DNA from: an uncultured Actinomycetes bacterium
GTDB taxonomy: Bacteria > Actinomycetota > UBA4738 > HRBIN12
Reading direction: 5' to 3'
Length of the DNA: 64,000 bases
Assembly (NCBI GenBank): GCA_963749895.1
Contig: CAVVOG010000003.1
Location: 63,415 to 127,414 of the forward strand
How positions within the stretch are numbered: position 1 is the stretch's first letter; each line of letters begins with the position of its first letter. Shown here piece after piece: positions 1-64,000 of the stretch. Under the pieces are notes generated by a model. The model was not told where the DNA came from. It made no database searches and was given only the letters and a program-made list of their open reading frames with translations. The translations under genes and the position numbers were made by a program.

Positions 1-382
1 CGGTCGGCGCGGACCCTGGCTTCGCTTGATGGACGCCCTCGGGTTCGGTTTCGACTCCTGAGCCCGCATCGACCGCCCCCTCGTCCCGCGATCGCGGAGG
101 TGAGTCTGCGCTGTCGACTGTCCCTCGTTCTTCCTACCCTGTGAATCTCGGCAAGGTTGGGTAGGCTACGCGTAACTAGGAGAGGGCCGAAGTGCCTAGG
201 TCGTTGTGGCTAGGTCGACAGGGCATACCCCGAGGTGGGGAGGGGTTCCAGGTTTCGGATCGTCTTGCCCGTGGCTGGGAGGCCAAGGGGCCGAGGGACT
301 CTAGGACTTTCCGCTGATTGACCTAACCCACGATGAGGCTACAGCATACGGATGACCGGCTCTCCATCCCCCTGATAGGGGA

Positions 383-1981
383 GTGGAGGGGATGAGCCTC
401 CGAGGCGGAGGGCGTGAGGCTCCGAGGGCGGTGTGGCGAAACCCTCAGGATGGGCGGATCTGGATGGGCTTGGAGATGAGTACACAGGTCGGGACGGAGG
501 CGGACGACACCGTCGAGGTCGACCGGTCGCGGACGGCCGACGTCCTGCGCGTGACCGCGGGTGACGTCACCGTCACGACCGAGGTCCCGCTCGAGGAACC
601 GCGTGCGCGGGTGGCACAGCCCTCCGCGGCGGCGGCTCGCCGTCGGGTGGCGTTCGGCATCGCCATGGGCGACGTCGTCGCGTTCGTGGCCGCGATCGTC
701 GTGTCCGACGTGTTGCGTGACACCTCCTTGCCCGTGGCGCTCCTCATGGTGCTCCCGATCCCGCTGTGGCTCGCACTGGTGGGCGCCTTCAGCAATACGG
801 CGTCGTCCGTGATCGCCGGGAGGCTCGGGCTCGCCCGGATCGGCGGGAGCGTCGGCATCGTCGGGTGCGGGGTGGCGATCATCGCCGGTGGGACCCCGGG
901 GTTCGGACCCCGGCTCGGCGTCTTCGTCTCGGCGCTGCTGATCCTCGATCTGTTGCAGCGCGGTGGGTGGGCCTTCTACGCGAGGAGCGAGCGTCGTCAG
1001 GGCCGGCTCCGTCTGCGGACCGTCCTGGTCGGCACGGGAGGCGAGCCCGCCGACTTCGTCGAGATCTTGCGGTCGACAGCCTCGGACCTGATGCCGGTCG
1101 GACGGTTCGTGATGCGCGCCGAGGAGCCGCCCCCGGATGCCCTGCCGACCTTCCGCCGGCTCTCCGAGATCGCCGAGCTGGCGTCCGATGGGACGATCGA
1201 TTGCCTGCTGGTGGCCTCGAGCTCGTTCACCCGAGGGGAGCTCGCGGAGCTGCGGCGGTTCTGCCGCACGTCCGAGCTCCAGCTCCGCGTGTTCACCCGC
1301 GCGCCGGAGGCGGTCGGGTCCAAGCTCGACATCTCGCCTCTCGGGCCGGGGGCCCTCGTCACGGTCCGACCGGCGAAGCTGAACGGCGTCCAGGCCGTCT
1401 TGAAGCGGGGCATGGACATCGTCGCGTCGTCGATCGGCCTGCTCCTGCTCTCGCCGGTGTTCGCGGTGATCGCGATCCTCATCAAGAGGTCCTCGCCGGG
1501 TCCGGTCTTCTTCCGGCAGAACCGCGTGACGCGCGGGGGAAGGGTCTTCAGGATCGCCAAGTTCCGGACGATGGTTACCGACGTGGACCGAATCTTCGCC
1601 GAGAACGGCATCGATCCGACCGTGCCGTTCTTCAAGCCGGACGGCGAGATGCTCGTCACCCGCGTCGGGCGCGTGCTCAGGGCGACCAGTCTCGACGAGC
1701 TTCCCCAGCTCTGGAACGTGCTGGTGGGACAGATGAGCCTCGTCGGGCCGCGGCCGCTCCCACAGGACCAGGTCGTGGCCAACCCCGCGCTGCTCGAGGG
1801 TCGTCACGACGTCCGCGCCGGGGTGACCGGGTGGTGGCAGGTCAACGGGCGCAGCGATGTCCCTGCCGAGGAGGCGGTCCGCCAAGACGTCTTCTACGTC
1901 GAGAACTGGTCGGTCGGGCTCGATATCCGCATCCTCCTCAAGACGTTCGGGGTGCTCGTGTCCCGGCGGGGTGCCTATTGA
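383..1981 (+). CDS. Polyprenyl-phosphate glycosyl-1-phosphate transferase (bacterial sugar transferase family), priming enzyme of the polysaccharide locus
   Basis: 532-aa ORF with a hydrophobic N-terminal half. C-terminal blocks PGPVFFRQNRVTRGGRVFRIAKFRTM, DELPQLWNVLVGQMSLVGPRPLP, GWWQVNGRSD and YVENWSVGLDIRILLKT are typical of WbaP/EpsB-type transferases. Start uncertain (in-frame ATG at 383, 464, 476). Confidence 0.85.
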   Translation: MEGMSLRGGGREAPRAVWRNPQDGRIWMGLEMSTQVGTEADDTVEVDRSRTADVLRVTAGDVTVTTEVPLEEPRARVAQPSAAAARRRVAFGIAMGDVVAFVAAIVVSDVLRDTSLPVALLMVLPIPLWLALVGAFSNTASSVIAGRLGLARIGGSVGIVGCGVAIIAGGTPGFGPRLGVFVSALLILDLLQRGGWAFYARSERRQGRLRLRTVLVGTGGEPADFVEILRSTASDLMPVGRFVMRAEEPPPDALPTFRRLSEIAELASDGTIDCLLVASSSFTRGELAELRRFCRTSELQLRVFTRAPEAVGSKLDISPLGPGALVTVRPAKLNGVQAVLKRGMDIVASSIGLLLLSPVFAVIAILIKRSSPGPVFFRQNRVTRGGRVFRIAKFRTMVTDVDRIFAENGIDPTVPFFKPDGEMLVTRVGRVLRATSLDELPQLWNVLVGQMSLVGPRPLPQDQVVANPALLEGRHDVRAGVTGWWQVNGRSDVPAEEAVRQDVFYVENWSVGLDIRILLKTFGVLVSRRGAY

Positions 1982-2019
1982 TCCGACATCCATCGAGTTG
2001 GCCTCTCGAGGAGGCTTCC

Positions 2020-2883
2020 GTGAGCTCGCCATCGTTGCCCGACCTCTCGTCACGGGAGATCGCCGGCATGCGGGTCGATGCCACCTCCTACGAGGACTCG
2101 ATCCTCCGCGTGATGACGTGGGCGGCGGGCGCTGAGTCCAAGGCGGTCGCGATCGCCACCGTGAACAACGTGATGGAGGCGCACGACGACCCATCGTTCG
2201 CCGCGGTGATGGCCGAGTGCGACCTCGTCACACCCGACGGGATGCCGCTGGTGTGGGCCCTGCGGCGACTGGGGGTCCGGGACGCGACGCGCGTGTACGG
2301 GCCGGAGCTCACGCCCCGGCTCCTCGCTCGCGCCGCCCGCGACGGGGTGCCCGTCGGCTTCTACGGCGGGACCGACGAGGTGATCGCCGCCTTGCTCGCA
2401 AGGCTCGAGCGCGAACTGCCCTCCCTCGAGGTCGCCTACGTGCACGCGCCACCCTTCCGCGCCCTCACCCCCGAAGAGGACGCCACGGTCGTCGACGCGG
2501 TCGTCGCGTCCGGGTGCCGTCTGCTGTTCGTGGGCATCGGGTGCCCGAAGCAGGAGCGATGGATCGTCGAGCACCGAACCGAGATCCCCGCCGTGATGCT
2601 CGGCGTAGGCGCCGCGTTCGACTTCTACGCGGGCCTGAAGCGGCAGGCGCCCGGCTGGATGCAGCGGAGCGGGCTCGAGTGGCTGTTCCGCCTGGGCACA
2701 GAACCGCGGCGGCTGTGGAAGCGATACCTTCGACACAACCCTCGATTCGTGGCGCTGTTCGCCGCGCAGCTGGTACGGACGAAGACGCCGTCGCGACGCG
2801 CGGCGGAGCCGCGGATCACGGATCAGAACGCGAGACCAACACCGAATTCGACACCAAGACCAGAACCGAGGAAGGAGTCATGA
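2020..2883 (+). CDS. WecB/TagA/CpsF-family (GT26) glycosyltransferase
   Basis: In-frame GTG at 2020 is preceded by GAGGAGG (2009-2015). Motifs LVTPDGMPLVW, FYGG, LLFVGIGCPKQERW and GVGAAFDFYAG are present. The upstream part of ORF 766..2883 is only read-through across the previous gene. Confidence 0.85.
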   Translation: MSSPSLPDLSSREIAGMRVDATSYEDSILRVMTWAAGAESKAVAIATVNNVMEAHDDPSFAAVMAECDLVTPDGMPLVWALRRLGVRDATRVYGPELTPRLLARAARDGVPVGFYGGTDEVIAALLARLERELPSLEVAYVHAPPFRALTPEEDATVVDAVVASGCRLLFVGIGCPKQERWIVEHRTEIPAVMLGVGAAFDFYAGLKRQAPGWMQRSGLEWLFRLGTEPRRLWKRYLRHNPRFVALFAAQLVRTKTPSRRAAEPRITDQNARPTPNSTPRPEPRKES

Positions 2884-3872
2884 CGATGAAGCGTGCGGTC
2901 GTGGGAGGCGCAGGTGGGTTCATCGGCCACCACCTGGTGAAGTACCTGAAGGCCGAGGGGTACTGGGTCCGCGGGGCCGATCTCAAGGAGCCGGAGTACG
3001 AGGCCACCGAAGCCGACGAGTTCGAGATCCGGGACCTGCGCGAGTACGAGAACTGCCTGTGGGCGACCGACGGGGTCGACGAGGTGTACCAGCTCGCCGC
3101 CGACATGGGCGGGATCGGGTACATCACCGCGAACCACGCGGAGGTCGCCCGCAACAACGTGCTGATCAACGCGCACATGCTGGAGGCGGCGTACCGCTCC
3201 GGCGTGGAACGGCACTTCTACTCGTCGTCCGCCTGCATCTACCCGATGTACAAGCAGCACGAGCCCGACGTCACCCCGCTCCGGGAGGAGGACGCCTACC
3301 CGGCGGACCCCGAGGAGGGGTACGGATGGGAGAAGCTCTACGCCGAGAAGCTCTGCCAGTACTACACCGACGAGGGCAAGGTGGAGACCCGCGTCGCGCG
3401 GTTCCACAACATCTACGGTCCACTCGGCACGTACGAGGGCGGGCGTGAGAAGGCACCCGCGGCGATCAGCCGCAAGGTGGCGTTGGCCGCCGACGGCGAC
3501 TCCATCGAGATCTGGGGCGACGGCAAGCAGACGCGCTCGTTCACGTACGTGGACGACTGCGTCGAGGGGATCGTCCGTCTGATGAGGTCGGACCACCGTG
3601 CTCCGCTGAACCTCGGGACGGACCGGCTGATCTCCGTCGACGACCTCGTCGACCTCGTGAGTGACGTCGCCGGCAAGTCGCTGGTCAAGGTGCACGACAC
3701 GTCGAAGCCGCAGGGTGTCCGTGGCCGCAACAGCGACAACACGAGGCTCCGCGAGGTGCTCGGCTGGGAGCCGGGAACCACCCTCGAGGACGGCATGGGG
3801 ACGACCTATCGCTGGATCGAGGCCGAGCTGGCCCGCGCGGGTCGGATCGCCCCGCGCGCCGAAGTCAGCTGA
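2880..3872 (+). CDS. GDP-mannose 3,5-epimerase-like NAD-dependent epimerase (extended SDR)
   Basis: ATG 2880 follows GAAGGAG and overlaps the upstream stop (ATGA). Motifs GGAGGFIGHH, SSSACIYP, YGWEKL (YxxxK), RFHNIYGP, GGREKAPAA, QTRSFTYVDDCVEG and GVRGRNSDN are colinear by eye with GME over the full length. Confidence 0.8.
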   Translation: MTMKRAVVGGAGGFIGHHLVKYLKAEGYWVRGADLKEPEYEATEADEFEIRDLREYENCLWATDGVDEVYQLAADMGGIGYITANHAEVARNNVLINAHMLEAAYRSGVERHFYSSSACIYPMYKQHEPDVTPLREEDAYPADPEEGYGWEKLYAEKLCQYYTDEGKVETRVARFHNIYGPLGTYEGGREKAPAAISRKVALAADGDSIEIWGDGKQTRSFTYVDDCVEGIVRLMRSDHRAPLNLGTDRLISVDDLVDLVSDVAGKSLVKVHDTSKPQGVRGRNSDNTRLREVLGWEPGTTLEDGMGTTYRWIEAELARAGRIAPRAEVS

Positions 3873-5191
3873 TGCGCATCTGCGTCATCGGCACCGGCCA
3901 CGTCGGTCTCGTCACGTGCGTGACGCTGGCCGAGATCGGCCACGACGTGACCGGGACGGACCAGGATGCCGAGAAGATGGAGGCGCTGCGGCAGGGCCGC
4001 TCGCCCTTCCACGAGCCGGGGCTCGACGACCTCCTCCGCCGACACCTCGACGCGGGGGATCTCCGGTTCGTCGACGATCCGAGTGGTGCCGTCGCGACGG
4101 CCGACGTCGTGTTCATCTGCGTCGGGACGCCTCCCCGGGCATCCGGGGAGGCGAACCTGCTCGCGGTCGAGCAGGTGGCACGTCAGGTCGCTCAGGATGC
4201 TGCCGGCCCCCTCGTGATCGTCCAGAAATCGACGGTTCCGGCCGGCAGCGCGGACCGACTCCGTCGGACCCTCACGCTCGAGCGCCCCGATCTGGGGCCG
4301 ACGATCGACGTGGTCTCGAACCCCGAGTTCCTCCGGGAGGGCAGAGCGGTGGAGGACTCCCTCCTCCCGGACCGGATCCTGGTCGGGGCGTCGACCGAGC
4401 GGGCGTTCGCCGCGTTGCGCGAGGTCTATCGCCCGCTCCTCGATCGAGGTGTCCGACTGATCGAGACGGACGTGCGGAGCGCCGAACTGGCCAAGCACGC
4501 CAGCAACGCCTTCCTCGCCCTCAAGATCTCGTTCGCGAACGCACTCGCGAGGATCGCCGAGCGCACCGGATCCGATGTGGAGTCCGTCACCGGCATCATG
4601 GGTGCGGATCCGCGGATCGGCGCCGACTTCCTCTCTGCCGGCATCGGGTTCGGGGGGTACTGCTTCCCGAAGGACCTCGTGGCCTTCGATCACCTCGCAG
4701 CGTCGGTCGGGTACGAGTTCGGCCTGTTGAAGGAGGTCGCCGCGATCAACGAGGAGGCGGTCGCGGCGGCCGTCGACAAGGTGCGTGACGCCCTGTGGAA
4801 CCTCGAGGGCAAGCGCGTGGCGCTGCTCGGGCTGTCCTTCAAGCCCGAGACGGACGACGTTCGCTTCTCGCCCGCCCTGGCGGTGGCGCGCAGCCTGCTG
4901 GCGTCGGGCGCCGAGGTCGTGGGCACCGACCCGCAGGCATCGACCGCCGCCCTGCAGGAGGTTCCCGGTCTCGAGATCGCGGAGAACGCCTACGAGGCTG
5001 CGCGGGGTGCGCATTGCCTCGTGCTGTGCACGGCGTGGGACGAGTACCGGAACCTCGACCCCGCCAAGCTCGGCGAGCTGGTCGCGTACCGTGTGATCGT
5101 CGACGGGCGCAACGCCCTGGACGGTGCTGCGTTCGCGGAGGCGGGGTTCGCCTACCACGCGATGGGTCGGCCGTCGCGCGGCACCGTGTAG
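3872..5191 (+). CDS. ugd: UDP-glucose 6-dehydrogenase
   Basis: [14 protein letters not shown] Rossmann N-terminus, NPEFLREG, and GGYCFPKD catalytic-Cys block. The start overlaps the upstream stop (TGATG). Confidence 0.9.
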
Positions 5192-5201
5192 GGTCTCGGT
5201 C

Positions 5202-6131
5202 GTGCGTGCGGTCGTCACGGGCGCGGCGGGCTTCGTCGGGTCGCACGTCGTCACGAGGCTGGTGGACGACGGGTGGACCGTCGTTGGGCTCGACAACCTC
5301 GTCACCGGTCGTGACGAGAACCTCGATCATCTCGCCGAGAGGGACACCTTCTCGCTCCGCCACGCCGACGTGTCCGAGGGGTTCACGCTCGACGGAGAGG
5401 TGGACCTGGTGCTGCATCTCGCCTCGCCGGCCTCCCCGCCGGACTACCTGCAGCGCCCCCTCCAGACGCTCCGGGCGGGCTCCCTCGGCACGCAGTCTGC
5501 GCTCGACCTGGCGACGGAGAAGGGCGCCCGGATCGTGCTGGCCTCGACGTCGGAGGTCTACGGCGACCCGCTCGTACATCCGCAGACGGAGGACTACTGG
5601 GGCAACGTGAACCCGGTGGGTCCGCGTTCCGTGTACGACGAGGCGAAGCGCTACGCGGAGGCGCTGGCGATGGCCTATCACCGGGTCCACGGACTGTCGG
5701 TCGCGCTGGCGCGGATCTTCAACACCTACGGGCCGCGGATGCGCCGCGACGACGGGCGAGCGGTGCCGAACTTCGTCGTCCAGGCACTGCACGACGAGCC
5801 GATCACCGTGCACGGGGACGGATCGCAGACCCGTTCGCTGTGCTTCGTCGACGACCTCGTCGAGGGTCTGATGAGGCTCGCGGCGAGCGAGCACACGGGT
5901 CCGCTGAACCTGGGCAATCCCGAGGAGGTCACGGTGCTCCAGCTCGCTGAGCTGGTCCGCGAGCTGAGCGACAGCCGCTCCGAGGTGGTGTTCGTCGAAC
6001 GGCCGGAGGACGACCCCGCCCGGCGACGTCCCGACATCACGCTCGCGAGGTCGGTCCTGGGGTGGGAGCCGACCGTTCCGCTGCGCGAGGGGCTGGCCCG
6101 GACGCTCGAGTGGGCGACGCCGCGATGGTGA
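5202..6131 (+). CDS. uxs: UDP-glucuronate decarboxylase (UDP-xylose synthase)
   Basis: GTG 5202. Motifs [57 protein letters not shown] and [14 protein letters not shown]. Confidence 0.85.
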
Positions 6132-6141
6132 CCGGCCGCCC

Positions 6142-7296
6142 ATGCGCATCCTGATCCTGCATTCGCGGTACCTGTCCGGCGACGTGTCGGGCGAGAACCG
6201 TGTCGTCCGGGACGAGGCGCGGGTGCTGTCGGAGGCCGGCCACGACGTGCTCCTGCACGAGCCGGCCCCCTCCGTGTCGGGCCTGCGGGCGCAGGCCTCG
6301 ACGGCGGCGAACAGCATCTGGGCGACGCGGGTCGCGGCTGAGGTGAACGCGACGGTGCGGCGTCGGGGGATCGACGTGGTGCACGTCCACAACCTCTTCC
6401 CCGAGCTGTCCCCCCTCGTGCTCAAGGCGGCCCGTCGTGGGGGGGCGGCCGTCGTGATGACGCTGCACAACTTCCGTCTGATGTGCCTGCCGGCCACGCT
6501 GCAGCGTGAGGGCCGAGCCTGCGAGCTCTGCGTCGGACGGCTCCCGTTGCCCGGTGTCCGGTACGGGTGCTACCGGGGCTCGAGGGTCGGTTCGGCGGTC
6601 ATGGCGACGTCGCTCGCGCTCCATCGGGCGATCGGGTCCTTCGGCGCGGTCGACCGCTACCTGGCGGTGAGCGGATACGTCCGCGACCGCCACATCGAGG
6701 CGGGGCTCGACCCGGCGAGGGTCGGCGTCAAGGAGAACTTCGTCTGGCCGCAGCTCGCCCGTCGCGGGACCGAGGGACCGTTCCTGTTCCTGGGCCGCCT
6801 CACCTCCGAGAAGGGTCTCGACACGCTGTTCGATGCGTGGCGAGCGGCGCCGGATCTGGGGGAACTGGTCGTGGCCGGCGACGGACCCGAGCTCGAACGG
6901 CTCCGCGGCGCCGCGCCCGTCGGGGTCCGCGTGATCGGAGCGGTGCCCGCGGACCAGGTCCCCGACATGGTCGCCGCGGCGCGGGCCGTCCTCGTGCCGT
7001 CCGTGTGGCCGGAGCCCGCGGTGCCACGGGCCGTCCTCGAGGCCTACGCGTCGCGTGTCGGTGTGGTCGCCAGCGCGGTGGGGGGGATGCGCGAAGGGGT
7101 TCGTGAGGGTGAGACCGGGTACCTGGTCCCGCCGGGCGACGTCGATGCCTGGGTCGAGGCGCTCCGGCGGCTCCGCCGTGCGGGCGAAGCCGAACGCCTC
7201 GGTGACGGGGGCTTCGCCGTGTGGCGCGAACGCTACGGGCCGGACGCGGGGCTCCGTGCGCTCGAGGCCGTCTACGCGGAAGCGGCCGCTCGATGA
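6142..7296 (+). CDS. GT4-family (GT-B fold) glycosyltransferase
   Basis: MRILILHSRY N-terminus, FLGRLTSEKG, and an EPAVPRAVLEAYASRVGVVASAVGGMREGV block resembling the E-x7-E region. Confidence 0.85.
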   Translation: MRILILHSRYLSGDVSGENRVVRDEARVLSEAGHDVLLHEPAPSVSGLRAQASTAANSIWATRVAAEVNATVRRRGIDVVHVHNLFPELSPLVLKAARRGGAAVVMTLHNFRLMCLPATLQREGRACELCVGRLPLPGVRYGCYRGSRVGSAVMATSLALHRAIGSFGAVDRYLAVSGYVRDRHIEAGLDPARVGVKENFVWPQLARRGTEGPFLFLGRLTSEKGLDTLFDAWRAAPDLGELVVAGDGPELERLRGAAPVGVRVIGAVPADQVPDMVAAARAVLVPSVWPEPAVPRAVLEAYASRVGVVASAVGGMREGVREGETGYLVPPGDVDAWVEALRRLRRAGEAERLGDGGFAVWRERYGPDAGLRALEAVYAEAAAR

Positions 7297-7298
7297 GG

Positions 7299-8237
7299 TC
7301 AGCGGTGCAGACGCGCGGCGGCCTTGCGGGGCAACTCGTCGGTGAGTCGGCCCCACGGACGGTACAGCCGGTTGCGCCGACGGAACCGCTCCAGCGCGGC
7401 ATCGAACGCGGGGTCGCTCGCGATCGTCCGTTCGAAGCGCTCGGTCGCCCACGCGTACAGCTCGACGTCCAGGCTGTTGGCGGCCCGGATCTGCTCGACG
7501 GTCGCAGGCGACGGCGGAACCTTCTCGGCGGCAGGCGCGACGTTGGCTGCGACGTAGTAGAGGTGCGACCAGTCGAAGGCACGCCCCATCAGCAGGAGGC
7601 TCTCGTCGAAGCGCTCCGTGAGCCCGACGACCGCGAACCGATCCTCGAGGTGCGCCTTCGCCGTCGCGAGCATCTCCCCGTCGCACTCCCCGAACGGGGT
7701 CGAGACGTCGCCGGCGAGCGCGCGGGTCTGGCTGTTGTCGGTTTCGAGCGAGAGCCCGCTCGTGACGAATCCCTCCAAAGGGAGTCCTCGCGTGCGGAGC
7801 TCCTCGTGCAGGATGTGCTTGGGCGTGCGCCCGATGTAGCGGTAGAGGGAGACGACGAGCTCCACGGGGTCGCGCAGCATCGTGACGTAGGTGCTCGGGC
7901 GGGGGATCAGCTCGTGAAGCCCGTAGGGGGCATGCCCCATCACCAGCCGCGCGCGGGCGCGATCGGTCTCGGGGATCGCGGCGAACGCCGCCAGGCCCCC
8001 TTCCCGTCGCAGTCGGCCGGGCTCGGGCAACGGCGCTCGGAACTCGAGGATCTGGTTCCGGCGGACCTGTCGTCGCAGGATGCTCCTGAGCGACGACCCC
8101 GCCGTCTTGCCGATATGGAGGAAGATGATGGTCGGATCGGCTGATCGCAAGGGGCGGCAGTCTAGCAGCGGATATACTGCCGCCCCTCCCGTGGGTGATG
8201 CAGCTCCTCCCGTCTCCGTCGTGTGCATCGGCGCCAT
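7299..8237 (-). CDS. Sulfotransferase ST1 (HxxKTGG-type PAPS loop, Sulfotransfer_2-like)
   Basis: FLHIGKTAGSSL (5'-PSB-like) and MLRDPVELVVSLY (3'-PB-like). The longest ORF starts at ATG 8237. A TTG at 8150, eight nt after a TAGACT hexamer, would remove the divergent overlap with ST2. Confidence 0.75.
   Translation of the reverse strand: MAPMHTTETGGAASPTGGAAVYPLLDCRPLRSADPTIIFLHIGKTAGSSLRSILRRQVRRNQILEFRAPLPEPGRLRREGGLAAFAAIPETDRARARLVMGHAPYGLHELIPRPSTYVTMLRDPVELVVSLYRYIGRTPKHILHEELRTRGLPLEGFVTSGLSLETDNSQTRALAGDVSTPFGECDGEMLATAKAHLEDRFAVVGLTERFDESLLLMGRAFDWSHLYYVAANVAPAAEKVPPSPATVEQIRAANSLDVELYAWATERFERTIASDPAFDAALERFRRRNRLYRPWGRLTDELPRKAAARLHR
8150..8187. repeat. 12-bp perfect inverted repeat (AGGGGCGGCAGT / ACTGCCGCCCCT, 14-nt spacer) in the divergent ST1/ST2 start region
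   Basis: Read directly: 8150-8161 is the exact reverse complement of 8176-8187. The hexamers TAGACT (minus, 8164-8159) and TATACT (plus, 8173-8178) straddle the junctions between spacer and repeat arms. Confidence 0.8.
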
Positions 8238-9168
8238 CGGTCAGAGCGGATCGACGCTCCTGACGCGCATGCTCGGACAGGTCCCCGGCTTCGTCGCCGT
8301 GGGCGAGACCGGCCGCGTCTGGGACAAGGGCCTCGGCGAGAACATGGAGTGCGGGTGCGGTCAGCCCTTCCGGTCGTGCGACTTCTGGTCGCAGGTCGGA
8401 GAGGCGGCGTTCGGCGGGTGGGGGTCGGTCGACGCACGTGAGGCGACGCGACTGCGTGACCACCTGACCCTGCGCGGTCGGGCTCCCCATCCTTTCGCGT
8501 TGCCGCTCGTCCTGTGGCCCCGACTCTCCAAGGGGTTCGCGAAGGACATGGCCCGCTACGCCTCGCTGATGCATCGCCTGTACGCGGGGATCAGCGAGGT
8601 GTCCGGAGGCAGCACGATCGTCGACTCGATGAAGCAGCCGGCGCACGTCTACATGATGAGCAGGATGCAGGGTATCGACGTCGACGTCGTCCACATCGTG
8701 CGGGACCCGCGCGGCGTCGCCTACTCGAAGACGAAGTGGATCCACCGGCAGGGCGCGAGGTCCGACGAGTTCCGGGTGCGGCGCAAGCCGCCGAAGACGG
8801 CGGAGAAGTGGACGTGGATGAACCTGTCGTTCGACGCCCTGCCGTTGACGGGCGAGCCGGTCACCCGGGTGACGTACGAGGCCCTCGTCGGCTCTCCGGA
8901 GCAGGCGATGTCGCAGGTCCTGACCGGCATCGGACGCCCTCCCGGCGAGGGCGATCTCGGATTCATCCACGGCAACGAGGTCGTTCTGTCCGTCGACCAC
9001 TTCGCCGCGGGCAGTCGGATGCGTCTGCAGGCCGGGCCGGTTCCCCTGGTGCTCGATGAGGTCTGGCGACGGGAGCTTCCCTCGGGCCAGCGTCGCCTGG
9101 TGACCGCCCTCAGCCTTCCGCTGCTGCGCCGGTACGGCTACCCGGTTCGGACCGGGCCGGAGGGCTGA
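8191..9168 (+). CDS. Sulfotransferase ST2 (P-loop GQSGSTLL type)
   Basis: VVCIGAIGQSGSTLLTRML (5'-PSB) and VVHIVRDPRGVAYS (3'-PB). The ORF is open from 8080. GTG 8191 was chosen to avoid overlap with ST1, so the start is uncertain. Confidence 0.75.
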   Translation: MGDAAPPVSVVCIGAIGQSGSTLLTRMLGQVPGFVAVGETGRVWDKGLGENMECGCGQPFRSCDFWSQVGEAAFGGWGSVDAREATRLRDHLTLRGRAPHPFALPLVLWPRLSKGFAKDMARYASLMHRLYAGISEVSGGSTIVDSMKQPAHVYMMSRMQGIDVDVVHIVRDPRGVAYSKTKWIHRQGARSDEFRVRRKPPKTAEKWTWMNLSFDALPLTGEPVTRVTYEALVGSPEQAMSQVLTGIGRPPGEGDLGFIHGNEVVLSVDHFAAGSRMRLQAGPVPLVLDEVWRRELPSGQRRLVTALSLPLLRRYGYPVRTGPEG

Positions 9169-10079
9169 TGCGGCTGCCCAACCTGGTGATCGTCGGCGTG
9201 GGCAAGGGCGGCACGACGTCCCTGTTCTGGTACCTGTCGCAGCACCCCGACGTGTGCGCGTCCCATGAGAAGGAGATCCGGTACTTCGCCGCGCTCACGG
9301 AGGGTGGCGACCACCTGCCTCCCGTCGAGGAGTACGCGCAGCACTTCCGGCACTGCCGAGGGGAGCGCTTCGCGTTGGAGGCGAGCCCGCAGTACTTCCA
9401 CGGAGGAGAGCGGGTCGCCGCGGCGATGGCGGGCCTGCTCCAGGAACCGCACGTCGTCGTCTCGCTGCGCGATCCGGTTGAGCGGCTCTGGTCTCAGTTC
9501 CGGTTCGTGAAGACCCGGCTCGGTCCGATCCCCGAGTCGCAGACCTTCGAGGAGTACGTGGAGCGCAGCGAGCGTGTGTGGCGAGAGGAAGCGACGCTGA
9601 CGCCCGATGTCCTGCCGTACTGGCACCTCGCCGGCGGTGTCTACGCCGACCACCTGGAGCCGTGGTTCGCGACGTTCGGCGACCGGTTCCGCGTGGTCTT
9701 CTTCGAACAGCTCGCCTCCGATCCGGCAGGGGTCGTCGACGGGCTCGCCGGCTGGCTGGGTATCGACCGCGAACCGGTCGGTTCGTTCCGCTACTCGGTC
9801 GAGAACCGCACGACGATGTTCCGGAGCGAGCGCCTCCAGCGGATCGCGCTGTACCTGAACCGCGAGGACCTCCTCGGGCGGCATCGCCGGCTGAAGGACC
9901 CGCTACGGAAGCTGTACTACGCGGTCAACCGCCGCCAGGACGGCGACGCGATGCCAGTGGCGGTCCGTCGACACCTGCAGGAGCTCTACGCGCCCCAGAA
10001 CGCACGGCTCGCGGCCATGCTCAGCGAGCGCGGCTACGCGGAGCTCCCCGCTTGGCTGGCAACGCCCGGCCCGCACTAG
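9168..10079 (+). CDS. Sulfotransferase ST3 (Sulfotransfer_1-like, GKGGTTS loop)
   Basis: MRLPNLVIVGVGKGGTTSLFWYLSQHP (5'-PSB) and VVVSLRDPVERLWSQF (3'-PB). The ATG overlaps the ST2 stop (TGATG). Confidence 0.85.
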   Translation: MRLPNLVIVGVGKGGTTSLFWYLSQHPDVCASHEKEIRYFAALTEGGDHLPPVEEYAQHFRHCRGERFALEASPQYFHGGERVAAAMAGLLQEPHVVVSLRDPVERLWSQFRFVKTRLGPIPESQTFEEYVERSERVWREEATLTPDVLPYWHLAGGVYADHLEPWFATFGDRFRVVFFEQLASDPAGVVDGLAGWLGIDREPVGSFRYSVENRTTMFRSERLQRIALYLNREDLLGRHRRLKDPLRKLYYAVNRRQDGDAMPVAVRRHLQELYAPQNARLAAMLSERGYAELPAWLATPGPH

Positions 10080-11334
10080 CCACCGCGCGGGTCGCCTCGG
10101 CGTCGCCCTCGTCGGGCCTCCCGAGGGTGGATGCGATCGCGGCAAGGGCGAAGACGGTCGCGGACCGGGAGAGCCCTTCGAGCACCGGATTGAAGGCCAT
10201 CGCGACGAAGAATCCGTTCAGGCCCACGAGGAGGAGGCGTGCGAGCCTCGCTCGCTCCGGGGAGCCCGCGGCCGCGAAGGCGAAGTGCGCACGGATCAGG
10301 CTGGTCAGCAGGAGCACGATCCAGGCGCCGAGCAGCACGGCGCCGACGAGCCCTCCTTCGGCCAGGAACATCACGAAGTCGTTGTGATACGGGGACGCCG
10401 TCGTCTTGCTCGATTCGGTCACCGTGTCGCTCGCGAACCCCGTCCCGATGAACGGCGACTCCTGGAAGGTGGCGATCCCGTTGGCCCAGAACTCGAGGCG
10501 ACCCTGGCTCGTGTTGCGCTTCCCCACGGTCTCGAAGTACCTGCCCGCGACCTCGGTGCTCGCTCCGAAGTTCGCGACGGCGACCACGACGAGGATCAGC
10601 GCGACCCCGCCGATCAGGTAGGGGCGTGCGCGCGACGCTCCTGCGCTGGTCGCGAGCAATGTCAGGACCGTGACCAAGGTCACCAGGGTCGAGGTGGCCG
10701 AAGGGTAACCGAGGAAGATCACGGCGGCGCCCCCCACGAGCGCGAAGGTCCACCAACGATGGCCCAGCATGTAGGTGGCGGCGGCCCCGATCGTCACGTA
10801 GGGGAAGGTGGCGTTCTTGAACTGCCGGTACTCCGCGAGTCCGGGGAGGAGGCCGGAGTAGACCGCGGCTCCGAGCACGATGTAGATCGTGGCGATCCAC
10901 GCGAGCGCCCGAACCACCCGGAGCGATTCGTCTTCCCGCAGCGGTTCCACGACGAACAGCGAGGCGATCGCCAGGGACATCGGCAGGAAGAGCGCGCGCG
11001 CGGTGCTCGTGACCCCCAGGAACAGGACGCCATACATCGTGCCGACGAAACCGAAGGCGAACAGCAGGATCAGGGCGATCTCGTAGTGCCGGGGTTTGCG
11101 GATCAGCGTCGAACCGTTCGAACGGATCGCGAACAGGGCAGCGATCGGCACGAGCAGGATCACGTACCGCACGGCGCCGCCCCTGACCGACCTGTCGAGG
11201 ACGTTGAAGACGTCGACGGCGGTGGCGAAGAACACGACGAGCAACGCTCGTGCGTACCGATAGCCGTCGCTGGGGATCGTCCTTGCGGGGCGCACGAGGC
11301 TCCGGGTATGGAGCGCCGAGGTGGGGGAGACCAT
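10021..11334 (-). CDS. O-antigen ligase/polymerase-family membrane protein (Wzy-like)
   Basis: About 10 hydrophobic segments and a YHNDFVMFLAEGGLVGAVLLGAWIVLL block typical of the Wzy_C/O-antigen ligase domain. ATG 11334 (MVSPTS...) was chosen; the ORF is open to 11571. The 3' end overlaps ST3 by 59 nt (convergent). Confidence 0.75.
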   Translation of the reverse strand: MVSPTSALHTRSLVRPARTIPSDGYRYARALLVVFFATAVDVFNVLDRSVRGGAVRYVILLVPIAALFAIRSNGSTLIRKPRHYEIALILLFAFGFVGTMYGVLFLGVTSTARALFLPMSLAIASLFVVEPLREDESLRVVRALAWIATIYIVLGAAVYSGLLPGLAEYRQFKNATFPYVTIGAAATYMLGHRWWTFALVGGAAVIFLGYPSATSTLVTLVTVLTLLATSAGASRARPYLIGGVALILVVVAVANFGASTEVAGRYFETVGKRNTSQGRLEFWANGIATFQESPFIGTGFASDTVTESSKTTASPYHNDFVMFLAEGGLVGAVLLGAWIVLLLTSLIRAHFAFAAAGSPERARLARLLLVGLNGFFVAMAFNPVLEGLSRSATVFALAAIASTLGRPDEGDAEATRAVASAGRALPAKRGAPRSRAR

Positions 11335-11360
11335 CGCGGGACACGATACCGGCTCGTACC

Positions 11361-11366
11361 TATACT
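11361..11366 (+). promoter_or_regulatory. -10-like hexamer TATACT, 7 nt upstream of ATG 11374 (leaderless-type arrangement)
   Basis: Matches TANNNT. There is no Shine-Dalgarno sequence between the hexamer and the ATG. Confidence 0.4.
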
Positions 11367-11373
11367 GCGCCCC

Positions 11374-12345
11374 ATGCCTGGGTCTGGATCCCTGCCCACC
11401 GTGGTCGCGAGCTCGGTCGTGCGCTCCAGCTACCAGGGCGAGAGCCATGGTGGGGTCTATCTGGTCGACCTGAACTCCGGCTCGGTCGAACAGGTGCTCG
11501 ACTGGAGCGAGGGGTCGATCAGCTGGGAGGGTCGCGGTGGCGACCGTGGGCTGCGCGGCATCGCGTTCCACGGATCACACATCTACCTCGCGGCGAGCGA
11601 CGAGATCTTCGTCTTCGACTCCGACTTCGTGCATCTCGGTTCGTTCCGCAACCCGTATCTCAAGCACTGCCACGAGATCGACATCCGCGGCAACCGCCTG
11701 TACGCGACGTCCACCGGATTCGACTCGATCCTCGAGTTCGACCTGTCGTCGGAGCGGTTCATCCGCGGCTACTGCGTCCGGTTCTCTCCGATCTGGCGGG
11801 CCCGGCGCAAGCTCCGCGTCCGTCCACGTCCTCGCTTCTCGGTCTTCGATCCGACCGGTCCGCTCGGGCCCGGGCCCGCCGACACGTGCCACGTCAACAA
11901 CGTCGTGGCCGACGACGACGGGCTCCTCGTCTCGGGAACGGGGCTGGAGGACATCTGGCGCATCCAAGGAGCATCGCTGTCACGTGCTGCCCGGATCGCC
12001 TACGGGTCCCACAACGCGCGGCTCTTCCGCGACGGTGCCCTGCTCAACCACACGAAGACGGATCGGGTCGCCTTCATGGATCGCCGCGGCACGCTCCTGC
12101 GATCGTGGGCGATCCCGAGGTTCGCGCGTGATGAGCTCGACCACGCGGATCTGCCGGAGGACCTCGCCCGCCAGTCGTTCGGGCGGGGGCTCGCCGTCGT
12201 GGACGGCGACCTATTCGTGGCCGGCTCGTCGCCAGCGACCGTGACCGCCTATGCGTTCGACTCGACCGAGGCCCTCGCCCACGTCAACCTGACCAAGGAC
12301 GTCCGCAACGCGGTTCACGGGCTCGAGGTCTGGCCCTTCTCGTAG
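11374..12345 (+). CDS. Hypothetical cytoplasmic beta-propeller-like protein (possibly DUF4915/TIGR03032-like)
   Basis: 323 aa with no signal peptide. Recurrent blade-like segments: GIAFHGSHIYLAASDEIFVFD, HEIDIRGNRLYATSTGFDSILEFD, VVADDDGLLVSGTGLEDIWRI, LAVVDGDLFVAGSSPATVTAYAFD. The family name is a guess. Confidence 0.6.
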   Translation: MPGSGSLPTVVASSVVRSSYQGESHGGVYLVDLNSGSVEQVLDWSEGSISWEGRGGDRGLRGIAFHGSHIYLAASDEIFVFDSDFVHLGSFRNPYLKHCHEIDIRGNRLYATSTGFDSILEFDLSSERFIRGYCVRFSPIWRARRKLRVRPRPRFSVFDPTGPLGPGPADTCHVNNVVADDDGLLVSGTGLEDIWRIQGASLSRAARIAYGSHNARLFRDGALLNHTKTDRVAFMDRRGTLLRSWAIPRFARDELDHADLPEDLARQSFGRGLAVVDGDLFVAGSSPATVTAYAFDSTEALAHVNLTKDVRNAVHGLEVWPFS

Positions 12346-13310
12346 ACCGAGTGGGCTTCCCCGCCCTTCGACGTCCGCCAGAGCAGACCGCCCGCGGCGC
12401 TCCGCCCCTTCGTGAGGGCACGACCGTACGCGGTGCGAGCGACGTCGGAGCCGAGGGACCCGAGCGAGACTGGGATCTCGTCGAGCTCTCCGAGCAGCCC
12501 GTCGAGCGAGTACCCCATCACGGCCAGACGCTCCTGACCGATCCACCGCAGGTAGTCGCGACACCATCGGCGACGCACCGACGAGGAGATCGACCGCTTC
12601 CATCGTTCCAGCGGTTCGGTACTGAGCACGTCGTAGCGATGCCGTCCGGTCGGATCACCCATCCGCGCCTCCACGTCGACGCCGGCGAATCGGGCGAGAG
12701 AGGCGGGGTCGAACGCCACGCCGACGTGGTCGAAGAGGGCGGGCCAGGTCTCCTCGGGACGCGTGAGGAGGTCTTCGAAGCGGACGGCGTGGGTCCGGTC
12801 GGCGTGCGCCTCGTACGCGCGCACGAGGTTGTCGATGCCCTCGAACAGATCCACGCGCCAGCGTTCGACCATCCACCGGCCTCGACCCCAGGTCTCCACG
12901 GTCGACGCGACCACGGCCAGCGGGTTGCGCCACAAGGTCACGAAGTGGGCCTCAGGGAAGATGCGGTACAGGTCGTCGGCCACGAAGTGGTATCGCGGGG
13001 TCTTGTCCACGAACAGCCGGTCGTTCGGCTCCGAGGCGGCGAGGTAGAGCCGCTCGACGAACCCACGGACCTCCGACCAGTAGCGCTCCCGACCGCCGTC
13101 GAGCCGATCGGCGAAGTCGCCGATCGCCCGCCCCGCGAGCGCGTGGCCGTACTCGGCGTAGGCGCCGGCGTCGCGCAGGGCGTAGACCTGGGGAAGCACG
13201 ATCCAGGGTTCGGCTGCCGTCGCCACACCGTCGTGCGCCGCGAGCACGCGCTGCACGAGCGTGGAGCCCGAACGCGGGAGCGACAGGAGGAACACGGGTG
13301 TGACGCTCAT
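12315..13310 (-). CDS. Sulfotransferase ST4 (LPRSGSTL loop)
   Basis: MSVTPVFLLSLPRSGSTLVQRVL (5'-PSB) and HFVTLWRNPLAVVAS (3'-PB-like). ATG 13310 overlaps the wzx-like stop (ATGA). Confidence 0.8.
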   Translation of the reverse strand: MSVTPVFLLSLPRSGSTLVQRVLAAHDGVATAAEPWIVLPQVYALRDAGAYAEYGHALAGRAIGDFADRLDGGRERYWSEVRGFVERLYLAASEPNDRLFVDKTPRYHFVADDLYRIFPEAHFVTLWRNPLAVVASTVETWGRGRWMVERWRVDLFEGIDNLVRAYEAHADRTHAVRFEDLLTRPEETWPALFDHVGVAFDPASLARFAGVDVEARMGDPTGRHRYDVLSTEPLERWKRSISSSVRRRWCRDYLRWIGQERLAVMGYSLDGLLGELDEIPVSLGSLGSDVARTAYGRALTKGRSAAGGLLWRTSKGGEAHSVYEKGQTSSP

Positions 13311-14752
13311 GAGCGACGACCTCCTCGGCCGGCTCGGCCCTTGCCCGTGAGGAACTCCATGAAGGGGCCGGGCGACAGCTGGATGTGGGTCCACACGCCG
13401 ACGAGGCGATGGGCGAGGTAGAGCTGCACGAGGTTCTGCACGATCTGCGCGGACGCGGTCGTCACGGCGACGCCGATGAGACCGAACCGGGGTGCGGCGA
13501 AGATCCCCGAGACGACGCTCAGGATGCCGGCGCTGACCGTCACGGTCATCGCGACCCGTTGGTAGCCGGTCATCATCAACACGACCGCGCACGAACCCGT
13601 CCACACGGCGACCAGACGCCCGATCGACAAGATCACGAGCGCCGTCGCACCCTGCGCGTAGAAGTCCCCGTACACGACGCTCATCACCCAGGGTCCGAAC
13701 GCGATGAACACGAGCAGGACGAGGAACGAGGGCAACCCGGCGATCGTCGCGGCCCCGCGGAGCGCGCGTTCCATGTCGTGGGTCCGTCCCTGCTCGTGGA
13801 GTTCGGCGACGATCGGCGGCGTCACCCCCTGGACGATCAGGAAGGGCGTCGCGACGAAGACCACGAGTCGTGACGCGGCCCCGTAGATCGCCACGTCGGT
13901 CTGGCTCTGGTAGGCACCCAGGATCCACAGGTCGACCCCGCGCCCCAGGAGCAGGATCGAGATGTTCGTGATCAGCAGGGGCCACGCGTAGGAGAGCAGC
14001 TCGCGACGCCCGACGTCGCCCTCGCCGTGGAGGCCGCGCACACGACCCAGGAGGAGGCCCGCGGCGAGGACGGTCGTGGTGAGCGTCGCTCCGGCCGACA
14101 GGATCACGATCGCGCGGAGGTCGGCGCCGGCACCTGCCAGGACGAGGACCCCGAAGATCGACGCCGAGAGGGTGTCCACGAGGAGGGCGTCCAGAACCGT
14201 CGAGAGATCGAAGCGCTGGAGGCCGCGGAAGGTCTCCACCAGGAGCGATTGGAGCGCCGTGACGATCAGCCATCCCGCCGCGATCGGCATGACCGCCTCG
14301 ATCGCGCCGGACCGGAACACGGACGTGGCGAGCCAATCACCGACCCCGAGCCAGAGGAGCGCCCCGGCGACGAGCGATCCGAGTCCACCGTAGGTCAGCG
14401 ACCTGCGGATCGCGGCCTTGGCCCTGCCCGGGTCGCCCGCGGCGATCGCCCCCGACACGAAGCGCACGACCGCCCGGTCGAGCCCCAGCTGCGCGACCGT
14501 GCTCCCGATCACCACCAACGCGTACGTGGTGAAGTACGCGCCGAGCTCCTCGGGACTCAGGAGGCGAGCGAGCATCGAGTTGATCGCGACCCCGAGGGCG
14601 ATCGTGGCGATCTTCCCGCCCATCACCCAGGCGGAGCCACGGAGGATCCGTCGCCGAAGACTGGCGAACGCCTCTCCGCGCGTGACGATCACGTTGCCTT
14701 CGAGAGCCTCACCTACCGCCTCGCCCACCGGGTCGGTCGCCGCGTCACCCAC
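13307..14752 (-). CDS. Polysaccharide flippase (MOP/PST family, Wzx-like)
   Basis: 481 aa with about 12-14 hydrophobic helices and an N-terminal RGSAWVMGGKIATIALGVAINSMLARLLSPEELG segment typical of PST-family proteins. GTG start at 14752. Confidence 0.8.
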   Translation of the reverse strand: MGDAATDPVGEAVGEALEGNVIVTRGEAFASLRRRILRGSAWVMGGKIATIALGVAINSMLARLLSPEELGAYFTTYALVVIGSTVAQLGLDRAVVRFVSGAIAAGDPGRAKAAIRRSLTYGGLGSLVAGALLWLGVGDWLATSVFRSGAIEAVMPIAAGWLIVTALQSLLVETFRGLQRFDLSTVLDALLVDTLSASIFGVLVLAGAGADLRAIVILSAGATLTTTVLAAGLLLGRVRGLHGEGDVGRRELLSYAWPLLITNISILLLGRGVDLWILGAYQSQTDVAIYGAASRLVVFVATPFLIVQGVTPPIVAELHEQGRTHDMERALRGAATIAGLPSFLVLLVFIAFGPWVMSVVYGDFYAQGATALVILSIGRLVAVWTGSCAVVLMMTGYQRVAMTVTVSAGILSVVSGIFAAPRFGLIGVAVTTASAQIVQNLVQLYLAHRLVGVWTHIQLSPGPFMEFLTGKGRAGRGGRRS

Positions 14753-14758
14753 TCGGGC

Positions 14759-15691
14759 TCACCAGTCCTCGTCGCCGTAGAACGCACCGGCGATCGGTTC
14801 GACCCCGCCGCGGATCCGGGCGAGGTCGTCGGAGGAAAGCGAGCGCCGCCACGCCTGCACGGCGGCCCGGCTGTCTCGCTTCGTGGAAGCCATGTCGGCG
14901 ACCTGGTCCGGGTTCGACGCGTCGCTGTGCTCCAGGATCGTCGCCCGAACCTCGTCTTCGAACGGCATCCCGAGATGGTCGAACATCGTGCCGAACCGCG
15001 AGAGGGGGTCGTGCGCGACATCCTCGAGCCGCAGGAACAGCCAGTCCGGCCTGTTCGCCTGGAACTCGGCGATCGCGTGGTGGATCAGGTTCCACAGGAG
15101 GATCCCCTGGTCGAGCAGCGGCTGTTCCTGTTCGGCGAACCGCTGGACCTCGCCATCGAACGGCGCGAGCGGCCCCTCCATCAGGAGCGGCTGGTCCACG
15201 AAGTCACGGAAGGGATGGTGCAGTTCGCGGCGGACGACGCTGTCCACGAACGCGGCAGGATGGCGGATCAGGACGATCACGTCGGCGTCGAGCCGGTCGG
15301 CGATCCACTCCGAAGAGAACACGGCGATCGGGTCCTTCAGCAACGGCCTTGCACCTCGTGCCCTGAACCGCCGGAACCTTCGGGCGTCGCGCATCAGCCG
15401 TCCGGCATCCTTCGGGGTCCGGATCGCCCGGATCTCCGCCGCGTACCGATAGCGATACGCGAGCATGTCGCGGAGCCCTGGCTCGTAGCGGTCATGGTTC
15501 CGTTCGCACACGTACTCGAACCACTTGTCGAAGGGCACGTCACGGATCCCGGGCCGAGCGAGTGGGCTGAACGGTTCCCACAGGTAGGCGATGGGGTGAG
15601 AAGGGGATGCCGCTATCATGCTGCCCACCCATCCCGTGCCGGACCGGTGTGAACCGGTCACCAAGATCGGTTTTCGGCTCGGAAGGGACAC
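14759..15691 (-). CDS. Sulfotransferase ST5 (SHRSGT loop, Stf0/Sulfotransfer_3-like)
   Basis: ILVTGSHRSGTGWVGSMI (5'-PSB) and VIVLIRHPAAFVDS (3'-PB-like). GTG start at 15691. Confidence 0.7.
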   Translation of the reverse strand: MSLPSRKPILVTGSHRSGTGWVGSMIAASPSHPIAYLWEPFSPLARPGIRDVPFDKWFEYVCERNHDRYEPGLRDMLAYRYRYAAEIRAIRTPKDAGRLMRDARRFRRFRARGARPLLKDPIAVFSSEWIADRLDADVIVLIRHPAAFVDSVVRRELHHPFRDFVDQPLLMEGPLAPFDGEVQRFAEQEQPLLDQGILLWNLIHHAIAEFQANRPDWLFLRLEDVAHDPLSRFGTMFDHLGMPFEDEVRATILEHSDASNPDQVADMASTKRDSRAAVQAWRRSLSSDDLARIRGGVEPIAGAFYGDEDW

Positions 15692-15735
15692 GGCCGACTA
15701 CGTTACAGGACACGACACGGGGGTCAGGGAGCACG

Positions 15736-16527
15736 ATGGCTGGGACGACCAGGTTCGGGGTGGTGACGCCGTCGCTGAACGCGGAGAGCTACCTCGAGGA
15801 CACCCTGCGCTCGATCTGGTCACAGGACGGGTTCGAGATCGATCATGTGATCGTCGACGGCGGGTCGACCGACCGAACCCTGGAGATCGCGGCGGCGTTC
15901 CCGTCCAGGGTGGTGGTGTCTCCCGACGATCAGGGCATGTACGACGCGATCAACCGCGGGATGTCGCTCGTGGAGGGCGACATCGTCGGCTACATCAACG
16001 CCGACGACGAGATCGCGCCCGGGGCGTTCCGTCTGGTGGCGGAGGCCTTCGAGCGGGACGGCGATGCGCAGTGGCTGTTCGGCACCGTCGAGTACACGGA
16101 CGGCGAGGGCAAGGTGATCGGCCACCTCGCACCGATCGCGCCCTCGCTCCGTGCCTTCCTGGGGATCGGGTGGTCGCCGATCCCGCAGCAGACCGTGTGG
16201 GCGCGGCGCTCCTTCTACGACCGTGTCGGGCCGTTCGACATCGGGTACCGCAACTGCGGCGACTACGACTGGTACGCGCGAGCCTTGAAGCTGGCCAAGC
16301 CGCTCGTCCTCCCGGAGGTCCTCGGCAGGTTCAGGCTGCACGAGGGCCAGATCTCGTTGAACCTCGAGAAGATGGAGCGCGAGAGCCGCATGGTGCGCGA
16401 GCGTCACGGTGGCGCCGGGACCGATGCGTACCTCCTCGGGCGCCTCCTGAGCCTGAGGCTCAACGCGCGTAACCCCGACTGGTTCATGGCGAAGCGTACC
16501 GGCCGTATCAGCTTCGAGCCGCGCTGA
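15736..16527 (+). CDS. GT2-family glycosyltransferase
   Basis: FGVVTPSLNAESYLEDTLRSIWSQ, IVDGGSTDRT, and YINADDE (DxD). ATG 15736 follows GGGAG. Confidence 0.85.
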   Translation: MAGTTRFGVVTPSLNAESYLEDTLRSIWSQDGFEIDHVIVDGGSTDRTLEIAAAFPSRVVVSPDDQGMYDAINRGMSLVEGDIVGYINADDEIAPGAFRLVAEAFERDGDAQWLFGTVEYTDGEGKVIGHLAPIAPSLRAFLGIGWSPIPQQTVWARRSFYDRVGPFDIGYRNCGDYDWYARALKLAKPLVLPEVLGRFRLHEGQISLNLEKMERESRMVRERHGGAGTDAYLLGRLLSLRLNARNPDWFMAKRTGRISFEPR

Positions 16528-16629
16528 CCGGGGCTCGCCCTTCCCCGGGCCGGTGCCGAACGGAGGGGTCGAGGTCGAGCCGAAAGGCGGGGGAGCGCCG
16601 ACGACGACCATGGCTATGATGCCGATCCG

Positions 16630-17655
16630 ATGAAGATCAAGGTCCTGTGCACGATCGGCCCTGCGTCGCTGCGACCGGAGGTGATCCGAGCCCTCGATGA
16701 GCGGGGTGTCGATCTGTTGCGCATCAACCTCTCGCACACCTCGCTCGAGGAGGTGGAGCCGGTGATCCGGTTGCTCCGGGCCTCCTCGTCGGCGCCGATC
16801 TGCCTCGACACGGAGGGCGCCCAGGTCCGGTGCGGGCGGATGGCGCGCGACGTCGTGCTCGCAGCGGGAGCGACGGTCCTGCTGACCGCCGACGACATCA
16901 AGGGGGACGCGGAGCGGATCACGCTGTGGCCCGGACAGGTGATCGAGCAGCTCGGGGTCGACGATCTCGTCACGATCGATTTCGACGGCGCGCAACTGCG
17001 GATCGACGAGGTCTCGGGCGACGAGGCCCGCGCCACGGTCATCACGGGAGGGCGGGTGCGCTCGAACAAGGCCGTCACCGGCGCCCCCGTCGCCGCACTG
17101 CCCGCGCTGTCCGAGAAGGACGAGCAGGCGATCCAGATCGGGGCCGGCCTGGGGATCGTGCACTACGCGCTCTCGTTCGCGAGCTCGGCGGACGACGTCG
17201 CGCGCCTGCGTGAGCTCGCTCCTCCGAGCGCGCACGTGATGGCGAAGATCGAGAGCCGCGAGGGTGTTCGCGACATGGACGCGATCATCCACGCGGCGGA
17301 CTCGGTGATCATCGACCGCGGCGATCTGTCACGGGAGGTGCCCCTCGAGTACGTGCCCTACTACCAGAAGGCCATCGTGCGCCGGGCGAACCGGTGGAAC
17401 CGGCCCGTCTACGTCGCCACGAACCTCCTGGAGTCGATGGTGACGAGCCTGCAGCCCACGATCGCCGAGACGAACGACATCGCGAACACGCTCCTCGACG
17501 GTGTCCACGGCCTGGTGCTCGCGGCGGAGACCGCGGTGGGGATCGATCCGGTCGGGTCGGTCGACATGGTGTTGCGTGCCGTAGAGGCGTTCGAGCGGAT
17601 GGGCGAGGGGCAACTGCTCGAAGAGGACCGCTCGTCGCGCGGGGCGGCGCGCTAG
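16630..17655 (+). CDS. Pyruvate kinase-like protein lacking the C-terminal regulatory domain
   Basis: 341 aa. Motifs KVLCTIGPAS, RINLSHT, CLDTEGAQVR, MAKIESREG, IIDRGDLSREV, YVATNLLESM and PTIAETNDIANT are colinear with the PK A/B domains. The ORF ends about 120-130 aa earlier than canonical PK. A TATGAT hexamer lies at 16615-16620. Confidence 0.75.
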   Translation: MKIKVLCTIGPASLRPEVIRALDERGVDLLRINLSHTSLEEVEPVIRLLRASSSAPICLDTEGAQVRCGRMARDVVLAAGATVLLTADDIKGDAERITLWPGQVIEQLGVDDLVTIDFDGAQLRIDEVSGDEARATVITGGRVRSNKAVTGAPVAALPALSEKDEQAIQIGAGLGIVHYALSFASSADDVARLRELAPPSAHVMAKIESREGVRDMDAIIHAADSVIIDRGDLSREVPLEYVPYYQKAIVRRANRWNRPVYVATNLLESMVTSLQPTIAETNDIANTLLDGVHGLVLAAETAVGIDPVGSVDMVLRAVEAFERMGEGQLLEEDRSSRGAAR

Positions 17656-17656
17656 T

Positions 17657-18463
17657 GTGCGCGTTCCGCTGAACCTCTGGACCCTCGAGCGATTCGGGCT
17701 CACGCCGTCGGGGCTCCGGCGTCGCGTCGTGAACCCAGGCGGCCCGCGCGTCCTGTGCGTGAGCGTTCCGAAGTCCGGCACGCACCTGCTCGAGCGCGCG
17801 CTCTGCCTGCATCCGCAGCTCTATCGGAAGCTCGTGCCGACCGTCACGCTGCCGGACCTCCGCAAGCGCGGTGGCATGGACCGGTTGCTCGGCAGGGTCC
17901 GCCCCGGGCAGGTCCTGATGACCCACCTGCGCTTCGATCCCGGGTACCCGGACGTTCTCGAGCGCCACGGCGTGGCGCCCGTGTTCCTGATCCGTGACCC
18001 CCGTGACGTCGTCGTGTCCCAGGTTCGATACGCGGTGGGGCGCGAGGACCATTGGGCCCACGACCTGTTCGCGGAGCAGGGGGAGTTCCGGGAGCAGCTC
18101 CGCCTCGCGATCACCGGCGACCGTGAACGTGGACTCCGTTCCCTGGCGGAGCGCCTCGCCGTCTACGAGGGTTGGCTCGACGCCGCCGCCCTCGTCGTGC
18201 GTTTCGAGGATCTCGTCGGGCCTGAGGGCGGTGGCGACCGGGCGCGTCAGATCGAGACCGTCACCGACCTGTTCCGTGCGATCGGGGCCGAGGCGGACGA
18301 GGAACTCGTGCAGGCGATGTGCTCGGAGCTGTTCTCCTCGAAGAGCCCGACCTTCCGCAAGGGCACGATCGGCCAGTGGCGCGAGGTCCTCGACGACGAG
18401 CTGACCGCGCTGGTGCGAGACCTCGCCGGCTCGGGGATCGAGCGCTTCGGTTACGAGCCGTGA
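17657..18463 (+). CDS. Sulfotransferase ST6 (Sulfotransfer_1-like, PKSGTH loop)
   Basis: VLCVSVPKSGTHLLERAL (5'-PSB), VFLIRDPRDVVVSQV (3'-PB) and FRKGTIGQWREVL (RKGxxGxW). The GTG lies 1 nt after the PK-like stop. Confidence 0.85.
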   Translation: MRVPLNLWTLERFGLTPSGLRRRVVNPGGPRVLCVSVPKSGTHLLERALCLHPQLYRKLVPTVTLPDLRKRGGMDRLLGRVRPGQVLMTHLRFDPGYPDVLERHGVAPVFLIRDPRDVVVSQVRYAVGREDHWAHDLFAEQGEFREQLRLAITGDRERGLRSLAERLAVYEGWLDAAALVVRFEDLVGPEGGGDRARQIETVTDLFRAIGAEADEELVQAMCSELFSSKSPTFRKGTIGQWREVLDDELTALVRDLAGSGIERFGYEP

Positions 18464-18479
18464 ACCCCTGGACGGGTGC

Positions 18480-19382
18480 TCAGAACGACGGATCTTCTCC
18501 CATCTTGGAGAACGAGCGCAGGGCCGCACCGGAGGTATCGACCCAGTACACGCAGTCGGTGCTCTCGTGGTTGTAGGAGCATCCCACCACGTGCGACCAG
18601 CGCTTCATCTTCCGTCGAGCCTGGCGTAGCCACTCCGCCTTCTGCCCGGGAGCGCCTTCCGTGCAGCCGTACTCGATGATGTAGAGACCCTCGCCTCGCC
18701 GCCTGGCGACGTTGTGTGCCGGGCGGAAGATGTCGCCGAAGCCGCGCCACACGCTGGAGCAGTGCGCTCGGTTGTACCCATCGACCCCGAGGAGGTCGTA
18801 TCGCGGAGGGAGCCAGGCACCCGCGCCTCCGTTCCCACCCGCGAAGGTGTACGCCGTGAGCGTCGGGATGAAGCGGAACTTGACGCCGACGTTGTGGAAG
18901 ATCTGGTAGACGCGGTCGTGCGCTGCCTTCCAGTCGGCGGCGTTGCCCTCGTTCTCAGGCTCCTTGTGGAAGCAGAAGTACCCGTTCCACCCGGTGTTCT
19001 TCAGCTCTCGAGCCTGCGACGTGATCCAGCCGTCGTGCTGACCTTCGGCCACCGAGCGCCAGCCGATGAAGCCGCCGCGGCTCGTCCGTGTGAACCACGA
19101 CAGGATCGGGACGTGGCCCGTCTGCACGCTCCACTTCGTGAAGTTGTTCACGAGTTCCCGATCCCACGTGATACGGAAGTGGGTGGTGGCGAACCGCCGA
19201 CCCACCTTCTTCTCGAGGGCTCTCACCGCCTCGATCTGGTCGGCCTGGCCGCCGCGCGGCAGGCACAGCGCGCCCCACCGGATCCGGCGGTCGCCGGCGG
19301 CGTTGGCGAGGCCGCTCGTGGGGCCGAGCGCGACGGTCGCGCCGAGCGCGGCCGATCCTCGCAGGAAGTCTCGTCGTTCCAT
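18480..19382 (-). CDS. Tat-secreted clan GH-A glycoside hydrolase (GH26-like)
   Basis: MERRDFLRGSAALGATVALG twin-arginine signal. FCFHKEPENEG (acid/base-like), LLGVDGYN and LYIIEYGC (nucleophile-like) blocks. Family assignment is tentative. Confidence 0.55.
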   Translation of the reverse strand: MERRDFLRGSAALGATVALGPTSGLANAAGDRRIRWGALCLPRGGQADQIEAVRALEKKVGRRFATTHFRITWDRELVNNFTKWSVQTGHVPILSWFTRTSRGGFIGWRSVAEGQHDGWITSQARELKNTGWNGYFCFHKEPENEGNAADWKAAHDRVYQIFHNVGVKFRFIPTLTAYTFAGGNGGAGAWLPPRYDLLGVDGYNRAHCSSVWRGFGDIFRPAHNVARRRGEGLYIIEYGCTEGAPGQKAEWLRQARRKMKRWSHVVGCSYNHESTDCVYWVDTSGAALRSFSKMGEDPSF

Positions 19383-19641
19383 CGGGGGCTCCCCCTCTCG
19401 CGTCCGCCGGCACTCCGGCTCCGGTCGTCGCGATATCGGTATCGGCGGAGGGCTGGCCGGAGTGAAGGGGAAAGGTGGTCGCCGCCTGTCGGCCCGGGTG
19501 GACTGGCAGGCCCCGCTTCCGGGGGGTCTCGTGGCCGTCAGCCTCCGCTATGAAACGAACGAACCGCCGGATCACCGACGGTCGCGGACGACCTTAGCGA
19601 ACACGGCGAGGGGTGGCAACCACCCAGGTCAGGGTCGGTGC

Positions 19642-20895
19642 TCAGTGGAACCGGCCGTAGAAGTGCTCGGGTCCGGATTCCCCGTCGAGCCGCGTGAACT
19701 CGCCGCCGATGTGGATCGTCGTTCCGTCGACCACGGTCGCCCAGACCCCCCGGTACCGGCAGCACGGCCGCGGCGTCCACCCCTTGTCGGGCATGCCATC
19801 GCTTCGGCTGATACGAGCGAGCCTGGGCTGCGCCCAGCAGGGCTCCATGCTGTTGGCCTTCCGCGACGGGCACTCGGCCCCGCTCTGGTCTCCCGGTCCG
19901 TCGTCCTCGATCGCGGTCCAGTGGCCCCCGACGACCAGGGATGAGCCGTCGTAGATCGCCAGATCCTGTGCGGACCCGTTCACGTCGGTCTGCCAGATGC
20001 GGGAGCCGTCGGACAACCGGAAGGCCCCGACCCAGTCGTTCCCGCCGGCGGCGACGTACACGTGCTCGCCGTCCACCTCGACCGCGAGACCGAACGCGGC
20101 GCTCTCCTGTCGTGCGCACTCGCAACGCAGCTCCCAGCTGCCGCTCCCGAGGTCGGGTTGTCCGGTGGATGCGTTCACCATGACCGCGACCTTCTTCTGG
20201 TGGGCGGCGTCCTGGCCGTCGATCCAGTCGAACTGACCGACGACCAACAGCGTCGTGGGCGAGATCTGCTCGATCTCGCGGAACCCCGGCGAGGTGGCAT
20301 GCCCCCTGAGCCGACCGTCGATGTAGGCGACCATCTGGTGCCAGGAACCCCCCCCGCCGCCGCCCAGACCGAACCGCCACAGCTTCCGCCCGCCCGCGTA
20401 CACGTGATCCGACGTGGCCAGGACCGACTTGAGCCCTCCGACCTTGTACGTCGCAGCGATCGTCCCGTCGTCGGGATCGATCCCGATCAGGTTCTTGAAC
20501 GCCTTGCCCCCGTGCGTGTACGTGAACTTGCCGGCCACGTAGAGGATGCCGTCCGGACCCAGTGACAGGTCCCAGACCGTGGGTCGCGTGCCCCCGAGCC
20601 GCGGCAGGTTGCCGTGGATCGAGCCGACCAGCGTGCCGTCGGCGCCGAAGACGGTCAGGCCCGAGGCGTCCGCCACGGGGCTGCCGTTCTGGTTCTCGAC
20701 CTCGGAGAACCTCCCCCCGATCCAGGAACGCCCCGCATGCACGACGACGTCGTGGACGACGGGTCCGTCGACCATGTAGACACCCGCGTCAGCCGTGCTG
20801 CTGGGCGATGCCGAGGCGATCGTGGGCAGGGCGACGATGAGGATCGTCGCCAGCGTCGTCACCCGCAGTGGGGCGAGCCCCCTCCCCGTCCGCAT
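19642..20895 (-). CDS. Secreted beta-propeller repeat protein
   Basis: Signal peptide LATILIVALPTIASASP. Repeated x-GG-x-F/W...DG segments (WIGGRFSEV, YVAGKFTYTHGG, VVGQFDWIDG, IHIGGEFTRLDG). Confidence 0.65.
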   Translation of the reverse strand: MRTGRGLAPLRVTTLATILIVALPTIASASPSSTADAGVYMVDGPVVHDVVVHAGRSWIGGRFSEVENQNGSPVADASGLTVFGADGTLVGSIHGNLPRLGGTRPTVWDLSLGPDGILYVAGKFTYTHGGKAFKNLIGIDPDDGTIAATYKVGGLKSVLATSDHVYAGGRKLWRFGLGGGGGGSWHQMVAYIDGRLRGHATSPGFREIEQISPTTLLVVGQFDWIDGQDAAHQKKVAVMVNASTGQPDLGSGSWELRCECARQESAAFGLAVEVDGEHVYVAAGGNDWVGAFRLSDGSRIWQTDVNGSAQDLAIYDGSSLVVGGHWTAIEDDGPGDQSGAECPSRKANSMEPCWAQPRLARISRSDGMPDKGWTPRPCCRYRGVWATVVDGTTIHIGGEFTRLDGESGPEHFYGRFH

Positions 20896-21191
20896 GTCAT
20901 CAACCCTACGCCCGCCCCCCGCGGACGTGTCAAGGGTTGGTCTCCGCGGTCTACTCGTGACGACCTAGGGCCGGTGCGGTATCCGGTGGACGGATGGCCG
21001 ATGGCTCGCGAAGCGAGGCCGATGGTAGCCTGGGGCAACCGGCGGGGTCCTCGGCGAGGTCGACCTCACCCGGATGGGGGTTCCCCGAGCGACGGGAACC
21101 GCTGCTCGGGTAGGGTGGTCGGCCAAGATCGAGGAGCCCGAGCAGATGTCCCGACGGCGCCATATCCCCCCGGAGATGGCATGAGTCTGAG

Positions 21192-22472
21192 GTGGTGCTG
21201 AGGATGAAGTTGTCCCGCAAGGTCGTTCGAGTCATGGCCGTTCAGTTGGCCGCCCTGGCGGTTCTCGTGGGGGTGGCACCCCAGGCGTTGGCGTTCGTGG
21301 AAACGCCGGATGACACCTGGATGACGAACGGCACCGTGTTCGCGGCCGTGCGTTCGGGCGAATTCGTCTACATCGGCGGCCAGTTCAAGCGGGCCTTCGA
21401 GAACCCCCCCGGCACTGCCGGAGACCGGACCACGGCGTTGGGCATCGCCCGCCTCGATGCCTCGACCGGCGTCGTGGACAAGTCGTGGAAGGTCGACGTC
21501 GCTCGGAGCGACGGCAAGCGTCCGACCGTCTTCGCGATCGCCGTCCTCGGCGGGAAGGTCTTCTTCGGAGGGCAGTTCGACCTGGTGGACGGCCAGCCCC
21601 GCAAGAACATCGCCGCGGTGTCCGTGGCCGACTCGACGCTGGATCCCGACTTCGACCCCGTGATGAGCAACAAGGTCCGGGCCATGATCGCCTCGGACTC
21701 GACGGTGTACGTCGGCGGGTATTTCACCTTCGTCGACGGGCTCGCCCGGAAGCGCCTCGCCGCGTTCGACGCCGCGGGGAACCTGTTGAACTGGAGGGCG
21801 CGCACGGGTGGATCGGTGCGTTCGCTGGCCTTCGATTGCGCCGGTGACTCGGTGTACGCCGGTGGTCTCTTCGAGAAGGCGGCCGGCCCGACCGGATCGC
21901 TCGTCACCCGTGACAGCATCGCCCGGTTCGACGCGGCGAACGCATCGCTGGAGGCATGGCAGACCCGGGATGCGGAGATCGGCAACGGCGCTGTTGCCTA
22001 CGACCTGGCGGTGAGCTGCGCATCCGACCAGATCTTCGCGGGGATCGGCGGCACGAACTTCATCCACGCCTTCGACACCTCCGACGACGACGGGGAGACC
22101 ACCTGGGTCCGCCAGACCGCGGGCAACGTCCAGACCGTTGCCGTGAACGACATGGGTACCGCAGGCGCCGACGACGACCGCGTCTACTTCGGCGGCCACT
22201 TCGGCGGAGGGGTCACCTATCCGGACGGCGCGTGCTCGCTGTCCAAGCCGAAGACCGCGCGGTTCGGCGTCGCCGACCTCGACGGCAACTGTGATCTCAC
22301 CTGGTGGCCGACGTTCGAGGGCAAGTTCTACGGGCCGTGGGCCATCTTGGTGACCGACAACGGTGACCGCGTGTGGGTTGGCGGCCAGTACACCCAGGTG
22401 TGCGACGGCAGCGGGGGCGCGGGCGGCTCGTGCGTGAGCCAGTACTTCATCTCGCGCTTCTCCGACGTGTAG
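21192..22472 (+). CDS. Secreted beta-propeller protein (delta-60/DUF5122-like repeats)
   Basis: Signal peptide AALAVLVGVAPQALA. Repeats every 50-60 aa: VYIGGQFKRAF, VFFGGQFDLVDGQPRKNIAAV, VYVGGYFTFVDGLARKRLAAFD, VYAGGLFEKAAG, VYFGGHFGGG, VWVGGQYTQV. Start is 21192 (GTG) or 21204 (ATG). Confidence 0.7.
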   Translation: MVLRMKLSRKVVRVMAVQLAALAVLVGVAPQALAFVETPDDTWMTNGTVFAAVRSGEFVYIGGQFKRAFENPPGTAGDRTTALGIARLDASTGVVDKSWKVDVARSDGKRPTVFAIAVLGGKVFFGGQFDLVDGQPRKNIAAVSVADSTLDPDFDPVMSNKVRAMIASDSTVYVGGYFTFVDGLARKRLAAFDAAGNLLNWRARTGGSVRSLAFDCAGDSVYAGGLFEKAAGPTGSLVTRDSIARFDAANASLEAWQTRDAEIGNGAVAYDLAVSCASDQIFAGIGGTNFIHAFDTSDDDGETTWVRQTAGNVQTVAVNDMGTAGADDDRVYFGGHFGGGVTYPDGACSLSKPKTARFGVADLDGNCDLTWWPTFEGKFYGPWAILVTDNGDRVWVGGQYTQVCDGSGGAGGSCVSQYFISRFSDV

Positions 22473-22485
22473 GACCCGTTCGGGC

Positions 22486-22552
22486 ACGAGGGTCGCGGGA
22501 GAGCCTCCGTCCCGCGGAGGATGTGGGAAGGTAATCTTCCCGCGACCCTCGT
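22486..22552 (+). terminator. 15-bp perfect inverted repeat with nested hairpin (terminator-like, no U tract)
   Basis: ACGAGGGTCGCGGGA (22486-22500) pairs with TCCCGCGACCCTCGT (22538-22552). An inner hairpin is CCTCCG-tcccg-CGGAGG (22504-22520). It starts 14 nt after the stop at 22472. Confidence 0.5.
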
Positions 22553-22581
22553 AACGGTTGGGCTCGAACGGAAGGGTGACG

Positions 22582-24252
22582 ATGGCAACGACAGAGGTCC
22601 TGGACCTCCGTGACTACGTCCAGGTGATCTGGCGTCGGCGTCGGCTCGTAGCAGCCACGACGGGGGCCGTCATGCTGCTTTCCCTCGCGATCGCGTTCAC
22701 GCAGCAGTCGACCTACCGGTCTCTGACGAAGGTGCTGGTCCTTCCGGTCACGGTTCCCGGCCAGGCGGTCGCGCCGAACCAGATCATCTCGATGCCCAAC
22801 GAGCTCGAGATCGCGACGTCCGCGAAGGTCGCGGCGGACGCAACCCGCAAGGCGGATAGGGCCGGCGCCAGCATCGGCACGATCGAGGTGTCGAGTCCGA
22901 CCGAGACGCAGACCCTCGACTTCCAGGCGTCGGCGAGCGATGCACGCGCAGCCCAGGTGACGGCGCAGTCGTACGCCACGGCGTACCTCGACTTCCGGAA
23001 GGAGAGCCTCACGTCGAGCATCGACAGCCGTCTCGATTCGGTCGAGAGCCTGCTGGCGGACCTCACCGAGCGACAGACGGCCCTGATCGACCAGCTCGCC
23101 GACGAGGACAACTCGTCCGTCGCCGCGGCCCTCCAGTTCGACCTCAACACCGTCAACAGCGAGATCCGGCTGCGTCAGCAGGAGCAGAACGAACTGGAGC
23201 TGGCGCAGGAGACCGAGGTCGGGTCGATCCTCCAGGACGCCGAGCTCCCGCTCGGGCCCGCAAGCCCCCGCCCGCTCCGCAACCTGATCCTGGGCGCCGT
23301 GCTCGGTTTCCTGCTGGGCATCGCGGTCGCCCTGGTCCGCGACCGGCTCGACCAGCGGATCCAGGGCCGTGAAGACGTCGAAACCGTCACCGAAGCTCCC
23401 GCTCTCGGGCTCATCCCCGAGACGCCGTCGCTGCATCGTCTGATCGCGGTCCTCCCGGGCGGCGACTCGCTCGCCGCCGAGGCCTTCCGATCGTTGCGTG
23501 CGCGCGTGCTGTTCGGAGCGAACCGTGACGGTTACCGGACGATCATGGTGACGAGCGCGATGGAGGGCGAGGGCAAGACCGCGACGACCGTGAACCTCGC
23601 CGTGGCGCTGGCGCAGGCCGACACGCGGGTGGTGCTGGTGTCGGGGGACATGCATCACCCGGGGGTCTGGCGCTACCTGCCGGAACGCGGTCGGCGAGGC
23701 CTCGCCGACGTCCTCGCCGGGTCGACACGCCTCCAGGACGTGCTGGTGCAGACGGATCAGGAGAACCTCGTCCTGCTGCCGAGCGGCACCCTCAGCAAGC
23801 TCCCAGAGGCGGCCCTGGGGTCCGCCGAGATGCTGCGCGTCCTGCAGGAGTTGCTGGAGGACGCCGATCTCGTCTTGCTCGACTCCGCGCCCGTGCTCGG
23901 GGTGGCCGACACGCTCGACATGGCGTCGTTGGTCGACGGCGTCGTGCTCGCGGTCGACGCGAGCACGGCCCGGAAGGATCTCGTGCGAGAGGCATCCGAC
24001 GAGCTCCGCTCGGTCGGTGCGTCGATCATCGGTGTGGTCCTCGTGCGACCGGACGGGCGGCACTTCGAGCGCTACAGCTACAAGTACGGCCGACGCGAGA
24101 CGCTGGGGCCGCCGACCGAGGAGGCGGCCGGGCGTTCCGTGCCGGCGCGACCGGCAGGCGATGCTCCCCGGAAGCCGCCGACCCGACCGACCGATACGGG
24201 CGGGGCGCCCAAGCCTCCGGCGCCGACCAGCCGCGCCTCGACGGGCGCGTAG
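22582..24252 (+). CDS. Polysaccharide co-polymerase (Wzz domain) fused to BY-type tyrosine autokinase
   Basis: N-terminal LDLRDYVQVIWRRRRLV plus TM, a coiled-coil periplasmic region and a second TM. Walker A is TSAMEGEGKTATTVNLA and Walker B-like is LVLLDSAPVLGVAD. There is a C-terminal YSYKY Tyr cluster. ATG 22582 follows GGAAGGG. Confidence 0.85.
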   Translation: MATTEVLDLRDYVQVIWRRRRLVAATTGAVMLLSLAIAFTQQSTYRSLTKVLVLPVTVPGQAVAPNQIISMPNELEIATSAKVAADATRKADRAGASIGTIEVSSPTETQTLDFQASASDARAAQVTAQSYATAYLDFRKESLTSSIDSRLDSVESLLADLTERQTALIDQLADEDNSSVAAALQFDLNTVNSEIRLRQQEQNELELAQETEVGSILQDAELPLGPASPRPLRNLILGAVLGFLLGIAVALVRDRLDQRIQGREDVETVTEAPALGLIPETPSLHRLIAVLPGGDSLAAEAFRSLRARVLFGANRDGYRTIMVTSAMEGEGKTATTVNLAVALAQADTRVVLVSGDMHHPGVWRYLPERGRRGLADVLAGSTRLQDVLVQTDQENLVLLPSGTLSKLPEAALGSAEMLRVLQELLEDADLVLLDSAPVLGVADTLDMASLVDGVVLAVDASTARKDLVREASDELRSVGASIIGVVLVRPDGRHFERYSYKYGRRETLGPPTEEAAGRSVPARPAGDAPRKPPTRPTDTGGAPKPPAPTSRASTGA

Positions 24253-24336
24253 TCGTCGGTCGGCGCACCGGTTCATCCCGATCCCCCGCGCGATCGTGCC
24301 GGGCGTTGACCGTCTGGCACTCTCATGGCTATCCTG

Positions 24337-24363
24337 TTAGCACTCACGCCTGGGGAGTGCTAA
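24337..24363 (+). promoter_or_regulatory. CIRCE operator (HrcA site) TTAGCACTC-N9-GAGTGCTAA
   Basis: Perfect match to the consensus, 52 nt upstream of groES. TTGACC at 24305-24310 is a possible -35. Confidence 0.9.
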
Positions 24364-24414
24364 TCCCCTGGCGACCCAGAGGGAACCGTCGAACCGTAAG
24401 GAGGGAGTCGAGGG

Positions 24415-24717
24415 ATGGCTGATTTCAAGCTCCAGCCGCTCGAGGATCGCATCGTCGTCCAGGCGAACGAGGGCGACCAGACCACCGCGTCGGGGCTCGT
24501 GATCCCGGACACGGCGAAGGAGAAGCCCCAGGAAGGCACCGTCGTGGCCGCCGGCCCCGGCCGGTGGAACGAGGACGGCACCGGCCGTGTCGCGCTCGAC
24601 GTGAAGGTCGGCGACACGGTGATCTACTCGAAGTACGGCGGCACGGAAGTCAAGGTCGACGGCGAGGAGTACCTGATCCTGTCGGCCCGCGACGTGCTCG
24701 CCACCCTGACCAAGTAG
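24415..24717 (+). CDS. groES: Co-chaperonin GroES
   Basis: 100 aa with [25 protein letters not shown] and [11 protein letters not shown]. Confidence 0.97.
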
Positions 24718-26349
<1,632 letters not shown>

Positions 26350-26373
26350 GCCATCCTCAAACGGCGAAGCAAG

Positions 26374-26404
26374 GGAGAGGCGGGGCGTCGAGCCCCGCCT
26401 CTCC
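26374..26404 (+). terminator. Stem-loop after groEL (13-bp stem GGAGAGGCGGGGC / GCCCCGCCTCTCC, 5-nt loop)
   Basis: Read directly. It lies 25 nt after the groEL stop and has no U tract. Confidence 0.6.
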
Positions 26405-26421
26405 GCATGCCGGGGGCGGCC

Positions 26422-26427
26422 TAGACT
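26422..26427 (+). promoter_or_regulatory. -10-like TAGACT, 7 nt upstream of GTG 26435 (leaderless-type)
   Basis: CCTAGACT followed by 7 nt and the start codon, with no SD. The same arrangement occurs at 38745 and 42098. Confidence 0.4.
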
Positions 26428-26434
26428 GCGTCGC

Positions 26435-27487
26435 GTGAGTGGCGGCGACCTGTTGCGGTACTGGGACGGCGAGTACCTCGCCACGCGCTTCGACGACGCC
26501 TCAGGCTCCTGGATGCTGATCGGCGTCCATTCGACGGCACTCGGGCCCGCGATGGGTGGGACACGGATGAAGGTCTACGCGTCCTTCGACGACGCCGTCG
26601 CCGACGTCGTGCGGCTCGCCGGGGCGATGACGCTGAAGAACGCGCTCGCCGGCCTTCCTTTCGGCGGCGGCAAGGCCGTGCTCGCGGTCCCTCGGTTGGC
26701 GGATGGCGAGGCGCGGCGCGGGATGCTCGAGCGGTACGGGGCGTTCGTGGAGGGGCTCCGGGGTGCCTACGTGACCGCGTGCGACATGAACACGGCCGAG
26801 GCGGACATGGACGTCGTCGCGACGCGCACCGAGCACGTGCTCGGGCGCTCGACGACGGCCGGAGGGTCGGGGAGCTCGGCTCCGGATACGGCCGTCGGCG
26901 TCTTCCACGCGATCCGAGCCGTGTGTCGCCACGTCTTCGCCGACGACGACCTCACTGGACGGTCGGTTGCGATCCAGGGGGTGGGGGCGGTCGGCGCCGT
27001 GCTCGCGGACCTGCTCCGAGGCGCGGGCGCGACGCTGATCGTCGCTGACGTGGATCCCACCCGCGCCTCGGAGGTCGTCGACCGGACCGGCGCTCGCGCC
27101 GTGACGGCCGATGCGATCCTCCGGGAGCCCTGCGACGTCCTGTCCCCGTGCGCGACGGGCGGCGTGCTGAACGCGGACACGATCGCGGCGCTGGCCTGTC
27201 GGGCGGTCGCGGGCGCTGCGAACAACCAGCTCGCGACCGATGCGGACGCCGAGCGCCTCCGCGCGCGTGGGATCGTCTACGCTCCCGACTTCGCCGCCAA
27301 CGCAGGGGGCGTGATCCATCTGGCCGGGTACGAGACGCTCGGCTGGGACGATGCACGGGTCGCCGCGAGGCTCGCCGCGATCGGAGCCACGGTGACGGAG
27401 GTGCTGCGTCTGGCCGACGCCGACGGCACGACGACGGCCGAGGCGGCTGCCCGCCTCGCCGCCGACCGGGTCAGCGCCGGACGGTGA
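26435..27487 (+). CDS. Glu/Leu/Phe/Val dehydrogenase family (Leu/Val dehydrogenase-like)
   Basis: GGTRMKVY, LKNALAGLPFGGGKAVL (catalytic Lys block) and a VAIQGVGAVGAVLA Rossmann motif. Confidence 0.85.
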   Translation: MSGGDLLRYWDGEYLATRFDDASGSWMLIGVHSTALGPAMGGTRMKVYASFDDAVADVVRLAGAMTLKNALAGLPFGGGKAVLAVPRLADGEARRGMLERYGAFVEGLRGAYVTACDMNTAEADMDVVATRTEHVLGRSTTAGGSGSSAPDTAVGVFHAIRAVCRHVFADDDLTGRSVAIQGVGAVGAVLADLLRGAGATLIVADVDPTRASEVVDRTGARAVTADAILREPCDVLSPCATGGVLNADTIAALACRAVAGAANNQLATDADAERLRARGIVYAPDFAANAGGVIHLAGYETLGWDDARVAARLAAIGATVTEVLRLADADGTTTAEAAARLAADRVSAGR

Positions 27488-27499
27488 GGACCGGGCCGC

Positions 27500-27898
27500 T
27501 CACACGATCGGCTGTTCCTGACCCGCCCGGGCGATCCCGATCAGGTCCAGTGCGCCGAACGCGATCGCCCCGATCCCGATCGCCCACCAGGTCGTTGCGG
27601 ACGCGCCTTCGGGAACCCCGAGCAGGGCATTGAGGATCGCCACGGTCGCCACGCCCGCTTCGCAGATCGCGAACCCCCAGGCCCACCACCATGCCTCGGC
27701 CGCGTGCTGGGCCACGAGGACCATGAACAACGCCAGGACGACCGACGCGACACCGAGCATCCGCAGCCATGCGCCCTCGACGGGGACGGGCTGGCCGAGC
27801 AGCGTGTCCAGGGTGAACACGGGGACGGCACCGAGCAGCAGGCCGGTGAGCGCCCACAGGGCCGCCTGCACCTTCAGGACACGTCGCAGGAACGTCAT
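27500..27898 (-). CDS. Small 4-TM membrane protein, hypothetical
   Basis: ATG 27898 (MTFLRRVLKVQAALWALTGLLLG...) followed by four hydrophobic segments. The ORF is open to 28012. Confidence 0.6.
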   Translation of the reverse strand: MTFLRRVLKVQAALWALTGLLLGAVPVFTLDTLLGQPVPVEGAWLRMLGVASVVLALFMVLVAQHAAEAWWWAWGFAICEAGVATVAILNALLGVPEGASATTWWAIGIGAIAFGALDLIGIARAGQEQPIV

Positions 27899-28032
27899 AC
27901 GGGACCCCTCCCGAGGGCCGCGGGGCGGCCCGAAGCGGCTGCTAGGATGCCATATCGCGGACCGCCCCCGGTGCTCCGGTGCTCGGCGCCCGCCTCCGGA
28001 TCCACCCGACATCGCCGCGTAAGGAGTCAGTC

Positions 28033-29448
28033 ATGCAGCAAGGGCCCAGGGTCGTGGTCATCGGCCTCGACAGCGTGCCGCCGAAGCTCCTGTTCGAGGA
28101 CCTGGCCGCCGAGGTCCCCACGATCGCGAAGCTCATGGGCGAGGGCATGCATGGCCCGCTCGCGTCGATCACGCCGCCGATCACGGTCCCCGCTTGGGCC
28201 TGCTCCATGACGGGTCGCGTCCCCGGTCAGCTCGGCATCTACGGCTTCAGGAACCGCAAGGACACGAGCTACGACGGCCTGTCGATCGCTCACTCCGGCT
28301 CCGTGAAGGAGCCGGCCGTGTGGGATGCGCTCGGTGCCGCGGGTAAGCGGAGCGTCCTGATCGGTGTGCCGCCGGGGTTCCCGCCGCCCAAGGACTTCCC
28401 GGGATGGCGCGTGGGGTGCTTCTTGACCCCACCGAGCGCGGAGCGCTGGGCGTTCCCGCAGGAGCTCGAGGTCGAGATCGACGAGGAGCTCGAGGGCACC
28501 GGCAACTACATCTTCGACATCCCGAACTTCCGTCGCGCCGGGTTCGACGTCACCCTGGACCAGGTCTTCAAGATGACCGAGCGACGGTTCCAGGTGGGCC
28601 GACGGCTGATCCAGAACAAGCCGTGGGACTTCTTCATCCTGTGCGACATCGCCCCGGACCGGCTGCAGCACGTCTTCTGGCAGTTCTACGACCAGCGCCA
28701 CCCGCTGTACGAGGCCGGGAACCCGTACGAGACGATCTTCCACGACTACTACCGGTTCCTGGACAAGGAGATCGCGAACTTCCTCGAGACGGTCCCCGAC
28801 GACGCCGTGGTCATCGTCATGAGCGACCACGGTGCCCGTCCGATGATGGGCGGTCTGTGCTTCAACGACTGGCTGATCCAGGAGGGGTACCTGACCCTCG
28901 CCGAGCCGGTCACCGGTGGCCCGATCCCGATCAAGGAGGCGTCGATCGACTGGAGCCGCACGGTGGCCTGGGGCGACGGCGGGTACTACGGGCGTCTGTT
29001 CCTCAACGTGAGGGGTCGAGAGCCCGAGGGCGTGGTCGAGCCTGCGGACTACGAGGCGACGCGCGACGAGCTGATCGCGAAGCTCGAGGCCCAGCTCGGC
29101 CCCGACGGCCAGCCGCTGGGGACCCGGGTCCTGAAGCCCCAAGACGTCTACCCGGAGGTGCGCGGCGTCGCGCCCGACCTGATCGTCTACTTCGGCGACC
29201 TCGAGTGGCGCTCGGTCGGCTCCGTCGGCAATCCCAGCCTCTACACGTACGAGAACGACACCGGCCCCGACGGCGCGAACCACGACCGTGAGGGCATCTT
29301 CGTGATGAAAGGCCTGCCGGGGCAGCCCACCGGCGAGGTCCAGGGCCTCAACCTGGTCGACGTCGGGCCGTCGATCCTGTCGTTGTTCGGCATCGATTCG
29401 ACCGAGGTCCTTCCGGGCGCGGTCGGGAGGAGCTTCCTGAAGGCATGA
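28033..29448 (+). CDS. Alkaline-phosphatase-superfamily protein (type I phosphodiesterase/nucleotide pyrophosphatase-like)
   Basis: ATG 28033 follows AAGGAG. Motifs VVVIGLDSVPP, PPITVPAWACSMTG (Thr nucleophile context) and VIVMSDHGARPM (metal site). Confidence 0.75.
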   Translation: MQQGPRVVVIGLDSVPPKLLFEDLAAEVPTIAKLMGEGMHGPLASITPPITVPAWACSMTGRVPGQLGIYGFRNRKDTSYDGLSIAHSGSVKEPAVWDALGAAGKRSVLIGVPPGFPPPKDFPGWRVGCFLTPPSAERWAFPQELEVEIDEELEGTGNYIFDIPNFRRAGFDVTLDQVFKMTERRFQVGRRLIQNKPWDFFILCDIAPDRLQHVFWQFYDQRHPLYEAGNPYETIFHDYYRFLDKEIANFLETVPDDAVVIVMSDHGARPMMGGLCFNDWLIQEGYLTLAEPVTGGPIPIKEASIDWSRTVAWGDGGYYGRLFLNVRGREPEGVVEPADYEATRDELIAKLEAQLGPDGQPLGTRVLKPQDVYPEVRGVAPDLIVYFGDLEWRSVGSVGNPSLYTYENDTGPDGANHDREGIFVMKGLPGQPTGEVQGLNLVDVGPSILSLFGIDSTEVLPGAVGRSFLKA

Positions 29449-30071
29449 GCGAGCAGAAGGGTTTCACCGTGTGGTTCACCGGGCTGTCGGGCTCGGGTAA
29501 GTCCACGATCGCCGAGATGCTCTACCACGAGTTCCAGGCGCGCGGGCTGAAGACCGAGATCCTCGACGGCGACGTGGTGCGCCAGAACCTCTCGAAGGGC
29601 CTCGGGTTCTCGAAGGAGGACCGCGACATCAACATCATGCGGATCGGGTTCGTCGCCGATCTGCTCACGCGCAACGGCGTCGCGACGATCTGCTGCCCGA
29701 TCAGCCCCTACAAGGCCACCCGTGACGCGAACCGCGAGCTGATCGGCAACTTCGTCGAGGTCTACGTCCACGCGACGGTCGACGAGATCGCGGCGAACCG
29801 CGACCCGAAGGGCCTGTACAAGAAGGCGCTCGCCGGGGAGATCACCGGCTTCACCGGTGTCGACGACCCGTACGAAGTGCCTGAGAACCCTGAGATCACG
29901 GTCGACACGCTGTCCCAGACGCCCGAGGAGTCCCTGCAGCACGTGATGACGCGGCTGAAGGAGCTCGGCTGGCTGGAGTCCGACGAGGTCCTGATCGAGG
30001 GGGACCGTGTGCACTCGGGCATGACCGACCTGCGGGTCGCCGACTCGGGGCACGTCGTCAAGGAGCACTGA
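29445..30071 (+). CDS. cysC: Adenylylsulfate (APS) kinase
   Basis: GFTVWFTGLSGSGKSTIA P-loop, LDGDVVRQNL, GLGFSKEDRDINIMR and DPKGLYKKA. ATGA overlap with the upstream gene. Confidence 0.93.
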   Translation: MSEQKGFTVWFTGLSGSGKSTIAEMLYHEFQARGLKTEILDGDVVRQNLSKGLGFSKEDRDINIMRIGFVADLLTRNGVATICCPISPYKATRDANRELIGNFVEVYVHATVDEIAANRDPKGLYKKALAGEITGFTGVDDPYEVPENPEITVDTLSQTPEESLQHVMTRLKELGWLESDEVLIEGDRVHSGMTDLRVADSGHVVKEH

Positions 30072-30117
30072 CCCCGGGCGTCGTGGAATCCCGCGCGAGC
30101 GCGGGTGAAGATGGGGC

Positions 30118-30888
30118 GTGACCGTCGCCCCGAAGCGCAGCAACGCGTACGAGCTGTTCATCCTCGTGCTCACGGTGCTGTCGCTCGTGATCATGGCGGG
30201 CCTGCTGCTGCCGTTGTCGCAGGCGACCCAGGACCTCCTGACGGTCTACGACAACCTGATCTGCGTCGTCTTCCTGATCGACTTCGCGATGCGGCTCCGC
30301 CGTGCACCTTCGAAGCGGGGCTACGTGATCGGGGAGCGCGGATGGCTCGACCTCCTGGGGTCGATCCCGAGCTTCGGGGTCTTCCGCGCCTCGGGGGTGC
30401 TGCGGCTCGCCCGCCTCAGCCGGTTCGCGCGGATCACCCGGCTCCTGCGGGCCCAGGACAAGGGGTCGCTCACCCGCGACGTGGTCGCGAACCGCGGGCA
30501 GTACGCCTCGTTCATCACGTTGCTCTCGGCGTTCGTGGTGCTCGTGGTCGCGAGCGTCCTCGTGCTTCAGTTCGAGGGGAACGCCCGCGACCCCAACATC
30601 ACGAGCGGAGGCGGGGCGCTGTGGTGGGCGATCGTGACGATCACGACGGTCGGCTACGGCGACCAGTACCCCGTGACGCTCGCGGGCCGGGTCACCGCGA
30701 CGTTCGTGATGCTCGCGGGCGTCGGCATCATCGGATCGCTCGCGAGCATCCTCGCCTCGGTCCTCGTCCCGCAGCCCGACGCGACCCCCTCGAACGAAGC
30801 CGACGTCGGTGCGGAGCTGGCCGCGATGCGCGCCGAGCTCGAGGCGCTCCGCCGTGCCGTCGAGCAGGGGTCGGGTCGAACGCCCTGA
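30118..30888 (+). CDS. Voltage-gated-type K+ channel (compact 6-TM-like)
   Basis: Selectivity filter TITTVGYGD and S4-like RLARLSRFARITRLLR. GTG start. Confidence 0.85.
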   Translation: MTVAPKRSNAYELFILVLTVLSLVIMAGLLLPLSQATQDLLTVYDNLICVVFLIDFAMRLRRAPSKRGYVIGERGWLDLLGSIPSFGVFRASGVLRLARLSRFARITRLLRAQDKGSLTRDVVANRGQYASFITLLSAFVVLVVASVLVLQFEGNARDPNITSGGGALWWAIVTITTVGYGDQYPVTLAGRVTATFVMLAGVGIIGSLASILASVLVPQPDATPSNEADVGAELAAMRAELEALRRAVEQGSGRTP

Positions 30889-31045
30889 GGGATGGGCGGT
30901 CGGCCTCCGCCGCCCGATCGCGCGAGGCGTCGTCCGGCGCTGTTACCCTGAGCCCATGCAGGTTCGCTGACGCCCGCTCCGGTCACGGGGTGGGCGTCTC
31001 GCGTTCCTGGGGGAGGCGGGACGAGCAGAGGGAGGACCCCCCGGT

Positions 31046-32206
31046 ATGGAGTTCGAGATCGGCATCGGCAAGACGGCCCGGCGGGCCTACGGGTTCGACG
31101 AGGTCGCGATCGTGCCCTCGCGTCGTACGCGCGACCCCGAGGACGTCGACATCTCGTGGGAGATCGACGCGTACCGGTTCCCGCTCCCGATGATGGCGAG
31201 CGCGATGGATGCCGCCGTCAGCCCCTCGACGGCCGTCGCGATCGGCAAGGTCGGCGGGCTCGCGTGCCTGAACCTCGAGGGGTTGTGGACCCGCTACGAG
31301 GACCCGGAGGCGGTCTACGACGAGATCGCGTCGCTCCCCGACGAGAAAGCCACTCGCCGGATGCAGGAGCTGTACGCCGAGCCGATCAAGGAGGAGCTGA
31401 TCGGACGCCGGATCGAGGAGATCAAGGCCGGAGGCGTGACCAGTTGCGCCTCGCTCACGCCCCAGCGGGTCGAGCGCTACGCGAAGCTCGTGCTGGACGC
31501 GGGCCTCGACGTGCTCGTGATCCAGGGCACGGTGGTCTCGGGGGAGCACGTCTCGACCCATCACGAGCCGCTCAACCTGAAGGAGTTCATCCCCGCGTTC
31601 GACATCCCGGTGATCGTCGGTGGGTGCGCGAGCTACCAGACCGCGCTGCACCTGATGCGGACCGGGGCGGTCGGCGTGCTCGTGGGCGTCGGACCGGGCA
31701 ACGCGTGCACCACGCGCGGCGTCCTCGGCGTGGGCGTCCCCCAGGCCACCGCGATCGCCGATGCGGCGGCCGCGCGGCGCGAGCACCTTCACGAGACCGG
31801 CCGCTACTGCCACGTGATCGCCGACGGCGGGATGCGCACCGGCGGCGACATCGCGAAGGCGATCGCCTGCGGCGCCGACGCCGTGATGATCGGCTCGCCG
31901 ATGACCCGCGCGTTCGAGGCGCCCGGCCGCGGCTACCACTGGGGGATGGCGACCTTCCACCCGACGCTGCCGCGCGGTGCCCGTGTGAAGACCCAGCAGG
32001 TCGCCTCGATCGAGGAGATCCTCACCGGTCCCGCGCACGAGAACGACGGCACGTTCAACCTGTTCGGCGCGCTCGCGACCTCGATGGCCACCACGGGGTA
32101 CGCGAGCATCAAGGAGTTCCAGAAGGCTGAACTCGTGATCGCGCCCTCGATCAAGACCGAAGGCAAGACCTACCAGACCCAGCAGCGCGTCGGGATGGGC
32201 CACTGA
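31046..32206 (+). CDS. guaB3: GuaB3-type IMP dehydrogenase-related protein
   Basis: MEFEIGIGKTARRAYGFDEVAIVPSRRTRDPEDV N-terminus, no CBS insert, and GVGPGNACTTRGVLGVGVPQATAI. Confidence 0.85.
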   Translation: MEFEIGIGKTARRAYGFDEVAIVPSRRTRDPEDVDISWEIDAYRFPLPMMASAMDAAVSPSTAVAIGKVGGLACLNLEGLWTRYEDPEAVYDEIASLPDEKATRRMQELYAEPIKEELIGRRIEEIKAGGVTSCASLTPQRVERYAKLVLDAGLDVLVIQGTVVSGEHVSTHHEPLNLKEFIPAFDIPVIVGGCASYQTALHLMRTGAVGVLVGVGPGNACTTRGVLGVGVPQATAIADAAAARREHLHETGRYCHVIADGGMRTGGDIAKAIACGADAVMIGSPMTRAFEAPGRGYHWGMATFHPTLPRGARVKTQQVASIEEILTGPAHENDGTFNLFGALATSMATTGYASIKEFQKAELVIAPSIKTEGKTYQTQQRVGMGH

Positions 32207-32338
32207 GGCCCAACGAGCCTCGGTAGCGGCGGCTCTCTCGGAGTCGCGCGCGCGACGGCCGAACGCGCGGCCGATCACGAGCGGTGACCAACCGCTCCGG
32301 TGGACCCGTGACCCTGTCCTTCACACTGCGAGGGACCC

Positions 32339-33079
32339 TCAAGCCGCCCTGAGTTCGCTGCAGGCCACGGTTGCTTGAACGATGTCGCTCGGCTGGGCGT
32401 CCACCACATGCGTGAACCTTGACCCGTCCGGAGCGTGGTAGCCGAAGTCGAACGTCACTCGCTCTCCGTCCGAGAGCTGCACGACGATGGAGCAAGAACG
32501 CCAGCCTGGCGCCGTCTGGCCCACCCAGTGGGCATCGAAGGAGATCTCCGCAAGGCCAGCTTCTCGCCCATCATCGACGTGAGCGTTGTCGAACACGTAG
32601 CCATCTCCAGGCGGATAGGAGCCCGCGCCGCAGGTGCCTGCAGCAGTGGATGGCTCGCCGCTCACCTCCACCTCAACGACAGGTGGTAGGGCGGTCGGAG
32701 TGGCGTACGACGCCAGGAACTCTGCTTGACCAACCTCGAGACCGGCAGGGTCGTAGACGGACACGTGACACGTGCTCTGTCCGGGGAAGCTGCTACCCGA
32801 CCAGCGAGCAGTGAACGTGACGCCCGCACTTGTCGGATCGCCTATGCCCTCCGTGTCGCCCGTGGCTGTCGCATCTCGCGGTCCCGGGACGTACGGGTAG
32901 GCGACGTCGAAGTCTGTGAGCACATAGGTGTCGACACCGGCGGCAGCTGCCGCGGGTCGTCCCGATGCGAGCAGCCCTTCCGCGCTGACGACCAGTCCAA
33001 GCATGATCGATGCGGCCGCCACGAAGGTCGCCGCGTTCCGGACGGTGGTGTGCCGATCCTTGGTTCGTGATCCGTTCAT
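32339..33079 (-). CDS. Membrane-anchored extracytoplasmic two-repeat Cys protein (paralogue of 33736..34548)
   Basis: ATG 33079 follows GAGGAG. One TM (AATFVAAASIMLGLVVSA). Colinear with the paralogue: FTARWSGSSFPGQSTCHV / FEATWLNSTFPGRAECQL and GTCGAGSYPPGDGYVF / GTCGPGTYPPGEGYVF. Confidence 0.7.
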   Translation of the reverse strand: MNGSRTKDRHTTVRNAATFVAAASIMLGLVVSAEGLLASGRPAAAAAGVDTYVLTDFDVAYPYVPGPRDATATGDTEGIGDPTSAGVTFTARWSGSSFPGQSTCHVSVYDPAGLEVGQAEFLASYATPTALPPVVEVEVSGEPSTAAGTCGAGSYPPGDGYVFDNAHVDDGREAGLAEISFDAHWVGQTAPGWRSCSIVVQLSDGERVTFDFGYHAPDGSRFTHVVDAQPSDIVQATVACSELRAA

Positions 33080-33089
33080 CGGTTGCTCC

Positions 33090-33662
33090 TCACTCACACG
33101 TAGCTGCAGTGTCACCGGCGTCCTTCAGGCAGTTGTCGGTGCCGGCTCCGCCACGAAGCGTGTCGCTACCGTCTCCATCCGCGGAGTTGAGGACATCGTT
33201 GTCCCCCTCCCCCTCGAGAACGTCGGTATCAGCTGCGGCTTGCGAGTCATCGAGGTCATCCCTTCCGGGCCCTCCGAACACGTCATCGTCATCCGAGCCT
33301 CCGAAGAGCTTCCCGCAGCGGTTGTTGGCGTCGCAGCTGGAGGGCCGGTCGTGATCCGCCTGGCCGTAGATGTCGTCGTTCCCAGCGGCACCGTGGAGCT
33401 CGTCGAAGCCGTCACCACCGAAGACCGTGTCGTTGCAGTTCTTCATCTCTCCGTTGTCCTCGCCGCCCTGGAAGTCCAGCGAGGTGGAGAGGTCGGTTCC
33501 ATCGGTGTAGTTCTCGTCGGCAGACGTACCAGTCACGCTGTAGGAGACACAGGAGACCGCATCTGCCCCGTCCGTGAGCAGGAAAGCGATCCCAAAGAAG
33601 AGCCCCGTCGCACATCCGGCGATGGCGGCTCGCAGCCGCCCTGTTCTGACCTTCGGCTTCAC
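33090..33662 (-). CDS. Secreted RTX-like (GGxGxD) calcium-binding repeat protein
   Basis: N-terminal signal/anchor. Repeats FGGDGFDELHGAAGNDDIYG, FGGSDDDDVFGGPGRDDLD and GGAGTDNCLKDAGDTAATCE. Confidence 0.7.
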   Translation of the reverse strand: MKPKVRTGRLRAAIAGCATGLFFGIAFLLTDGADAVSCVSYSVTGTSADENYTDGTDLSTSLDFQGGEDNGEMKNCNDTVFGGDGFDELHGAAGNDDIYGQADHDRPSSCDANNRCGKLFGGSDDDDVFGGPGRDDLDDSQAAADTDVLEGEGDNDVLNSADGDGSDTLRGGAGTDNCLKDAGDTAATCE

Positions 33663-33735
33663 TTGCTCTCCCTCCCTCCTTGCGTGGTTCCAGCGTCCCC
33701 GCCGGTAACCTCTCTCCTTCTGTCGCTGCGGGTTG

Positions 33736-34548
33736 CTATGACACCTCCGTGCACTTCACGGAGACACTCGCAACCTTGGAGGGCGGCGCGTCGATCTCAC
33801 GGGTCATACGGGTCCCGTCCGGAACGGACAACGTGAACATCTGGCTCACGCTCGTTCCATCCACCAAGAGGGCTTCGAGTCGGCATTCACGCCACGTTGG
33901 ATCGATCGCGTCGGCCCACGCTGCCTCGAACTCGACAGCCGTCATCTCTGGGTCGTCGGACTCAGCAAGTGTGATCTCCGGGAAGACGTATCCCTCGCCC
34001 GGTGGGTACGTGCCGGGTCCGCAGGTTCCCCGCGCAGTCTCCGGCCGAGCGCTGACCTCAACGACGACGGGAGGGGCCTGGGACGACCTGGCCAGGTATG
34101 AGGCGAAGAACGTCGCGGCACCGACCGAGGCACCGTCCGCCGCCAAGAGCGTGAGCTGGCACTCTGCTCGACCGGGGAACGTCGAGTTCAACCAGGTCGC
34201 CTCGAATCGGACCCTTGCGGCACGTGCGCCCGGAGACTGAGTCGACCCCTCGGGCCAGGGGTAGTCGATCGAGAAGCTCGACAGCTCGTATGCCGTTCCG
34301 GACGCGGGGTCACCGGCCGGGACCGTTGTGGGTGGTGGAGCTTCTCCGCGGAAGGCCTGCTGAAGCATCCCCAGACTCCCAGCGAGAAGGGCAACGAGGA
34401 CCAGGCCCACCCCCACTCCGCCGAGGCGCCTATACGCGATCCGCCTCCGTCCCTGACGGATAGCTCCAGTCGCGCCCGGAGGATGCACTTCATCGATACA
34501 AGTCGCTGCACGATGCAGTTCTCGTCGCAGGTCGCCGTGAGCTATCAC
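33736..34548 (-). CDS. Membrane-anchored two-repeat Cys protein, putative anti-sigma partner
   Basis: GTGA overlap with the sigma factor stop. About 45-aa cytoplasmic N-terminus, one TM (GVGVGLVLVALLAGSL) and an extracytoplasmic domain paralogous to 32339..33079. No ZAS motif is present, so the anti-sigma role is inferred from position only. Confidence 0.65.
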   Translation of the reverse strand: MIAHGDLRRELHRAATCIDEVHPPGATGAIRQGRRRIAYRRLGGVGVGLVLVALLAGSLGMLQQAFRGEAPPPTTVPAGDPASGTAYELSSFSIDYPWPEGSTQSPGARAARVRFEATWLNSTFPGRAECQLTLLAADGASVGAATFFASYLARSSQAPPVVVEVSARPETARGTCGPGTYPPGEGYVFPEITLAESDDPEMTAVEFEAAWADAIDPTWRECRLEALLVDGTSVSQMFTLSVPDGTRMTREIDAPPSKVASVSVKCTEVS

Positions 34549-35033
34549 GATCTCACCATCTCCAGCTCGATCATGGTGCGAAGGCGGGACAGGCCCTGTG
34601 AGGTCAAGGCACGGACCGTTCCCTCCCGCTTCCCAAGCGACTCCGCCACCTGGGCGACTGACTGATCACACATGTAGCGCAAGACGATCACCGCGCGCTG
34701 CTGAGGAGTGAGTGCAAGGAGGGCCGCGACGATGCGGGGCTCTTGTGGATCAGTGGGTTCACTCGCCTTCTGGGGAGGTGGCACACCCACCATCCTCATG
34801 ATCCTCTGTCGCCTCTGCCATGACAGCGCCAGATTGGACACGACACGCTGCAACCAAGCCACAGGCTCCGGGTGGCCCTCAACTGAACGCCAATGCTCGA
34901 AAGCGCGGATGAACGTCTCCTGCGCAAGGTCGACCGCCTCCTCGGTACTGCCGGTGAGGAGATAGGCCGTGCGAGCGACCGCCTTGAAGTTCCGCTCATA
35001 GAACTGCTCGAACACAGCCCGATCACTAGACAA
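34545..35033 (-). CDS. ECF (group 4) RNA polymerase sigma factor
   Basis: Region 2 (FEQFYERNFKAVARTAYLLTGSTEEAVDLAQETFIRAFEHW) and region 4 (LTPQQRAVIVLRYMCDQSVAQVAESLGKREGTVRALTSQGLSRL). TTG start at 35033. Confidence 0.9.
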   Translation of the reverse strand: MSSDRAVFEQFYERNFKAVARTAYLLTGSTEEAVDLAQETFIRAFEHWRSVEGHPEPVAWLQRVVSNLALSWQRRQRIMRMVGVPPPQKASEPTDPQEPRIVAALLALTPQQRAVIVLRYMCDQSVAQVAESLGKREGTVRALTSQGLSRLRTMIELEMVRS

Positions 35034-35347
35034 GAAGGCGCCTCTCGGTCTCGCTCAACATCTAACGCCTCAGCCGCCGGATCCGCTTAGGGCGCATCGA
35101 GGTTCGCCTAACTATCCTCTCCACTGGCCCATATCCGCCAGGCACATCCGGGAACGCAGGGGTCTACGGACGCCACCCCCGACGCCAACAAGACCTCGGT
35201 TCATGCGGATGTCAGCTCCGACGACGATGCGGCGTGTCTTCGTGATCGATGCCGGCTGTCGACGGGCCACGGGAGCGATGCGACCGGCGCATGGCGGTTC
35301 CCAAGTCTCTCGCCGTATATATGGCTCCATGATATGGTTCTACGGCG

Positions 35348-35584
35348 ATGAAGACGACGCTGAACCTGGACGACGAACTCCTGCGCGAGGCCAAGAAGAA
35401 GGCGGCCGAGGAGGGGACCACGCTGACGCGCGTCGTGGAGCAGGGTCTGCGCGCCGTGCTGAACGACGAGGAGCCACCGGCCGAACCGTACGTCTTCAAC
35501 TTCCCGACGATCGATGGGGGTACGCCCATGTTCGATGTCGCGGACCGAGATGCGCTGTACGACCTCTTCGACGGACGCACATGA
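35348..35584 (+). CDS. vapB: Type II antitoxin (VapB-like)
   Basis: 78 aa, MKTTLNLDDELLREAKKKAAEEGTTLTRVVEQGLRAVL. ATGA overlap with the PIN gene. Confidence 0.8.
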   Translation: MKTTLNLDDELLREAKKKAAEEGTTLTRVVEQGLRAVLNDEEPPAEPYVFNFPTIDGGTPMFDVADRDALYDLFDGRT

Positions 35585-36012
35585 TCGCCGTCGATACGAA
35601 CATCCTCGTCTACGCGCACAACACGGGGGACCCGCACCACGATCGTGCGCGCGGAGAGCTGCGCGCGCTGGTCGAGTCCGATGCAGCGTGGGGCCTCCCC
35701 GTGTTCGTCCTCGGTGAGTTCCTGCGCGTCGTCACGAACCGTCGCGGCCCCTTGCCCCACCCGAGCACACCCGCTGCGGCCATCGAGGCGATCGATGGCC
35801 TCCTGGCCAGCCCGAACGCGAAACTGCTCCTGCCCGGTCGCCGGTACCTGCCGCTGTTGCGGGGGCTCGTCGCCGACGTCCGCCCACGAGGCAACGAGAT
35901 CTTCGACGCACAGGTCGCGGCGGTCTGTCTCGAGCACGGCGCCACCACGATCTTGACGAACGACACGGACTTCCGGCAGTTCTCCGGCATCACCGTCAAG
36001 AGGCTCGGATGA
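35581..36012 (+). CDS. vapC: PIN-domain toxin VapC
   Basis: MIAVDTNILVYA (Asp), GEFLRV (Glu), FDAQVAAV (Asp) and TNDTDF (Asp). Confidence 0.85.
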   Translation: MIAVDTNILVYAHNTGDPHHDRARGELRALVESDAAWGLPVFVLGEFLRVVTNRRGPLPHPSTPAAAIEAIDGLLASPNAKLLLPGRRYLPLLRGLVADVRPRGNEIFDAQVAAVCLEHGATTILTNDTDFRQFSGITVKRLG

Positions 36013-36018
36013 GGCTGC

Positions 36019-36024
36019 TACGGT
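36019..36024 (+). promoter_or_regulatory. -10-like TACGGT, 6 nt upstream of GTG 36031 (leaderless-type guaA start)
   Basis: Matches TANNNT, with no SD. Confidence 0.3.
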
Positions 36025-36030
36025 GAGGTC

Positions 36031-37569
36031 GTGAGCGAGCCCCGTCCCGTCCTCGTCGTCGACCTCGGGGCGCAGTACGCGCAGCTGATCGCACGACGGG
36101 TCCGCGAGGCCCACGTCTACTCCGAGATCGTCGCTCACGACCTGACCGCGGCGGAGATCGCGGCGAAGCGGCCGGCCGGCATCATCCTGAGCGGCGGTCC
36201 CGCGAGCGTGTACGAACCCGACGGGCCGCAGGTCGATCCGGGGCTCTTCGAGCTCGGGGTCCCGGTGCTCGGGATCTGCTACGGCCACCAGCTGATGGCG
36301 CAGGCTCTCGGTGGCGAGGTCGGCGCGACCGGGGACCGCGAGTACGGGGGCACGAGCCTGCACGTCGCCGAGCCCGGCGTCCTGCTCCAGGACCTGCCCG
36401 CGAGCGACACCGTGTGGATGAGCCACGGCGACGCGGTCACGCGGGCGCCGGCCGGCTTCCGGGTCACCGCCATGACCGACGCGATCCCCGTGGCGGCGAT
36501 GGAGGACCGCGAGCGCGGGTTCTTCGCGGTCCAGTTCCACCCGGAGGTCTCGCATACGCCGCGCGGCCAGGCCGTGATGAAGCGGTTCCTGTACGACGGG
36601 TGCGGACTGCTGCCCGACTGGACGCCGACGAACATCATCGACGACCAGGTCCGCCGGATCCGCGAGCAGGTGGGAGACGCACAGGTCCTGTGCGCCCTGT
36701 CCGGCGGGGTCGACTCGAGCGTCGCCGCGCTCCTGGTCCATCGGGCGGTAGGCGACCAGCTCACGTGCGTGTTCGTCGATCACGGGCTGAACCGGGAGGG
36801 GGAGCCGGAGCAGGTCGAGGAGACGTTCGCGCGGCATTTCAAGGTGCCGCTCGTCCACGTGAAGGCGCAGGACCGCTTCCTCGCGAAGCTCGCCCGGGTG
36901 ACCGATCCGGAGCGCAAGCGCAAGGCGATCGGTGAGGAATTCATCCGGGTGTTCGAGGAGGTCGCGCGCGAGCACACGGGCGCGGGGTTCCTGGTCCAGG
37001 GCACCCTCTACCCGGACGTGATCGAGTCGGGCTCGAAGACCGCCGCGAACATCAAGAGCCACCACAACGTGGGCGGGCTGCCCGAGGACATGGACTTCGA
37101 GCTCGTGGAGCCCTTGCGGGACCTGTTCAAGGACGAGGTCCGAACGGTCGGCGCCGAGCTCGGCCTTCCCGAGGAGATCACGCAGCGTCAGCCGTTCCCC
37201 GGGCCGGGGCTCGCCGTGCGGATCGTCGGTGAGGTGAACGCAGACAACCTCGCGAAGGTCCGTGGCGCCGACCGCGTCGTCCGTGAGGAGATCCGCCGGG
37301 CCGGCCTCGAGCGCGAGACCTGGCAGGCGTTCTGCGTCCTGCTCGCAGACGTGCAGTCGGTCGGGGTGATGGGCGACGGCCGAACCTATGAGAATCCCGT
37401 GATCGTCCGCGTGGTGACCTCCGAGGACGCGATGACCGCGGACTGGGCGAAGCTGCCCTACGAGGTGCTCGACCGGATCTCGAGCCGGATCGTGCGCGAG
37501 GTCCCGGGTGTGAACCGGGTCGCGTACGACGTCACGAGCAAACCCCCCGGCACGATCGAGTGGGAGTGA
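36031..37569 (+). CDS. guaA: GMP synthase (glutamine-hydrolysing)
   Basis: GATase block ([17 protein letters not shown]), ATP-PPase SGGVDSSV, and C-terminal [14 protein letters not shown]. Confidence 0.97.
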
Positions 37570-38036
37570 GCGACAGCCCCGTCCGCGAGGTGCGTCTCCC
37601 GAGGGGGTGGCTGGTCGGCGCCGGCCTCGTCGCTGCCCTGGCGTGGGTGCCCGTGTTCCTCTACGCGGATCGCTCGACGGGGTGGCTCGGCCTCACGCTC
37701 GGTGTCGCGGTCGGGTGCGCGGCCTTCGTCCTGGGGGCGTGGTCCCAGCGGGTCCGGCTCGAGGGCACGCGTCTCAGCGGCAACGTCCTGCTCCGGCGCT
37801 CGGTGGACCTCTCGATGCTCGCGACCATGCGCGTCGGCGGCAATCCGCTGCCCGGAGGAGCACGCTCGAACGACGTCGCGGTCCTCGAGGACGCGAACGG
37901 CGGGCGGGTGACGATCCCGCTCAAGAACTTCCCCTCCGACCGACGTCGCCAGATCGTGGAGCTGCTCCGCGGGCCGGTGCTGGCGAGCGACGCCGAGGTG
38001 GACGAGGCGACCGCCGAGCTCTTCGAGGTGGGCTAG
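37560..38036 (+). CDS. Hypothetical 2-TM membrane protein
   Basis: GTG start overlapping the guaA end. Two hydrophobic helices are followed by a soluble ~90-aa domain. Confidence 0.55.
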
Positions 38037-38713
38037 GCCTCCGGCGACGAGACCAGGTCGGCCTCGACGATCAGACGTTCGCTGCTGGCGTACTTCGGGT
38101 GGCAGGTCGTCAGCACGAGGGTCGGGTGCTTCGTCTGCTCGAGGACGATCCCGGACGTGGCCTCCGGGACGACGAAGACGTCCGAGACCTCGTAGACGAA
38201 CTCGCCGTACTCGGTCCACAGGCTGATCGGATCGCCCGGGCGTACCTGCTCGAGGTCGTAGAAGGGCGCCATGTAGGTCGTTCGGTGCCCCGCGATCCCC
38301 ACCCGGCCCCTCAGGTCCCACGGATCGGCGGTGTCCGGGTAGTGACCCGGCCCCTTCTTCAGCGAGTCGTAGTCGGTCCCCTCGACGACGGCGAAGTCGA
38401 TGTCGATCGACCCGATCTCGATCATCGCGTACGCGCTGCCGGGCACCTCGCGGGTGCCGGGAGGCGGAGCCTCCTCGATCGGCGTCGGGTTCGCGAACGA
38501 GCGCTCCAGCGCCGGCCGCAGGCTGTCCTGGGCGCGTGAGGTCTCCAGGCCGGTGCCCCACAGGAGCCACGCCACGTACCCGGCGAAGAACGCCGAGCCC
38601 ATCAGGCACGCCATACCGAACCAGCGCACGGCGGTACGCCAGTCGAACCGGCGGCGAGGCGGCGCGGACTCGCTCATCCCCTTCACCGTACCCGGGGGAA
38701 GGGCATCGGACAT
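38033..38713 (-). CDS. Class E sortase
   Basis: N-terminal TM, GIAGHRTTYMAPF and TLVLTTCHP (TLxTC catalytic Cys). Confidence 0.85.
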   Translation of the reverse strand: MSDALPPGTVKGMSESAPPRRRFDWRTAVRWFGMACLMGSAFFAGYVAWLLWGTGLETSRAQDSLRPALERSFANPTPIEEAPPPGTREVPGSAYAMIEIGSIDIDFAVVEGTDYDSLKKGPGHYPDTADPWDLRGRVGIAGHRTTYMAPFYDLEQVRPGDPISLWTEYGEFVYEVSDVFVVPEATSGIVLEQTKHPTLVLTTCHPKYASSERLIVEADLVSSPEA

Positions 38714-38744
38714 CGGTCCGACGGCCGAAGACGCGGGTCGGCCC

Positions 38745-38750
38745 TAGACT
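38745..38750 (+). promoter_or_regulatory. -10-like TAGACT, 7 nt upstream of ATG 38758 (leaderless-type)
   Basis: CCTAGACT followed by 7 nt and the ATG, with no SD. Confidence 0.4.
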
Positions 38751-38757
38751 CGCGCGG

Positions 38758-39570
38758 ATGGAGCCCGACCGGATCGACCTGCCCTGGGGTCGGATGCGCG
38801 TGTGGAGAGGTGGGCATGGCCCCGCGCTGCTCGCGCTCCATGGGCTCGGAGGCTCCGGCCGCTATTGGCAGGGGCTCGAGGACCTCGTGGGGGACCGGTT
38901 CACGGTCGTCGCGCCCGACCTGCCGGGGTTCGGATCCTCCGACAAGCCGAAGGTTGTCTACGACCGACCGTTCCTCCTGGACGCGGTCGAGGCCGTCGCG
39001 TGGGATCTGGGTCCCACCGTCGTCGTGGGGCACTCGCTCGGGGGTGTGCTGGGGTTCCTGTGGGCGGCGCGGCATCCGCAACGGACCCGGGCCCTCAACC
39101 TCAGCGGTTCGCCGTTCCCCCAGCCCCGTCCCGACTGGGACCCGGCGCGGTGGGTGGGAGCGCGGCGCCTGGCCCCGGCGGTGGTCGGCGGGCTGGCCAA
39201 GGTCGGCTGGCCGCTGCTCAGCCTCCCGGCCCAGGCCTTCTCGAAGTACCCGGGGGCCGTGGTCCGTGATTACGGGCGGCAGACGATGCAGAGCCGCGCC
39301 TGGACCATGTGGTCCCTGTGGGCCGATCCGGCGCTCCGCGCGGAGCTCCCGGACCTGGCCGCTCGCCTAGACCCGGCCATGCCGATCCTCCTGGTACACG
39401 CCGCCGACGATCGGAGCGTCCGTCCGGACGCTATGGACGGATGGGCCGACGTGCTCCCGATGACACGTCGTGAGCTGCTGCCGGACGGCGGGCATCAGTT
39501 CCTGCTGCATCAGCGGTTCGCACCCCTGGGACCGTGGCTGGCCGAACACGCCGCCTTCGAACGGGACTAG
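38758..39570 (+). CDS. Alpha/beta hydrolase
   Basis: ALLALHGLGGSGRYW, and VVVGHSLGGVLG (GxSxG). The C-terminal GGHQFLLHQ could supply the His. Confidence 0.85.
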   Translation: MEPDRIDLPWGRMRVWRGGHGPALLALHGLGGSGRYWQGLEDLVGDRFTVVAPDLPGFGSSDKPKVVYDRPFLLDAVEAVAWDLGPTVVVGHSLGGVLGFLWAARHPQRTRALNLSGSPFPQPRPDWDPARWVGARRLAPAVVGGLAKVGWPLLSLPAQAFSKYPGAVVRDYGRQTMQSRAWTMWSLWADPALRAELPDLAARLDPAMPILLVHAADDRSVRPDAMDGWADVLPMTRRELLPDGGHQFLLHQRFAPLGPWLAEHAAFERD

Positions 39571-41984
39571 CCGCTCGACGCGCCGAGCGCGGTCCCGAGC
39601 ATGGCCGCGAACCGGTCGGCGGAGACCGGACGGCTGTAGCGGAACCCCTGGCCCAAGACGCATCCGTGCTCGAGCAGGAACCGCTCCTGCTCGAGCGTCT
39701 CGATGCCCTCGACGACGACGGTGAGCCCGAGCATCTCGGCGAGCATCACCATGGCGCGGACGACCGCCTCGTCCTGCGGTGTGCCGGGGAGGCGTCCCAC
39801 GAAGCTCCGGTCGATCTTCAGGAGGTCCGGGCGGAGGTCGGTGAGCCGAGACAACGACGACGCTCCGGTCCCGAAGTCATCGATCGCGAGTCCCACGCCG
39901 CCCGCTCGGAGTTCGTCCACGGCCTTCGCCGTGTGCGCGACGTCGGCCATCACCGTCGACTCGGCGAGCTCGACGACGATCGACGACGGTGTGACCCCCG
40001 CGGCGCGGACCTGGCGGAGGATCCTGCCGGCGAGGTCGGGCTGCCAGAACTCGCGCGGGGAGAGGTTGACGCTCACCCGCACGGGGGTGCCGTCCGCCTC
40101 CCAGGCTGCCACCTGTCGACAGGCCTCCTGGACGACCCATCGTCCCAGCGGCTCGATCAGCCCGAGCGTCTCCGCGAGCGGGATGAACCGGTCCGGCAAG
40201 ACCATGCCGGATCCGGGGTCGTCCCATCGGACCAGCGCCTCGGCGCCGACGATCGCGCCGGTCCGAAGGTCGACCACGGGTTGGTAGTGGAGGACCCATT
40301 CCTCGCGTTCGACGGCGCGGCGGAGCTTCGACGCGAGGCGCAGCCGCTCCTCGGGCGTCGAACCGCCGCCCGCATCGTGATCCCCGGCGAGCGTCACGGT
40401 GCCCGGTCCGCGGGCCTTCCCCTTCGTCCTGGCCTCGTCGGCGCGTCGTACCAGCTCGTCGGCCCCGGCCCCGTCGACCCCCAAGACGGCGACGCCGATC
40501 GTCGCGGAGAGGAACACCTCGACGGTCTTCACCAGGAACGGCTCGCGCAGCTGCTCCTGGAGGCGCCCGGCTGCCTGGAGCGCCGCGGCCTGAGGGGCCG
40601 CGGGGTCGAGGTCCTCCAACAGGACGAGGAACTCGTCGCCGCTGCTCCGCGCGAAGAGGTCGGTCGTCCGGATCGACGGCACCAGGCGTTCGACGACGGC
40701 ACGAAGGACCTCGTCGCCGGTCTCGTGCCCGAAGCTCTCGTTGACCAGGCGGAACAGGTCGAGCCCGATCGACAGGACGCCCACGGCATGGCCGCTCCGG
40801 CCGGCCCGGTGCATCGCGCGTTCGAGTTCCTCCTCGAACCGTTCCCGGGTCGGCAGGTCGGTGAGGCGATCGTGGTAGGCGAGGCGGGCGACCTCCGCCT
40901 CGGCCTCCTTGCGGGCGGTCACGTCCAGCATGAATCCCTGCCAGACGGTCTGACCGTCGGCCGTCTTCATCGGGATCGCCTCGTCGTGGATCCAGACGGT
41001 CCTCCCGTCGAGGGCGACCATCCGGTACTCGGAGACCAGCTGCACCCCGTCGCGCTTGGCGCGGTCCGATTCTTCGATCGCCCGTTCCCGATCCTCGGGG
41101 TGCACCAGCCTCGTCCACAGATCCGCGATCGTGGCCCAGTCGTGCATCGGATACCCGAGCATGCGTTCGATCCGCGGACTGATGTACGAGGGGATGGACG
41201 GTTCGGCCTCATCGGTGTCGAGGTACACCACGGCGGGGATCGCTTCGAGGAGCTGCCGGTAGCGCCTCTCGGCTTCGGTGAGTCGGTCCAGGGCCTGCCG
41301 CTGCTCGGTGACGTCGAACATCACCCCTTGCAGGAGCTCGGGTGCCCCGTCCTCGCCCGGGAGCACCTGGGCCTTCTCGGCGATCCACCGGACCGAGCCG
41401 TCCTTGGCGACGATGCGGTACTCGTCGGCCCACGCGGCGCCGTCCGCGGAGGCAGCCTCGTCCTTCGCGAGCATCCGTACGCGGTCGGCCGGGTGGAGCA
41501 TGCGCCGTTCCCACAGCGTGGGGTCGCTCGTCCACTCCTCGCTGGTGTAGCCGGTCAGTCGCTCCACCTGCGGGCTCATGTAGAGGGTTGAGCCCGCGAG
41601 GTCGTCGATGTAGGTCGCGGCCGGGATCTGTTCGACGAGACGACGGAACCGTGCGTCGGCGTCTGCGGAGGCCTCCGTGGCCTCGTCGACCCTCCGCCCG
41701 ATCACGACGCATCCCACGTCGGGGCCGCCGAGCGGGAGCGCGGTCCATCCCATGGTGACCTGCATACCGTCGACGTCGACCGACTCCGTGCGGAACGTGG
41801 AGCCGTGGCCCCCGCCCACGGGGAACGGGTCGATCCGTCTCCCGAGTTCGGGCGCGCCCCCCAGGAGCCGTCGATGCGCCTCGTTCGCCCAGACGACCGC
41901 CCCCGCCGCGTCGATCACCGCGGCGGGCACGTCGGCGCGGGACAGGAAGGAGCGCAGCTCGGGAGTGACGACGCCGTCGCTCAC
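39567..41984 (-). CDS. PAS-PAS-PAS-GGDEF-EAL c-di-GMP signalling protein
   Basis: Three PAS-like modules. The GGDEF domain has SGDEF preceded by RTTD at the I-site spacing. EAL-domain motifs are EALVRW, DDFGTG, KIDRSF and EGIET. Confidence 0.9.
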   Translation of the reverse strand: MSDGVVTPELRSFLSRADVPAAVIDAAGAVVWANEAHRRLLGGAPELGRRIDPFPVGGGHGSTFRTESVDVDGMQVTMGWTALPLGGPDVGCVVIGRRVDEATEASADADARFRRLVEQIPAATYIDDLAGSTLYMSPQVERLTGYTSEEWTSDPTLWERRMLHPADRVRMLAKDEAASADGAAWADEYRIVAKDGSVRWIAEKAQVLPGEDGAPELLQGVMFDVTEQRQALDRLTEAERRYRQLLEAIPAVVYLDTDEAEPSIPSYISPRIERMLGYPMHDWATIADLWTRLVHPEDRERAIEESDRAKRDGVQLVSEYRMVALDGRTVWIHDEAIPMKTADGQTVWQGFMLDVTARKEAEAEVARLAYHDRLTDLPTRERFEEELERAMHRAGRSGHAVGVLSIGLDLFRLVNESFGHETGDEVLRAVVERLVPSIRTTDLFARSSGDEFLVLLEDLDPAAPQAAALQAAGRLQEQLREPFLVKTVEVFLSATIGVAVLGVDGAGADELVRRADEARTKGKARGPGTVTLAGDHDAGGGSTPEERLRLASKLRRAVEREEWVLHYQPVVDLRTGAIVGAEALVRWDDPGSGMVLPDRFIPLAETLGLIEPLGRWVVQEACRQVAAWEADGTPVRVSVNLSPREFWQPDLAGRILRQVRAAGVTPSSIVVELAESTVMADVAHTAKAVDELRAGGVGLAIDDFGTGASSLSRLTDLRPDLLKIDRSFVGRLPGTPQDEAVVRAMVMLAEMLGLTVVVEGIETLEQERFLLEHGCVLGQGFRYSRPVSADRFAAMLGTALGASSG

Positions 41985-42097
41985 GGTGCCGCCTCGCCGT
42001 GCGGGGACGGGCGAACCAGCGTGGGGTTCACCCTCGAGGAATCGGTTCGGCCGGAAGCACCCTTGAGGGTCGCGGGGACCGTGTGGGCGGACCCCCC

Positions 42098-42103
42098 TAG
42101 ACT
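42098..42103 (+). promoter_or_regulatory. -10-like TAGACT, 6 nt upstream of GTG 42110 (leaderless-type pcrA start)
   Basis: CCTAGACT followed by 6 nt and the GTG, with no SD. Confidence 0.4.
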
Positions 42104-42109
42104 GGCCGG

Positions 42110-44386
42110 GTGAACGCGGTCTCGCCCCTGCTCGAGGGGCTCAACGACATCCAACGCGAGGCGGTCCTCCACACGGAGGGACCGGTCCTGATCGTGGCGG
42201 GCGCCGGGAGCGGCAAGACGCGGGCCCTCACCCACCGGATCGCGCACCTGATCCGCGGGAAGGGCGTCTCGCCCTACGAGATCTTGGCGATCACCTTCAC
42301 GAACAAGGCGTCGCGCGAGATGGCCGAGCGCGTCGAGTCGCTGGTCGGGTCGGGGATCGCGAGCGGGATGTGGATCCTCACGTTCCACTCGACCTGTGCC
42401 CGGATCCTCCGCCGGGAGCACGAGCACCTCGGCGTTCCCTCCGGCTTCACGATCTACGACGACGGCGACACGGAGCGGCTGATCGCCGGGATCGGCAAGG
42501 ACCTGGACATCGACCCGAAGAGGTTCCCGCCGCGGCAGCTCGCGGCCGCGATCGGCAAGGCGAAGGATCGGGTGCTCGGCCCCGACGACCTGGCCGCGAT
42601 GGCCTCGAACTTCTACGAGGAGATCGTCGCGAAGGTGTACCGCGCGTACGAGGTGCGCAAACGGGAGGCGGGCGCCCTCGACTTCGACGACCTGATCAGC
42701 GAAACGGTCCGGCTGTTCCGCGACCACCCCGAGGTCCTTCGTCACTACCAGGAACGGTTCACGTACCTGCTGGTCGACGAGTACCAGGACACCTCGCGTG
42801 CCCAGTACGAGCTGGTGAACCTCCTCGCGGCGCGTTCCCGCAACCTGTGCGTCGTGGGCGACGCCGACCAGGGGGTGTACTCCTGGCGAGGCGCCACGAT
42901 CCAGAACATCCTGGACTTCGAGCGCGACTTCCCCGACGCACAGGTCTTCCTGATGGAGCAGAACTACCGCTCCACCGGGAACATCCTCGACGTCGCGAAC
43001 GCGCTGATCGAACGCAACACCCTGCGCAAGCCGAAGACGCTGTGGACCGACGCCGCCGCGGGCGAGCTCGTCGTCAGCTTCCGTGCGAACGACGAGCACG
43101 AAGAAGCGCTGTTCGTGGCGTCGGAGATCGAGCGCCTCCGCGACGAGGAGGGCTACCGCTTCCGCGACGTGGCGGTGTTCTTCCGGACGAACGCGCAGGC
43201 CAGGGTGGTCGAGGACGTGTTCATGCGGGTCGGCATGCCGTACAGGGTCTTCGGCGGGGTCCGTTTCTACCAGCGCAAGGAGATCAAGGACGTCGTCGGG
43301 TACCTGCGTCTGCTGGTCAACCCGCAGGACGTGATCTCGTTCCGCCGGGTCGTGAACATGCCGAAGCGCGGGATCGGCGATGCGACCGTCGCGGCGCTCG
43401 AGTCGTTCGCCCGCCAGGAGGGGATCGACGTCGTCGAGGCCTGCCGTCGCGTCGACGAGATCGACGTGCTGCAGAACCGAGCGAAGGGCGCGGTCGCCGG
43501 CTTCACGCAGGTGATGACGGCGCTCCGCGCGCATCTCGACGACGGCGCCGGGCCGGCGCGGATGATCGAGTTCGCCGCGCAGGAGTCGGGATACCTGGCG
43601 GAGCTCGAGGACGATCGCTCGATCGAGTCGCAAGGCCGGATCGAGAACCTGCAGGAGCTCGCCGGTGTGGCCATGGAGATCGCGGCGCGCGATCCGGAGG
43701 TCGACCTCGAGGGTGTCCTCGAACAGGTCTCGCTCGTGGGGGAGCAGGACGAGTACGACGAGGATGACTCCTCCGTCACCTTGATGACCCTGCACATCGC
43801 GAAGGGCCTCGAGTTCCCGGTCGTGTTCATCGTGGGGATGGAGGACGGGATCTTCCCGCACTTCCGTTCGATGACCGACCAGCACGAGCTCGAGGAGGAG
43901 CGGCGCCTCGCCTACGTGGGGATCACCCGAGCGCAGCAACGCCTGTACCTGACCCACGCCTGGAGCCGGACCCTCTTCGGCCAGACGAACTTCAACCCGC
44001 CCTCGCGGTTCCTCGGCGAGCTGCCGCAGCACCTGATCGACGTCCGCGAGTCGGAGCTCCGGCAACGGACGCCCTCGCGGTACGGGGGAGGGTCGTCGAG
44101 CGGGAGCCGGGCGAGCGGCGGCGGGTACTCGGTGGTGGGGCTCCCCGGTCGCGAGCGGGAGGTCGCCGTCACGCCGGGATGGACCCCGCCGCAGCCGGCG
44201 GGGGTGCCCAAGCGAGAGGCCCCCGCGATCGCACCCGGCGACACGGTGATGCACGATCGCTTCGGCGAGGGTGTGGTCCTGACCGTGAGCGGCCAGGGCG
44301 ACGACGCCGAAGCGCGGGTCGCCTTCAGCGAGGTGGGCGAGAAGACGCTGCTCCTGGCCTACGCCCCTCTGAAGAAGATCGGCTGA
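42110..44386 (+). CDS. pcrA: ATP-dependent DNA helicase PcrA/UvrD
   Basis: LNDIQREAV, AGAGSGKTRALTHRIAHL, LLVDEYQDTS, VGDADQGVYSWRGA, QNYRST, TLHIAKGLEFPVVF and RRLAYVGITRA. Confidence 0.95.
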   Translation: MNAVSPLLEGLNDIQREAVLHTEGPVLIVAGAGSGKTRALTHRIAHLIRGKGVSPYEILAITFTNKASREMAERVESLVGSGIASGMWILTFHSTCARILRREHEHLGVPSGFTIYDDGDTERLIAGIGKDLDIDPKRFPPRQLAAAIGKAKDRVLGPDDLAAMASNFYEEIVAKVYRAYEVRKREAGALDFDDLISETVRLFRDHPEVLRHYQERFTYLLVDEYQDTSRAQYELVNLLAARSRNLCVVGDADQGVYSWRGATIQNILDFERDFPDAQVFLMEQNYRSTGNILDVANALIERNTLRKPKTLWTDAAAGELVVSFRANDEHEEALFVASEIERLRDEEGYRFRDVAVFFRTNAQARVVEDVFMRVGMPYRVFGGVRFYQRKEIKDVVGYLRLLVNPQDVISFRRVVNMPKRGIGDATVAALESFARQEGIDVVEACRRVDEIDVLQNRAKGAVAGFTQVMTALRAHLDDGAGPARMIEFAAQESGYLAELEDDRSIESQGRIENLQELAGVAMEIAARDPEVDLEGVLEQVSLVGEQDEYDEDDSSVTLMTLHIAKGLEFPVVFIVGMEDGIFPHFRSMTDQHELEEERRLAYVGITRAQQRLYLTHAWSRTLFGQTNFNPPSRFLGELPQHLIDVRESELRQRTPSRYGGGSSSGSRASGGGYSVVGLPGREREVAVTPGWTPPQPAGVPKREAPAIAPGDTVMHDRFGEGVVLTVSGQGDDAEARVAFSEVGEKTLLLAYAPLKKIG

Positions 44387-44438
44387 GGGTCGAAGGCCCG
44401 GGGGCCGAGGGAGGCCCGAGTCCCCAGCCCGGTCCGCG

Positions 44439-45914
44439 TCAGGCGGGCGCGCCGAGGCGGTCGAGGACGTTCCGTGTGATCCGCACCACCTCCGGGTCGT
44501 CGTGCTTCAGCCCGAACGCCCAGTCGGTGCATCCGCCATTGAAGATCGTTGCGCCGCTTTCGGGCCGGTGGAACACCGCGCAGACCGCGTGGTTGTTCGC
44601 GACCTCCTCCAGCCGTTCGGGGTTCACTTCGCCGAACAGCGCCTCGGCGACGTTCTCCAGCTCGCCGGGCTCGTGCGCGTAGCGGGTCGGCTGCTCGTGC
44701 TGCGCCCAGAGGCGCGCGGGCGCCGAGGCGAGGATCTCGAGCGTCTCCGGGGCCCCGTCGCGGTGGGTCGGGATCGGGATCCCGCAGCGCATCCGCAGCT
44801 CGCACCCGTCCACCTCGTAGGCGACGATCGCGTCGCGCTGCCCGAAGTGGTCGCCGTAGTGCAGCTCCGTCCCCCCGAACGCCCAGTGGTCGGGCTTCCA
44901 CACCGTGTAGCCGCCGGAGGCGCGAGGCGCGCCGAGCCCGTACCGCGAGTACCCGCCACGGCTGAACGACAGGCCGATCGTCTCGTGCTCCGGTCTGCCG
45001 ACGCGACGGTCGGCCCAGATCCCGGTCAGGAAACGCTCGTCGTCGGTGCCGAGCACCGGGTCCTCGTGCGCCTTGTACTTGAAGCACGTCATCGCTCGGT
45101 GGTCGTCCTCGAAACGGACCTGCCAGAAGCAGGTGTTCCCGCTGAAGATCGCCGCGTTCCCGCCGGTCTGCGTGAACCGGTCGAGCGCGTCGCGCATCTG
45201 CCACGACCAATACTCGTCGTGGCCGACGCTCACGAAGCTCCGGTGGCCGTCCAGCACCTCGGGGTGCTGCACGAGGTCCTGGCTGACCGCGAAGTCCAGG
45301 CGGTAGCCGTTCGTCTCCGCCCAGCGGACGAACGGGCGCTCCCAGTTCCACCAGCCCGACGAGCCGCTCCAGTCGGACAGGCCGAGCGGGCGAGCCCACT
45401 CCCGGTAGCCCATCGCCTCCTTGTCGGGGGTCGACTGCATCATCCGCCCGATCGGTTCCGGCTTGACGAGGAAGCCTTTCGCCATCGGCCGCTCGAACGA
45501 GACGCGGGTCCCACCGGTGTACAGCGAGGGACCTCCGAAGTCGTTGTACGCGTTGTAGGTGGTGGTCGTGAGGACCAGGAGGTAGGGGGCGGGCTCGGCG
45601 TCCGGGGAGCGGCGGACGACGAGGAACGCGTCGGCCCGCTCGTCGCCGGCGGTCAGGGTCACCGCGTAGTAGCCGGAGCGCCAGTCGGGGCCGACCGGGA
45701 TCTCGAACGAGACCGGCCAGCCACAGCCCTGGGACGATGCGTCGTCGGGGACGGCGTGGTGGCCGGCGGTGAGCCCCTGGGCACGCCACACGACGTCGCG
45801 CTTCACGCCGTCGCGGGCGACCTCGACGTCGAACGACGGCGCATCGGTGGACGCGTGGACCTCGACCTGATCGCCCGGCGTGACCGACAGCGGCCAGCAG
45901 TACGCCTCGAGCAC
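44439..45914 (-). CDS. N,N-dimethylformamidase beta-subunit-like family protein (tentative)
   Basis: 491 aa with a GTG start after GAGGAGGAG. LVLTTTTYNAYNDFGGPSLYTGG and SVGHDEYWSWQMRDAL blocks recalled from this family. The assignment is from memory only. Confidence 0.5.
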   Translation of the reverse strand: MLEAYCWPLSVTPGDQVEVHASTDAPSFDVEVARDGVKRDVVWRAQGLTAGHHAVPDDASSQGCGWPVSFEIPVGPDWRSGYYAVTLTAGDERADAFLVVRRSPDAEPAPYLLVLTTTTYNAYNDFGGPSLYTGGTRVSFERPMAKGFLVKPEPIGRMMQSTPDKEAMGYREWARPLGLSDWSGSSGWWNWERPFVRWAETNGYRLDFAVSQDLVQHPEVLDGHRSFVSVGHDEYWSWQMRDALDRFTQTGGNAAIFSGNTCFWQVRFEDDHRAMTCFKYKAHEDPVLGTDDERFLTGIWADRRVGRPEHETIGLSFSRGGYSRYGLGAPRASGGYTVWKPDHWAFGGTELHYGDHFGQRDAIVAYEVDGCELRMRCGIPIPTHRDGAPETLEILASAPARLWAQHEQPTRYAHEPGELENVAEALFGEVNPERLEEVANNHAVCAVFHRPESGATIFNGGCTDWAFGLKHDDPEVVRITRNVLDRLGAPA

Positions 45915-45927
45915 GGGGGTCTCCTCC

Positions 45928-46092
45928 TCAGCCGAACAGCGCGAAGTACCCGGCGACCACGATCACGACGCCGGCGACGATCGGGGCGATCACCCAGGCG
46001 AGCCCCAGGCGGCCGCGGTAGGGGCCGAGGGTGCCGACCTTCGTCGTCGGCTTCAGGCCAGGCGGGCGGATCGTCACCTTCTTTCGCGCCAT
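45928..46092 (-). CDS. Small (54-aa) basic single-pass membrane protein, below the ORF-track cutoff
   Basis: Hand translation: MARKKVTIRPPGLKPTTKVGTLGPYRGRLGLAWVIAPIVAGVVIVVAGYFALFG. The stop lies 13 nt upstream of the 45914 start. Only weak RBS evidence was seen. Confidence 0.4.
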   Translation of the reverse strand: MARKKVTIRPPGLKPTTKVGTLGPYRGRLGLAWVIAPIVAGVVIVVAGYFALFG

Positions 46093-46133
46093 CGGGGCCA
46101 GTCTACGGAGCCGAGCCGGCGCAGCGAGCCGGG

Positions 46134-46304
46134 TACGGGGGGAACGACTATCTCGACGGCGGGAAGGGCGACGACTTCCTGTTCGGTGGGCCCGGGGCGG
46201 ACGTGCTCGTGACGAAGGACGGATCCGGTGGTGACACGGCCGACGGCGGCAAGGGCGTCGACCTGTGTCGGACCGACGCGGGGGACACCCGGGTGAGCTG
46301 CTAG
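46134..46304 (+). pseudogene. 3' relic of an RTX-like Ca-binding repeat gene (no start codon)
   Basis: YGGNDYLDGGKGDDFLFGGPGADVLVTKDGSGGDTADGGKGVDLCRTDAGDTRVSC* aligns with the C-terminus of 33090..33662 (..DTLRGGAGTDNCLKDAGDTAATCE*). No in-frame ATG or GTG lies upstream after 46093. Confidence 0.55.
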
Positions 46305-46311
46305 TCGCTCC

Positions 46312-47640
46312 TCACCCGCTCACCCGATAGAGGCGCCAGCGGTCGGGCACACCCTTGAGCTCGTGCTCGCCCGCGTCCTCGAACGTGAGCCCGGCGCCCG
46401 CCGTGAGGTCCTTCACGGTCTGCGACACGAGGACCTCGGACGCGGTCGCCATCGCCCCGACGCGGGCGCCGATCGTGACGGCGAGACCGCCTGCCTTCCC
46501 GGCGATCGTTTCGACCTCGCCCGTGTGGGCGCCGGCTCGGATCTCCAACCCGAGCGGCCGGACGGCCTCGACGATCGCCTGCGCGCAGCGGACCGCGCGG
46601 GCCGGGCCGTCGAACGTCGCGAAGAACCCGTCGCCCGCGGTGTCGACCTCTACCCCCCGGTAGCGGGTCAGCATCGCGCGGACGATCGCGTGGTGCCGCT
46701 CGACCAGCCCACCCCAGATGCGGTCGCCGAGTTCGGCCTCCGTGCGGGTCGAATCCACGATGTCGGTGAACAGCACCGTGGCGAGGACGCGGTCGAGGAC
46801 GGCCTCCTCTTCCTGGATCTCCGCGATGAACCGGGCCACGCTGCGCAGGATGCCGTCTGACCTGCCGTACCAGTGGAGCCAGTTCGGGCCGCCGGGGTCG
46901 GGGATCTCCTCGAGCCGAGCGCCCGGGATCCGTTCGGCTGCGAAGCGCCCGCTCGGCGTGGCGTCACCGCCGTCGGGGTCGATCAGGATGAGCGTGGGGG
47001 TGGACACGGTGGGCAGCACCGGCCGGATGTCGGCGTCCATGAACCGGCCGAGTTCCGCCGCCAGCGCTCCCGGGGCGATCGACGCCCGAACGAACCGTTC
47101 GAACCAGTCGCGCTCGGGGTGCTCGGGCGGTCCTCTCCACCACTGAGACAGCGGGTACTCCTCGCGGAACCCCCGGGCCCAGGCGTCGAACTCCACCCGG
47201 GACCACATCCAGGGGGTGTCCTCGGTCCGACCGAACGTGATCGTCGGATCGCACAGGATCAGACCACGCACCCGATCCGGATACGTCGCGGCGAACAAGA
47301 TCGCGAGCGGGACGCAGTCCACCGAGGCGAAGATCACCGGCCGCGACGCCCCGGTCGCGTCCAGCAGGACGAGCAGGTCGTCGGTCATGTCCTCGAACGG
47401 CGGCACGTCCGTGGGGGAGAAGCGGTCCGAGCAGCCCCACCCCCGGCGGTCGGCAGGGATCAGCCGCGTTCCGCTCGCGAGCCCGCGCAGGAACGAGGCG
47501 AGGTAGGGGCTGTCCCACGCCAGGTCGACGTGGGAAGCCCACCCCTGGAGGTAGACGAGGTCGGTCGGACCGTCACCCAGCACCTGGTACGCGAGCGCGA
47601 CGTCACCGTTCCACGCGTAGCGGGTCGTGGGGATCTCCAC
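46312..47640 (-). CDS. LipJ-like alpha/beta-hydrolase-fold + class III adenylate/guanylate cyclase fusion (copy 1, intact)
   Basis: N-terminal TRYAWNGDVALAYQVLGDGPTDLV. Cyclase-domain motifs LFTDIVDST, TAGDGFFATFDG, RAGAHTGE and ELKGVPDRWRLYRV. GTG start. Confidence 0.85.
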   Translation of the reverse strand: MEIPTTRYAWNGDVALAYQVLGDGPTDLVYLQGWASHVDLAWDSPYLASFLRGLASGTRLIPADRRGWGCSDRFSPTDVPPFEDMTDDLLVLLDATGASRPVIFASVDCVPLAILFAATYPDRVRGLILCDPTITFGRTEDTPWMWSRVEFDAWARGFREEYPLSQWWRGPPEHPERDWFERFVRASIAPGALAAELGRFMDADIRPVLPTVSTPTLILIDPDGGDATPSGRFAAERIPGARLEEIPDPGGPNWLHWYGRSDGILRSVARFIAEIQEEEAVLDRVLATVLFTDIVDSTRTEAELGDRIWGGLVERHHAIVRAMLTRYRGVEVDTAGDGFFATFDGPARAVRCAQAIVEAVRPLGLEIRAGAHTGEVETIAGKAGGLAVTIGARVGAMATASEVLVSQTVKDLTAGAGLTFEDAGEHELKGVPDRWRLYRVSG

Positions 47641-47701
47641 GGTCGAATCCTGCGCCGCACGAGGGGTCCTCGCAAGGGCCTACGGATCCGCGCTGAACGG
47701 A

Positions 47702-49681
47702 TCAGCGGTCCGAGGTGGTTGATCGCGGGGAGTCGTGGTCGACGACGAGATCGGCCAGGTTCGCCGACGTCTTGCCGAACTCCCACCACCCGCAGACCCA
47801 GGGTTTCACGGCCGCCAGGCTGCGCCCGTAGACCAGCGGGATCACGGCCACCTCGTCGACGACCGCCATCCGATCGGCCTGGTGGAAGAGCTCGAGGCGA
47901 CCGTGGTCGCTCCGCTCCTGGCGTGCCCGCTCGATCAGGTCGTCGAAGTCCGGACACACGAAACCGCCCTCGTTCGTCCGGCTCTTGGAGTGGAACAGCA
48001 GGCGCAGGATGTACTCGGGATCGGCGTACCCCGGGAGCCACCCCGTGAAGTACACGGGGGCATGGTCGACGGGCGGCGGCATCGTCGCGACCTCCGCTCG
48101 TCCCCAGGTCCGGAGCTCGACCGTGAGGCCGAGCACCTCGCGCCACGAGGCCAGGACCGGTTCCAGCAGGGATCGGTCCTCGTCGAGGCACGCCACGGCG
48201 ATCGTCACGGAGGGGTCCGGCAGGATCGACCGCGCGACGTCGGGGTCGTAGCCGAGGCAGATGTCCGGCGTGTGTCCCTGCAGGGCAGGAGGGACGATCC
48301 CGCCGTTCGCGGCGACGAGGTTCGACGGGAGCGCCGCGGCGAGCGCCGCGCGGTCGACCGCGTGGGCCAGGGCCTTGCGCACGCGGACGTCCCCGACGAC
48401 CGGGTCGGTGTGACGGAACGCGAGGTAGCCCGACCACGCGGGTGGACCGATGCGCGGATCGGGGAAGTCCCGGGGGGCGAGGTCGGCGACGCGCGGCGTG
48501 TAGCGCACCGTGACGAGGTCGAGCTCGTCAGTCGCGTACCTTGCCACGGCGTCGTCGACCGTCATCGCCACGAACTCCACGCGGCCCGCGTTCCCGTGGC
48601 GGACCGTGTTCACCCGGTCGCGCCGCGTCAGCACGAGCCGGGCCGGCGCACGCTCCTCGATCTCGAACGCGCCCGAAACGACCTGTCGGCCGTCCACCCA
48701 GCCGTCGCCCCGCTCGGAGATCGCGTGTCGCGGCTGCGGGCCGCCGTCGGGCCGGTTCATCACACTCAGGAAGTACGGCGCCGGCGCGACCAGGCGGAAC
48801 TCGACGGTCCGATCGTCCAGCGCCCGGACGCCGACCGTCGAGGGGTCGGTCTGCTCGCCCAGGTAGTACTCGAGGCCGTTCTCGAGTACGAAGTAGACCG
48901 CGACGGAGGACCCGGGCGTGGCCGGGTCGAGGACCCGCTTGATGCCGAACTCGACGTCGTGCGCGGTGAGCGGCGTGCCGTCGGACCACGTGAGATCGGG
49001 CCTGAGGTGGAACACGTAGCGGAGGCCGTCGTCGGCGATCTCCCACCGCTCCGCGAGGGAGGGGACGATCGTCCGCTCGGGCCACTGCTCCACGAGCCGA
49101 TCGAAGAGCTGCATGCAGAGCTGGATGTTCGGCCAGGCGATCGCGGACCTGGGATCCGGGTCGTCCGGCAGGAAGCTCGTCGCCACGCGGAGCGTCGCCT
49201 CGGCGGGGACGGCCGGAGGAGGAGCCGGGGTCCACAGCGGGAACGCCCGCTGGTACGCGGTGTTCGCCTCCTCGAACCGGAGCGACATGTGGAGGGCGAG
49301 TGCCAGCTTGAACAGGACGAGCGCCATCTGCTGGCGCTGCTCGCGGCGCTCGAGGAGCGTCAGGAGCTCCCGGTAGTGCGCCACGGCCTCGTCGAGCGCG
49401 TAGGCGAGCCTCGCCTGGTCGCCCGCGAGCGTGAGGTAGTGGATCGCCTTGTCTTCGTCCCCGGCGCCGATCCAGTGGTGGGCGAGCAGGCCGGCTCCCT
49501 CGTGCTCCCTCCCGGCGGCGCGCTGCTCCAGCCACTCGGCGGCCCGGCGGTGGAGCCGGGCATGGTCCTCGTGGAGCAGCGTGCGGTAGGCGGTCTCCTG
49601 GATCAGGGCGTGCTTGAACCGGTACTCGGTCTCCGGCCAGCGCCGACCTTCCCGGACGAGGTCGAGTCGCATCAGCTCCAC
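47702..49681 (-). CDS. N-terminally truncated regulator remnant (post-ATPase helical/TPR-like region) fused to a cytoplasmic SBP family-5 domain
   Basis: YRFKHALIQETAY, RLHRRAAEWLE and DKAIHYLTLAGDQA are typical of the region after the AAA domain in cyclase/LuxR-type STAND regulators. A full SBP_bac_5-like domain follows (LAERWEIADDGLRYVFHLRPDLTWSDGTPLTAHDVEF ...). There is no signal peptide. GTG 49681 is only the first possible start. Confidence 0.55.
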   Translation of the reverse strand: MELMRLDLVREGRRWPETEYRFKHALIQETAYRTLLHEDHARLHRRAAEWLEQRAAGREHEGAGLLAHHWIGAGDEDKAIHYLTLAGDQARLAYALDEAVAHYRELLTLLERREQRQQMALVLFKLALALHMSLRFEEANTAYQRAFPLWTPAPPPAVPAEATLRVATSFLPDDPDPRSAIAWPNIQLCMQLFDRLVEQWPERTIVPSLAERWEIADDGLRYVFHLRPDLTWSDGTPLTAHDVEFGIKRVLDPATPGSSVAVYFVLENGLEYYLGEQTDPSTVGVRALDDRTVEFRLVAPAPYFLSVMNRPDGGPQPRHAISERGDGWVDGRQVVSGAFEIEERAPARLVLTRRDRVNTVRHGNAGRVEFVAMTVDDAVARYATDELDLVTVRYTPRVADLAPRDFPDPRIGPPAWSGYLAFRHTDPVVGDVRVRKALAHAVDRAALAAALPSNLVAANGGIVPPALQGHTPDICLGYDPDVARSILPDPSVTIAVACLDEDRSLLEPVLASWREVLGLTVELRTWGRAEVATMPPPVDHAPVYFTGWLPGYADPEYILRLLFHSKSRTNEGGFVCPDFDDLIERARQERSDHGRLELFHQADRMAVVDEVAVIPLVYGRSLAAVKPWVCGWWEFGKTSANLADLVVDHDSPRSTTSDR

Positions 49682-49739
49682 GAGGGCCGCGCGGACGTCG
49701 GCCTCGTCGGTGACGGCATCCAGGAGCGGCTGTCGGAAC

Positions 49740-50037
49740 GAGCGCCCGGACCGCGGCGGTCTCGATGCGACCGCGCGGGAGGTTGTCGATCCGCGTCTCC
49801 AGTGAGGGGGATCTGCGCGTCGGGGACCCGTCGGACAGGCCGACGCTCACGCTTGTCGAACAGGATCAGGCGCGAGAACGTCGCGAGGCGCGTGAGGAAC
49901 CGGGCGAGGTTCGGCTCCTCCAATCACCTCGATGTTGCGGGCCCATCCCATGACCCAGACCAGATCCACCTGGGCGCGGTCGCCGCGACCTGGCGCGCGA
50001 TGTGCACCCCGTCGGCGGCGCGCGCGTGACGCGTCAC
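49740..50037 (-). pseudogene. Decayed 5' third of a LipJ-like paralogue (copy 2), multiple frameshifts, abutting the 47702..49681 ORF
   Basis: Three frames carry consecutive homologous pieces: VTRHARAADGVHIARQV, then DLVWVMGWARNIEV, then LARFLTRLATFSRLILFDKR, then GLSD...LETRIDNL. A GTGA junction with the upstream copy lies at 50034-50037. Confidence 0.55.
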
Positions 50038-51383
50038 GGGCACCGCGTCACGACCCGGTAGAGGCGCCAGCGGTCCGGAACACCTTTCAGCTCGTGCTCG
50101 CCCGCGTCTTCGAACGTGAGATCCGAGCCGGCGACGAGGTCCTTCACCGTCTGCGACACGAGGACCTCGCCCGCGCCCGCCGTCGAGGCGACGCGAGCCC
50201 CGATCGACACCGACAGTCCCGAGCACTTGTCGTCGACCACCTCGCACTCACCGGTGTGGAGCCCTGCCCGAAGCTGGATCCCGAGCGTGCCGACGGCGCG
50301 GACGATCTCCTGTGCGCACGCCACCGCTCGGGCGGGCCCATCGAACCGGACGTAGAAGCCGTCGCCGGCCGTGTCCTGCTCGATCCCCCGGAACCGAGCG
50401 ATCAGGTCCCGGATCAGCGCATGATGGCGTCGGACGAGGTCGGCCCAGCCACGGTCTCCGAGCTCGGCCTGCATCGGGGTCGAGTCCACGATGTCGGTGA
50501 AGAGCACGGTCGCCAGGATGCGATCCGGCTCGTGGGCGCGGCCGAGCGAGGTCACGAAGTCCCGAACCAGCGCCATCGTCCGCCCGTGCGTCCCGTCATC
50601 GAGCCACGTGTAGTCCCCGCGCATGTCGGGAAGCTCGCGGATCTGGACGTCCGGGATCCGCCCCGCGAAGTACTCGGCGGGTCCTCGCTGTGCGGGCGAG
50701 AAGAGGATCAGCGTCGGGACGCGCACTGCGGCGAGGACCTCGGTGACGTCCGATTCCATCGCGGCCCGGAAGAAGGCGGCGGCAGCGCCGGGACTCAAGC
50801 TCCTGCGCATGTGGGTCACGAACCAGTCCTGGAACGACGGATCGGCCGGTGCCTCGGGGACCCGTTCTTCGAGGAGCCGGAGGAAGTACTCGCGCCGACC
50901 CCAGTTCGCGCGCACGTCGTTCAGGCGCGCCATCCACACGTCGTGCGTCTGGGCCCACGGGTAGTCGTCGCTCGGCAAGGCCTTCGCCGATGGATCGAGC
51001 AGCACGAGCCCGAGGGTCCGCTCGGGGTAGGTCGCGGCGAACAGCGTGGTCACGTGGGTGCCCTCCTGTCCGCTCCACAGGACGGCCTGTTCGGTGCCCT
51101 CCGCGTCCATCACCGCGCGGACGTCGTCCATCCGGGTCTCGAGCGTCGGCATCCCCGTGACCCGATCCGACAGTCCCGTACCGCGCTTGTCGAGCATGAG
51201 CAGCCGGCCGTTCGAGGCGAGTCCTTCGATGTGGCGGACCAGCAGCGGCTGATCCCAGGCAGAGAGCAGGTCGCCCGTGAAGCCGCGGACGAAGACGATG
51301 TCGGGACGGCCGTCCCCGACGACCTGGTAGGCGATGCTCACGTCACCGCTCTTCGCGTAGCGGACGTCGGGGATCTCGGTCAT
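50034..51383 (-). CDS. LipJ-like hydrolase-fold + class III cyclase fusion (copy 3, intact)
   Basis: ATG 51383 (MTEIPDVRYAKSGDVSIAYQVVGDG). Motifs LFTDIVDST, TAGDGFYVRFDG and ELKGVPDRWRLYRV. The ORF is open to 51485. Confidence 0.85.
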   Translation of the reverse strand: MTEIPDVRYAKSGDVSIAYQVVGDGRPDIVFVRGFTGDLLSAWDQPLLVRHIEGLASNGRLLMLDKRGTGLSDRVTGMPTLETRMDDVRAVMDAEGTEQAVLWSGQEGTHVTTLFAATYPERTLGLVLLDPSAKALPSDDYPWAQTHDVWMARLNDVRANWGRREYFLRLLEERVPEAPADPSFQDWFVTHMRRSLSPGAAAAFFRAAMESDVTEVLAAVRVPTLILFSPAQRGPAEYFAGRIPDVQIRELPDMRGDYTWLDDGTHGRTMALVRDFVTSLGRAHEPDRILATVLFTDIVDSTPMQAELGDRGWADLVRRHHALIRDLIARFRGIEQDTAGDGFYVRFDGPARAVACAQEIVRAVGTLGIQLRAGLHTGECEVVDDKCSGLSVSIGARVASTAGAGEVLVSQTVKDLVAGSDLTFEDAGEHELKGVPDRWRLYRVVTRCP

Positions 51384-51430
51384 CTCAACCCCACCACCCG
51401 GTGGAGGCGCCAGGTGTCGGGGACGCCCTT
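51380..51430 (-). pseudogene. 16-codon relic of a cyclase-domain 3' end (KGVPDTWRLHRVVGLR*)
   Basis: Hand translation. The stop overlaps the ATG of copy 3 (ATGA), as at other array junctions. The DNA contains CCCGGTGGAGGCGCCAGGTGTC, a variant of the 22-mer shared by all copies. Confidence 0.5.
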
Positions 51431-51496
51431 CGGCTGGCTCGTCATGACCGGGGGAGCGTAGTCCGAGGCACCGAACGCGCGCCATCCCTGAGTCGC

Positions 51497-52225
51497 CTAG
51501 GGAGCGAGCTCGTCTTCGTCAACCGCCCGGTGAAGCACGACCGTCGGGGCGTAGATCACGGGCAGGACCTGCCGAACGTCGGTGTCCATCCAGACCGCAT
51601 CGAATGCCCCCATCTCGGCGGGCGTGATCGCGTACCGGAGGCTGCGCGCCCACCATCGGCTGAAGTCGGGGTCGTCGCCCATGGCACCGATGTCCCCTGA
51701 GACCGACGCGATCTGCTCGGGCGTCGGATCGGGCGTGTTCCAGAGCTGCCACATCGAGGCCTGGAACTCCTCGTTCTCTGTCGCGGTCGCCCCCCATGGG
51801 TAATCCTCGGCCCAGGCCGTGCGGAGGATCGGATTGAACAGTGCGAGAGCCGTGACGCGTTGCGGGAAGGCCGCCGCGAACATCGACGCGGCGGCGGCCC
51901 CGTCGGCCATCGTGAAGGGTGCCGCTCGTTCCAAGCCCGCGGCATCGAGGATCGTCCCGAGGTCCTTCACGCGCCGCTCGAGCGTCAGCATCGCGCCCGC
52001 CCTGCCCGAGAGCCCCGTCCCCCGACCGTCGAACTCCACGAGGCGCGAGAACGAGGACAGCCCACGGTAGAGGCGGCGCGTGCCCTCCCACTCCCCGAAC
52101 ACTTCCATCGCGCCGATGTACGCGTGAACGAGGACGAGGTCGGCCGGTCCACCCTCGAAGAGCTGGTACGCGAGGTCGACCCCGTCCGACGTGCGCACGT
52201 AGCGTGTCTGCGGCATCCGCTCCAC
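51497..52225 (-). CDS. LipJ-like paralogue (copy 4) reduced to the hydrolase-fold domain (cyclase deleted)
   Basis: MERMPQTRYVRTSDGVDLAYQLFEGGPADLV ... ends ..VVLHRAVDEDELAP*, where the other copies continue into linker and cyclase. The relic at 51380-51430 marks the lost 3' end. Confidence 0.6.
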   Translation of the reverse strand: MERMPQTRYVRTSDGVDLAYQLFEGGPADLVLVHAYIGAMEVFGEWEGTRRLYRGLSSFSRLVEFDGRGTGLSGRAGAMLTLERRVKDLGTILDAAGLERAAPFTMADGAAAASMFAAAFPQRVTALALFNPILRTAWAEDYPWGATATENEEFQASMWQLWNTPDPTPEQIASVSGDIGAMGDDPDFSRWWARSLRYAITPAEMGAFDAVWMDTDVRQVLPVIYAPTVVLHRAVDEDELAP

Positions 52226-52226
52226 G

Positions 52227-53573
52227 TCAGCCCACCACCCGGTAGAGGCGCCAGCGGTCGGGAACGCCCTTGAGTGCGTGCTCGCCGGCGTCCTCGAAGG
52301 TGAGGCCGGATCCGGCGGTCAGGTCCTTCACCGTCTGGGAGACGAGCACCTGCGAGGGACCGGCCAGCGCGCCCACGCGGGCGCCGATCACCACGCCGAG
52401 GCCGGCGACGTCGTCGCCCTCGATCGTGACCTCGCCGGTGTGCAACCCCGCCCGTACCTCGATCCCGAGCGGGCCGACCGCCGCCGCGATCGCCGTCGCG
52501 CAGCGCACCCCTCGTGCCGGCCCGTCGAACGTCGCGAGGAACCCGTCGCCCATCGTCTTGACCTCGCGTCCGCGGTAGCGAGCGATCTGCGAGCGCACGA
52601 TCTGATCGTGACGAGCGCGAACGTCTCGCCAGCCGGCATCACCGAGCGCGGCCGCCTGCACGGTGGAGTCGACCACGTCCGTGAACAGCACCGTCGCGAG
52701 GACGCGGTCGAAGTCCGCCTGCTCGACGCGGAGCGACTCGACGAACGCCGCGATGTGGGGGACCAGATCGTCGAGGGGGTAGACGTGGTCCTCTCCCGGG
52801 AGCTCCACGATGCGCGCCCCGGGGGTGTGCTCCGCGGTCCACCGCCCCTCGGCCACCTTCGTGAAGCGGTCGCCGGTCCGGTGCAGCACGAGCGTCGGCG
52901 CCTGGACGGACGGGAGGATGTGGCGGACGTCGGTCTCCATCACCGCGCGATCACGGGCGATCGCGTCCCCCGGGCTGGCGGAAAGCCGGAGCAGCCGACC
53001 GAACGCTCGGACGGCGGTCTCGTCGTGCCGCAGCGACGGCGAGAGGTCCTCGACCAATTCTCGGACGAAGGCGTCGGTGCCCCACGCACGCTCGATCCTG
53101 TCGATGTACTCCTCGTACATCTCCCGGCTCCAGGACCCGGGGTAGTCGGGCGCCGGTGTCCCGCGCGGCATCGGCGCCTGCACGATCACGCCGGACGTGC
53201 GTTCCGGGTGCGTCGCGGCGAACATGAAGCAGAGCGCCGCGCCGCTCTCGATCCCGAACACGAACGCACGCTCCGACGACGCTGCGTCCATCACGGCGCG
53301 GATGTCGTCCATCTGCGCCTCGATCGTGGCGGCCTCGCCGGTCCACGAACGGTCCGACGTGCCGCTGCCACGCCGATCGAAGATCAACACCCGGCCGATC
53401 GAGGCCAAGCCCCGAACGAACGAGACGAACGGGGGGAAGTCCCAGGCGGCTTCGATGTTGGAGTAGTCGTACGGGACGAACACGATGTCCACGGGACCGG
53501 AGCCCACCACCTGGTAGCCCACGTGGATCCCGTCCGCCGCGCGCGCGTACCGCGTCTCGGGGGCTCGGGTCAC
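52227..53573 (-). CDS. LipJ-like hydrolase-fold + class III cyclase fusion (copy 5, intact)
   Basis: GTG 53573 (TRAPETRYARAADGIHVGYQVVGSGPVDIV). Motifs LFTDVVDST, TMGDGFLATFDG and ALKGVPDRWRLYRVVG. Confidence 0.85.
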   Translation of the reverse strand: MTRAPETRYARAADGIHVGYQVVGSGPVDIVFVPYDYSNIEAAWDFPPFVSFVRGLASIGRVLIFDRRGSGTSDRSWTGEAATIEAQMDDIRAVMDAASSERAFVFGIESGAALCFMFAATHPERTSGVIVQAPMPRGTPAPDYPGSWSREMYEEYIDRIERAWGTDAFVRELVEDLSPSLRHDETAVRAFGRLLRLSASPGDAIARDRAVMETDVRHILPSVQAPTLVLHRTGDRFTKVAEGRWTAEHTPGARIVELPGEDHVYPLDDLVPHIAAFVESLRVEQADFDRVLATVLFTDVVDSTVQAAALGDAGWRDVRARHDQIVRSQIARYRGREVKTMGDGFLATFDGPARGVRCATAIAAAVGPLGIEVRAGLHTGEVTIEGDDVAGLGVVIGARVGALAGPSQVLVSQTVKDLTAGSGLTFEDAGEHALKGVPDRWRLYRVVG

Positions 53574-54895
53574 GACGTCACCCGGTAGAGGCGCCAGCGG
53601 TCGGGGACGCCCTTCAGCTCGTGCTCGCCGGCGTCCTCGAAGGTGAGTCCGGAGCCTGCGGTGAGGTCCTTCACGGTCGAGGAGGCCCAGACCTCGGAGG
53701 TCCCCGCCATCGATGCGACCCGCGCGGCCACGTGCACGCCGATCCCAGCGAGGTCGTTACCGCCGTAGGTGATCTCGCCGGTATGGACCCCGGCCCGTAC
53801 GTCGACGCCGTGGGTCCTCATCGCGTCGCCGAAGGCTTGGGCGCACCGGACCGCCCGGGCGGGACCGTCGAACGTCGCGAGCATGCCGTCGCCGGTCCCG
53901 CGGACGAACGTGCCACGGAATCGTGCCACGGTCGCCTTCGCGACGGAGTCGTGCGTTCTCGATCAGGGCTCGCCACTTCGTGTCGCCCATGATCGCCGCG
54001 GTGGCGGTCGAGTCGACGATGTCGGTGAACAGCACCGTCGCGAGGACCCGGTCCAGTTCAGCCTCCTGCTCGCGTATCGAGGTCAGGAACCGCTCGACGG
54101 CCCTGAGGTTGTCATCGGTGCCGGCGAGATAAGGGGGGTGGTCGGGCTGGCTCGGGACGACCACGATCTCGGCTCCGGGTATCGCGGCCGCCATCCGCTC
54201 CGCGTCCGGCAGCTGTTCGTCGTCGGGCTGCAGGATCTGGGTGGGCACGTGGATCGAGCCGAGGATCCCGCCGAATCGGTCTCGACGAACACCCGGCTAT
54301 TCGCGAGCGCATCACCCCGGCTGGCGGCGTTGCGCATGATTCGGGCCCACCGCCGAACCGCGACGGGGTCGCCGGCCGGTGTTGGGGCTCCCATGAGCGC
54401 GAGGAGCGGGCCGGCCGCATCCTCCTCGCCCCACGATGCCTCGAGCATCCGGTCGTAGGCGTCAAGCTCCTCGTTCGTGTCTCCACCGCGCCCCGACGTC
54501 TCCGCTCTCCACAGGAGCAGGCCGGCGGTCCGGTCCGGGTACGTCGCCGCGAACATCGCGCAGATCGCGCCCCCGTCGACCCCTTGGCCGTACAGGACCG
54601 GCCGGTCGCTGCCCGCCGCGTCGAGCACCGCTCGGATGTCGTCCATCTTCGTCTCGAGGTTGACCGTCTGGGTCATCCGGTCGGACAACCCGCCGCCCCG
54701 CTGGTCCAGCGTGATCACGCGGGAGAACCGCGCCAGCGAACGGAGCCACCCGCCTACGTCGGGGTCCTCCCAGAACAGCTCGAGGTGAGAGATCGCGGGC
54801 CACGCGACGAGCAAGTCCGGCCCGGTGCCGAACACCTGGAACGCGATGTACGTACCGTCGGCGCTCTGCGCGTACCGGGTCTTCGGGGTGTCCAC
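53570..54895 (-). pseudogene. LipJ-like paralogue (copy 6) with two frameshifts
   Basis: Homology runs through three frames, with shifts near 54278 (after ..VFVETD) and near 53954 (..ALIEN/HDSV..). The last segment, 53570..53929, encodes an intact cyclase C-half. Likely start is GTG 54895 (VDTPKTRYAQSADG). Confidence 0.65.
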
Positions 54896-54954
54896 CTGCG
54901 CATCGTGCCCTCGGATGACGGATACCTGCAAGTGGGTTCGGGTATCGCCTTCGT

Positions 54955-54960
54955 TAGACT
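54955..54960 (+). promoter_or_regulatory. -10-like TAGACT, 9 nt upstream of ATG 54970
   Basis: Matches TANNNT, with no SD before the ATG. Confidence 0.3.
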
Positions 54961-54969
54961 CGGGCGCGC

Positions 54970-55371
54970 ATGGCGTCCACGCACCGCATCATCGTCGCGA
55001 AGCCCGGCCTCGACGGTCACGACCGTGGGGCGAAGATCGTGGCGCGAGCGCTCCGGGACGCGGGGTTCGAGGTCGTCTACACCGGGCTGCACCAGACGCC
55101 GGAGCAGATCGTCGAGACGGCGATCCAGGAGGACGCCGACGCGGTCGGGCTGTCGCTGCACTCGGGCGCGCACATGACGTTGTTCCCGAAGGTCGTGCGG
55201 CTGCTGCGTGAGGCAGGGGCCGACGACATCGTCGTGTTCGGCGGCGGGGTCATCCCCGCAGACGACATCCCGGCTCTGCAGGCCGAAGGCGTCGAGGCGA
55301 TCTTCACGCCGGGCGCCACGTCCGCCGAGATCGTGGACTGGCTCCGCGAACGGCTCGGCGACACCGACTGA
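54970..55371 (+). CDS. Stand-alone cobalamin-binding domain protein (methylmalonyl-CoA mutase C-terminal domain type)
   Basis: [29 protein letters not shown] (DxHxxG B12 motif) and GLSLHSGAH. Confidence 0.85.
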
Positions 55372-55383
55372 TCAGGAGTTCGC

Positions 55384-56532
55384 ATGGATCTGTACGAGCA
55401 CATGGGCAAGGACCTGTTCCGCGCCTACGACATCCCGACGCCGCTCGGGCGGGTCTGCCGGACGCCCGGCGACGCGGCCGACGCCACGCAGGCGTTCGGC
55501 GGGAAGTCCGTGGTGAAGGTGCAGGTGCAGGTGGGGGGCCGTGGGAAGGGCGGCGGCGTCGTCCTGGTCGACTCGGCGCAGCGTGCGTCCGAGGAGGCCG
55601 CGCGGCTGATGCGCGACGGCTTCCAGGGCCACGAGGTCGACCGGGTGCTGGTCGAGGAGCTGCTGCCGATCCGCCGCGAGTTCTACACGTCGTTCCTGCT
55701 GGACCGCTCGAAGGGCGAGTACCTCGCGATGATGACGAGCGAGGGCGGTGTCGACATCGAGACGCTCGCGCACGAGCGGCCCGAGGCGATCCGCCGGGTC
55801 CACGTCGACCCGATGCTCGGGCTACGGAGCTATCACGTGCGCGAGCTGGTGGGCGTGCTGCCACCGGAGGCGCGCGAGGGCGCCGCGCAAGTGCTGCACA
55901 AGCTCTTCGAGATGCTCTGGGAGCGCGACGCGACCCTCGTCGAGGTGAACCCGCTCGTGCTGCTCGAGGACGGCCGGGTCGTGGCGCTCGACGCGAAGGT
56001 GACGATCGACGACAACGCGCTCGCGCGGCAGCCGGACCTGGCCGACCTGAAGAGGGAGTTCCCGATCGACCCGGTCGAGAAGCGCGCGAAGGACGCCGGT
56101 CTGCAGTACGTGAAGCTCGAGGGCGAGGTCGGGATCATCGGTAACGGCGCCGGGCTGGTGATGTCGACGCTCGACGTGGTCGCGCAGGCGGGCGCGAAGG
56201 CCGCGAACTTCCTGGACGTGGGGGGAGGGGCGAGCGCCGACACGATGGCGACCTCGCTCGAGGTGATCCTGTCGGACCCGGCGGTCAAGGCGGTCTTCAT
56301 CAACATCTTCGGGGGCATCACGCGGTGCGACGTCGTCGCGAACGGCGTGCTCGAGGCGCTCGGCCGCGTCGAGGCGACCGTCCCCCTGGTGCTCCGGCTC
56401 GACGGGACGAACGCCGAGGAGGGCCGGCGGATCATCGCCGAGGCGAACCATCCGGCGATCGTGAGCGTCCCGACGATGGACGAGGCCGCCGCGGAAGCCG
56501 CGCGCCTCGCGAAGGGCGGTGAGGCGGCATGA
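55384..56532 (+). CDS. sucC: Succinyl-CoA ligase beta subunit
   Basis: [29 protein letters not shown] and [14 protein letters not shown]. Confidence 0.95.
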
Positions 56533-57398
56533 GCGTGCTGATCGGCACCGACACGAAGCTCGTGGTGCAAGGCATCACGGGGAGCGAGGGGACCTTCCAC
56601 ACCCTGCGCAACCGCGACTACGGGACGCAGGTCGTCGCCGGGGTCACGCCCGGGAAGGCCGGGCAGGACGTCGACGGCATCCCGGTGTTCGACACCGTCG
56701 CCGACGCTGCCCGCGAGACCGGCGCGAACACGTCGATGATCTTCGTCCCGCCGCGGTTCGCGGGCGAGGCGATCCTCGAGGCGGCCGACGCCGGGCTCGA
56801 CCTGGTCGTGTGCATCACCGAGGGCATCCCGGTCCGCGACATGGCCGAGGTCCACTCCTACGTGAAAGGGACGTCGACCACGCTCGTGGGGCCGAACTGC
56901 CCGGGCGTGATCAGCCCCGGGAAGGCGAACGTCGGGATCATCCCCGGCGAGGTCTGCTCGCCCGGGCGCGTCGGGTTCGTCAGCCGTTCCGGGACGCTCG
57001 TCTACCAGATCGTCCACGAGCTCACGTCGAACGGGATCGGGCAGTCGACCTGCATCGGGATGGGCGGGGACCCGGTCCACGGGATCGGGTTCATCGAGTC
57101 CCTGACGATGTTCGAGGCTGACCCCGAGACCGACCTGATCATCATGACCGGCGAGATCGGGGGCGACGACGAGGAGCGTGCTGCCTCCTACGTCGCCGAG
57201 CACGTCACGAAGCCGGTGGTCGCCTACATCGCCGGGTTCGAGGCGCCGCCGGGCAAGCGCATGGGCCACGCCGGCGCGATCGTGACCGGCTCCAGCGGCA
57301 CCGCCGTCGCGAAGGCCGAGGCGCTCGAGGCGGTGGGCGTGCAGGTCGGGCGGACCCCGTCGCAGGTCGCGAGGATCGTAGCCGAGCACCTGACCTGA
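56529..57398 (+). CDS. sucD: Succinyl-CoA ligase alpha subunit
   Basis: [21 protein letters not shown] and GHAGAIV (phospho-His). ATGA overlap with sucC. Confidence 0.95.
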
Positions 57399-58642
57399 TG
57401 AGCGCGGGGGGACCGACGCGCGCCGAGATCCCTCCGGACACAAGGCCGAGCGCGCTGGCCCTCCACGGCTTCCGTCGTGGGACCCTGCTGGTGTTCCTGC
57501 CCGTCGCGCTCGCGGGGCAGGCGCTGGCCTGGGCCGGGTACCTGATCTCCGGCGCGTACGGGCCCGTCTCGTGGCTGAAGATCGGGTTCGCGTACGCGCT
57601 CACGAGCGTCCGGGTGCCCTTCGAGGTGACCCAACGGGACCTCGGGGGACCCGAGGCCGCGAGGACCGAGACGATGGAGGTCGCGCTCGGCGCCTTGACG
57701 GTCGCCGTCGTCGTGCTCGCGTTCCGAGCCGGCCGCGATCAGGCGCGAGGTCTCGAGCGCCGACCGCTCGCCGCCGCTGCATCGGGCGCGGTCGTCGGGG
57801 TGGGGTTCGCCGTCCCGTCGCTGCTGATCGCGGTCCCGGTCCGGCTGGCGTTCCCGGGCGTCGGGCTGGCGTCGGTGCGGCCGGTCCTGTGGGCGGCGTT
57901 CGCGGTGCCGCTCGTCGTCGGCTCGGCGATCGGCGCCGCCGGGGGTCTGGCGGCCTCGCGGGAGCGGCTCGAAGTCTCGACGTGGGGCGAACGGGTCGTC
58001 GCGGGGGTCCGCGGCGGGACCACGGCGCTGTGGACCGGGCTCGCGCTGGCGTTCCTCGTCTTCCTGCTGGTCGCGGCCGTCCAGACGGGGGTCACGCGCG
58101 CGTACGGCCGCGCGATGGGTGGTGCCGGCGCCGGGGGCGCCGTCGCGGTGGTCCATCACGCCCTGCTGCTGCCGAACCAGTCGGCGATGGTCTTGTCGGC
58201 GTCGATGGGCTCGCCGGTGGAGTTCACGGCCGGGACGCGGGGCGCCACGATCGGGATCGCGGGGATCGATCGCACCGGCGAGGGATCGCTGCTGTTCGGG
58301 TTGATCGGGCTGGATGAGGGCCGCCTGGGGCTGCCGGCGTGGTTCTGGGTCTTCCTGGCGGTGCCGCTCGTCGCGACGATCGCCGGGGGGCGGCGCGCCG
58401 GCGAGGGCGCCCGATCACCTCTGGCACGGACCGCGTCCGGCGCCCTCGCCGGCGCGGTCTACGCGCTCGGGGTGACCCTGACGGCCTGGGCGGCGACGCT
58501 CGTCGTCCCGGTCCTCACGGCGTTGTTCGGGGGGCCGGCGCGGCTCGGACCGGACCTGGGCCGGACGTTCGTGCTCGCCCTGGCGTGGGGACTCGCGGGA
58601 TGTTCGGCGGGGGCGCTCGTCAGTCCGAGACGACCTCGGTGA
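57398..58642 (+). CDS. Polytopic membrane protein (PerM/DUF6350-like by synteny)
   Basis: About 10 hydrophobic segments. It sits between sucD and purN, as M. tuberculosis perM does. The family call is inferred from synteny. Confidence 0.6.
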
Positions 58643-59324
58643 AGTTGTCCTCGATCTGCGTGTAGCGCCGCCAGGCCTGCGCCCACCCGTCGTCGGTGCG
58701 CGGGAAGCGCTCCACCGGAGCAGAGGGGTCCTGGCGGTCCCAGATCCCGAAGAAGTCGGCGCCGTAGCCCAGCAGGTACCGCGTGCCGCTGTGCGTGTAC
58801 TTCACGGCCTCGGCGTCGGCGGCGCCCGGTGCCGAGGTAGGGCCCGGCGTCGAGGTAGGGCCCGATGTGGCGCCACCCTCGGCGGGCACCTCGACGTGCT
58901 TCGGTTCGAGGGCGACGAACCGGAGCCACGCGTCGCGCCACCCCTCGTCCGTGCGGGGGAACGTCTCGGCCGGCGTGCTCGGGGACTGTCGATCCCAGAT
59001 CCCGAAGTGGTCCGGGTCGTAGCCGAGGACGTAGCGGTAGCCCGAATGCGAATAGCGCACGGTGGCGTCGGTCGACGTCGCCCCGGCCGGGGCCCCGGCG
59101 GCATCGTCGGAGGTCGACGTCGTCTCAGGCGTTGAGCTGGACGCCTCGTTCGCGCCCCACGGGGTGGCGGCGGGTGTCGGGCTCGGCGCCGGTGCGGACG
59201 CCGAGGTCGACTGGGGCCGCTGGCCGAGCGCCTCCTGCTTCGGGACCGTGAGGTCGCTGAAGCAGTAGCGGCACTTGATCGCCTCGTCCTGGATCTCTTC
59301 CGCGCAGTAGGGGCACTTCTTCAC
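58620..59324 (-). CDS. Zinc-ribbon protein with two tandem ~50-aa repeats
   Basis: [21 protein letters not shown], a low-complexity linker, then [45 protein letters not shown] and [45 protein letters not shown]. Confidence 0.7.
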
Positions 59325-59407
59325 GGTCGTCCTCCACCTGTGGGGTCGCGGTCAGGATACCCCGGCGGTGTCGTCGGGAGAGCCGAGCTCGCGCGGCGCT
59401 GGGTAGC

Positions 59408-60058
59408 ATGGCGGCCTCGATGGACGGTCGCGTGGCGGTGCTGGTATCCGGGGGAGGGACGAACCTCCAGGCGCTGCTGGACGACCCTCTGGTCGCCCCC
59501 TCGATCGCCCTGGTGGTGTCCGATCGCCCCGGCGTTCGCGCGCTCGAGCGGGCCGCCGACCGCGGTGTCCCCTCCGCGGTCGTCGATCCCGCGGACCATC
59601 CCGACCGGGCAGCCTGGGAACACGCACTGCTCGGCACGCTGCGGGAGCACGACGTGGACGCGATCGTGTCAGCGGGGTGGATGCGGCTGCTGGGAGGCAC
59701 CGTGCTCGGGGCGTTCCCGGATCGCGTCCTGAACGTCCACCCGGCGCTGCTGCCGTCGTTCCCGGGGATGCACGGGGTCCGCGACGCGCTCGCGTACCGG
59801 GTCAAGGTCACGGGGGTCACGGTCCACCTGGTCGACGAAGGGACCGACACCGGACCGATCGTGCTCCAGGAGCCGGTCGAGATCCGCGACGACGACGACT
59901 GGGACTCGCTCGAGCCGCGTATCCACGCCGTCGAACACCGGCTGCTCCCGCGGGCCGTTCGGGCGTTGCTGGAAGGGCGCTTGGTCGTGGAAGGTCGGCT
60001 CGTGCGGATCGTGGAGCCATCCGACCCCGAGCGCGGGCTGGAGCCCGCGGGAACCTGA
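59408..60058 (+). CDS. purN: Phosphoribosylglycinamide formyltransferase
   Basis: VAVLVSGGGTNLQAL, NVHPALLPSFPG and TVHLVDEGTDTGPI. Start is 59408 or 59420. Confidence 0.93.
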   Translation: MAASMDGRVAVLVSGGGTNLQALLDDPLVAPSIALVVSDRPGVRALERAADRGVPSAVVDPADHPDRAAWEHALLGTLREHDVDAIVSAGWMRLLGGTVLGAFPDRVLNVHPALLPSFPGMHGVRDALAYRVKVTGVTVHLVDEGTDTGPIVLQEPVEIRDDDDWDSLEPRIHAVEHRLLPRAVRALLEGRLVVEGRLVRIVEPSDPERGLEPAGT

Positions 60059-60068
60059 GGAGGCGCAG

Positions 60069-61607
60069 ATGAGCGTGCAGGGAGAGGTCCGTCGGGCGTT
60101 GCTCGCGGTCTACGACAAGGGTGGCGTGGTCGAGCTGGCTCAAGGGCTCCGTGAGTTGGGGGTCGAGCTGGTCTCCAGCGGCGGCACGGCCGCGACGCTG
60201 CGAGGCGCCGGTGTCGAGGTCACCGAGGTCGCCGAGGTCACCGGGTTCCCCGAGATGCTCGACGGCCGCGTCAAGACGCTCCACCCGAAGATCCATGCCG
60301 GACTCCTGGCCGATCGCCGCAAGCCTGAGCACGTGGAGCAGCTGGCTGCGCAGGGGATCGAACCGTTCGACCTGGTCGTCGTGAACCTCTATCCCTTCCG
60401 CGAGACCGTCGCCAGCGGCGCCGGGTTCGACGACGTGATCGAGAAGATCGACATCGGCGGTCCGGCGATGGTGCGCGCCTCGGCGAAGAACTTCGAGTCC
60501 GTCGCGGTCGTCGTGAACCCCGGCCGGTACGACGCGATCCTCGACGAGCTCCGCACGAAGGGCGCGATCACCCGCGAGACGCGCCAGACGCTCGCCGCCG
60601 AGGCGTTCGCCCACACCGCCGCGTACGACGCGGCCGTCGCGGGGTGGTTCGCGTCGCAGGACGCGGAGGGGCTTCCGGCGTTCGTCGGCCTCGCCCTCGA
60701 GAAGGTCCAGGACCTCCGGTACGGGGAGAACCCCCATCAGCGCGGCGCGTTGTTCCGCGAGGCCGCGGGACCGGGGGTCCTCGGCGGCGCCGAGGTCCTG
60801 CAGGGCAAGGAGATGTCGTTCAACAACTGGCTCGACGCCTGGGCCGCCTACGACCTGGTGGGGGCGCTCCCCGCGCAGGCCTGCGTGATCGTCAAGCACA
60901 ACAACCCCTGCGGCGTCGCGGCGAGGGACACGCTGGCCGGCTCCTACGGGGCGGCCCACGCATGCGACCCGGTGAGCGCGTTCGGCGGCATCGTCGCGTT
61001 CCACGGGACCTGTGACGAGGCCGCGGCCGACGCGATGCGCGAGGTCTTCACGGAGGTCGTGATCGCGCCCGCGTACACGGAGGACGCGCTCGCGGCGTTC
61101 GCGGAGCGTCAGAACCTCCGCGTCGTTCGGGCGCCGATCGCGCAGGTGACCGGCTGGGACGTCCGCACGATGCCCGGCGGGGCGCTCGTGCAGGATCTCG
61201 ACGCCGTCCACGAGACCCGTGCCGACTGGCAGGTCGTGTCCTCGCGCGAGCCCACCGAGCAGGAGTGGTACGACCTCGAGCTCGCGTGGACGATCGCGTG
61301 GCGCGTGAAGTCGAACACGATCGTGCTGGTGAAGGACGGCGCGACGGTCGGCGTGGGTGCCGGGCAGATGTCGCGCGTGGATTCGTCGTGGATCGCCTCG
61401 CGGAAGGCGGGGGAGCGCGCCGCGGGCTCCGTCGTCGCGTCCGACGCGTTCTTCCCGTTCCCCGACGCGCTGGAGGTCGCCGCCGATGCCGGCGCGACGG
61501 CCGTGATCCACCCCGGTGGATCGAAGGGCGACGAGGAGGTCCTGAGGACCGCCGAGGCCCGCGGGATGGCCGTCGTGCTCACCGGGGTGCGCCACTTCCG
61601 ACACTGA
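60069..61607 (+). CDS. purH: Bifunctional AICAR transformylase / IMP cyclohydrolase
   Basis: ALLAVYDKGG, GRVKTLHPKIHAG, VVVNLYPF and VIHPGGSKGDEEV. Confidence 0.97.
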   Translation: MSVQGEVRRALLAVYDKGGVVELAQGLRELGVELVSSGGTAATLRGAGVEVTEVAEVTGFPEMLDGRVKTLHPKIHAGLLADRRKPEHVEQLAAQGIEPFDLVVVNLYPFRETVASGAGFDDVIEKIDIGGPAMVRASAKNFESVAVVVNPGRYDAILDELRTKGAITRETRQTLAAEAFAHTAAYDAAVAGWFASQDAEGLPAFVGLALEKVQDLRYGENPHQRGALFREAAGPGVLGGAEVLQGKEMSFNNWLDAWAAYDLVGALPAQACVIVKHNNPCGVAARDTLAGSYGAAHACDPVSAFGGIVAFHGTCDEAAADAMREVFTEVVIAPAYTEDALAAFAERQNLRVVRAPIAQVTGWDVRTMPGGALVQDLDAVHETRADWQVVSSREPTEQEWYDLELAWTIAWRVKSNTIVLVKDGATVGVGAGQMSRVDSSWIASRKAGERAAGSVVASDAFFPFPDALEVAADAGATAVIHPGGSKGDEEVLRTAEARGMAVVLTGVRHFRH

Positions 61608-61640
61608 CCGTCGGGCCGGGGCCATCCGTGGTCGGGCGGC

Positions 61641-61646
61641 TAGGAT
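61641..61646 (+). promoter_or_regulatory. -10-like TAGGAT, 7 nt upstream of ATG 61654 (leaderless-type folD start)
   Basis: GCTAGGATGCC. The same 11-mer occurs at 27941-27951, upstream of the AlkP-cysC pair. Confidence 0.4.
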
Positions 61647-61653
61647 GCCGCGC

Positions 61654-62514
61654 ATGACTGCGAGGATCATCGACGGCAAGGCGATCGCGGCCCAGGTCCG
61701 GGCCGACGTCGCGGTGAAGGTGGCGGCGCTCCAGGCTCGCGGGGTGACCCCCGGGCTCGCGGCGGTCCTGGTGGGGGACGACCCCGCCTCCCACGTCTAC
61801 GTGGGTTCGAAGGAACGGGCCTGCGCGGAGGTGGGGATGTACTCGGAGCGGGTCGAGCTGCCCGCCGACACCTCGCAGGAGGCCGTGATCGCCGAGATCG
61901 AGCGGCTGAGCGCCGACCCGCGGATCAGCGGGATGATCGTCCAGCTCCCGGTCCCCGGCCACATCTCCGAGCTCGCCCTGCAGATGGCGGTCGCCCCCGA
62001 GAAGGACGTCGATTGCCTCGGGCCGACGAACGTCGGACTCATGGCGCGCGGGGCGGGTCTCTTGCTGCCGGCCACGCCGTTCGGCGTGGTCGAGTTGCTC
62101 GTCCGAGACGGCCACGAGATCGAGGGCAAGGACGTCGTGATCGTCGGGCGGAGCGGCCTCGTCGGGCTCCCGCTCGCCCTCATGCTCGCCCAGAAGAACG
62201 ACCGCGCGAACGCCACCGTCACCGTCGTGCACACGCGGACGACCGACATGGCCGCCCACACGCGGCGGGCGGACATCCTGGTCGTCGCGGCCGGCGTCCC
62301 GAACGCGGTGACCGCCGACATGGTGAAGCCCGGCGCGGTCGTGATCGACGTCGGGATCAATCGGACCGAGTCGGGTCTCGTCGGCGACGTGGACTTCGAC
62401 GGTGTGAAGGAGGTCGCCGGCGCGATCACGCCGGTACCGGGGGGGGTCGGGCTGATGACCGTCGCGATGCTCCTGGTCAACACCGTGAACGCCGCGGAGG
62501 CGCAGGCCGGGTGA
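61654..62514 (+). CDS. folD: Methylenetetrahydrofolate dehydrogenase / methenyl-THF cyclohydrolase
   Basis: MTARIIDGKAIA, LAAVLVGDDPASHVYV, VVIVGRSGLVGLPLA and TPVPGGVGLMTVAML. An alternative ATG lies at 61645. Confidence 0.93.
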   Translation: MTARIIDGKAIAAQVRADVAVKVAALQARGVTPGLAAVLVGDDPASHVYVGSKERACAEVGMYSERVELPADTSQEAVIAEIERLSADPRISGMIVQLPVPGHISELALQMAVAPEKDVDCLGPTNVGLMARGAGLLLPATPFGVVELLVRDGHEIEGKDVVIVGRSGLVGLPLALMLAQKNDRANATVTVVHTRTTDMAAHTRRADILVVAAGVPNAVTADMVKPGAVVIDVGINRTESGLVGDVDFDGVKEVAGAITPVPGGVGLMTVAMLLVNTVNAAEAQAG

Positions 62515-63431
62515 GCGCCCGCCGCGGCCGGCTCGCCGCGCTGCTCGGGGCGGGGCGGTTCGTCGTCACGAGCGAGGTCGTCCCGCCGCGGTCCGCGTCC
62601 GGTGGCGCCGTGACCGAGCGGGCGCAGGGGCTCGTGGGATACGTCGACGCCGTGAACGTCACCGACAACCCGACCGCGAGCGCCCACATGTCGCCGCTCG
62701 CGGGTGCCCGGTTCGTCGCCTCCGCCGGGATCGAGCCGACGCTCCAGCTGACGGCGCGCGACCGGAACCGGCTGGGGCTCACGGCTGACCTGCTCGGCGG
62801 ATGGGCGCTGGGGGCCCGCAACCTGATGTGCCTCAGCGGGGACCCGGTCGCGATCGGTGACCATCCCGAGGCCGTGAAGGTCGACGACCTGTCCGTGAAC
62901 GAGCTCGTCTCCCTCGCCCGGCGTCTTCGCGACGACGGCACGACGTTGGCCGGTGCCGAGGTCGACGATCCGCCCGCGTACACGATCGGGGTGGCCGACG
63001 TGCCCCTCGCCGATCCGTACGACCCGGCGAGGCTGGAGGGCAAGCTCGACGCGGGTGCCGAGCTGATCTGGACCCAGATCGCCTACGACGTCGAGGCCCT
63101 CGCGGGGTGGGCCGACACGCTCCGTGCCCGCGGGGTGTTCGAGCGAGCGAAGGTCCTCGTCGGGCTGGTCCCGCTCCGGAGCGCCTCCCAGGCGTCGTTC
63201 ATGGCTGAGAAGCTCCCCGGCGTGCGGGTCCCCGAACGGTTCGTGGCGACGCTGCAGGCCGCGGGCGAGGACGCCGAGTCCGTGGGGACCGAGCTCACGG
63301 TCGACGTCGTACGGGCCGTCCGGGAGCTCCCGGGGGTCGCGGGCGTGCACGTGATGGGGATGGGGCGCGACGACCTGGTGCGCGCGGTGATCGGAGGCGC
63401 CGGGCTGTTCCCGCGTCCTGCGGCCCCCTGA
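62511..63431 (+). CDS. metF: Methylenetetrahydrofolate reductase family protein
   Basis: GTG 62511 overlaps the folD stop (GTGA). FVVTSEVVPPR, VNVTDNPTASAHMS and LMCLSGDP blocks. Confidence 0.75.
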   Translation: MSARRGRLAALLGAGRFVVTSEVVPPRSASGGAVTERAQGLVGYVDAVNVTDNPTASAHMSPLAGARFVASAGIEPTLQLTARDRNRLGLTADLLGGWALGARNLMCLSGDPVAIGDHPEAVKVDDLSVNELVSLARRLRDDGTTLAGAEVDDPPAYTIGVADVPLADPYDPARLEGKLDAGAELIWTQIAYDVEALAGWADTLRARGVFERAKVLVGLVPLRSASQASFMAEKLPGVRVPERFVATLQAAGEDAESVGTELTVDVVRAVRELPGVAGVHVMGMGRDDLVRAVIGGAGLFPRPAAP

Positions 63432-63435
63432 GCCC

Positions 63436-64000
63436 TCAGCCGCGATCGTCGATCGGGACGTAGACGCGGTCGGTCGGTCCCACGTAGTCCGAGCCCGGGC
63501 GGATGATCCGGTTGTTCGCGTACTGCTCGCGGATGTGCGCGGTCCAGCCGGCCATCCGGGCGAGCGCGAACAAGGGCGTCATCAGGTCGGTCGGGATGCC
63601 CAGGACGTGGTACACGCCGGCCGCGTAGAGGTCCACGTTCGGATAGAGGCCCTTCTGCTCGAAGGTCGTGGCCTCGAGCGCCTCGAAGATGTCCGTCCAG
63701 ATCGGCTCGCCGCGTCGCTCGCCGAGATCCCGGGACATCTCCTTGAGCACCGTGGCGCGCGGGTCCATCGTCCGGTAGACGGCGTGCCCGAACCCCATGA
63801 TCTTCCCGTGGGCCTCCAGGCGTTCCTGCACGTAGGCCTCGGCGTTCTCGGGCTTCCCGACCTCCTGGGCCATCTTCATCGACTCCTCGTTCGCGCCGCC
63901 GTGTAGCGGGCCCTTCAGGGCGCCGATGCCTGCCGTGACGGCCGAGAACATGTCGGACAGGGTCGAGGCGACCACCCGCGCGGTGAAGGTCGAGGCGTTC
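63436..64000 (-). CDS. Citrate synthase, C-terminal part (gene continues beyond window end)
   Basis: GALKGPLHGGANE, GFGHAVYRTMDPRA and GWTAHIREQ. The reading frame is open to position 64000. Confidence 0.9.
   Translation of the reverse strand, partial: NASTFTARVVASTLSDMFSAVTAGIGALKGPLHGGANEESMKMAQEVGKPENAEAYVQERLEAHGKIMGFGHAVYRTMDPRATVLKEMSRDLGERRGEPIWTDIFEALEATTFEQKGLYPNVDLYAAGVYHVLGIPTDLMTPLFALARMAGWTAHIREQYANNRIIRPGSDYVGPTDRVYVPIDDRG

What the first reader, a model, noticed from the sequence alone, without database searches (positions are those of the whole stretch)
383..24252. Complete Wzx/Wzy + BY-kinase polysaccharide locus carrying six sulfotransferase genes: candidate pathway for a heavily sulfated exopolysaccharide in a high-GC monoderm
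One compact locus holds a full Wzx/Wzy-dependent pathway: a priming transferase (383-1981), GT26, GT4 and GT2 glycosyltransferases, a Wzy-like polymerase (10021-11334), a Wzx/MOP flippase (13307-14752) and a Wzz/BY-kinase (22582-24252). Interleaved are six ORFs that each show both PAPS-binding signatures of sulfotransferases. These are ST1 FLHIGKTAGSS/LRDP, ST2 GQSGSTLL/VRDPRG, ST3 GKGGTTSL/LRDPVER, ST4 LPRSGSTL/WRNP, ST5 SHRSGTGW/IRHP and ST6 PKSGTHL/IRDPRD plus RKGxxGxW. Three non-priming glycosyltransferases against six sulfotransferases implies a short repeat unit with several sulfate esters. An APS kinase lies 5 kb further on (29445). Genetically defined bacterial sulfated glycans are few: the Synechocystis xss/synechan locus, rhizobial Nod-factor/KPS sulfation and mycobacterial sulfolipids. 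I know of no described Wzy-dependent multi-sulfotransferase locus in actinobacteria.
Basis: partly seen in the sequence, partly recalled or inferred. Interest (0 to 1): 0.9.

Follow-up and report, generated by a model that had tools for sequence, protein, structure and literature searches.

The report
Six-sulfotransferase surface-polysaccharide gene cluster
An uncultured soil, groundwater and hot-spring actinobacterial lineage carries a conserved gene cluster for a surface polysaccharide that holds six different sulfate-adding enzymes but only four sugar-adding enzymes. This predicts an unusually heavily sulfated bacterial polymer, though a simpler two-sulfotransferase relative was described in Actinoplanes in 2026.

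Summary
Window 392-24252 holds a complete Wzx/Wzy pathway: priming transferase, GT26, GT4, GT2, Wzy, Wzx and a fused Wzz/BY-kinase. It also holds six sulfotransferases, all above Pfam gathering cut-offs. ST5 passes only with its true GTG start at 15691, because automatic gene calls cut off its PAPS loop. The six are unrelated lineages, not duplicates. Each has orthologues with conserved PAPS motifs in 19 related loci, 18 of them labelled uncultured Actinomycetota MAGs. Thirteen loci keep at least four of the six. An APS kinase lies at 29445, but no ATP sulfurylase is in the window.

The best reading is that cytoplasmic, PAPS-dependent sulfotransferases multiply sulfate a roughly tetrasaccharide lipid-linked repeat unit before it is flipped and polymerised. 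No chemistry supports this yet.

Actinoplanes missouriensis wps-1 (2026) is a Wzx/Wzy locus with two sulfotransferases, and its Pilimelia orthologue shares ST2 (42%), ST3 (29%) and GT26 (40%) with this window. This locus is therefore an expanded new variant.

Extras are an uncharacterised, widespread cytoplasmic β-propeller family tied to glycan sulfation by synteny and fusions, a GH26-like secreted hydrolase, and a short pyruvate kinase paired with ST5. Interest is about 0.6.

The parts
392..1981 (+). Priming polyprenyl-phosphate glycosyl-1-phosphate transferase (PGT). It has an N-terminal transmembrane region and a C-terminal Bac_transf domain. About 330 bp of non-coding DNA lies upstream, which is probably the left edge of the locus.
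   Evidence: Pfam Bac_transf 8.5e-62. TIGR03025 EPS_sugtrans scores 317 bits against a 295.6 cut-off. The ATG 392 start follows a GGAGG-like site, and there is no frame bias over about 60-380.
2020..2883 (+). GT26 (WecG/TagA/CpsF-family) glycosyltransferase.
   Evidence: Pfam Glyco_tran_WecG 4.7e-59. TIGR00696 scores 172.8 bits against a cut-off of 69. It is 40% identical to the GT26 of the Pilimelia wps-1-like locus.
2880..3872 (+). SDR nucleotide-sugar epimerase/reductase. Its best match is GDP-fucose synthase, but it scores far below the equivalog cut-off. It is the most conserved gene of the locus (84-85% identity to L001 and L002).
   Evidence: Pfam Epimerase 4.4e-46; NCBIfam Fcl 138 bits against a cut-off of 500; tblastn.
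3872..5191 (+). Nucleotide-sugar 6-dehydrogenase (Ugd/TuaD-like). It would supply a uronic acid precursor.
   Evidence: All three UDPG_MGDP_dh domains are present. TIGR03026 scores 413 bits against a cut-off of 190, and TuaD is the best named model.
5202..6131 (+). Second SDR nucleotide-sugar enzyme, of the 4,6-dehydratase, decarboxylase or 4-epimerase type.
   Evidence: Pfam Epimerase 3e-49 and GDP_Man_Dehyd 7e-47. It reaches no NCBIfam equivalog cut-off.
6142..7296 (+). GT4 glycosyltransferase.
   Evidence: Glyco_trans_1_4 4e-26 and Glyco_transf_4 1.4e-12.
7299..8237 (-). ST1, a sulfotransferase of the Gal-3-O / heparan-sulfate 6-O and 2-O type.
   Evidence: PF06990 6.9e-16, 58.6 bits against a cut-off of 27. 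The best solved relatives are HS 6-OST 5t03 (2e-5) and HS 2-OST 3f5f. The motifs FLHIGKTAGS and LR[DE]P are conserved in 12 orthologues.
8191..9168 (+). ST2, a WpsB-type sulfotransferase. Gene callers prefer ATG 8128 as its start. Its PAPS loop has an invariant Gln (GQ[SN]G[SA]T) where the other five have Lys or Arg.
   Evidence: PF13469 at 37.2 bits against a cut-off of 27. The AlphaFold2 model has pLDDT 92.9, and its top 43 Foldseek PDB hits are all PAPS sulfotransferases. It is 42% identical to the Pilimelia terevasa sulfotransferase P0380.
9168..10079 (+). ST3, a sulfotransferase related to heparan-sulfate 3-O and N-sulfotransferases.
   Evidence: PF13469 2.2e-10 and PF00685 1e-9. PDB matches are 3rnl 2e-17, HS 3-OST 6e-14 and NDST 8e-14. 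Motifs are conserved in 9 orthologues.
10021..11334 (-). Wzy-type polymerase, a polytopic membrane protein. Its 3' end overlaps the ST3 3' end by 59 bp in convergent orientation.
   Evidence: Wzy_C 4.1e-14, 53 bits against a cut-off of 31.7; multiple hydrophobic segments.
11374..12345 (+). Uncharacterised cytoplasmic β-propeller protein ('Unk323'). It is a signature gene of this locus type, present in 13 of 19 related loci.
   Evidence: No Pfam or NCBIfam family matches. It has 4381 homologues, and every listed hit that carries a name is called hypothetical. The exhaustive search finds 1108 representatives at 50% clustering. The AlphaFold2 model has pLDDT 87.9 and is a β-propeller, and Foldseek finds only generic propellers. 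About 80 columns are invariant, rich in His, Asn, Asp and Arg. Family members are fused to Wzx, to GT2, to GT41 plus Sulfotransfer_1, and to 2OG-oxygenase-like domains. It has no transmembrane segment or signal peptide.
12315..13310 (-). ST4, a Sulfotransfer_3 enzyme (NoeE-like N-terminus, CurM-ST-like). It is the last gene of the ST5-Wzx-ST4 operon, and its start overlaps the Wzx stop by 4 nt.
   Evidence: PF13469 1.3e-30; NoeE 8e-23, partial match; PDB 4gox 3.7e-10. LPR[SA]GSTL and WR[NHD]P are conserved in the orthologues; the loop is seen in 18 of 19, because L017 is cut at its contig end.
13307..14752 (-). Wzx/MOP-family flippase.
   Evidence: Polysacc_synt 7.7e-15, Polysacc_synt_3 1.4e-12 and MatE 2e-7.
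14759..15691 (-). ST5, a sulfotransferase with a weak resemblance to mycobacterial Stf1. Its true start is GTG 15691 (310 aa).
   Evidence: With the long start it scores PF13469 34.7 bits (cut-off 27) and PF00685 24.2 bits (cut-off 22). HRSGTGW (one orthologue each reads HRSGSTF or HRTGTGW) and [IV]RHP are conserved in 14 orthologues. PDB 2zq5 scores 0.0035.
15736..16527 (+). GT2 glycosyltransferase, the first gene of the GT2-PK-ST6 operon. It is transcribed divergently from ST5, with a 44-bp gap between them.
   Evidence: Glycos_transf_2 3.6e-23.
16630..17655 (+). Pyruvate kinase that lacks the C-terminal allosteric domain (A and B domains only). Its stop lies 1 nt before the ST6 start.
   Evidence: Pfam PK 7.2e-63. 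The best solved match is M. tuberculosis PK 5wrp at 4.6e-53, covering residues 9-338 of 475, with the catalytic motifs retained. It belongs to a family of about 341 aa. Members sit next to ST5-like genes in non-EPS contexts but not always.
17657..18463 (+). ST6, a cytosolic-SULT-like sulfotransferase with the PKSGTHL, IRDPRD and RKGTIGQW motifs.
   Evidence: PF00685 7.6e-8, 32.5 bits against a cut-off of 22. PDB SULT7A1 5x2b 3e-5 and Teg14 2e-4. Orthologues occur only in L001, L002 and L006.
18480..19382 (-). TAT-exported GH26-like glycoside hydrolase, probably a polymer-trimming or release enzyme.
   Evidence: TAT signal 1.5e-6. PDB C. thermocellum CelH GH26 domain 2vi0 at 2e-4 over residues 52-292. 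It parallels the GH26 protein WpsE in wps-1.
19642..20895 (-). Secreted protein of unknown function with repeated '[YF]xGGxF' motifs, probably a β-propeller.
   Evidence: N-terminal hydrophobic segment; only a weak PQQ_2 match; paralogous to 21192-22472; conserved in L001 and L002.
21192..22472 (+). Secreted paralogue of the previous protein. It is conserved in more distant loci at 28-43% identity.
   Evidence: BLASTP 23% identity over the full length, E = 9e-11; signal-like N-terminus; tblastn.
22582..24252 (+). Fused Wzz/PCP and BY-kinase: two transmembrane segments, an extracytoplasmic Wzz/GNVR domain and a cytoplasmic kinase domain. It has Walker A and B motifs, a variant Walker A' and a Y498/500/502 cluster.
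   Evidence: Wzz, GNVR and AAA_31 domains. TIGR01007 scores 122.9 bits against a cut-off of 108. PDB VpsO 4e-27 and CapB 5e-25.
27979..29448 (+). Cytoplasmic NPP / alkaline-phosphatase-superfamily protein whose stop overlaps the cysC start (ATGA). It may belong to the PAPS/PAP economy, but its role is unknown.
   Evidence: Pfam Phosphodiest 3.6e-42; no PDB relative; no transmembrane segment.
29445..30071 (+). APS kinase (CysC), which makes the sulfate donor PAPS. It is separated from the locus by groES-groEL and a Glu/Leu dehydrogenase.
   Evidence: APS_kinase 3.7e-59. It is 45-47% identical to the kinase half of the Pilimelia Sat/CysC.

Best explanation
The locus encodes a Wzx/Wzy-dependent pathway for a multiply sulfated surface polysaccharide (capsule or EPS) of a monoderm Actinomycetota bacterium.

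Proposed mechanism:
- Ugd and two SDR enzymes supply uronic acid or modified nucleotide sugars.
- The PGT primes undecaprenyl phosphate, and GT26, GT4 and GT2 extend it to a repeat unit of about four sugars on the cytoplasmic face.
- Six soluble cytoplasmic sulfotransferases of six different lineages, several related to heparan-sulfate or Nod-factor carbohydrate sulfotransferases, transfer sulfate from PAPS to distinct positions of the lipid-linked unit. PAPS is made with the nearby CysC. Sulfation must come before export because PAPS is cytoplasmic.
- Wzx flips the sulfated unit, Wzy polymerises it, and the fused Wzz/BY-kinase sets chain length and output.
- A TAT-exported GH26-like hydrolase and two secreted propeller-like proteins process or organise the polymer outside the cell.
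- The conserved cytoplasmic β-propeller is an additional repeat-unit-modifying enzyme or a scaffold.

Shown here: gene identities, operon interleaving, and co-conservation. Inferred: the acceptor, the stoichiometry (up to about 1.5 sulfates per sugar), the timing, and the roles of the unknown proteins.
For: - All pathway components are identified above curated cut-offs.
- All six sulfotransferases pass Pfam gathering thresholds.
- ST2, the least canonical, folds as a PAPS sulfotransferase.
- The six do not align with one another, so they are not redundant recent duplicates.
- Each has orthologues at 43-73% identity with both PAPS motifs conserved.
- The sulfotransferases sit inside pathway operons: ST5-Wzx-ST4 with a 4-nt overlap, ST2-ST3, and GT2-PK-ST6.
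- None of the sulfotransferases has a transmembrane segment or signal peptide.
- The locus recurs in 19 species-level genomes. L001 and L002 have all six sulfotransferases, and 13 loci have at least four.
- Closest solved relatives are carbohydrate sulfotransferases for ST1 (HS 6-OST and 2-OST) and ST3 (HS 3-OST and NDST). ST4's N-terminus matches NoeE.
- In synechan, 8 GT and 2 ST genes matched an 8:2 sugar-to-sulfate ratio.
- In wps-1 of Actinoplanes, both sulfotransferase genes and the adjacent Sat/APS-kinase gene are needed for the phenotype.
- A sortase in the window and the absence of any OPX/Wza gene fit a monoderm.
Against: - There are no chemical data on any product, and no cultured organism carries this locus.
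- No sulfotransferase acceptor is known.
- No ATP sulfurylase lies in the 64-kb window or in the related loci, and cysC is outside the locus.
- ST2 lacks the usual Lys/Arg of the 5'-PSB loop.
- ST6 and the short PK occur only in the closest relatives, so the number of sulfotransferases varies from 4 to 6.
- Further glycosyltransferases could be encoded elsewhere, which would make the repeat unit larger and the sulfate density lower.
- The BY-kinase Walker A' motif is non-canonical.
- The Wzy_C family also includes ligases and O-oligosaccharyltransferases.
Confidence: 0.7

Rival explanations
1. The biosynthetic logic is the same, but the product is a peptidoglycan-anchored, phosphate-free anionic wall polymer. 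It would be a sulfated teichuronic-acid analogue that takes over the polyanion role of teichoic acids, rather than a released EPS.
For: - The best named NCBIfam models for Ugd, GT4 and GT2 are the B. subtilis teichuronic-acid proteins TuaD, TuaC and TuaG.
- GT26 is the TagA/TarA family that builds wall-polymer linkage units.
- The host is a monoderm with a sortase.
- The relatives come from habitats where phosphorus limitation would be plausible, such as soil, groundwater and a hot spring (titles). The limitation itself is my assumption.
Against: - All Tua matches are far below equivalog cut-offs.
- No LCP (LytR-CpsA-Psr) ligase is in the locus.
- The priming enzyme is of the EPS/WbaP type, not TagO/WecA.
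- A secreted GH26-like hydrolase and a BY-kinase are more typical of EPS/CPS systems.
Confidence: 0.25
2. The polymer is only lightly or variably sulfated. The six sulfotransferases would be alternative, sub-stoichiometric or condition-specific decorators, or some would be inactive, so gene count does not equal sulfates per repeat.
For: - The number of sulfotransferases per locus varies from 4 to 6 among relatives, and ST6 is restricted to the closest ones.
- ST2 has Gln in place of the catalytic-loop Lys/Arg.
- In synechan one sulfotransferase mutant (xssE) had little effect.
- In wps-1 the wpsB mutant had a milder phenotype than wpsH.
Against: - All six keep both PAPS motifs under long-term conservation at 43-73% identity.
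- They are six distinct lineages, which suggests distinct regiospecificities.
- Five of the six (ST1-ST5) recur in three of the distant loci (L003, L008, L015).
Confidence: 0.3
3. The Wzy_C protein is an O-oligosaccharyltransferase or ligase. In this reading the sulfated oligosaccharide is attached to secreted or S-layer proteins, for example the two locus-encoded secreted propeller proteins, rather than polymerised.
For: - Pfam Wzy_C (PF04932) covers WaaL ligases and PglL/PilO-type O-OTases as well as polymerases (family knowledge; hit).
- Two secreted proteins of unknown function are encoded in the locus.
Against: - A PCP/BY-kinase co-polymerase is present and conserved, and it works with Wzy polymerases.
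- The architecture matches wps-1 and xss, where a polysaccharide is inferred or shown.
Confidence: 0.05
4. Most of the 'sulfotransferases' are other P-loop enzymes such as kinases or NTPases, and the locus makes an ordinary non-sulfated EPS.
For: Sulfotransferase and P-loop kinase folds are related. One adenylate kinase appears at rank 44 of the ST2 fold search.
Against: - All six exceed the gathering cut-offs of sulfotransferase-specific Pfam models.
- The 3'-phosphate-binding R-[DNH]-P motif is conserved in all six.
- ST2's top 43 structural matches are all sulfotransferases.
- PDB sequence matches are sulfotransferases for ST3, ST4 and ST6; ST1's four matches at E <= 1 are three HS sulfotransferase chains plus one ParA-family ATPase at E 0.45; ST5 has one weak match, sulfotransferase Stf1.
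Confidence: 0.02

Closest known systems
Actinoplanes missouriensis wps-1 cluster (WpsA-K plus adjacent AMIS_7390; PMC13390465, 2026), and its orthologue in Pilimelia terevasa (locus L020)
   Same: - Both are in the phylum Actinomycetota.
- Both are Wzx/Wzy/Wzz loci with GT2, GT26, a GH26-type hydrolase and sulfotransferases of different families.
- PAPS-synthesis genes lie nearby in both.
- Direct homology to the Pilimelia orthologue: ST2 42% (full length), ST3 29%, GT26 40%, Wzz part 28%, CysC 45%.
- Both loci lie in a chromosome region that also holds purN-purH-folD and a DUF6350/PerM-like gene.
   Different: - wps-1 has two sulfotransferases; this locus has six.
- wps-1 has a methyltransferase, a kinase-like protein and DUF4262, all absent here.
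- wps-1 has a bifunctional Sat/APS kinase directly adjacent. Here there is only a monofunctional CysC 5 kb away, coupled to an NPP-like gene.
- Wzx, Wzy and GT2 show no detectable similarity by tblastn.
- This locus adds a PGT, a GT4, Ugd, two SDR enzymes, the β-propeller family, a short PK and a BY-kinase domain on the Wzz protein.
- The wps-1 product's sulfation is itself unverified.
Synechocystis sp. PCC 6803 xss cluster (synechan; PMC8205485)
   Same: It is a Wzx/Wzy/PCP-dependent pathway with sulfotransferases embedded among the glycosyltransferases. It is also the only case read here in which gene counts matched the measured sugar-to-sulfate ratio of the product.
   Different: - It has 8 GTs and 2 STs (0.25 sulfate per sugar), against 4 sugar transferases and 6 STs here.
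- It is from a diderm cyanobacterium and needs an OPX protein.
- It is plasmid-borne and regulated by XssQRS; none of these features is present here.
- Sequence relatedness was not tested because no xss sequences were available.
Sulfated capsule clusters of marine Gram-negatives (Vibrio sp. KMM 8419, Cobetia marina KMM 1449) and the Pontiella sulfated GAG-like EPS cluster
   Same: They are polysaccharide gene clusters that contain sulfotransferase genes. For Pontiella, chemical evidence of sulfated polymers was read. For Vibrio and Cobetia only titles and abstract openings were seen.
   Different: - The putative Pontiella GAG cluster holds one sulfotransferase gene. The Vibrio and Cobetia clusters were not read for their sulfotransferase counts.
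- They come from diderm hosts, and their glycosyltransferase sets are unrelated.
- These papers were not read in depth and no sequences were compared.
Animal heparan-sulfate modification machinery (NDST, 2-OST, 3-OST, 6-OST)
   Same: - Several sulfotransferases of different regiospecificity act on one uronic-acid-containing glycan.
- ST1 and ST3 have these enzymes as their closest solved relatives.
- The predicted sulfate density is of the same order as heparin. The heparin figure is from my own knowledge.
   Different: - Animal enzymes are Golgi-lumenal and act on the finished polymer. Here the sulfotransferases are cytoplasmic and must act on a lipid-linked repeat unit.
- Similarity is distant (E of 1e-5 to 1e-14).
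- No N-deacetylase or recognisable C5-epimerase is present.

Membership tests
Wzx/Wzy-dependent polysaccharide pathway | Polyprenyl-phosphate priming glycosyl-1-phosphate transferase | tested here: met
   Bac_transf 8.5e-62. TIGR03025 scores 317 bits against a 295.6 cut-off.
Wzx/Wzy-dependent polysaccharide pathway | MOP-family Wzx flippase | tested here: met
   Polysacc_synt 55.5 bits and Polysacc_synt_3 47.9 bits, both above cut-off; polytopic membrane protein.
Wzx/Wzy-dependent polysaccharide pathway | Wzy polymerase. The Wzy_C domain cannot be told apart from a ligase or O-OTase by sequence alone. | tested here: inconclusive
   Wzy_C scores 53.1 bits against a cut-off of 31.7, and the protein is polytopic. 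Polymerase activity as opposed to ligase activity cannot be tested here.
Wzx/Wzy-dependent polysaccharide pathway | Polysaccharide co-polymerase (Wzz/PCP) | tested here: met
   Wzz at 31.1 bits (cut-off 25.5) plus GNVR, with two transmembrane segments flanking the external domain.
BY-kinase (bacterial tyrosine autokinase) | Walker A, Walker A' (DxDxR), Walker B and a C-terminal tyrosine cluster | tested here: inconclusive
   TIGR01007 scores 122.9 bits against a cut-off of 108. Walker A is EGEGKT, Walker B is LVLLDSAP, and the Tyr cluster is Y498/Y500/Y502. Walker A' reads SGDMHH instead of DxDxR(K). Autophosphorylation cannot be tested here.
PAPS-dependent sulfotransferase superfamily (ST1-ST6) | Match to a sulfotransferase profile above its curated threshold | tested here: met
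   All six pass. ST5 passes only with the GTG 15691 start.
PAPS-dependent sulfotransferase superfamily (ST1-ST6) | 5'-phosphosulfate-binding loop with Lys/Arg, and a 3'-phosphate-binding Arg motif, both conserved in orthologues | tested here: met
   Both motifs are conserved in every orthologue set. The exception is ST2, which has an invariant Gln in place of Lys/Arg.
PAPS-dependent sulfotransferase superfamily (ST1-ST6) | Sulfotransferase fold | tested here: met
   Tested for ST2 only. The model has pLDDT 92.9, and the top 43 PDB matches are all sulfotransferases with TM 0.5-0.6. The other five rest on sequence matches to solved sulfotransferases.
PAPS-dependent sulfotransferase superfamily (ST1-ST6) | PAPS-dependent sulfate transfer to a glycan acceptor | not testable with these tools
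   This needs enzyme assays.
wps-1-type actinomycete cluster (orthology) | Orthologous Wzx, Wzy and GT2 core | tested here: not met
   tblastn of the window's Wzx, Wzy and GT2 against the Pilimelia wps-1 orthologue L020 gives no hit at E <= 1e-3.
wps-1-type actinomycete cluster (orthology) | WpsB-type and WpsH-type sulfotransferases and a GT26 | tested here: met
   ST2 42%, ST3 29% and GT26 40% against L020.
wps-1-type actinomycete cluster (orthology) | Methyltransferase WpsF, kinase-like WpsI, and an adjacent bifunctional Sat/APS kinase | tested here: not met
   No such domains occur in the locus. Only a monofunctional CysC is present, 5 kb away.
Synechan xss-type cluster | OPX export protein and XssQ/R/S regulators | tested here: not met
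   No OPX (Poly_export) family and no two-component or STAND regulator of the XssQ/R/S kind turned up in any window gene scanned. An OPX is not expected in a monoderm.

The most novel reading that the evidence does not exclude
This widespread uncultured Actinomycetota lineage makes a heparin-like, hyper-sulfated uronic-acid polysaccharide with at least one sulfate per sugar, assembled on a lipid carrier. That would be a bacterial, cytoplasmic counterpart of the animal GAG-modification machinery. It would include a previously unrecognised modifying enzyme family, the His-rich β-propeller. One candidate activity is uronate C5-epimerase or lyase-type chemistry. The polymer may serve as a phosphate-free polyanionic envelope.
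Probability: 0.25. Interest if true: 0.85.

Novelty: new variant of a known kind. Interest (0 to 1): 0.6.

Why it matters
Two recent primary papers still state that, among bacteria, sulfated polysaccharides are essentially confined to cyanobacteria. This locus shows that a whole group of uncultured soil, groundwater and hot-spring Actinomycetota conserves a pathway with more sulfotransferases than glycosyltransferases. That predicts a charge density far above any genetically defined bacterial polymer.

If confirmed, three things would follow:
- The known range of sulfated glycans would extend to abundant terrestrial bacteria, with consequences for metal binding, water retention and sulfur cycling in soils.
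- It would provide six compact, soluble bacterial carbohydrate sulfotransferases of different specificities for making heparin-like materials without animals.
- It would give a functional handle on an uncharacterised protein family with thousands of members.

It also gives context to the chemically unverified Actinoplanes wps-1 system.

Tried and rejected
- Exact-protein look-ups of the PGT, to recover the source contig and the DNA left of the window, found nothing with either start. The left boundary therefore rests only on the 330-bp non-coding stretch.
- The Rfam scan of the whole window found no RNA family.
- NCBIfam gave no equivalog for any sulfotransferase or for the unknown proteins.
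- Four further literature searches found no description of this locus type, of the propeller family, or of chemically proven sulfated polysaccharides from actinobacteria.
- I considered that the sulfotransferases might be other P-loop enzymes. I rejected this on profile and fold evidence.
- I considered that the short pyruvate kinase is a dedicated ATP-regenerating helper for PAPS synthesis. This is not rejected but is weakened. The family is very conserved and sometimes sits in housekeeping surroundings near proS without any sulfotransferase. It may simply be the lineage's main pyruvate kinase, with an old adjacency to ST5.
- I looked for an ATP sulfurylase in the window and in the 19 related loci, using the Pilimelia Sat/CysC as probe, and found none.
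- The class-level taxonomy of the source could not be fixed. Record titles say only Actinomycetota or Actinomycetes.

Full report
**Observation**

The window is about 70% GC, so raw ORF lists are unreliable. I chose genes by third-position GC and frame plots.
- A Bac_transf priming transferase at 383/392-1981. TIGR03025 is above its cut-off.
- GT26 at 2020-2883, GT4 at 6142-7296 and GT2 at 15736-16527.
- A Wzy_C protein at 10021-11334(-).
- A MOP flippase at 13307-14752(-).
- A fused Wzz/GNVR plus tyrosine-kinase protein at 22582-24252. TIGR01007 is above its cut-off.

The locus also holds a nucleotide-sugar 6-dehydrogenase and two SDR enzymes (2880-6131). Independent gene calls on metagenomic contigs carrying identical proteins match my coordinates for five central genes.

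**The six sulfotransferases**

ST1 to ST4 and ST6 exceed Pfam gathering scores directly. ST5 at first scored only 16.9 bits. Its quoted 'SHRSGTGW' loop was missing from the 286-aa version that automatic callers also produce. Reading from GTG 15691 restores 'ILVTGSHRSGTGW', and the 310-aa protein passes both Sulfotransfer_3 and Sulfotransfer_1. The loop is present in all 14 orthologues, so the long start is correct.

The six proteins do not align with one another beyond motif-sized stretches. They are six lineages, not a recent amplification. Their closest solved relatives are:

| Protein | Closest solved or named relatives |
|---|---|
| ST1 | heparan-sulfate 6-O and 2-O sulfotransferases |
| ST3 | heparan-sulfate 3-O and N-sulfotransferases |
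| ST4 | CurM and olefin-synthase ST domains; a NoeE-like N-terminus |
| ST5 | mycobacterial Stf1 (weak) |
| ST6 | cytosolic SULT and Teg14 |

ST2 is the least canonical, with Gln where the others have Lys or Arg in the PAPS loop. I modelled it (pLDDT 92.9), and its top 43 PDB fold matches are all PAPS sulfotransferases. The refutation condition 'most are other P-loop families' is therefore not met.

**Conservation**

A scan of one genome per species found 19 related loci. Eighteen are labelled uncultured Actinomycetota or Actinomycetes MAGs from a hot spring, groundwater and soils. One, L007, is labelled only 'bacterium', and one, L016, is labelled Phycisphaeraceae. tblastn with all window proteins gave the following:
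- L001 and L002 are collinear, with all six sulfotransferases.
- 13 of 19 loci keep at least four of the six. Several of the rest are short contigs.
- The gene order is shuffled in distant members, while the gene set persists: ST1-5, Wzx, Wzy, GT2, GT4, GT26 and the 323-aa unknown.

Both PAPS motifs are conserved in every orthologue set at 43-73% overall identity. No cultured organism appeared.

**Organisation and mechanism**

The sulfotransferases are embedded in pathway operons. ST5-Wzx-ST4 lies on the minus strand, with the Wzx stop and ST4 start overlapping by 4 nt. ST2-ST3 overlap by 1 nt. GT2-PK-ST6 has the PK stop 1 nt before the ST6 start (coordinates). None of the sulfotransferases has a hydrophobic segment. 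PAPS is cytoplasmic, which is established biochemistry, so sulfation has to occur on the lipid-linked repeat unit before Wzx flipping. That step is an inference.

With one priming and three further transferases, the repeat unit is about four sugars, and six sulfotransferases allow up to about 1.5 sulfates per sugar. The synechan precedent, with 8 GT and 2 ST genes and an 8:2 sugar-to-sulfate ratio, makes gene-count reasoning reasonable but not safe. Extra GTs may lie elsewhere, and the number of sulfotransferases varies from 4 to 6 among relatives.

The kinase domain aligns with VpsO and CapB. Walker A, Walker B and a three-Tyr cluster are intact, and Walker A' is non-canonical. No OPX protein is present and a sortase lies in the window, which fits a monoderm.

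CysC is confirmed at 29445. No ATP sulfurylase occurs in the window or in the related loci.

**Other conserved parts**

1. *The 323-aa protein at 11374-12345.* It has no Pfam or NCBIfam family. It has 4381 homologues in metagenomes; every listed hit that carries a name is called hypothetical. The exhaustive search finds 1108 representatives at 50% clustering. It is predicted with confidence to be a β-propeller that resembles only generic propellers. About 80 columns are invariant, rich in His, Asn, Asp and Arg, which suggests an enzyme. Family members occur fused to a Wzx flippase, to a GT2, to GT41 plus a sulfotransferase, and to 2OG-oxygenase-like domains. This ties the family to glycan assembly and sulfation independently of synteny.
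2. *The protein at 18480-19382.* It is TAT-exported and resembles the GH26 domain of C. thermocellum CelH.
3. *The proteins at 19642-20895 and 21192-22472.* They are secreted distant paralogues with propeller-like repeats.
4. *The protein at 16630-17655.* It is a pyruvate kinase with intact catalytic motifs but no C-terminal domain. Its family of about 341 aa is very conserved. In other genomes it sits beside an ST5-like sulfotransferase outside any EPS locus, but once without one, near proS. It is either a helper that regenerates ATP for PAPS synthesis or simply the lineage's main pyruvate kinase with an old adjacency to ST5. I cannot decide between these.

**Comparison with known systems**

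The closest described system is wps-1 of Actinoplanes missouriensis (PMC13390465, 2026). It contains GT2, ST (WpsB), GT26, DUF4262, GH26, a methyltransferase, Wzx, ST (WpsH), a kinase-like protein, Wzy and Wzz, with a Sat/APS-kinase gene next to it whose deletion is severe. The authors infer, without chemistry, a sulfated polysaccharide of the sporangium matrix.

A homologue of ST2 from cultured Pilimelia terevasa lies in a locus with the wps-1 gene order. Against it the window shows ST2 42%, ST3 29%, GT26 40%, the Wzz part 28% and CysC 45%, but nothing for Wzx, Wzy or GT2. The window's locus is therefore related to wps-1 through some modules, but it is not its orthologue. It has three times the sulfotransferases, plus the PGT, GT4, Ugd/SDR genes, the propeller family and a kinase-bearing Wzz.

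Synechan xss (two sulfotransferases and eight GTs, in a diderm) works alike but is further away. Other sulfotransferase-bearing clusters, in Vibrio, Cobetia and Pontiella, are diderm systems. The putative Pontiella cluster holds one sulfotransferase. The Vibrio and Cobetia papers were not read for their counts.

**Verdict**

The functional interpretation is supported as an inference. The claim of no precedent in actinobacteria is outdated.

I rate this a new variant of a known kind, with interest about 0.6. The exceptional points are the ST-to-GT ratio, its conservation across an uncultured lineage, and the attached uncharacterised protein family. There is no chemistry and no cultured host. 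The most novel reading not excluded is a heparin-like hyper-sulfated uronic polymer made on a lipid carrier, with a new modifying enzyme. I give that about 0.25 probability.

Noticed in passing
window 14759-15691 (-): Automatic gene callers start ST5 at ATG 15619 (286 aa). That cuts off the conserved PAPS-binding loop, and the protein then falls below Pfam thresholds. The true start is GTG 15691. Homologues in public databases are probably under-annotated for the same reason.
   Followed up: yes
window 11374-12345 (+); fusion proteins P0122, P0123, P0127, P0140: This is a large uncharacterised β-propeller family with no Pfam model: 4381 hits, or 1108 clusters at 50% identity. It is His-rich and highly conserved. 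Members are fused to a Wzx flippase, to GT2, to GT41 plus a sulfotransferase, or to Asp/Arg-hydroxylase-like domains. It is a candidate new glycan-modifying enzyme or scaffold.
   Followed up: partly
window 16630-17655 (+); L021 6959-9026, L022 4716-9011, L024 4844-7026: A pyruvate kinase without the C-terminal domain recurs next to an ST5-like sulfotransferase (42-43% identical to ST5). This occurs in a non-EPS synteny block of rhomboid, ComB-like phosphatase, DUF1349, aldo-keto reductase, ST, PK and Usp. In L023 the PK lies near proS with no sulfotransferase. The meaning of the ST5-PK pairing is unknown.
   Followed up: partly
window 27979-30071 (+): A cytoplasmic NPP/alkaline-phosphatase-superfamily gene overlaps the cysC start by 4 nt (ATGA), which suggests translational coupling. 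No ATP sulfurylase (Sat/CysDN) or CysQ-type PAP phosphatase is anywhere in the 64 kb. The NPP-like protein has no solved relative.
   Followed up: partly
window 32339-36012: A lower-GC (0.65), weak-codon-bias island lies between an IMPDH-like gene and guaA. It holds an ECF sigma factor (34545-35033), an adjacent anti-sigma-like membrane protein (33736-34548) that appears, from reading the two translations, to share its C-terminal domain with 32339-33115, an RTX-repeat secreted protein (33090-33662), and a PIN-domain toxin (C-terminal half of 35203-36012). It is probably acquired DNA.
   Followed up: partly
window 46312-53929 (-): There are three paralogous genes that fuse an α/β-hydrolase to an adenylate/guanylate-cyclase domain (46312-47640, 50034-51485, 52227-53573). 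Nearby are a cyclase fragment (53570-53929) and further α/β-hydrolases (51497-52225, 54083-54931). This looks like a local gene-family expansion.
   Followed up: no
window 7299-8237/8191-9168; 9168-10079/10021-11334; 11374-12345/12315-13310: The packing is unusually tight. The divergent ST1 and ST2 coding regions overlap at their 5' ends, by 47 bp or by 110 bp with the ATG 8128 start. The convergent 3' ends of ST3 and Wzy overlap by 59 bp, and those of the propeller gene and ST4 by 31 bp.
   Followed up: no
window 57398-62514 and L020 17178-21047: The Pilimelia wps-1-like locus lies right next to folD-purH-purN and a DUF6350/PerM-like gene. The same genes lie about 35 kb downstream of the locus in this window. 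The two sulfated-glycan loci may occupy the same ancestral chromosome region.
   Followed up: no
L016 (JBGTLW010000094.1) 10001-10870: A MAG labelled Phycisphaeraceae (Planctomycetota) carries a 49%-identical ST4 homologue next to several GT2 genes but none of the other locus genes. This could be horizontal transfer or a binning error.
   Followed up: no
window 22582-24252 (+): The BY-kinase Walker A' motif reads VSGDMHHP instead of the canonical DxDxR(K). A Pro-rich tail of about 50 residues follows the Tyr cluster. I did not check whether the relatives share this variant.
   Followed up: no
L001 vs window 3872-6131: The closest relative, L001, lacks the Ugd and second SDR genes between GT4 and the first SDR gene, while L002 has them. 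The sugar-precursor genes are therefore a variable part of the locus. The first SDR gene, by contrast, is the most conserved gene (84-85% identity).
   Followed up: no

Follow-up and report, generated by a model that had tools for sequence, protein, structure and literature searches.

Three adjacent genes of an uncultured high-GC Actinomycetota bacterium (positions 2880-6131 of the 64,000-nucleotide stretch analysed here, hereafter the window) code for an orthologue of GME (GDP-mannose 3,5-epimerase), a UDP-glucose 6-dehydrogenase (UGDH) and a UDP-xylose synthase (UXS), and probably form the module that supplies nucleotide sugars within an operon of six genes (383-7296). At 383-24252 lies a Wzx/Wzy-dependent polysaccharide cluster that begins with this operon and includes six sulfotransferases; its product is predicted to be sulfated, and in relatives the cluster lies between tsaD and groES (Table 1).

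Table 1. Genes of the operon, of the polysaccharide cluster and of PAPS synthesis, with window coordinates
Feature	Coordinates	Strand	Length and start	Evidence
Priming polyprenyl-phosphate glycosyl-1-phosphate transferase (PGT), first operon gene	383..1981	+		PF02397 208 bits; TIGR03025 317 vs cutoff 295.6
GT26 (WecG/TagA/CpsF family) glycosyltransferase	2062..2883	+		PF03808 199.6 bits; TIGR00696 173 bits
GME orthologue (GDP-mannose 3,5-epimerase)	2880..3872	+	330 aa	plant GME match ~1e-105, tree, key residues
UDP-glucose 6-dehydrogenase (UGDH)	3872..5191	+	439 aa	three UDPG_MGDP_dh domains, TIGR03026
UXS (UDP-glucuronate decarboxylase / UDP-xylose synthase)	5202..6131	+	309 aa, GTG start	human UXS1 match, tree
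GT4 glycosyltransferase, last operon gene	6142..7296	+		PF13692, PF00534, PF13439
Sulfotransferase ST1 (Gal-3-O-sulfotransferase-like)	7299..8237	-		PF06990 58.6 bits
Sulfotransferase ST2	8080..9168	+		PF13469 36.6 bits
Sulfotransferase ST3	9168..10079	+		PF13469, PF00685
Wzy-type polymerase	10021..11334	-		PF04932 53 bits
Sulfotransferase ST4 (weakly NoeE-like)	12315..13310	-		PF13469 107.7 bits
Wzx-type flippase	13307..14752	-		PF01943, PF13440
Sulfotransferase ST5	14759..15664	-		PF13469 30.2 bits
GT2 glycosyltransferase	15736..16527	+		PF00535 82.8 bits
Sulfotransferase ST6	17657..18463	+		PF00685 32.5 bits
PCP, chain-length determinant / tyrosine autokinase	22558..24252	+		PF02706, PF13614; TIGR01007 122.9 vs cutoff 108
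APS kinase (CysC)	29445..30071	+		PF01583 199.6 bits; TIGR00455 210 bits

The epimerase had been noted in a preliminary description as a GME homologue on the strength of three motifs, and all of these were recovered, colinear with those of plant GME: RFHNIYGP (3399-3422), GGREKAPAA (3438-3464) and GVRGRNSDN (3714-3740). Its top matches among solved structures are the plant GMEs 8sg0 (E 2.6e-105) and 2c59 (E 1.5e-104) at ~355 bits, with 49.5% identity to the Arabidopsis enzyme; the next family is MoeE5 (107 bits, E 1.7e-29), and all other solved SDR families score at or below 107 bits. In a neighbor-joining tree of nucleotide-sugar SDRs whose characterised GMEs are plant enzymes, one clade unites the window GME with 20 prokaryotic homologues and two plant GMEs in 490 of 500 bootstraps; the UXS clade lies outside it, as do Fcl, Gmd, RfbB and GalE of E. 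coli. The phylogeny, which had been put forward as a check on the assignment, hence groups the epimerase with the characterised plant GMEs and not with the 4-epimerases or dehydratases. The NAD-binding Rossmann GxxGxxG/A motif is present as GGAGGFIG (aa 9-16, window 2904-2927). Alignment to 2c59 yields the [ST]...YxxxK triad as S117, Y148 and K152 (S143, Y174 and K178 in Arabidopsis), the acid Cys as C119 in SSACIYP and the base Lys as K191 in GGREKAPAA (C145 and K217), and the Cys-acidifying Arg as R283 in GVRGRNSDN (R306). The Cys acid, Lys base and Arg helper are the residues that define GMEs, and the window protein carries every residue listed as such in the literature (PMC8787198, PMC6678494). 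It is a genuine GME orthologue, and we predict that it acts on GDP-mannose.

An earlier impression that GME is uncommon in bacteria does not survive a wider search. The window GME retrieves at least 8000 close protein clusters, the best 120 of these at least 8000 all being at least 76% identical to it, and the enzyme is found in at least 597 species-representative genomes spread over many bacterial phyla and the archaea. One bacterial GME has been characterised, and the bleomycin and A201A pathways are known to include actinomycete versions (PMC6678494). Hence, this L-sugar enzyme is widespread in environmental prokaryotes, and its presence here is a solid but only moderately unusual find. Close homologues frequently carry generic names in public annotation. 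No model for GME exists in NCBIfam, whose best match to the window protein is GDP-L-fucose synthase, at 138 bits.

The dehydrogenase combines the N-terminal NAD-binding (PF03721), central (PF00984) and C-terminal UDP-binding (PF03720) domains and passes TIGR03026 with 413 bits against a cutoff of 190; the TuaD equivalog model gives 411 bits against a cutoff of 700. Its top solved-structure match is the bacterial UGDH 4a7p (4e-101), and solved UGDHs score 342-224 bits versus 181 for GDP-mannose dehydrogenase and 157 for UDP-ManNAcA dehydrogenase; a GDP-mannose dehydrogenase identity for the gene at 3872-5191 was rejected on this difference (181 versus 342 bits). The 10-residue motif at aa 259-268 (window 4646-4675) is what we take to be the catalytic-Cys motif. 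The UXS is 53.8% identical to human UXS1 (match at 6e-106; next family 4e-38), and the UXS clade is recovered in 496 of 500 bootstraps of the tree. Its STSEVYG, YDEAKR and DDPARRRPD align to the human UXS1 motifs (the TSE...YxxxK...R pattern), and these TSE, YxxxK and R motifs presumably have active-site roles. The GTG start at 5202 agrees with the N-termini of the orthologues in two relatives (L081 and L082), on which ground the start of the longest ORF, at 5124, was dropped. Both assignments are as firm as the GME orthology, with catalysis predicted, and the early placement of these two genes beside the epimerase holds, all three lying on the + strand within 2880-6131 with similarities far beyond chance. 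Compared with human UXS1 and the Sphingomonas UGDH 4a7p, the pair shares the UXS motifs, the three UGDH domains and the catalytic Cys, with no notable difference; these are ordinary orthologues, distinctive only in their pairing with GME and sulfotransferases.

The operon runs in the order PGT, GT26, GME, UGDH, UXS and GT4, its junctions being overlapping or 10 nt apart. The GT26 stop and GME start overlap in ATGA (2880-2883), and the GME stop and UGDH start share one base in TGATG (3870-3874), so that the translational coupling first ascribed to the three sugar genes is upheld for GT26/GME and GME/UGDH but not for UGDH/UXS, which are separated by a 10-nt gap with no overlap. Positions 1-382 contain no ORF. 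A scan of positions 1-8400 placed no terminator-like site between operon genes, its sole match lying inside the PGT gene, and found no promoter or terminator signal beyond shuffled expectation; it is uninformative on operon limits in this GC-rich DNA. An Rfam scan of the whole window returned no RNA family.

According to Pfam and NCBIfam profiles, a single cluster holds genes for a priming transferase, a flippase, a polymerase, a co-polymerase and sulfotransferases; it ends on the right with the PCP gene, just before groES. The six sulfotransferases reported at the outset are each confirmed by Pfam; on ST4 the NoeE model reaches 80.8 bits, far under its cutoff of 500. Only three glycosyltransferases accompany the PGT (GT26, GT4 and GT2), and solved-structure searches with GT4 and GT2 for donor clues gave weak, generic matches only. 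Neither ManB/ManC nor ATP sulfurylase is encoded within the window; hence, the supplies of GDP-mannose and PAPS depend on genes elsewhere. The APS kinase CysC, which makes PAPS for sulfotransferases, is encoded outside the cluster, beyond groESL.

The five-gene head of the operon is conserved: L081 and L082 both have PGT-GT26-GME-UGDH-UXS in this order, downstream of tsaE-tsaB-rimI-tsaD and with GMEs 85-87% identical to that of the window, and the five genes recur in a further Actinomycetota locus (L006). Two more Actinomycetota loci show parts of it, PGT-GT26-GME-UGDH in L008, where the contig ends, and GME-UGDH-UXS in L010, where the contig starts at GME. KatS3mg013 is the best genome relative among the matches listed, with a GME 85% identical. 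A point against the proposed role is that GME lies just upstream of groES-groEL in L002 and L004; no window-type polysaccharide gene was detected within 10 kb of it in L004, and Pfam scans of the genes nearest to it were also negative. In L031, the relative with the highest synteny, the cluster and its transferases are the same but UGDH-UXS is missing between GME and GT4, the GT4 copy (63% identity) directly following GME. The UGDH-UXS pair is hence a variable accessory, and xylose and glucuronate may be optional decorations of the polymer.

The following pathway would fit this gene complement. GME would take housekeeping GDP-alpha-D-mannose, oxidise it at C4 by bound NAD+ (S117, Y148, K152), epimerise C5 and C3 with C119 as acid, K191 as base and R283 assisting, and re-reduce C4, thereby giving GDP-beta-L-galactose and the 5-epimer GDP-beta-L-gulose. 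UGDH would convert UDP-glucose to UDP-glucuronate, which UXS would decarboxylate to UDP-xylose. The PGT would prime synthesis by placing a hexose-1-phosphate onto undecaprenyl phosphate; the second sugar would be the L-hexose, most likely added by GT26, and GT4 and GT2 would add further sugars—xylose and possibly glucuronate. The repeat unit would then undergo PAPS-dependent sulfation, flipping by Wzx and polymerisation by Wzy.

Glucuronate had been counted among the predicted building blocks, but UDP-glucuronate is the obligatory substrate of UXS and hence an obligatory intermediate to UDP-xylose, so that its incorporation is not implied. It is plausible, though we lean against it, that UGDH only feeds UXS and that the polymer consists of xylose and L-hexose without glucuronate, the triad then really being a pair. 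This would agree with the substrate requirement of UXS and with three loci (L013, L015 and L021) where UXS stands beside GT26-GME and a UGDH was not detected within 10 kb, whereas L012 has GME-UGDH without UXS, which suggests that UDP-glucuronate is itself a donor in the lineage. The count of just three glycosyltransferases besides the priming enzyme fits a xylose and L-hexose polymer but would also suit three special sugars.

With respect to the L-hexose, it is rather unlikely that GME delivers mainly GDP-L-gulose, by C5 epimerisation only as proposed for BlmG, and that the polymer contains L-gulose in place of L-galactose. Characterised GMEs release both products, BlmG, a homologue from an actinomycete, has been associated with L-gulose (PMC6678494), and the product used depends on the transferase pulling the equilibrium; yet L-galactose is the main product, MfGM35E giving ~15 g/L of it versus 5 g/L L-gulose (PMC6678494), and we see no sequence feature that separates the two outcomes.

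The transferase that uses this L-hexose may be GT26, for which an alternative start exists at 2020. No other gene adjoins GME more often than GT26, which does so in 22 of 61 genome loci and is hence the best candidate L-galactosyl or L-gulosyl transferase; GME lies directly downstream of close GT26 homologues in 34 of 70 metagenome loci. The assignment of its donor is tentative, since GME lies within 4 kb of no more than about half of the close GT26 homologues. Classically, GT26 proteins catalyse the second step in making wall teichoic acid and enterobacterial common antigen, and TagA/TarA is the top solved structure for the window protein, at only 88 bits. Together with the location of the cluster in a housekeeping locus, this lends something to the idea that a wall-anchored glycopolymer, capsule or glycoconjugate, and not a released exopolysaccharide, is what the module supplies. 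We consider this improbable: the window yielded neither an LCP-type ligase nor a teichoic-acid ABC exporter, and capsule and EPS pathways typically have such a set of Wzx, Wzy and PCP/tyrosine kinase.

Least of all do we expect the GME homologue to act on another nucleotide sugar or to catalyse another SDR reaction (as a 4-epimerase, dehydratase or GDP-fucose-synthase-like enzyme): the missing NCBIfam model and the generic annotations leave some room for this, but the GDP-L-fucose synthase identity was rejected at 138 bits, far under its cutoff of 500, and on the wrong catalytic base (Lys with a helper Arg in GME versus His and Lys in GDP-fucose synthase; PMC8787198), the bootstrap grouping is with GME, and the cluster has no Gmd to supply a 4-keto-6-deoxy substrate.

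Set beside Arabidopsis GME (2c59) and MfGM35E (EC 5.1.3.18), the window GME is ~50% identical over the SDR domain and falls in the same clade as the plant GMEs. With the Arabidopsis enzyme it shares the Gly motif, the S/Y/K triad, the Cys acid, the Lys base and the Arg helper; like MfGM35E, it is without the plant N- and C-terminal extensions and lies beside a glycosyltransferase (PMC6678494). Their contexts differ: the window GME belongs to a Wzx/Wzy operon with a predicted sulfated product, whereas plant GME serves ascorbate and cell-wall metabolism and the Methylacidiphilum fumariolicum setting is a presumed LPS locus. BlmG (bleomycin) and the A201A epimerase, compared by description, are likewise Actinomycetota GME homologues that provide a dedicated transferase with L-gulose or L-galactose (PMC6678494), but in antibiotic clusters, whereas a priming transferase, Wzx, Wzy and PCP put the window GME in a polymer context. 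The synechan (xss) cluster of Synechocystis PCC 6803 (PMC8205485) and the wps-1 cluster of Actinoplanes missouriensis (PMC13390465) are also Wzx/Wzy-dependent, each with two sulfotransferases versus six here; the wps-1 paper contains no epimerase, GDP-mannose or xylose term (PMC13390465). Between these two, sulfation is proven for synechan only (PMC8205485; PMC13390465), and sulfated polysaccharides in actinomycetes are still described as unverified in recent papers (PMC13390465, PMC8205485).

The six-sulfotransferase cluster adds to the thin evidence for sulfated polysaccharides outside cyanobacteria. As its sugar enzymes are ordinary orthologues, what makes the locus valuable is the predicted product and the lead to a transferase, not new enzymology. 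A review of GME has called for new prokaryotic GMEs and for glycosyltransferases accepting their products (PMC8787198); the locus contributes an actinobacterial GME that is well conserved, and the repeated pairing of GT26 with GME points to a candidate transferase family. It is possible, if doubtful, that the ATGA-linked GT26 represents a cross-phylum subfamily adding GDP-L-galactose- or GDP-L-gulose-derived second sugars on the undecaprenyl-PP primer and that, with GME, UDP-xylose synthesis and the six sulfotransferases, it leads to a sulfated polymer of the L-galactan or xylogalactan type. Our literature search on bacterial L-galactose polymers and known GDP-L-galactose transferases found nothing decisive, and the algal or animal-like character first suggested for the polymer is an analogy only. 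If the proposal is true, this GT26 subfamily would comprise the first bacterial L-galactosyl or L-gulosyl transferases for polymers, and the product would converge chemically on red-algal and ascidian glycans.

The three enzymes encoded at 2880-6131, a GDP-mannose 3,5-epimerase homolog (GME), a UDP-glucose dehydrogenase (UGDH) and a UDP-xylose synthase (UXS), are confirmed in the identities given to them in the preliminary description, as firmly as sequence permits. Of all solved structures searched, the plant GMEs match GME best, at about 1e-105 (8sg0, E=2.6e-105; Arabidopsis 2c59, 1.5e-104), with approximately 355 bits spanning residues 5-319; MoeE5 is the next family with 107 bits, and behind it rank UXS1, GDP-fucose synthase and GalE-type enzymes. 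GMEs are defined by a glycine-rich NAD motif, an S/Y/K triad, a cysteine acid, a lysine base and an arginine that acidifies the cysteine, the lysine and arginine being the pair that distinguishes them from GDP-fucose synthase, with its histidine and lysine (PMC8787198; PMC6678494). From the alignment with 2c59, the defining residues S117, C119, Y148, K152, K191 and R283 are all present, and the motifs originally quoted from the protein are likewise all found and colinear.

The phylogeny proposed at that stage was constructed from 20 prokaryotic homologs from fetched loci, two plant GMEs and human UXS1 (sequences from the structure-search alignments), and Fcl, Gmd, RfbB and GalE of E. coli K-12 (from the annotated genome). 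The window protein and the plant enzymes fall together in a GME clade in 490 of 500 neighbor-joining bootstraps, with no separation of plant from prokaryotic versions within the tree (6/500), and the window protein shares 49.5% identity with Arabidopsis GME as against 22-28% with Fcl, Gmd, RfbB and GalE of E. coli. No GME model exists in NCBIfam, where GDP-fucose synthase comes out on top with 138 bits (cutoff 500); hence, many public homologs carry the generic name “NAD-dependent epimerase/dehydratase”. UGDH contains three UDPG_MGDP_dh domains, passes TIGR03026 and matches solved UDP-glucose dehydrogenases with 342-224 bits, as against 181 for GDP-mannose dehydrogenase and 157 for UDP-ManNAcA dehydrogenase. 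UXS matches human UXS1 at 6e-106 (53.8% identity; next family 4e-38) and clusters with it in 496/500 bootstraps.

The view that GME is uncommon in bacteria is contradicted by its distribution. A word-indexed protein search gave at least 8000 matches, the best 120 of which are all at least 76% identical, and many among the matches listed are named GDP-D-mannose 3',5'-epimerase by JGI. A scan of one genome per species confirmed at least 597 loci, a lower bound, as seeding required an exact 8-residue peptide in common with the query. The loci listed include Actinomycetota, Acidobacteriota, Alpha- and Deltaproteobacteria, Myxococcota, Planctomycetota and Bacteroidota, along with candidate-phylum-radiation lineages (Saccharibacteria, Patescibacteria) and several archaeal phyla. 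A library clustered at 50% identity contains 1202 representatives that match with E values of 1e-30 or lower. One bacterial GME has been biochemically characterized, and homologs in actinomycetes have been linked to the bleomycin and A201A pathways (PMC6678494). Therefore, although only a minority of prokaryotes have GME and the usual model bacteria lack it, the enzyme is neither rare nor new in bacteria.

Features of the window
Feature	Position	Strand	Remarks
PGT, priming glycosyl-1-phosphate transferase	383-1981		first gene of run
GT26, WecG/TagA-family transferase	2062-2883		directly upstream of GME
GME	2880-3872	+	330 aa; ATG start
UGDH	3872-5191	+	439 aa; one-base overlap with GME (TGATG)
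UXS	5202-6131	+	309 aa; best start GTG 5202, 10 nt past UGDH stop
GT4	6142-7296		after UXS
Cluster gene, no Pfam/NCBIfam match	11401-12345	+	kept in L031, 66% identity
Stand-alone pyruvate-kinase barrel domain	16630-17655	+	341 aa; no C-terminal domain
Cluster gene, no Pfam/NCBIfam match	19642-20895	-	
Cluster gene, no Pfam/NCBIfam match	21192-22472	+	
Type-I nucleotide pyrophosphatase/phosphodiesterase and cysC	27979-30071	+	the former overlaps cysC start
APS kinase cysC	29445-30071	+	
RTX calcium-binding-repeat protein	33090-33662	-	
ECF-type sigma factor	34545-35033	-	
PIN-domain protein	35203-36012	+	
Family-5 solute-binding protein	47702-49681		among cyclase genes

The window has a GC content of 65-73%, and third-position GC marks the coding frames clearly. 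The ATG of GME follows the Shine-Dalgarno sequence GGAAGGAG and shares bases with the stop codon of the gene before it (ATGA, 2880-2883), and the N-termini of the UXS orthologs in the homologous loci L081 (MARAVITGAAGF) and L082 (VSRVVITGAAGF) match that of the window UXS as started at 5202. Thus, the description of these genes as translationally coupled is literally true of two junctions (ATGA and TGATG) and only approximate for the third, with its 10-nt gap.

The trio forms the middle of a run without real gaps (383-7296). Downstream of this lie six sulfotransferases (ST1-ST6), Wzy, Wzx, a GT2 and several unknowns, as far as a PCP/tyrosine kinase that ends at 24252; groES-groEL come next. 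No ORF precedes PGT in 1-382, which forms a leader of about 380 nt. The interval between the tsaD-SDR genes and PGT is filled in L031 by two LuxR-type regulator genes. The pyruvate-kinase barrel (PF00224, 213 bits; TIGR01064, 250 bits, cutoff 306) sits inside the cluster between GT2 and ST6, 1 nt from the latter. The phosphodiesterase-cysC pair also follows groEL in the locus L004. Housekeeping genes (guaA, pcrA, sucCD, purN, purH, folD) make up the rest of the window. Neither ManB/ManC nor ATP sulfurylase is found in the 64-kb window; hence, GDP-mannose and APS must derive from genes elsewhere, which is reasonable for GDP-mannose, as Actinomycetota employ it for housekeeping glycolipids.

Two further regions lie beyond the cluster. 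GC dips to about 0.65 across 32300-36012, which holds the RTX, sigma factor and PIN-domain genes and two ORFs with no Pfam match. At 46312-53884 (-), four adenylate/guanylate cyclase-domain genes, two of them fused to alpha/beta-hydrolase domains, look like a local paralog expansion; a 242-aa ORF with no Pfam match also lies among them.

Comparison with relatives indicates which parts of the cluster are stable. In L081 and L082 (GME 85-87% identical), the order tsaE-tsaB-rimI-tsaD-SDR-...-PGT-GT26-GME-UGDH-UXS is kept with genes abutting, and the tails differ from that of the window, with a Kelch-repeat protein and then other transferases. This Kelch/beta-propeller repeat protein of about 1100 aa directly follows UXS (L081 13215-16532; L082 13235-16561), where the window has GT4. 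The closest syntenic relative, L031 (85% identity), retains nearly the whole window cluster (PGT-GT26-GME-GT4-ST1-ST2-ST3-Wzy-unknown-ST4-Wzx-ST5) without UGDH-UXS, its GT4 lying about 60 nt after GME (L031 10950-11060 versus window 3872-6141). The 2.3-kb UGDH-UXS pair, present in the window, L081, L082, L006 and L010 and absent in L031, thus looks like an insertion or deletion inside an otherwise conserved cluster.

L012 has GME-UGDH without UXS, and in L013, L015 and L021 UXS lies near GT26-GME with no UGDH detected. L004 (5601-11881) has GME immediately upstream of groES-groEL, between DAO (FAD-oxidoreductase) and LigB-dioxygenase genes, and polysaccharide genes of the window type were not detected within 10 kb of it; tsaD, SDR and an ASCH/cupin protein also occur around this GME. 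At 7 of the 61 genome loci, a UGDH-UXS pair is found no more than 5 kb from GME. Taken together, these patterns mark UGDH-UXS as a recurrent but optional accessory, and the three-sugar composition first predicted is one of several combinations in this lineage. Separately, L012 12435-16959 encodes GME-UGDH, an unknown 441-aa protein, a Sulfotransfer_1 enzyme, GT4 and a sulfatase-family protein, the sulfatase-like gene thus being embedded in a biosynthetic cluster.

As for the acceptor of sulfation, ST1 resembles the Gal-3-O-sulfotransferase family of animals (58.6 bits), and ST4 aligns with the N-terminal part of NoeE (80.8 bits; cutoff, 500), a sulfotransferase acting on fucose (6-deoxy-L-galactose). 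These matches are weak hints that prove nothing, though compatible with a galactose-configured acceptor. A sulfated polymer with L-hexose and xylose, with or without glucuronate, is a plausible product; of the composition originally proposed, L-hexose, xylose and sulfate are retained and glucuronate is not compelled. The algal or animal-like chemistry read into it is a resemblance by analogy. Set against known systems, these genes add new members to established enzyme families, within a synechan-like class of cluster (PMC8205485). The cluster as a whole is moderately interesting, since sulfated polysaccharides in actinomycetes are still termed unverified (PMC13390465).

Of the new leads, the GT26 partner of GME is the most useful. 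Of the 61 genome loci that extend 2 kb or more to both sides of GME, 22 have a GT26 homolog within 300 nt of it, as compared to 2 with GT4, 2 with GT2 and 4 with PGT. Conversely, the window GT26 as query gave 80 metagenome loci (48-84% identical), 70 with at least 300 nt downstream; a GME-like gene follows directly in 34 of these and lies within 4 kb in two more. The window GT26 matches the solved GT26 enzymes (TagA/TarA), which are second-step transferases on a lipid-PP-linked first sugar, with only 88 bits. As the GT26-GME link is strong but not exclusive, we infer with at best an even chance that the second sugar of the repeat unit would be the GME product, added by this GT26 subfamily.

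Follow-up and report, generated by a model that had tools for sequence, protein, structure and literature searches.

Six LipJ-type cyclase genes of ancient divergence in a row, half of them intact and half broken, with the stump of a seventh cyclase gene in an uncultured soil actinomycetote

Described relatives and layout of the locus

Class III cyclases work only as dimers, with their active sites at the dimer interface, and Rv1900c (LipJ; PDB ID 1YBT/1YBU), a single gene in Mycobacterium tuberculosis, joins a C-terminal cyclase homology domain of this class to an N-terminal alpha/beta-hydrolase fold. In the window, the 64 kb stretch of DNA analysed here from an uncultured high-GC soil Actinomycetota, the same architecture occurs instead in a six-member array (copies c1 to c6). 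The likeness to Rv1900c, proposed in the initial annotation, is borne out by the Pfam domains (Abhydrolase_1/Hydrolase_4 and Guanylate_cyc in c1, c3, and c5) and by the best PDB match for the c5 cyclase domain, which is Rv1900c (1YBT, E=1.1e-50 over 158 residues), followed by Mycobacterium avium Ma1120 (2e-25). Rv1900c and the window copies have in common the two metal-binding Asp residues, the transition-state Arg, and a tail of the form ELKGVPxRWRL, and in both the catalytic Asn position is occupied by another residue (H402 in Rv1900c and T/S/V/H in the window copies), whereas the substrate pair differs, being N342/D395 in Rv1900c and K/D, D/K, or R/D in the window.

A second cyclase type borders the array copy c2. 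STAND-type cyclases such as P0122 have their linker, TPR, and SBP_bac_5 parts in common with the window ORF at 47702-49681, but in the window the cyclase and P-loop NTPase domains are missing, and a deletion has fused what is left to the c2 stump. Mycobacterial STAND relatives of the Rv0386 type end in a LuxR HTH and not in a solute-binding domain.

LipJ is listed in a review as a characterised esterase (PMC10865251), whereas in the window copies the nucleophile position is taken by Glu, Gln, Val, or Asp. Ma1120 (PDB ID 4WP3 and others) resembles c5 in its class III cyclase domain and, unlike the window copies, has no hydrolase-fold domain. Its adenine-specifying residues K101/D157, defined experimentally (PMC4215837), align without gaps to the K and D of c5, whereas in both c1 and c3 these positions hold Asp and Lys, a combination outside that mutational study. 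Class III cyclases have also undergone lineage-specific expansions, with 16 in M. tuberculosis and larger sets in other mycobacteria and rhizobia. These resemble our locus in that one genome holds numerous paralogous cyclases whose sensor domains vary (PMC2447327, PMC3961136), but they are described as dispersed genes of varied architectures, whereas here a single architecture is repeated in adjacent genes whose layout suggests translational coupling.

A tblastn search with the intact copies as query, alongside an HMM scan, gave exactly six homologous stretches in the window, all on the minus strand and head to tail (46315-54895, with the array spanning 46312-54895), as first annotated. The reading of c1, c3, and c5 as intact also stands, each being a continuous ORF with both domains. 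Copy c4 retains the hydrolase part only, and in c6 both halves are recoverable, spread over three ORFs. The layout is operon-like, on one strand, with start/stop overlaps and without intergenic gaps; the junctions read on the minus strand as previously given, with GTGA at 50034-50037 and 53570-53573, ATGA at 51380-51383, and a 1-nt gap at 52223-52229 (TGA-C-GTG). The motif ascribed to every copy is not literally common to all: c5 has ALKG, c4 has DTWRLH, and the C-terminus of c2 is gone.

The array occupies a variable slot in an otherwise conserved neighbourhood, in the order guaA … pcrA – DMFA2_C, array, B12-binding mutase subunit – sucC – sucD … purH – folD. Outside the array, the window consists of long, unbroken ORFs with high GC3. 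The coordinates of all features are collected in Table 1.

Table 1. Features of the cyclase array and its repeats in the window
Feature	Position	Strand	Description	Evidence
c1	46312..47640	-	Intact LipJ-type gene, 442 aa	ORF and Pfam
21-mer of c1	46324..46344	-	Encodes DRWRLYR at the c1 3' end, 1 mismatch (TAT for Tyr)	Motif search, codon tables
21-mer sister copies	50055-50075 (c3), 51398-51418 (c4 tail, 3 mismatches), 52239-52259 (c5), 53582-53602 (c6)	-		
STAND remnant	47702..49779	-	Putative 5'-truncated remnant of a Cyclase-AAA_16-TPR-SBP_bac_5 (STAND-type) gene	SBP_bac_5 (E=9e-56) and TPR
c2::STAND junction	49780..49802	-	Deletion junction, CTGGAGACGCGGAT/CGACAACCT	Window compared with both the c2 orthologue and the STAND gene of L087
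c2 stump	~49780..50037	-	First ~87 codons of the hydrolase fold	Three-frame reading; GTG start overlaps c3 stop (GTGA)
c3	50034..51383 (ORF to 51485)	-	Intact LipJ-type gene, 449 aa from ATG at 51383	ORF and Pfam
c4 tail remnant	51380..51496	-	~26 residual codons, then KGVPDTWRLHRVVGLR and stop	Same frame as c4; TGA overlaps c3 ATG (ATGA)
c4	51497..52225	-	Truncated copy, 242-aa ORF, N-terminal hydrolase-fold part	ORF, Pfam, premature TAG at 51497-51499
c5	52227..53573	-	Intact LipJ-type gene, 448 aa	ORF and Pfam
c6	53570..54895	-	Frameshifted copy, frames -1/-3/-1	ORFs 54083-54931, 53757-54248, 53570-53929

Active sites and predicted function of the intact copies

The three intact copies are each predicted to encode a soluble protein of about 48 kDa in which a hydrolase fold is joined to a homology domain of the class III cyclases. 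The two metal-binding Asp residues, the transition-state Arg, and the phosphate-binding Lys of ELKG are present in c1, c3, c5, and c6 and invariant in the family (214/214 members), whereas none of the intact copies has the canonical residue at the catalytic Asn position (T/S/V instead). We assume cyclase activity by analogy with Rv1900c, where H402, the equivalent of the catalytic Asn, was reportedly found to be dispensable by Sinha and colleagues in 2005; the cyclase domains of the intact copies would be expected to form head-to-tail dimers that produce a cyclic nucleotide.

The substrate pair is K/D in c5, D/K in c1 and c3, and R/D in c6, where the assignment of K/D vs D/K needs no gap relative to GDGF and GAR and agrees with K101/D157 in Ma1120. 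From its canonical, adenine-specifying Lys/Asp pair, c5 is predicted to be an adenylate cyclase. The reversed Asp/Lys pair of c1 and c3 is a dominant form in the family, in which the two positions covary almost perfectly (90 K/D vs 88 D/K among 215 sequences), and no description of it was found in the literature searched.

A serine esterase or lipase in the "Lip" sense was considered and rejected, as neither Ser-Asp-His nor GxSxG is present: the nucleophile position holds Glu in c5, Gln in c3, Val in c1, and Asp in c4 and c6, and c1 and c3 also lack the triad His. The triad positions read E-D-H in c5, Q-Q-Y in c3, and V-G-W in c1, whose hydrolase fold is degenerate. S-D-H is confined to the c2 subfamily, of which c2 itself is a stump. 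The hydrolase fold in the window copies is most likely a regulatory or ligand-sensing module.

Two of the intact copies are under purifying selection, with dN/dS values of 0.22 for c1 and 0.13-0.14 for c5. The c1 gene has an orthologue at the same position in L087, a related long contig syntenic with the window (80% aa), and the orthologues of c5 (91-92% aa) lie in other genomic contexts. The nearest relatives of c3 are found in L046 (74%), L032 (69%), and L026_10001 (68%).

Broken copies and the stump of a seventh cyclase gene

The two frameshifts noted in c6 were confirmed at sequence level against L043, an intact relative with 62% identity, and L087. They consist of a 1-nt deletion within 54267-54283 (GAGACCGA/TTCGG) and a 1-nt insertion within 53948-53960 (GAGAAC/G/CACGAC), at which second site L087 is in frame. 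The original frame of c6 runs into stops between these two compensating sites, marking the copy as a predicted pseudogene. The loss of the cyclase from c4 also holds. Compared with P0243, which is 64% identical to c4, carries PF00211, and represents the undeleted state, c4 lacks about 180 internal codons (~0.5 kb), comprising the last part of the hydrolase fold and almost the whole cyclase domain, and it has kept its own C-terminal tail, matching the C-terminus of the full-length protein (…KGVPDTWRLYRVVG).

Copy c2 had been described as shredded and abutting another gene. At least five small indels (+2, -2, +1, -1, +1) separate it from its L087 orthologue at ~90% nt identity, and its subfamily is given by matches of 66-71% aa (L023_8650, L021_4495, L004_377). 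Its neighbour is, in correction of that description, itself a truncated cyclase gene. The homologues of this gene are about 1210 aa long with PF00211, PF13191, and PF00496, and more than 100 have the full architecture. Homology of the window copy to P0122 (1214 aa) begins at residue 524, with 77% identity over 524-1213, so that the first ~520 codons with the cyclase and P-loop NTPase domains are missing. The longest ORF (659 aa) is preceded by one more frameshift just past the junction. The junction with c2 lies in the microhomology GGAT(n)GAC and is in frame (…LETR-IDNLP…), with ~2.65 kb missing relative to L087 7530->10194. Having lost essential domains, c4 relative to P0243, and c2 and the STAND ORF relative to L087 and P0122, these three are likewise putative pseudogenes, and the STAND ORF is best read, from its sequence, as a remnant and not as a working member of the Cyclase-AAA_16-TPR-SBP_bac_5 proteins.

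Origin of the array and competing readings

The window copies are 31-51% identical to each other at the protein level and 68-76% at the DNA level over the best-conserved 300 nt, and their longest common exact runs, found at the 3' motif, are ~20-27 nt. For every copy, more similar genes exist in other genomes (c5 92%, c3 74%, c2 71%, c1 67%, c6 62%, and c4 54-64%, with a lower figure of about 40% also obtained for c4), and the other window copies rank 18th to 214th of 214. The initial annotation had inferred tandem duplication of a single unit and had stated that copies which are not each other's closest relatives would refute it; our finding does so, at least for recent duplication. The six copies represent six different orthologous subfamilies and therefore do not stem from a recent duplication, and they show neither high nucleotide identity nor long identical tracts. 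An ancient tandem duplication is not touched by this evidence and may be the ultimate origin of such arrays.

The flanks of L087 are 83-89% nt identical to the window (dS ~0.46), and its locus holds a c6 that is likewise broken, two unrelated copies, an almost complete c2, a STAND cyclase gene of full length, and also c1 and a Crp-like gene. As this nearest syntenic relative has different middle copies, turnover and decay are real, and of the proposed birth and death, the decay of three copies and the changed membership at this locus are upheld. Calling a six-fold expansion unusual for signalling enzymes was, in turn, an overstatement. The family comprises 4,901 50%-identity clusters at E<=1e-30, a pattern search of species-representative genomes gave more than 600 matches, and other soil Actinomycetota repeatedly have arrays in which 2-4 divergent paralogues (44-62% identity) are joined by ATGA/GTGA overlaps (L026 with 4 copies, L023, L016, L004, L001, L085, and L021). 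Taken as a whole, the first interpretation keeps its architecture, layout, decay, and turnover and loses recent tandem duplication and unusualness.

Recent amplification of one LipJ-like unit, followed by birth and death through recombination between short repeats, would be suggested by the common strand, the repeated junction architecture, and the 21-mer CCGGTAGAGGCGCCAGCGGTC, which is found five times at <=3 mismatches, against a chance expectation of none (Table 1). These are the occurrences reported before as a 22-mer, each lying 1 base to the right. In the first place, the 21-mer encodes the conserved DRWRLYR tail, and there is only modest evidence that it also mediates short-tract exchange. 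Codon-level identity in the motif is 0.70 within arrays vs 0.53 between them (control blocks 0.54-0.63 vs 0.48-0.58), c3, c5, and c6 are identical at all six degenerate codons (P ~8e-5 under window codon usage, a post hoc value), and in L087 two copies that are not neighbours carry the same R->H codon change. However, neither deletion has its endpoints in the 21-mers, that between c2 and the STAND gene lying in 4-nt microhomology and that of c4 ending upstream of the retained tail. Synonymous codon identity along the genes stays at the codon-bias baseline, with only a mild rise at the 3' end, and together with the low protein identity and the much closer orthologues elsewhere, this makes recent amplification very improbable.

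The decay itself could be read in two other ways. That the c6 and c2 frameshifts arose as errors in the base calling or polishing of a long-read metagenome assembly, in a mostly intact family, is unlikely, although the 1.65 Mb contig suggests long reads, every lesion in these two copies is an indel of 1-2 nt, those of c6 compensate each other, and L087, the closest comparator for the frameshifts, has indel errors or mutations itself, with sucD, a housekeeping gene, and the STAND gene split. The ~50 other window genes, including pcrA, sucC, sucD, purH, and guaA, are nevertheless uninterrupted, and the indels are concentrated (at least 5 per 260 nt in c2 and 2 in c6), mostly outside long homopolymers. 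Regardless of how the indels are judged, 80% of the length of c2 and the cyclase domain of c4 are missing, and both losses are joined through unique sequence, which repeat collapse cannot yield. Quite unlikely, too, is the view that the truncated products are functional novelties, with c4 a stand-alone hydrolase-fold protein and the 659-aa TPR-SBP_bac_5 ORF a new ligand-binding protein. Both ORFs are open with gene-like GC3, c4 is listed in the source collection as a called protein of 239 aa, and the STAND remnant has a dN/dS of 0.17 vs L087, but this low value mostly reflects time as an intact gene. In addition, c4 stops at a premature TAG before the His-bearing C-terminal part of the fold and is strongly diverged (best match 54-64%), the start of the remnant is an internal GTG that lacks any recognisable start context and has a frameshift just upstream, and a similar-looking 654-aa ORF in L088 is a mere frameshift fragment of a longer gene.

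We consider it likely that LipJ/Rv1900c-type cyclase paralogues of ancient divergence form a long-lived, operon-like cluster at this locus, which is eroding and whose membership turns over. The 4-nt start/stop overlaps would provide for co-transcription and translational coupling of the array genes, and erosion has proceeded by single-base indels in c6 and c2 and by the internal deletion of ~0.5 kb in c4. A microhomology-mediated, in-frame deletion of ~2.65 kb joined the c2 stump to the C-terminal half of the neighbouring STAND-type cyclase gene, and array membership changes between related genomes.

A more speculative and rather doubtful idea is that diverged LipJ-type paralogues are kept adjacent and coupled to form heteromeric cyclases, or to make different second messengers from one operon, with the non-catalytic hydrolase folds as ligand sensors. 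If the second-messenger reading is true, c5-type Lys/Asp copies would make cAMP, and c1/c3-type Asp/Lys copies would prefer another purine, e.g. GTP; if either is true, hydrolase folds with E-D-H, Q-N-H, or fully degenerate triads would serve as ligand sensors. The cluster itself would be an old, slowly eroding one within a very common family and not a fresh tandem duplication.

Anatomy of the array and its seventh cyclase gene

Six mutually homologous stretches, c1 to c6, occupy the minus strand from 46312 to 54895, and tblastn and the family HMM yield no further one in the 64 kb, where the GC content is ~70% throughout. The three intact members, c1, c3 and c5, encode 442 to 449 aa, and for each of them Pfam indicates an alpha/beta-hydrolase fold followed by a class III cyclase domain. 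Among solved structures, the c5 cyclase domain is best matched by Mycobacterium tuberculosis Rv1900c/LipJ (1YBT, E=1e-50), with the M. avium cyclase Ma1120 far behind (2e-25), and the N-terminal half resembles esterases and hydrolase-fold proteins of the KAI2/D14/RsbQ group. The domain architecture, the 1YBT match and the N-terminal matches therefore bear out the LipJ assignment of the initial annotation, and a minus-strand reading confirms the GTGA, ATGA and TGA-C-GTG junctions that it listed. The best matches of c5 come from uncultured Actinomycetota, Gaiellaceae or Thermoleophilia-like metagenome-assembled genomes (MAGs). An Rfam scan of the whole window finds no RNA family, and a scan of the array for sigma-70 promoters and terminators, uninformative in an actinobacterium of 70% GC, finds nothing over background.

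The gene that c2 was said to abut is present, and its identity can be sharpened to that of a seventh cyclase gene. Homologues of the 659-aa ORF at this position are proteins of ~1210 aa with Guanylate_cyc, AAA_16, (TPR) and SBP_bac_5 domains, here called STAND genes; the window remnant matches residues 524-1213 of the full-length homologue P0122 with 77% identity.

Features of the array and its flanks. The rank is that of the nearest other window copy within the set of 214 family members.
Feature	Position	Strand	Description	Best relative elsewhere	Rank
c1	46312-47640	minus	complete ORF	67%	42
STAND remnant	47702-49681		659-aa ORF, TPR and SBP_bac_5 domains		
c2	about 49780-50037	minus	only first ~87 codons kept	71%	108
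c3	50034-51383 (ORF extends to 51485)	minus	complete ORF	74%	18
c4	51497-52225	minus	ends at TAG	about 40% (protein database: 54-64%)	91
c5	52227-53573	minus	complete ORF		
c6	53570-54895	minus	reading frames -1, -3, -1	62%	68
GC-poorer region	32200-36000		GC 0.65 vs about 0.70		
Sigma factor gene	34545-35033	minus	ECF type		
PIN-domain gene	35203-36012	plus			
PAS-GGDEF-EAL gene	39570-42140	minus	857 aa, c-di-GMP turnover, adjoins pcrA		
Small ORF	45926-46090	minus	54 aa, upstream of DMFA2_C gene		
RTX repeats	46095-46304	plus	69 codons, HemolysinCabind E=1.6e-8		

Lesions in c2, c4 and c6

The lesions of c6 were located against its closest intact relative (L043, 62% identity) and the nearest syntenic locus (L087). 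One nucleotide is missing directly 3' of GAGACCGA (within 54267-54283), and an extra G stands between GAGAAC and CACGAC (within 53948-53960); between these two sites the original frame has stop codons. In c4, the tail KGVPDTWRLHRVVGLR is retained in the same frame 26 codons past the TAG, and its TGA still overlaps the ATG of c3. A metagenomic c4-type protein (P0243, 64% identical) has a full cyclase domain and the matching C-terminal end KGVPDTWRLYRVVG, from which it follows that ~180 codons were lost inside c4.

In L087, the c2 orthologue (~90% nucleotide identity, five small indels) adjoins a full-length STAND gene. A three-way alignment of the window with both L087 genes places the junction, CTGGAGACGCGGAT joined to CGACAACCT, at 49802-49780, with the left side derived from c2 (…LETR M/I D…) and the right side from the STAND gene (…AR IDNLP…). 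The fusion is in frame, GGAT(n)GAC is common to both parents, and ~2.65 kb are absent. On this alignment, the join is a microhomology-mediated deletion creating a chimeric ORF, which was subsequently disrupted by additional indels. The more distant syntenic locus L088 was considered as a carrier of the same STAND truncation and rejected; the coding sequence for the NTPase is still present upstream there, and the ORF of 654 aa is a piece of a longer gene split by a frameshift.

The source contig measures 1.65 Mb, and outside the array it shows, within the window, long unbroken ORFs of high GC3, including pcrA, sucC, sucD, purH, guaA and folD. Judged from the assembled sequence, both large deletions cannot be repeat-collapse artefacts, because they join unique sequences. 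That c6 is intact in reality is improbable. L087 offers no check on the single-base indels, because it carries indels too, sucD being among the genes affected. The sucD and STAND-cyclase genes are split in related long contigs (L087 720-1591 and 8664-12295; L088 9900-10000), which points to indel errors in these assemblies and makes them of limited value for checking frameshifts. Owing to the frame disruptions in L087, c6 and sucC were left out of the dN/dS comparison with this locus.

Divergence of the copies and turnover at the locus

The copies are far apart. Protein identity is 45-51% among c1, c3, c5 and c6 and 31-35% for c4, DNA identity reaches 68-76% in the best-conserved 300 nt, and more than 120 database clusters (55-92%) are nearer to c5 than any window copy is. 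Together with the ranks in the table, this low identity makes the six copies members of six distinct old subfamilies. The tandem duplication initially proposed does not hold as a recent event, since the copies are not each other's closest relatives (ranks 18-108 in the table); the observation of the array stands in sharpened form, and its interpretation stands only in part. The gene upstream of the c5 orthologue in L001 was considered as a c6 orthologue and rejected, with an identity of only 35-41%.

The LipJ-type family is large, with more than 600 pattern matches in species-representative genomes, mainly soil Actinomycetota, Gaiellaceae and Thermoleophilia MAGs, and 4,901 clusters of 50% identity at E<=1e-30. 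Most loci (+/-10 kb) hold one copy and about one-eighth hold two to four: L026 has four, L023 has three and a fragment, and the metagenome contig L004 has at least four. The copies inside other arrays share 44-62% identity and are joined via the same ATGA/GTGA overlaps as in the window, so operon-like rows of divergent paralogues are a recurrent arrangement in this family, the window array of six being the longest among the loci examined. On L004 (4509-8733), the contig with the 92% c5 orthologue, three LipJ-type genes precede a MazE/PIN toxin-antitoxin pair, after which come the gene for a zinc-ribbon-cyclase-AAA_16-TPR protein of 1184 aa and another LipJ-type gene; cyclase "islands" combining both architectures therefore recur.

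L087 is syntenic to the window (sucD-sucC-B12 … DMFA2_C-pcrA), with flanks of 83-89% nucleotide identity and a dS of ~0.46. It contains c6 (disrupted too), two copies without a window orthologue, c2, the STAND gene, c1 (80% amino acid identity) and a Crp-like gene, whereas the middle of the window array is made of c5, c4 and c3. L088 has only the STAND gene, and c5 orthologues at 91-92% (dS 0.35-0.46) lie in very different neighbourhoods. Given these differences, copies have indeed been gained, lost and replaced at this slot, with no recent duplication visible.

The Crp-family regulator of L087 (13711-14373; cNMP_binding and HTH_Crp_2) begins at the final base of the c1 orthologue, so that cyclase and receptor genes form a pair, and no remnant of it is found in the window. 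The idea that a Crp-like cNMP receptor generally accompanies LipJ-type genes was rejected, such a neighbour being seen only in L087 and L010.

Where the window has the PAS-GGDEF-EAL gene, L087 has a Hydrolase_4 gene, and thus the pcrA flank is variable too. The DNA of the small ORF, which encodes a hydrophobic C-terminal helix and has no Pfam match, is conserved in L087 and L088. The RTX calcium-binding nonapeptide repeats are convergent with the c1 stop. They close a long ORF that otherwise looks spurious, and are probably a gene fragment. The GC-poorer region, in which the ORFs neighbouring the sigma factor gene have no Pfam match, is possibly an acquired island.

The shared 21-mer and predicted functions

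The repeated short sequence of the initial annotation is real, with five occurrences of a 21-mer against none expected, at the 3' ends of c1, c3, the c4 tail, c5 and c6; its coordinates shift one base to the right. The repeats, initially proposed as recombination substrates, do not supply the endpoints of either deletion. The 21-mer codes for the invariant DRWRLYR tail, and the CGG GTG past it may offer the overlapping start downstream a Shine-Dalgarno-like GGGTG. Codon bias by itself accounts for only part of the identity: among 11 homologues at other loci with DRWRLYR, the 21 nt differ between every two, and the exact 20-mer is present in one of 86 loci. The match of c3, c5 and c6 in each of the six degenerate codons has a post hoc P of ~8e-5 under window codon usage. 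L087 carries the 21-mer in five copies, with an R->H codon change common to two non-adjacent ones. Codon identity of the block is 0.70 within versus 0.53 between loci, compared with 0.54-0.63 versus 0.48-0.58 for four control blocks, and synonymous identity across the remainder of the genes is at baseline. These values are a modest sign of what may be short-tract homogenisation or a nucleotide-level constraint at gene junctions.

c1 (dN/dS 0.22) and c5 (0.13-0.14) are under purifying selection; pcrA and DMFA2_C, for comparison, have values of 0.07-0.08. The two metal-binding Asp residues, the transition-state Arg and the Lys of ELKG are unchanged in all 214 family members. The catalytic Asn position holds T, S or V in the intact copies and H in c6; its counterpart in Rv1900c, H402, is reportedly dispensable. 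At the nucleophile position of the hydrolase fold, c5 has Glu, c3 has Gln, c1 has Val, and c4 and c6 both have Asp. The c5-type E-D-H triad, with Asp and His retained, occurs in 73 of 215 family members and Ser at the nucleophile position in ~23%, and Q-N-H and D-D-H types exist too. Considering the conserved cyclase residues and the mostly non-serine nucleophile position, we would expect active cyclases in which the N-terminal domain acts as a sensor or regulator instead of a serine esterase.

The substrate-specifying positions were set by ungapped alignment to GDGF, GAR and the adenine-specifying K101/D157 of Ma1120 (PMC4215837). At these positions c5 has K/D, both c1 and c3 have D/K, and c6 has R/D. 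The alignment of 215 family sequences includes 90 K/D and 88 D/K pairs, with near-perfect covariation of both positions, and D/K is the majority among genome-scan singletons (51/72). Our literature search found no description of the reversed D/K pair. Mixing of K/D and D/K inside arrays, considered as a hint of heterodimers, follows no consistent pattern.

The array is a LipJ-type cyclase cluster in slow decay. It shows a bacterial signalling-gene cluster ageing without fresh duplication, by way of small indels, one deletion inside a gene and an in-frame fusion through microhomology, while its middle members are exchanged between related genomes. Apart from the reversed pair, the non-serine hydrolase folds and the coupled arrays, it is an ordinary gene cluster, part of it dead; those features are not yet a discovery and merit a bench test. 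The LipJ-type cyclases of soil actinobacteria are a very large, uncharacterised radiation, whose mostly non-serine "hydrolase" domains, charge-swapped substrate pair and coupled arrays of divergent paralogues are cheap to test in vitro. If the arrays form heterodimers or give mixed cAMP/cGMP outputs, they would be relevant to the diversification of dimeric cyclases.
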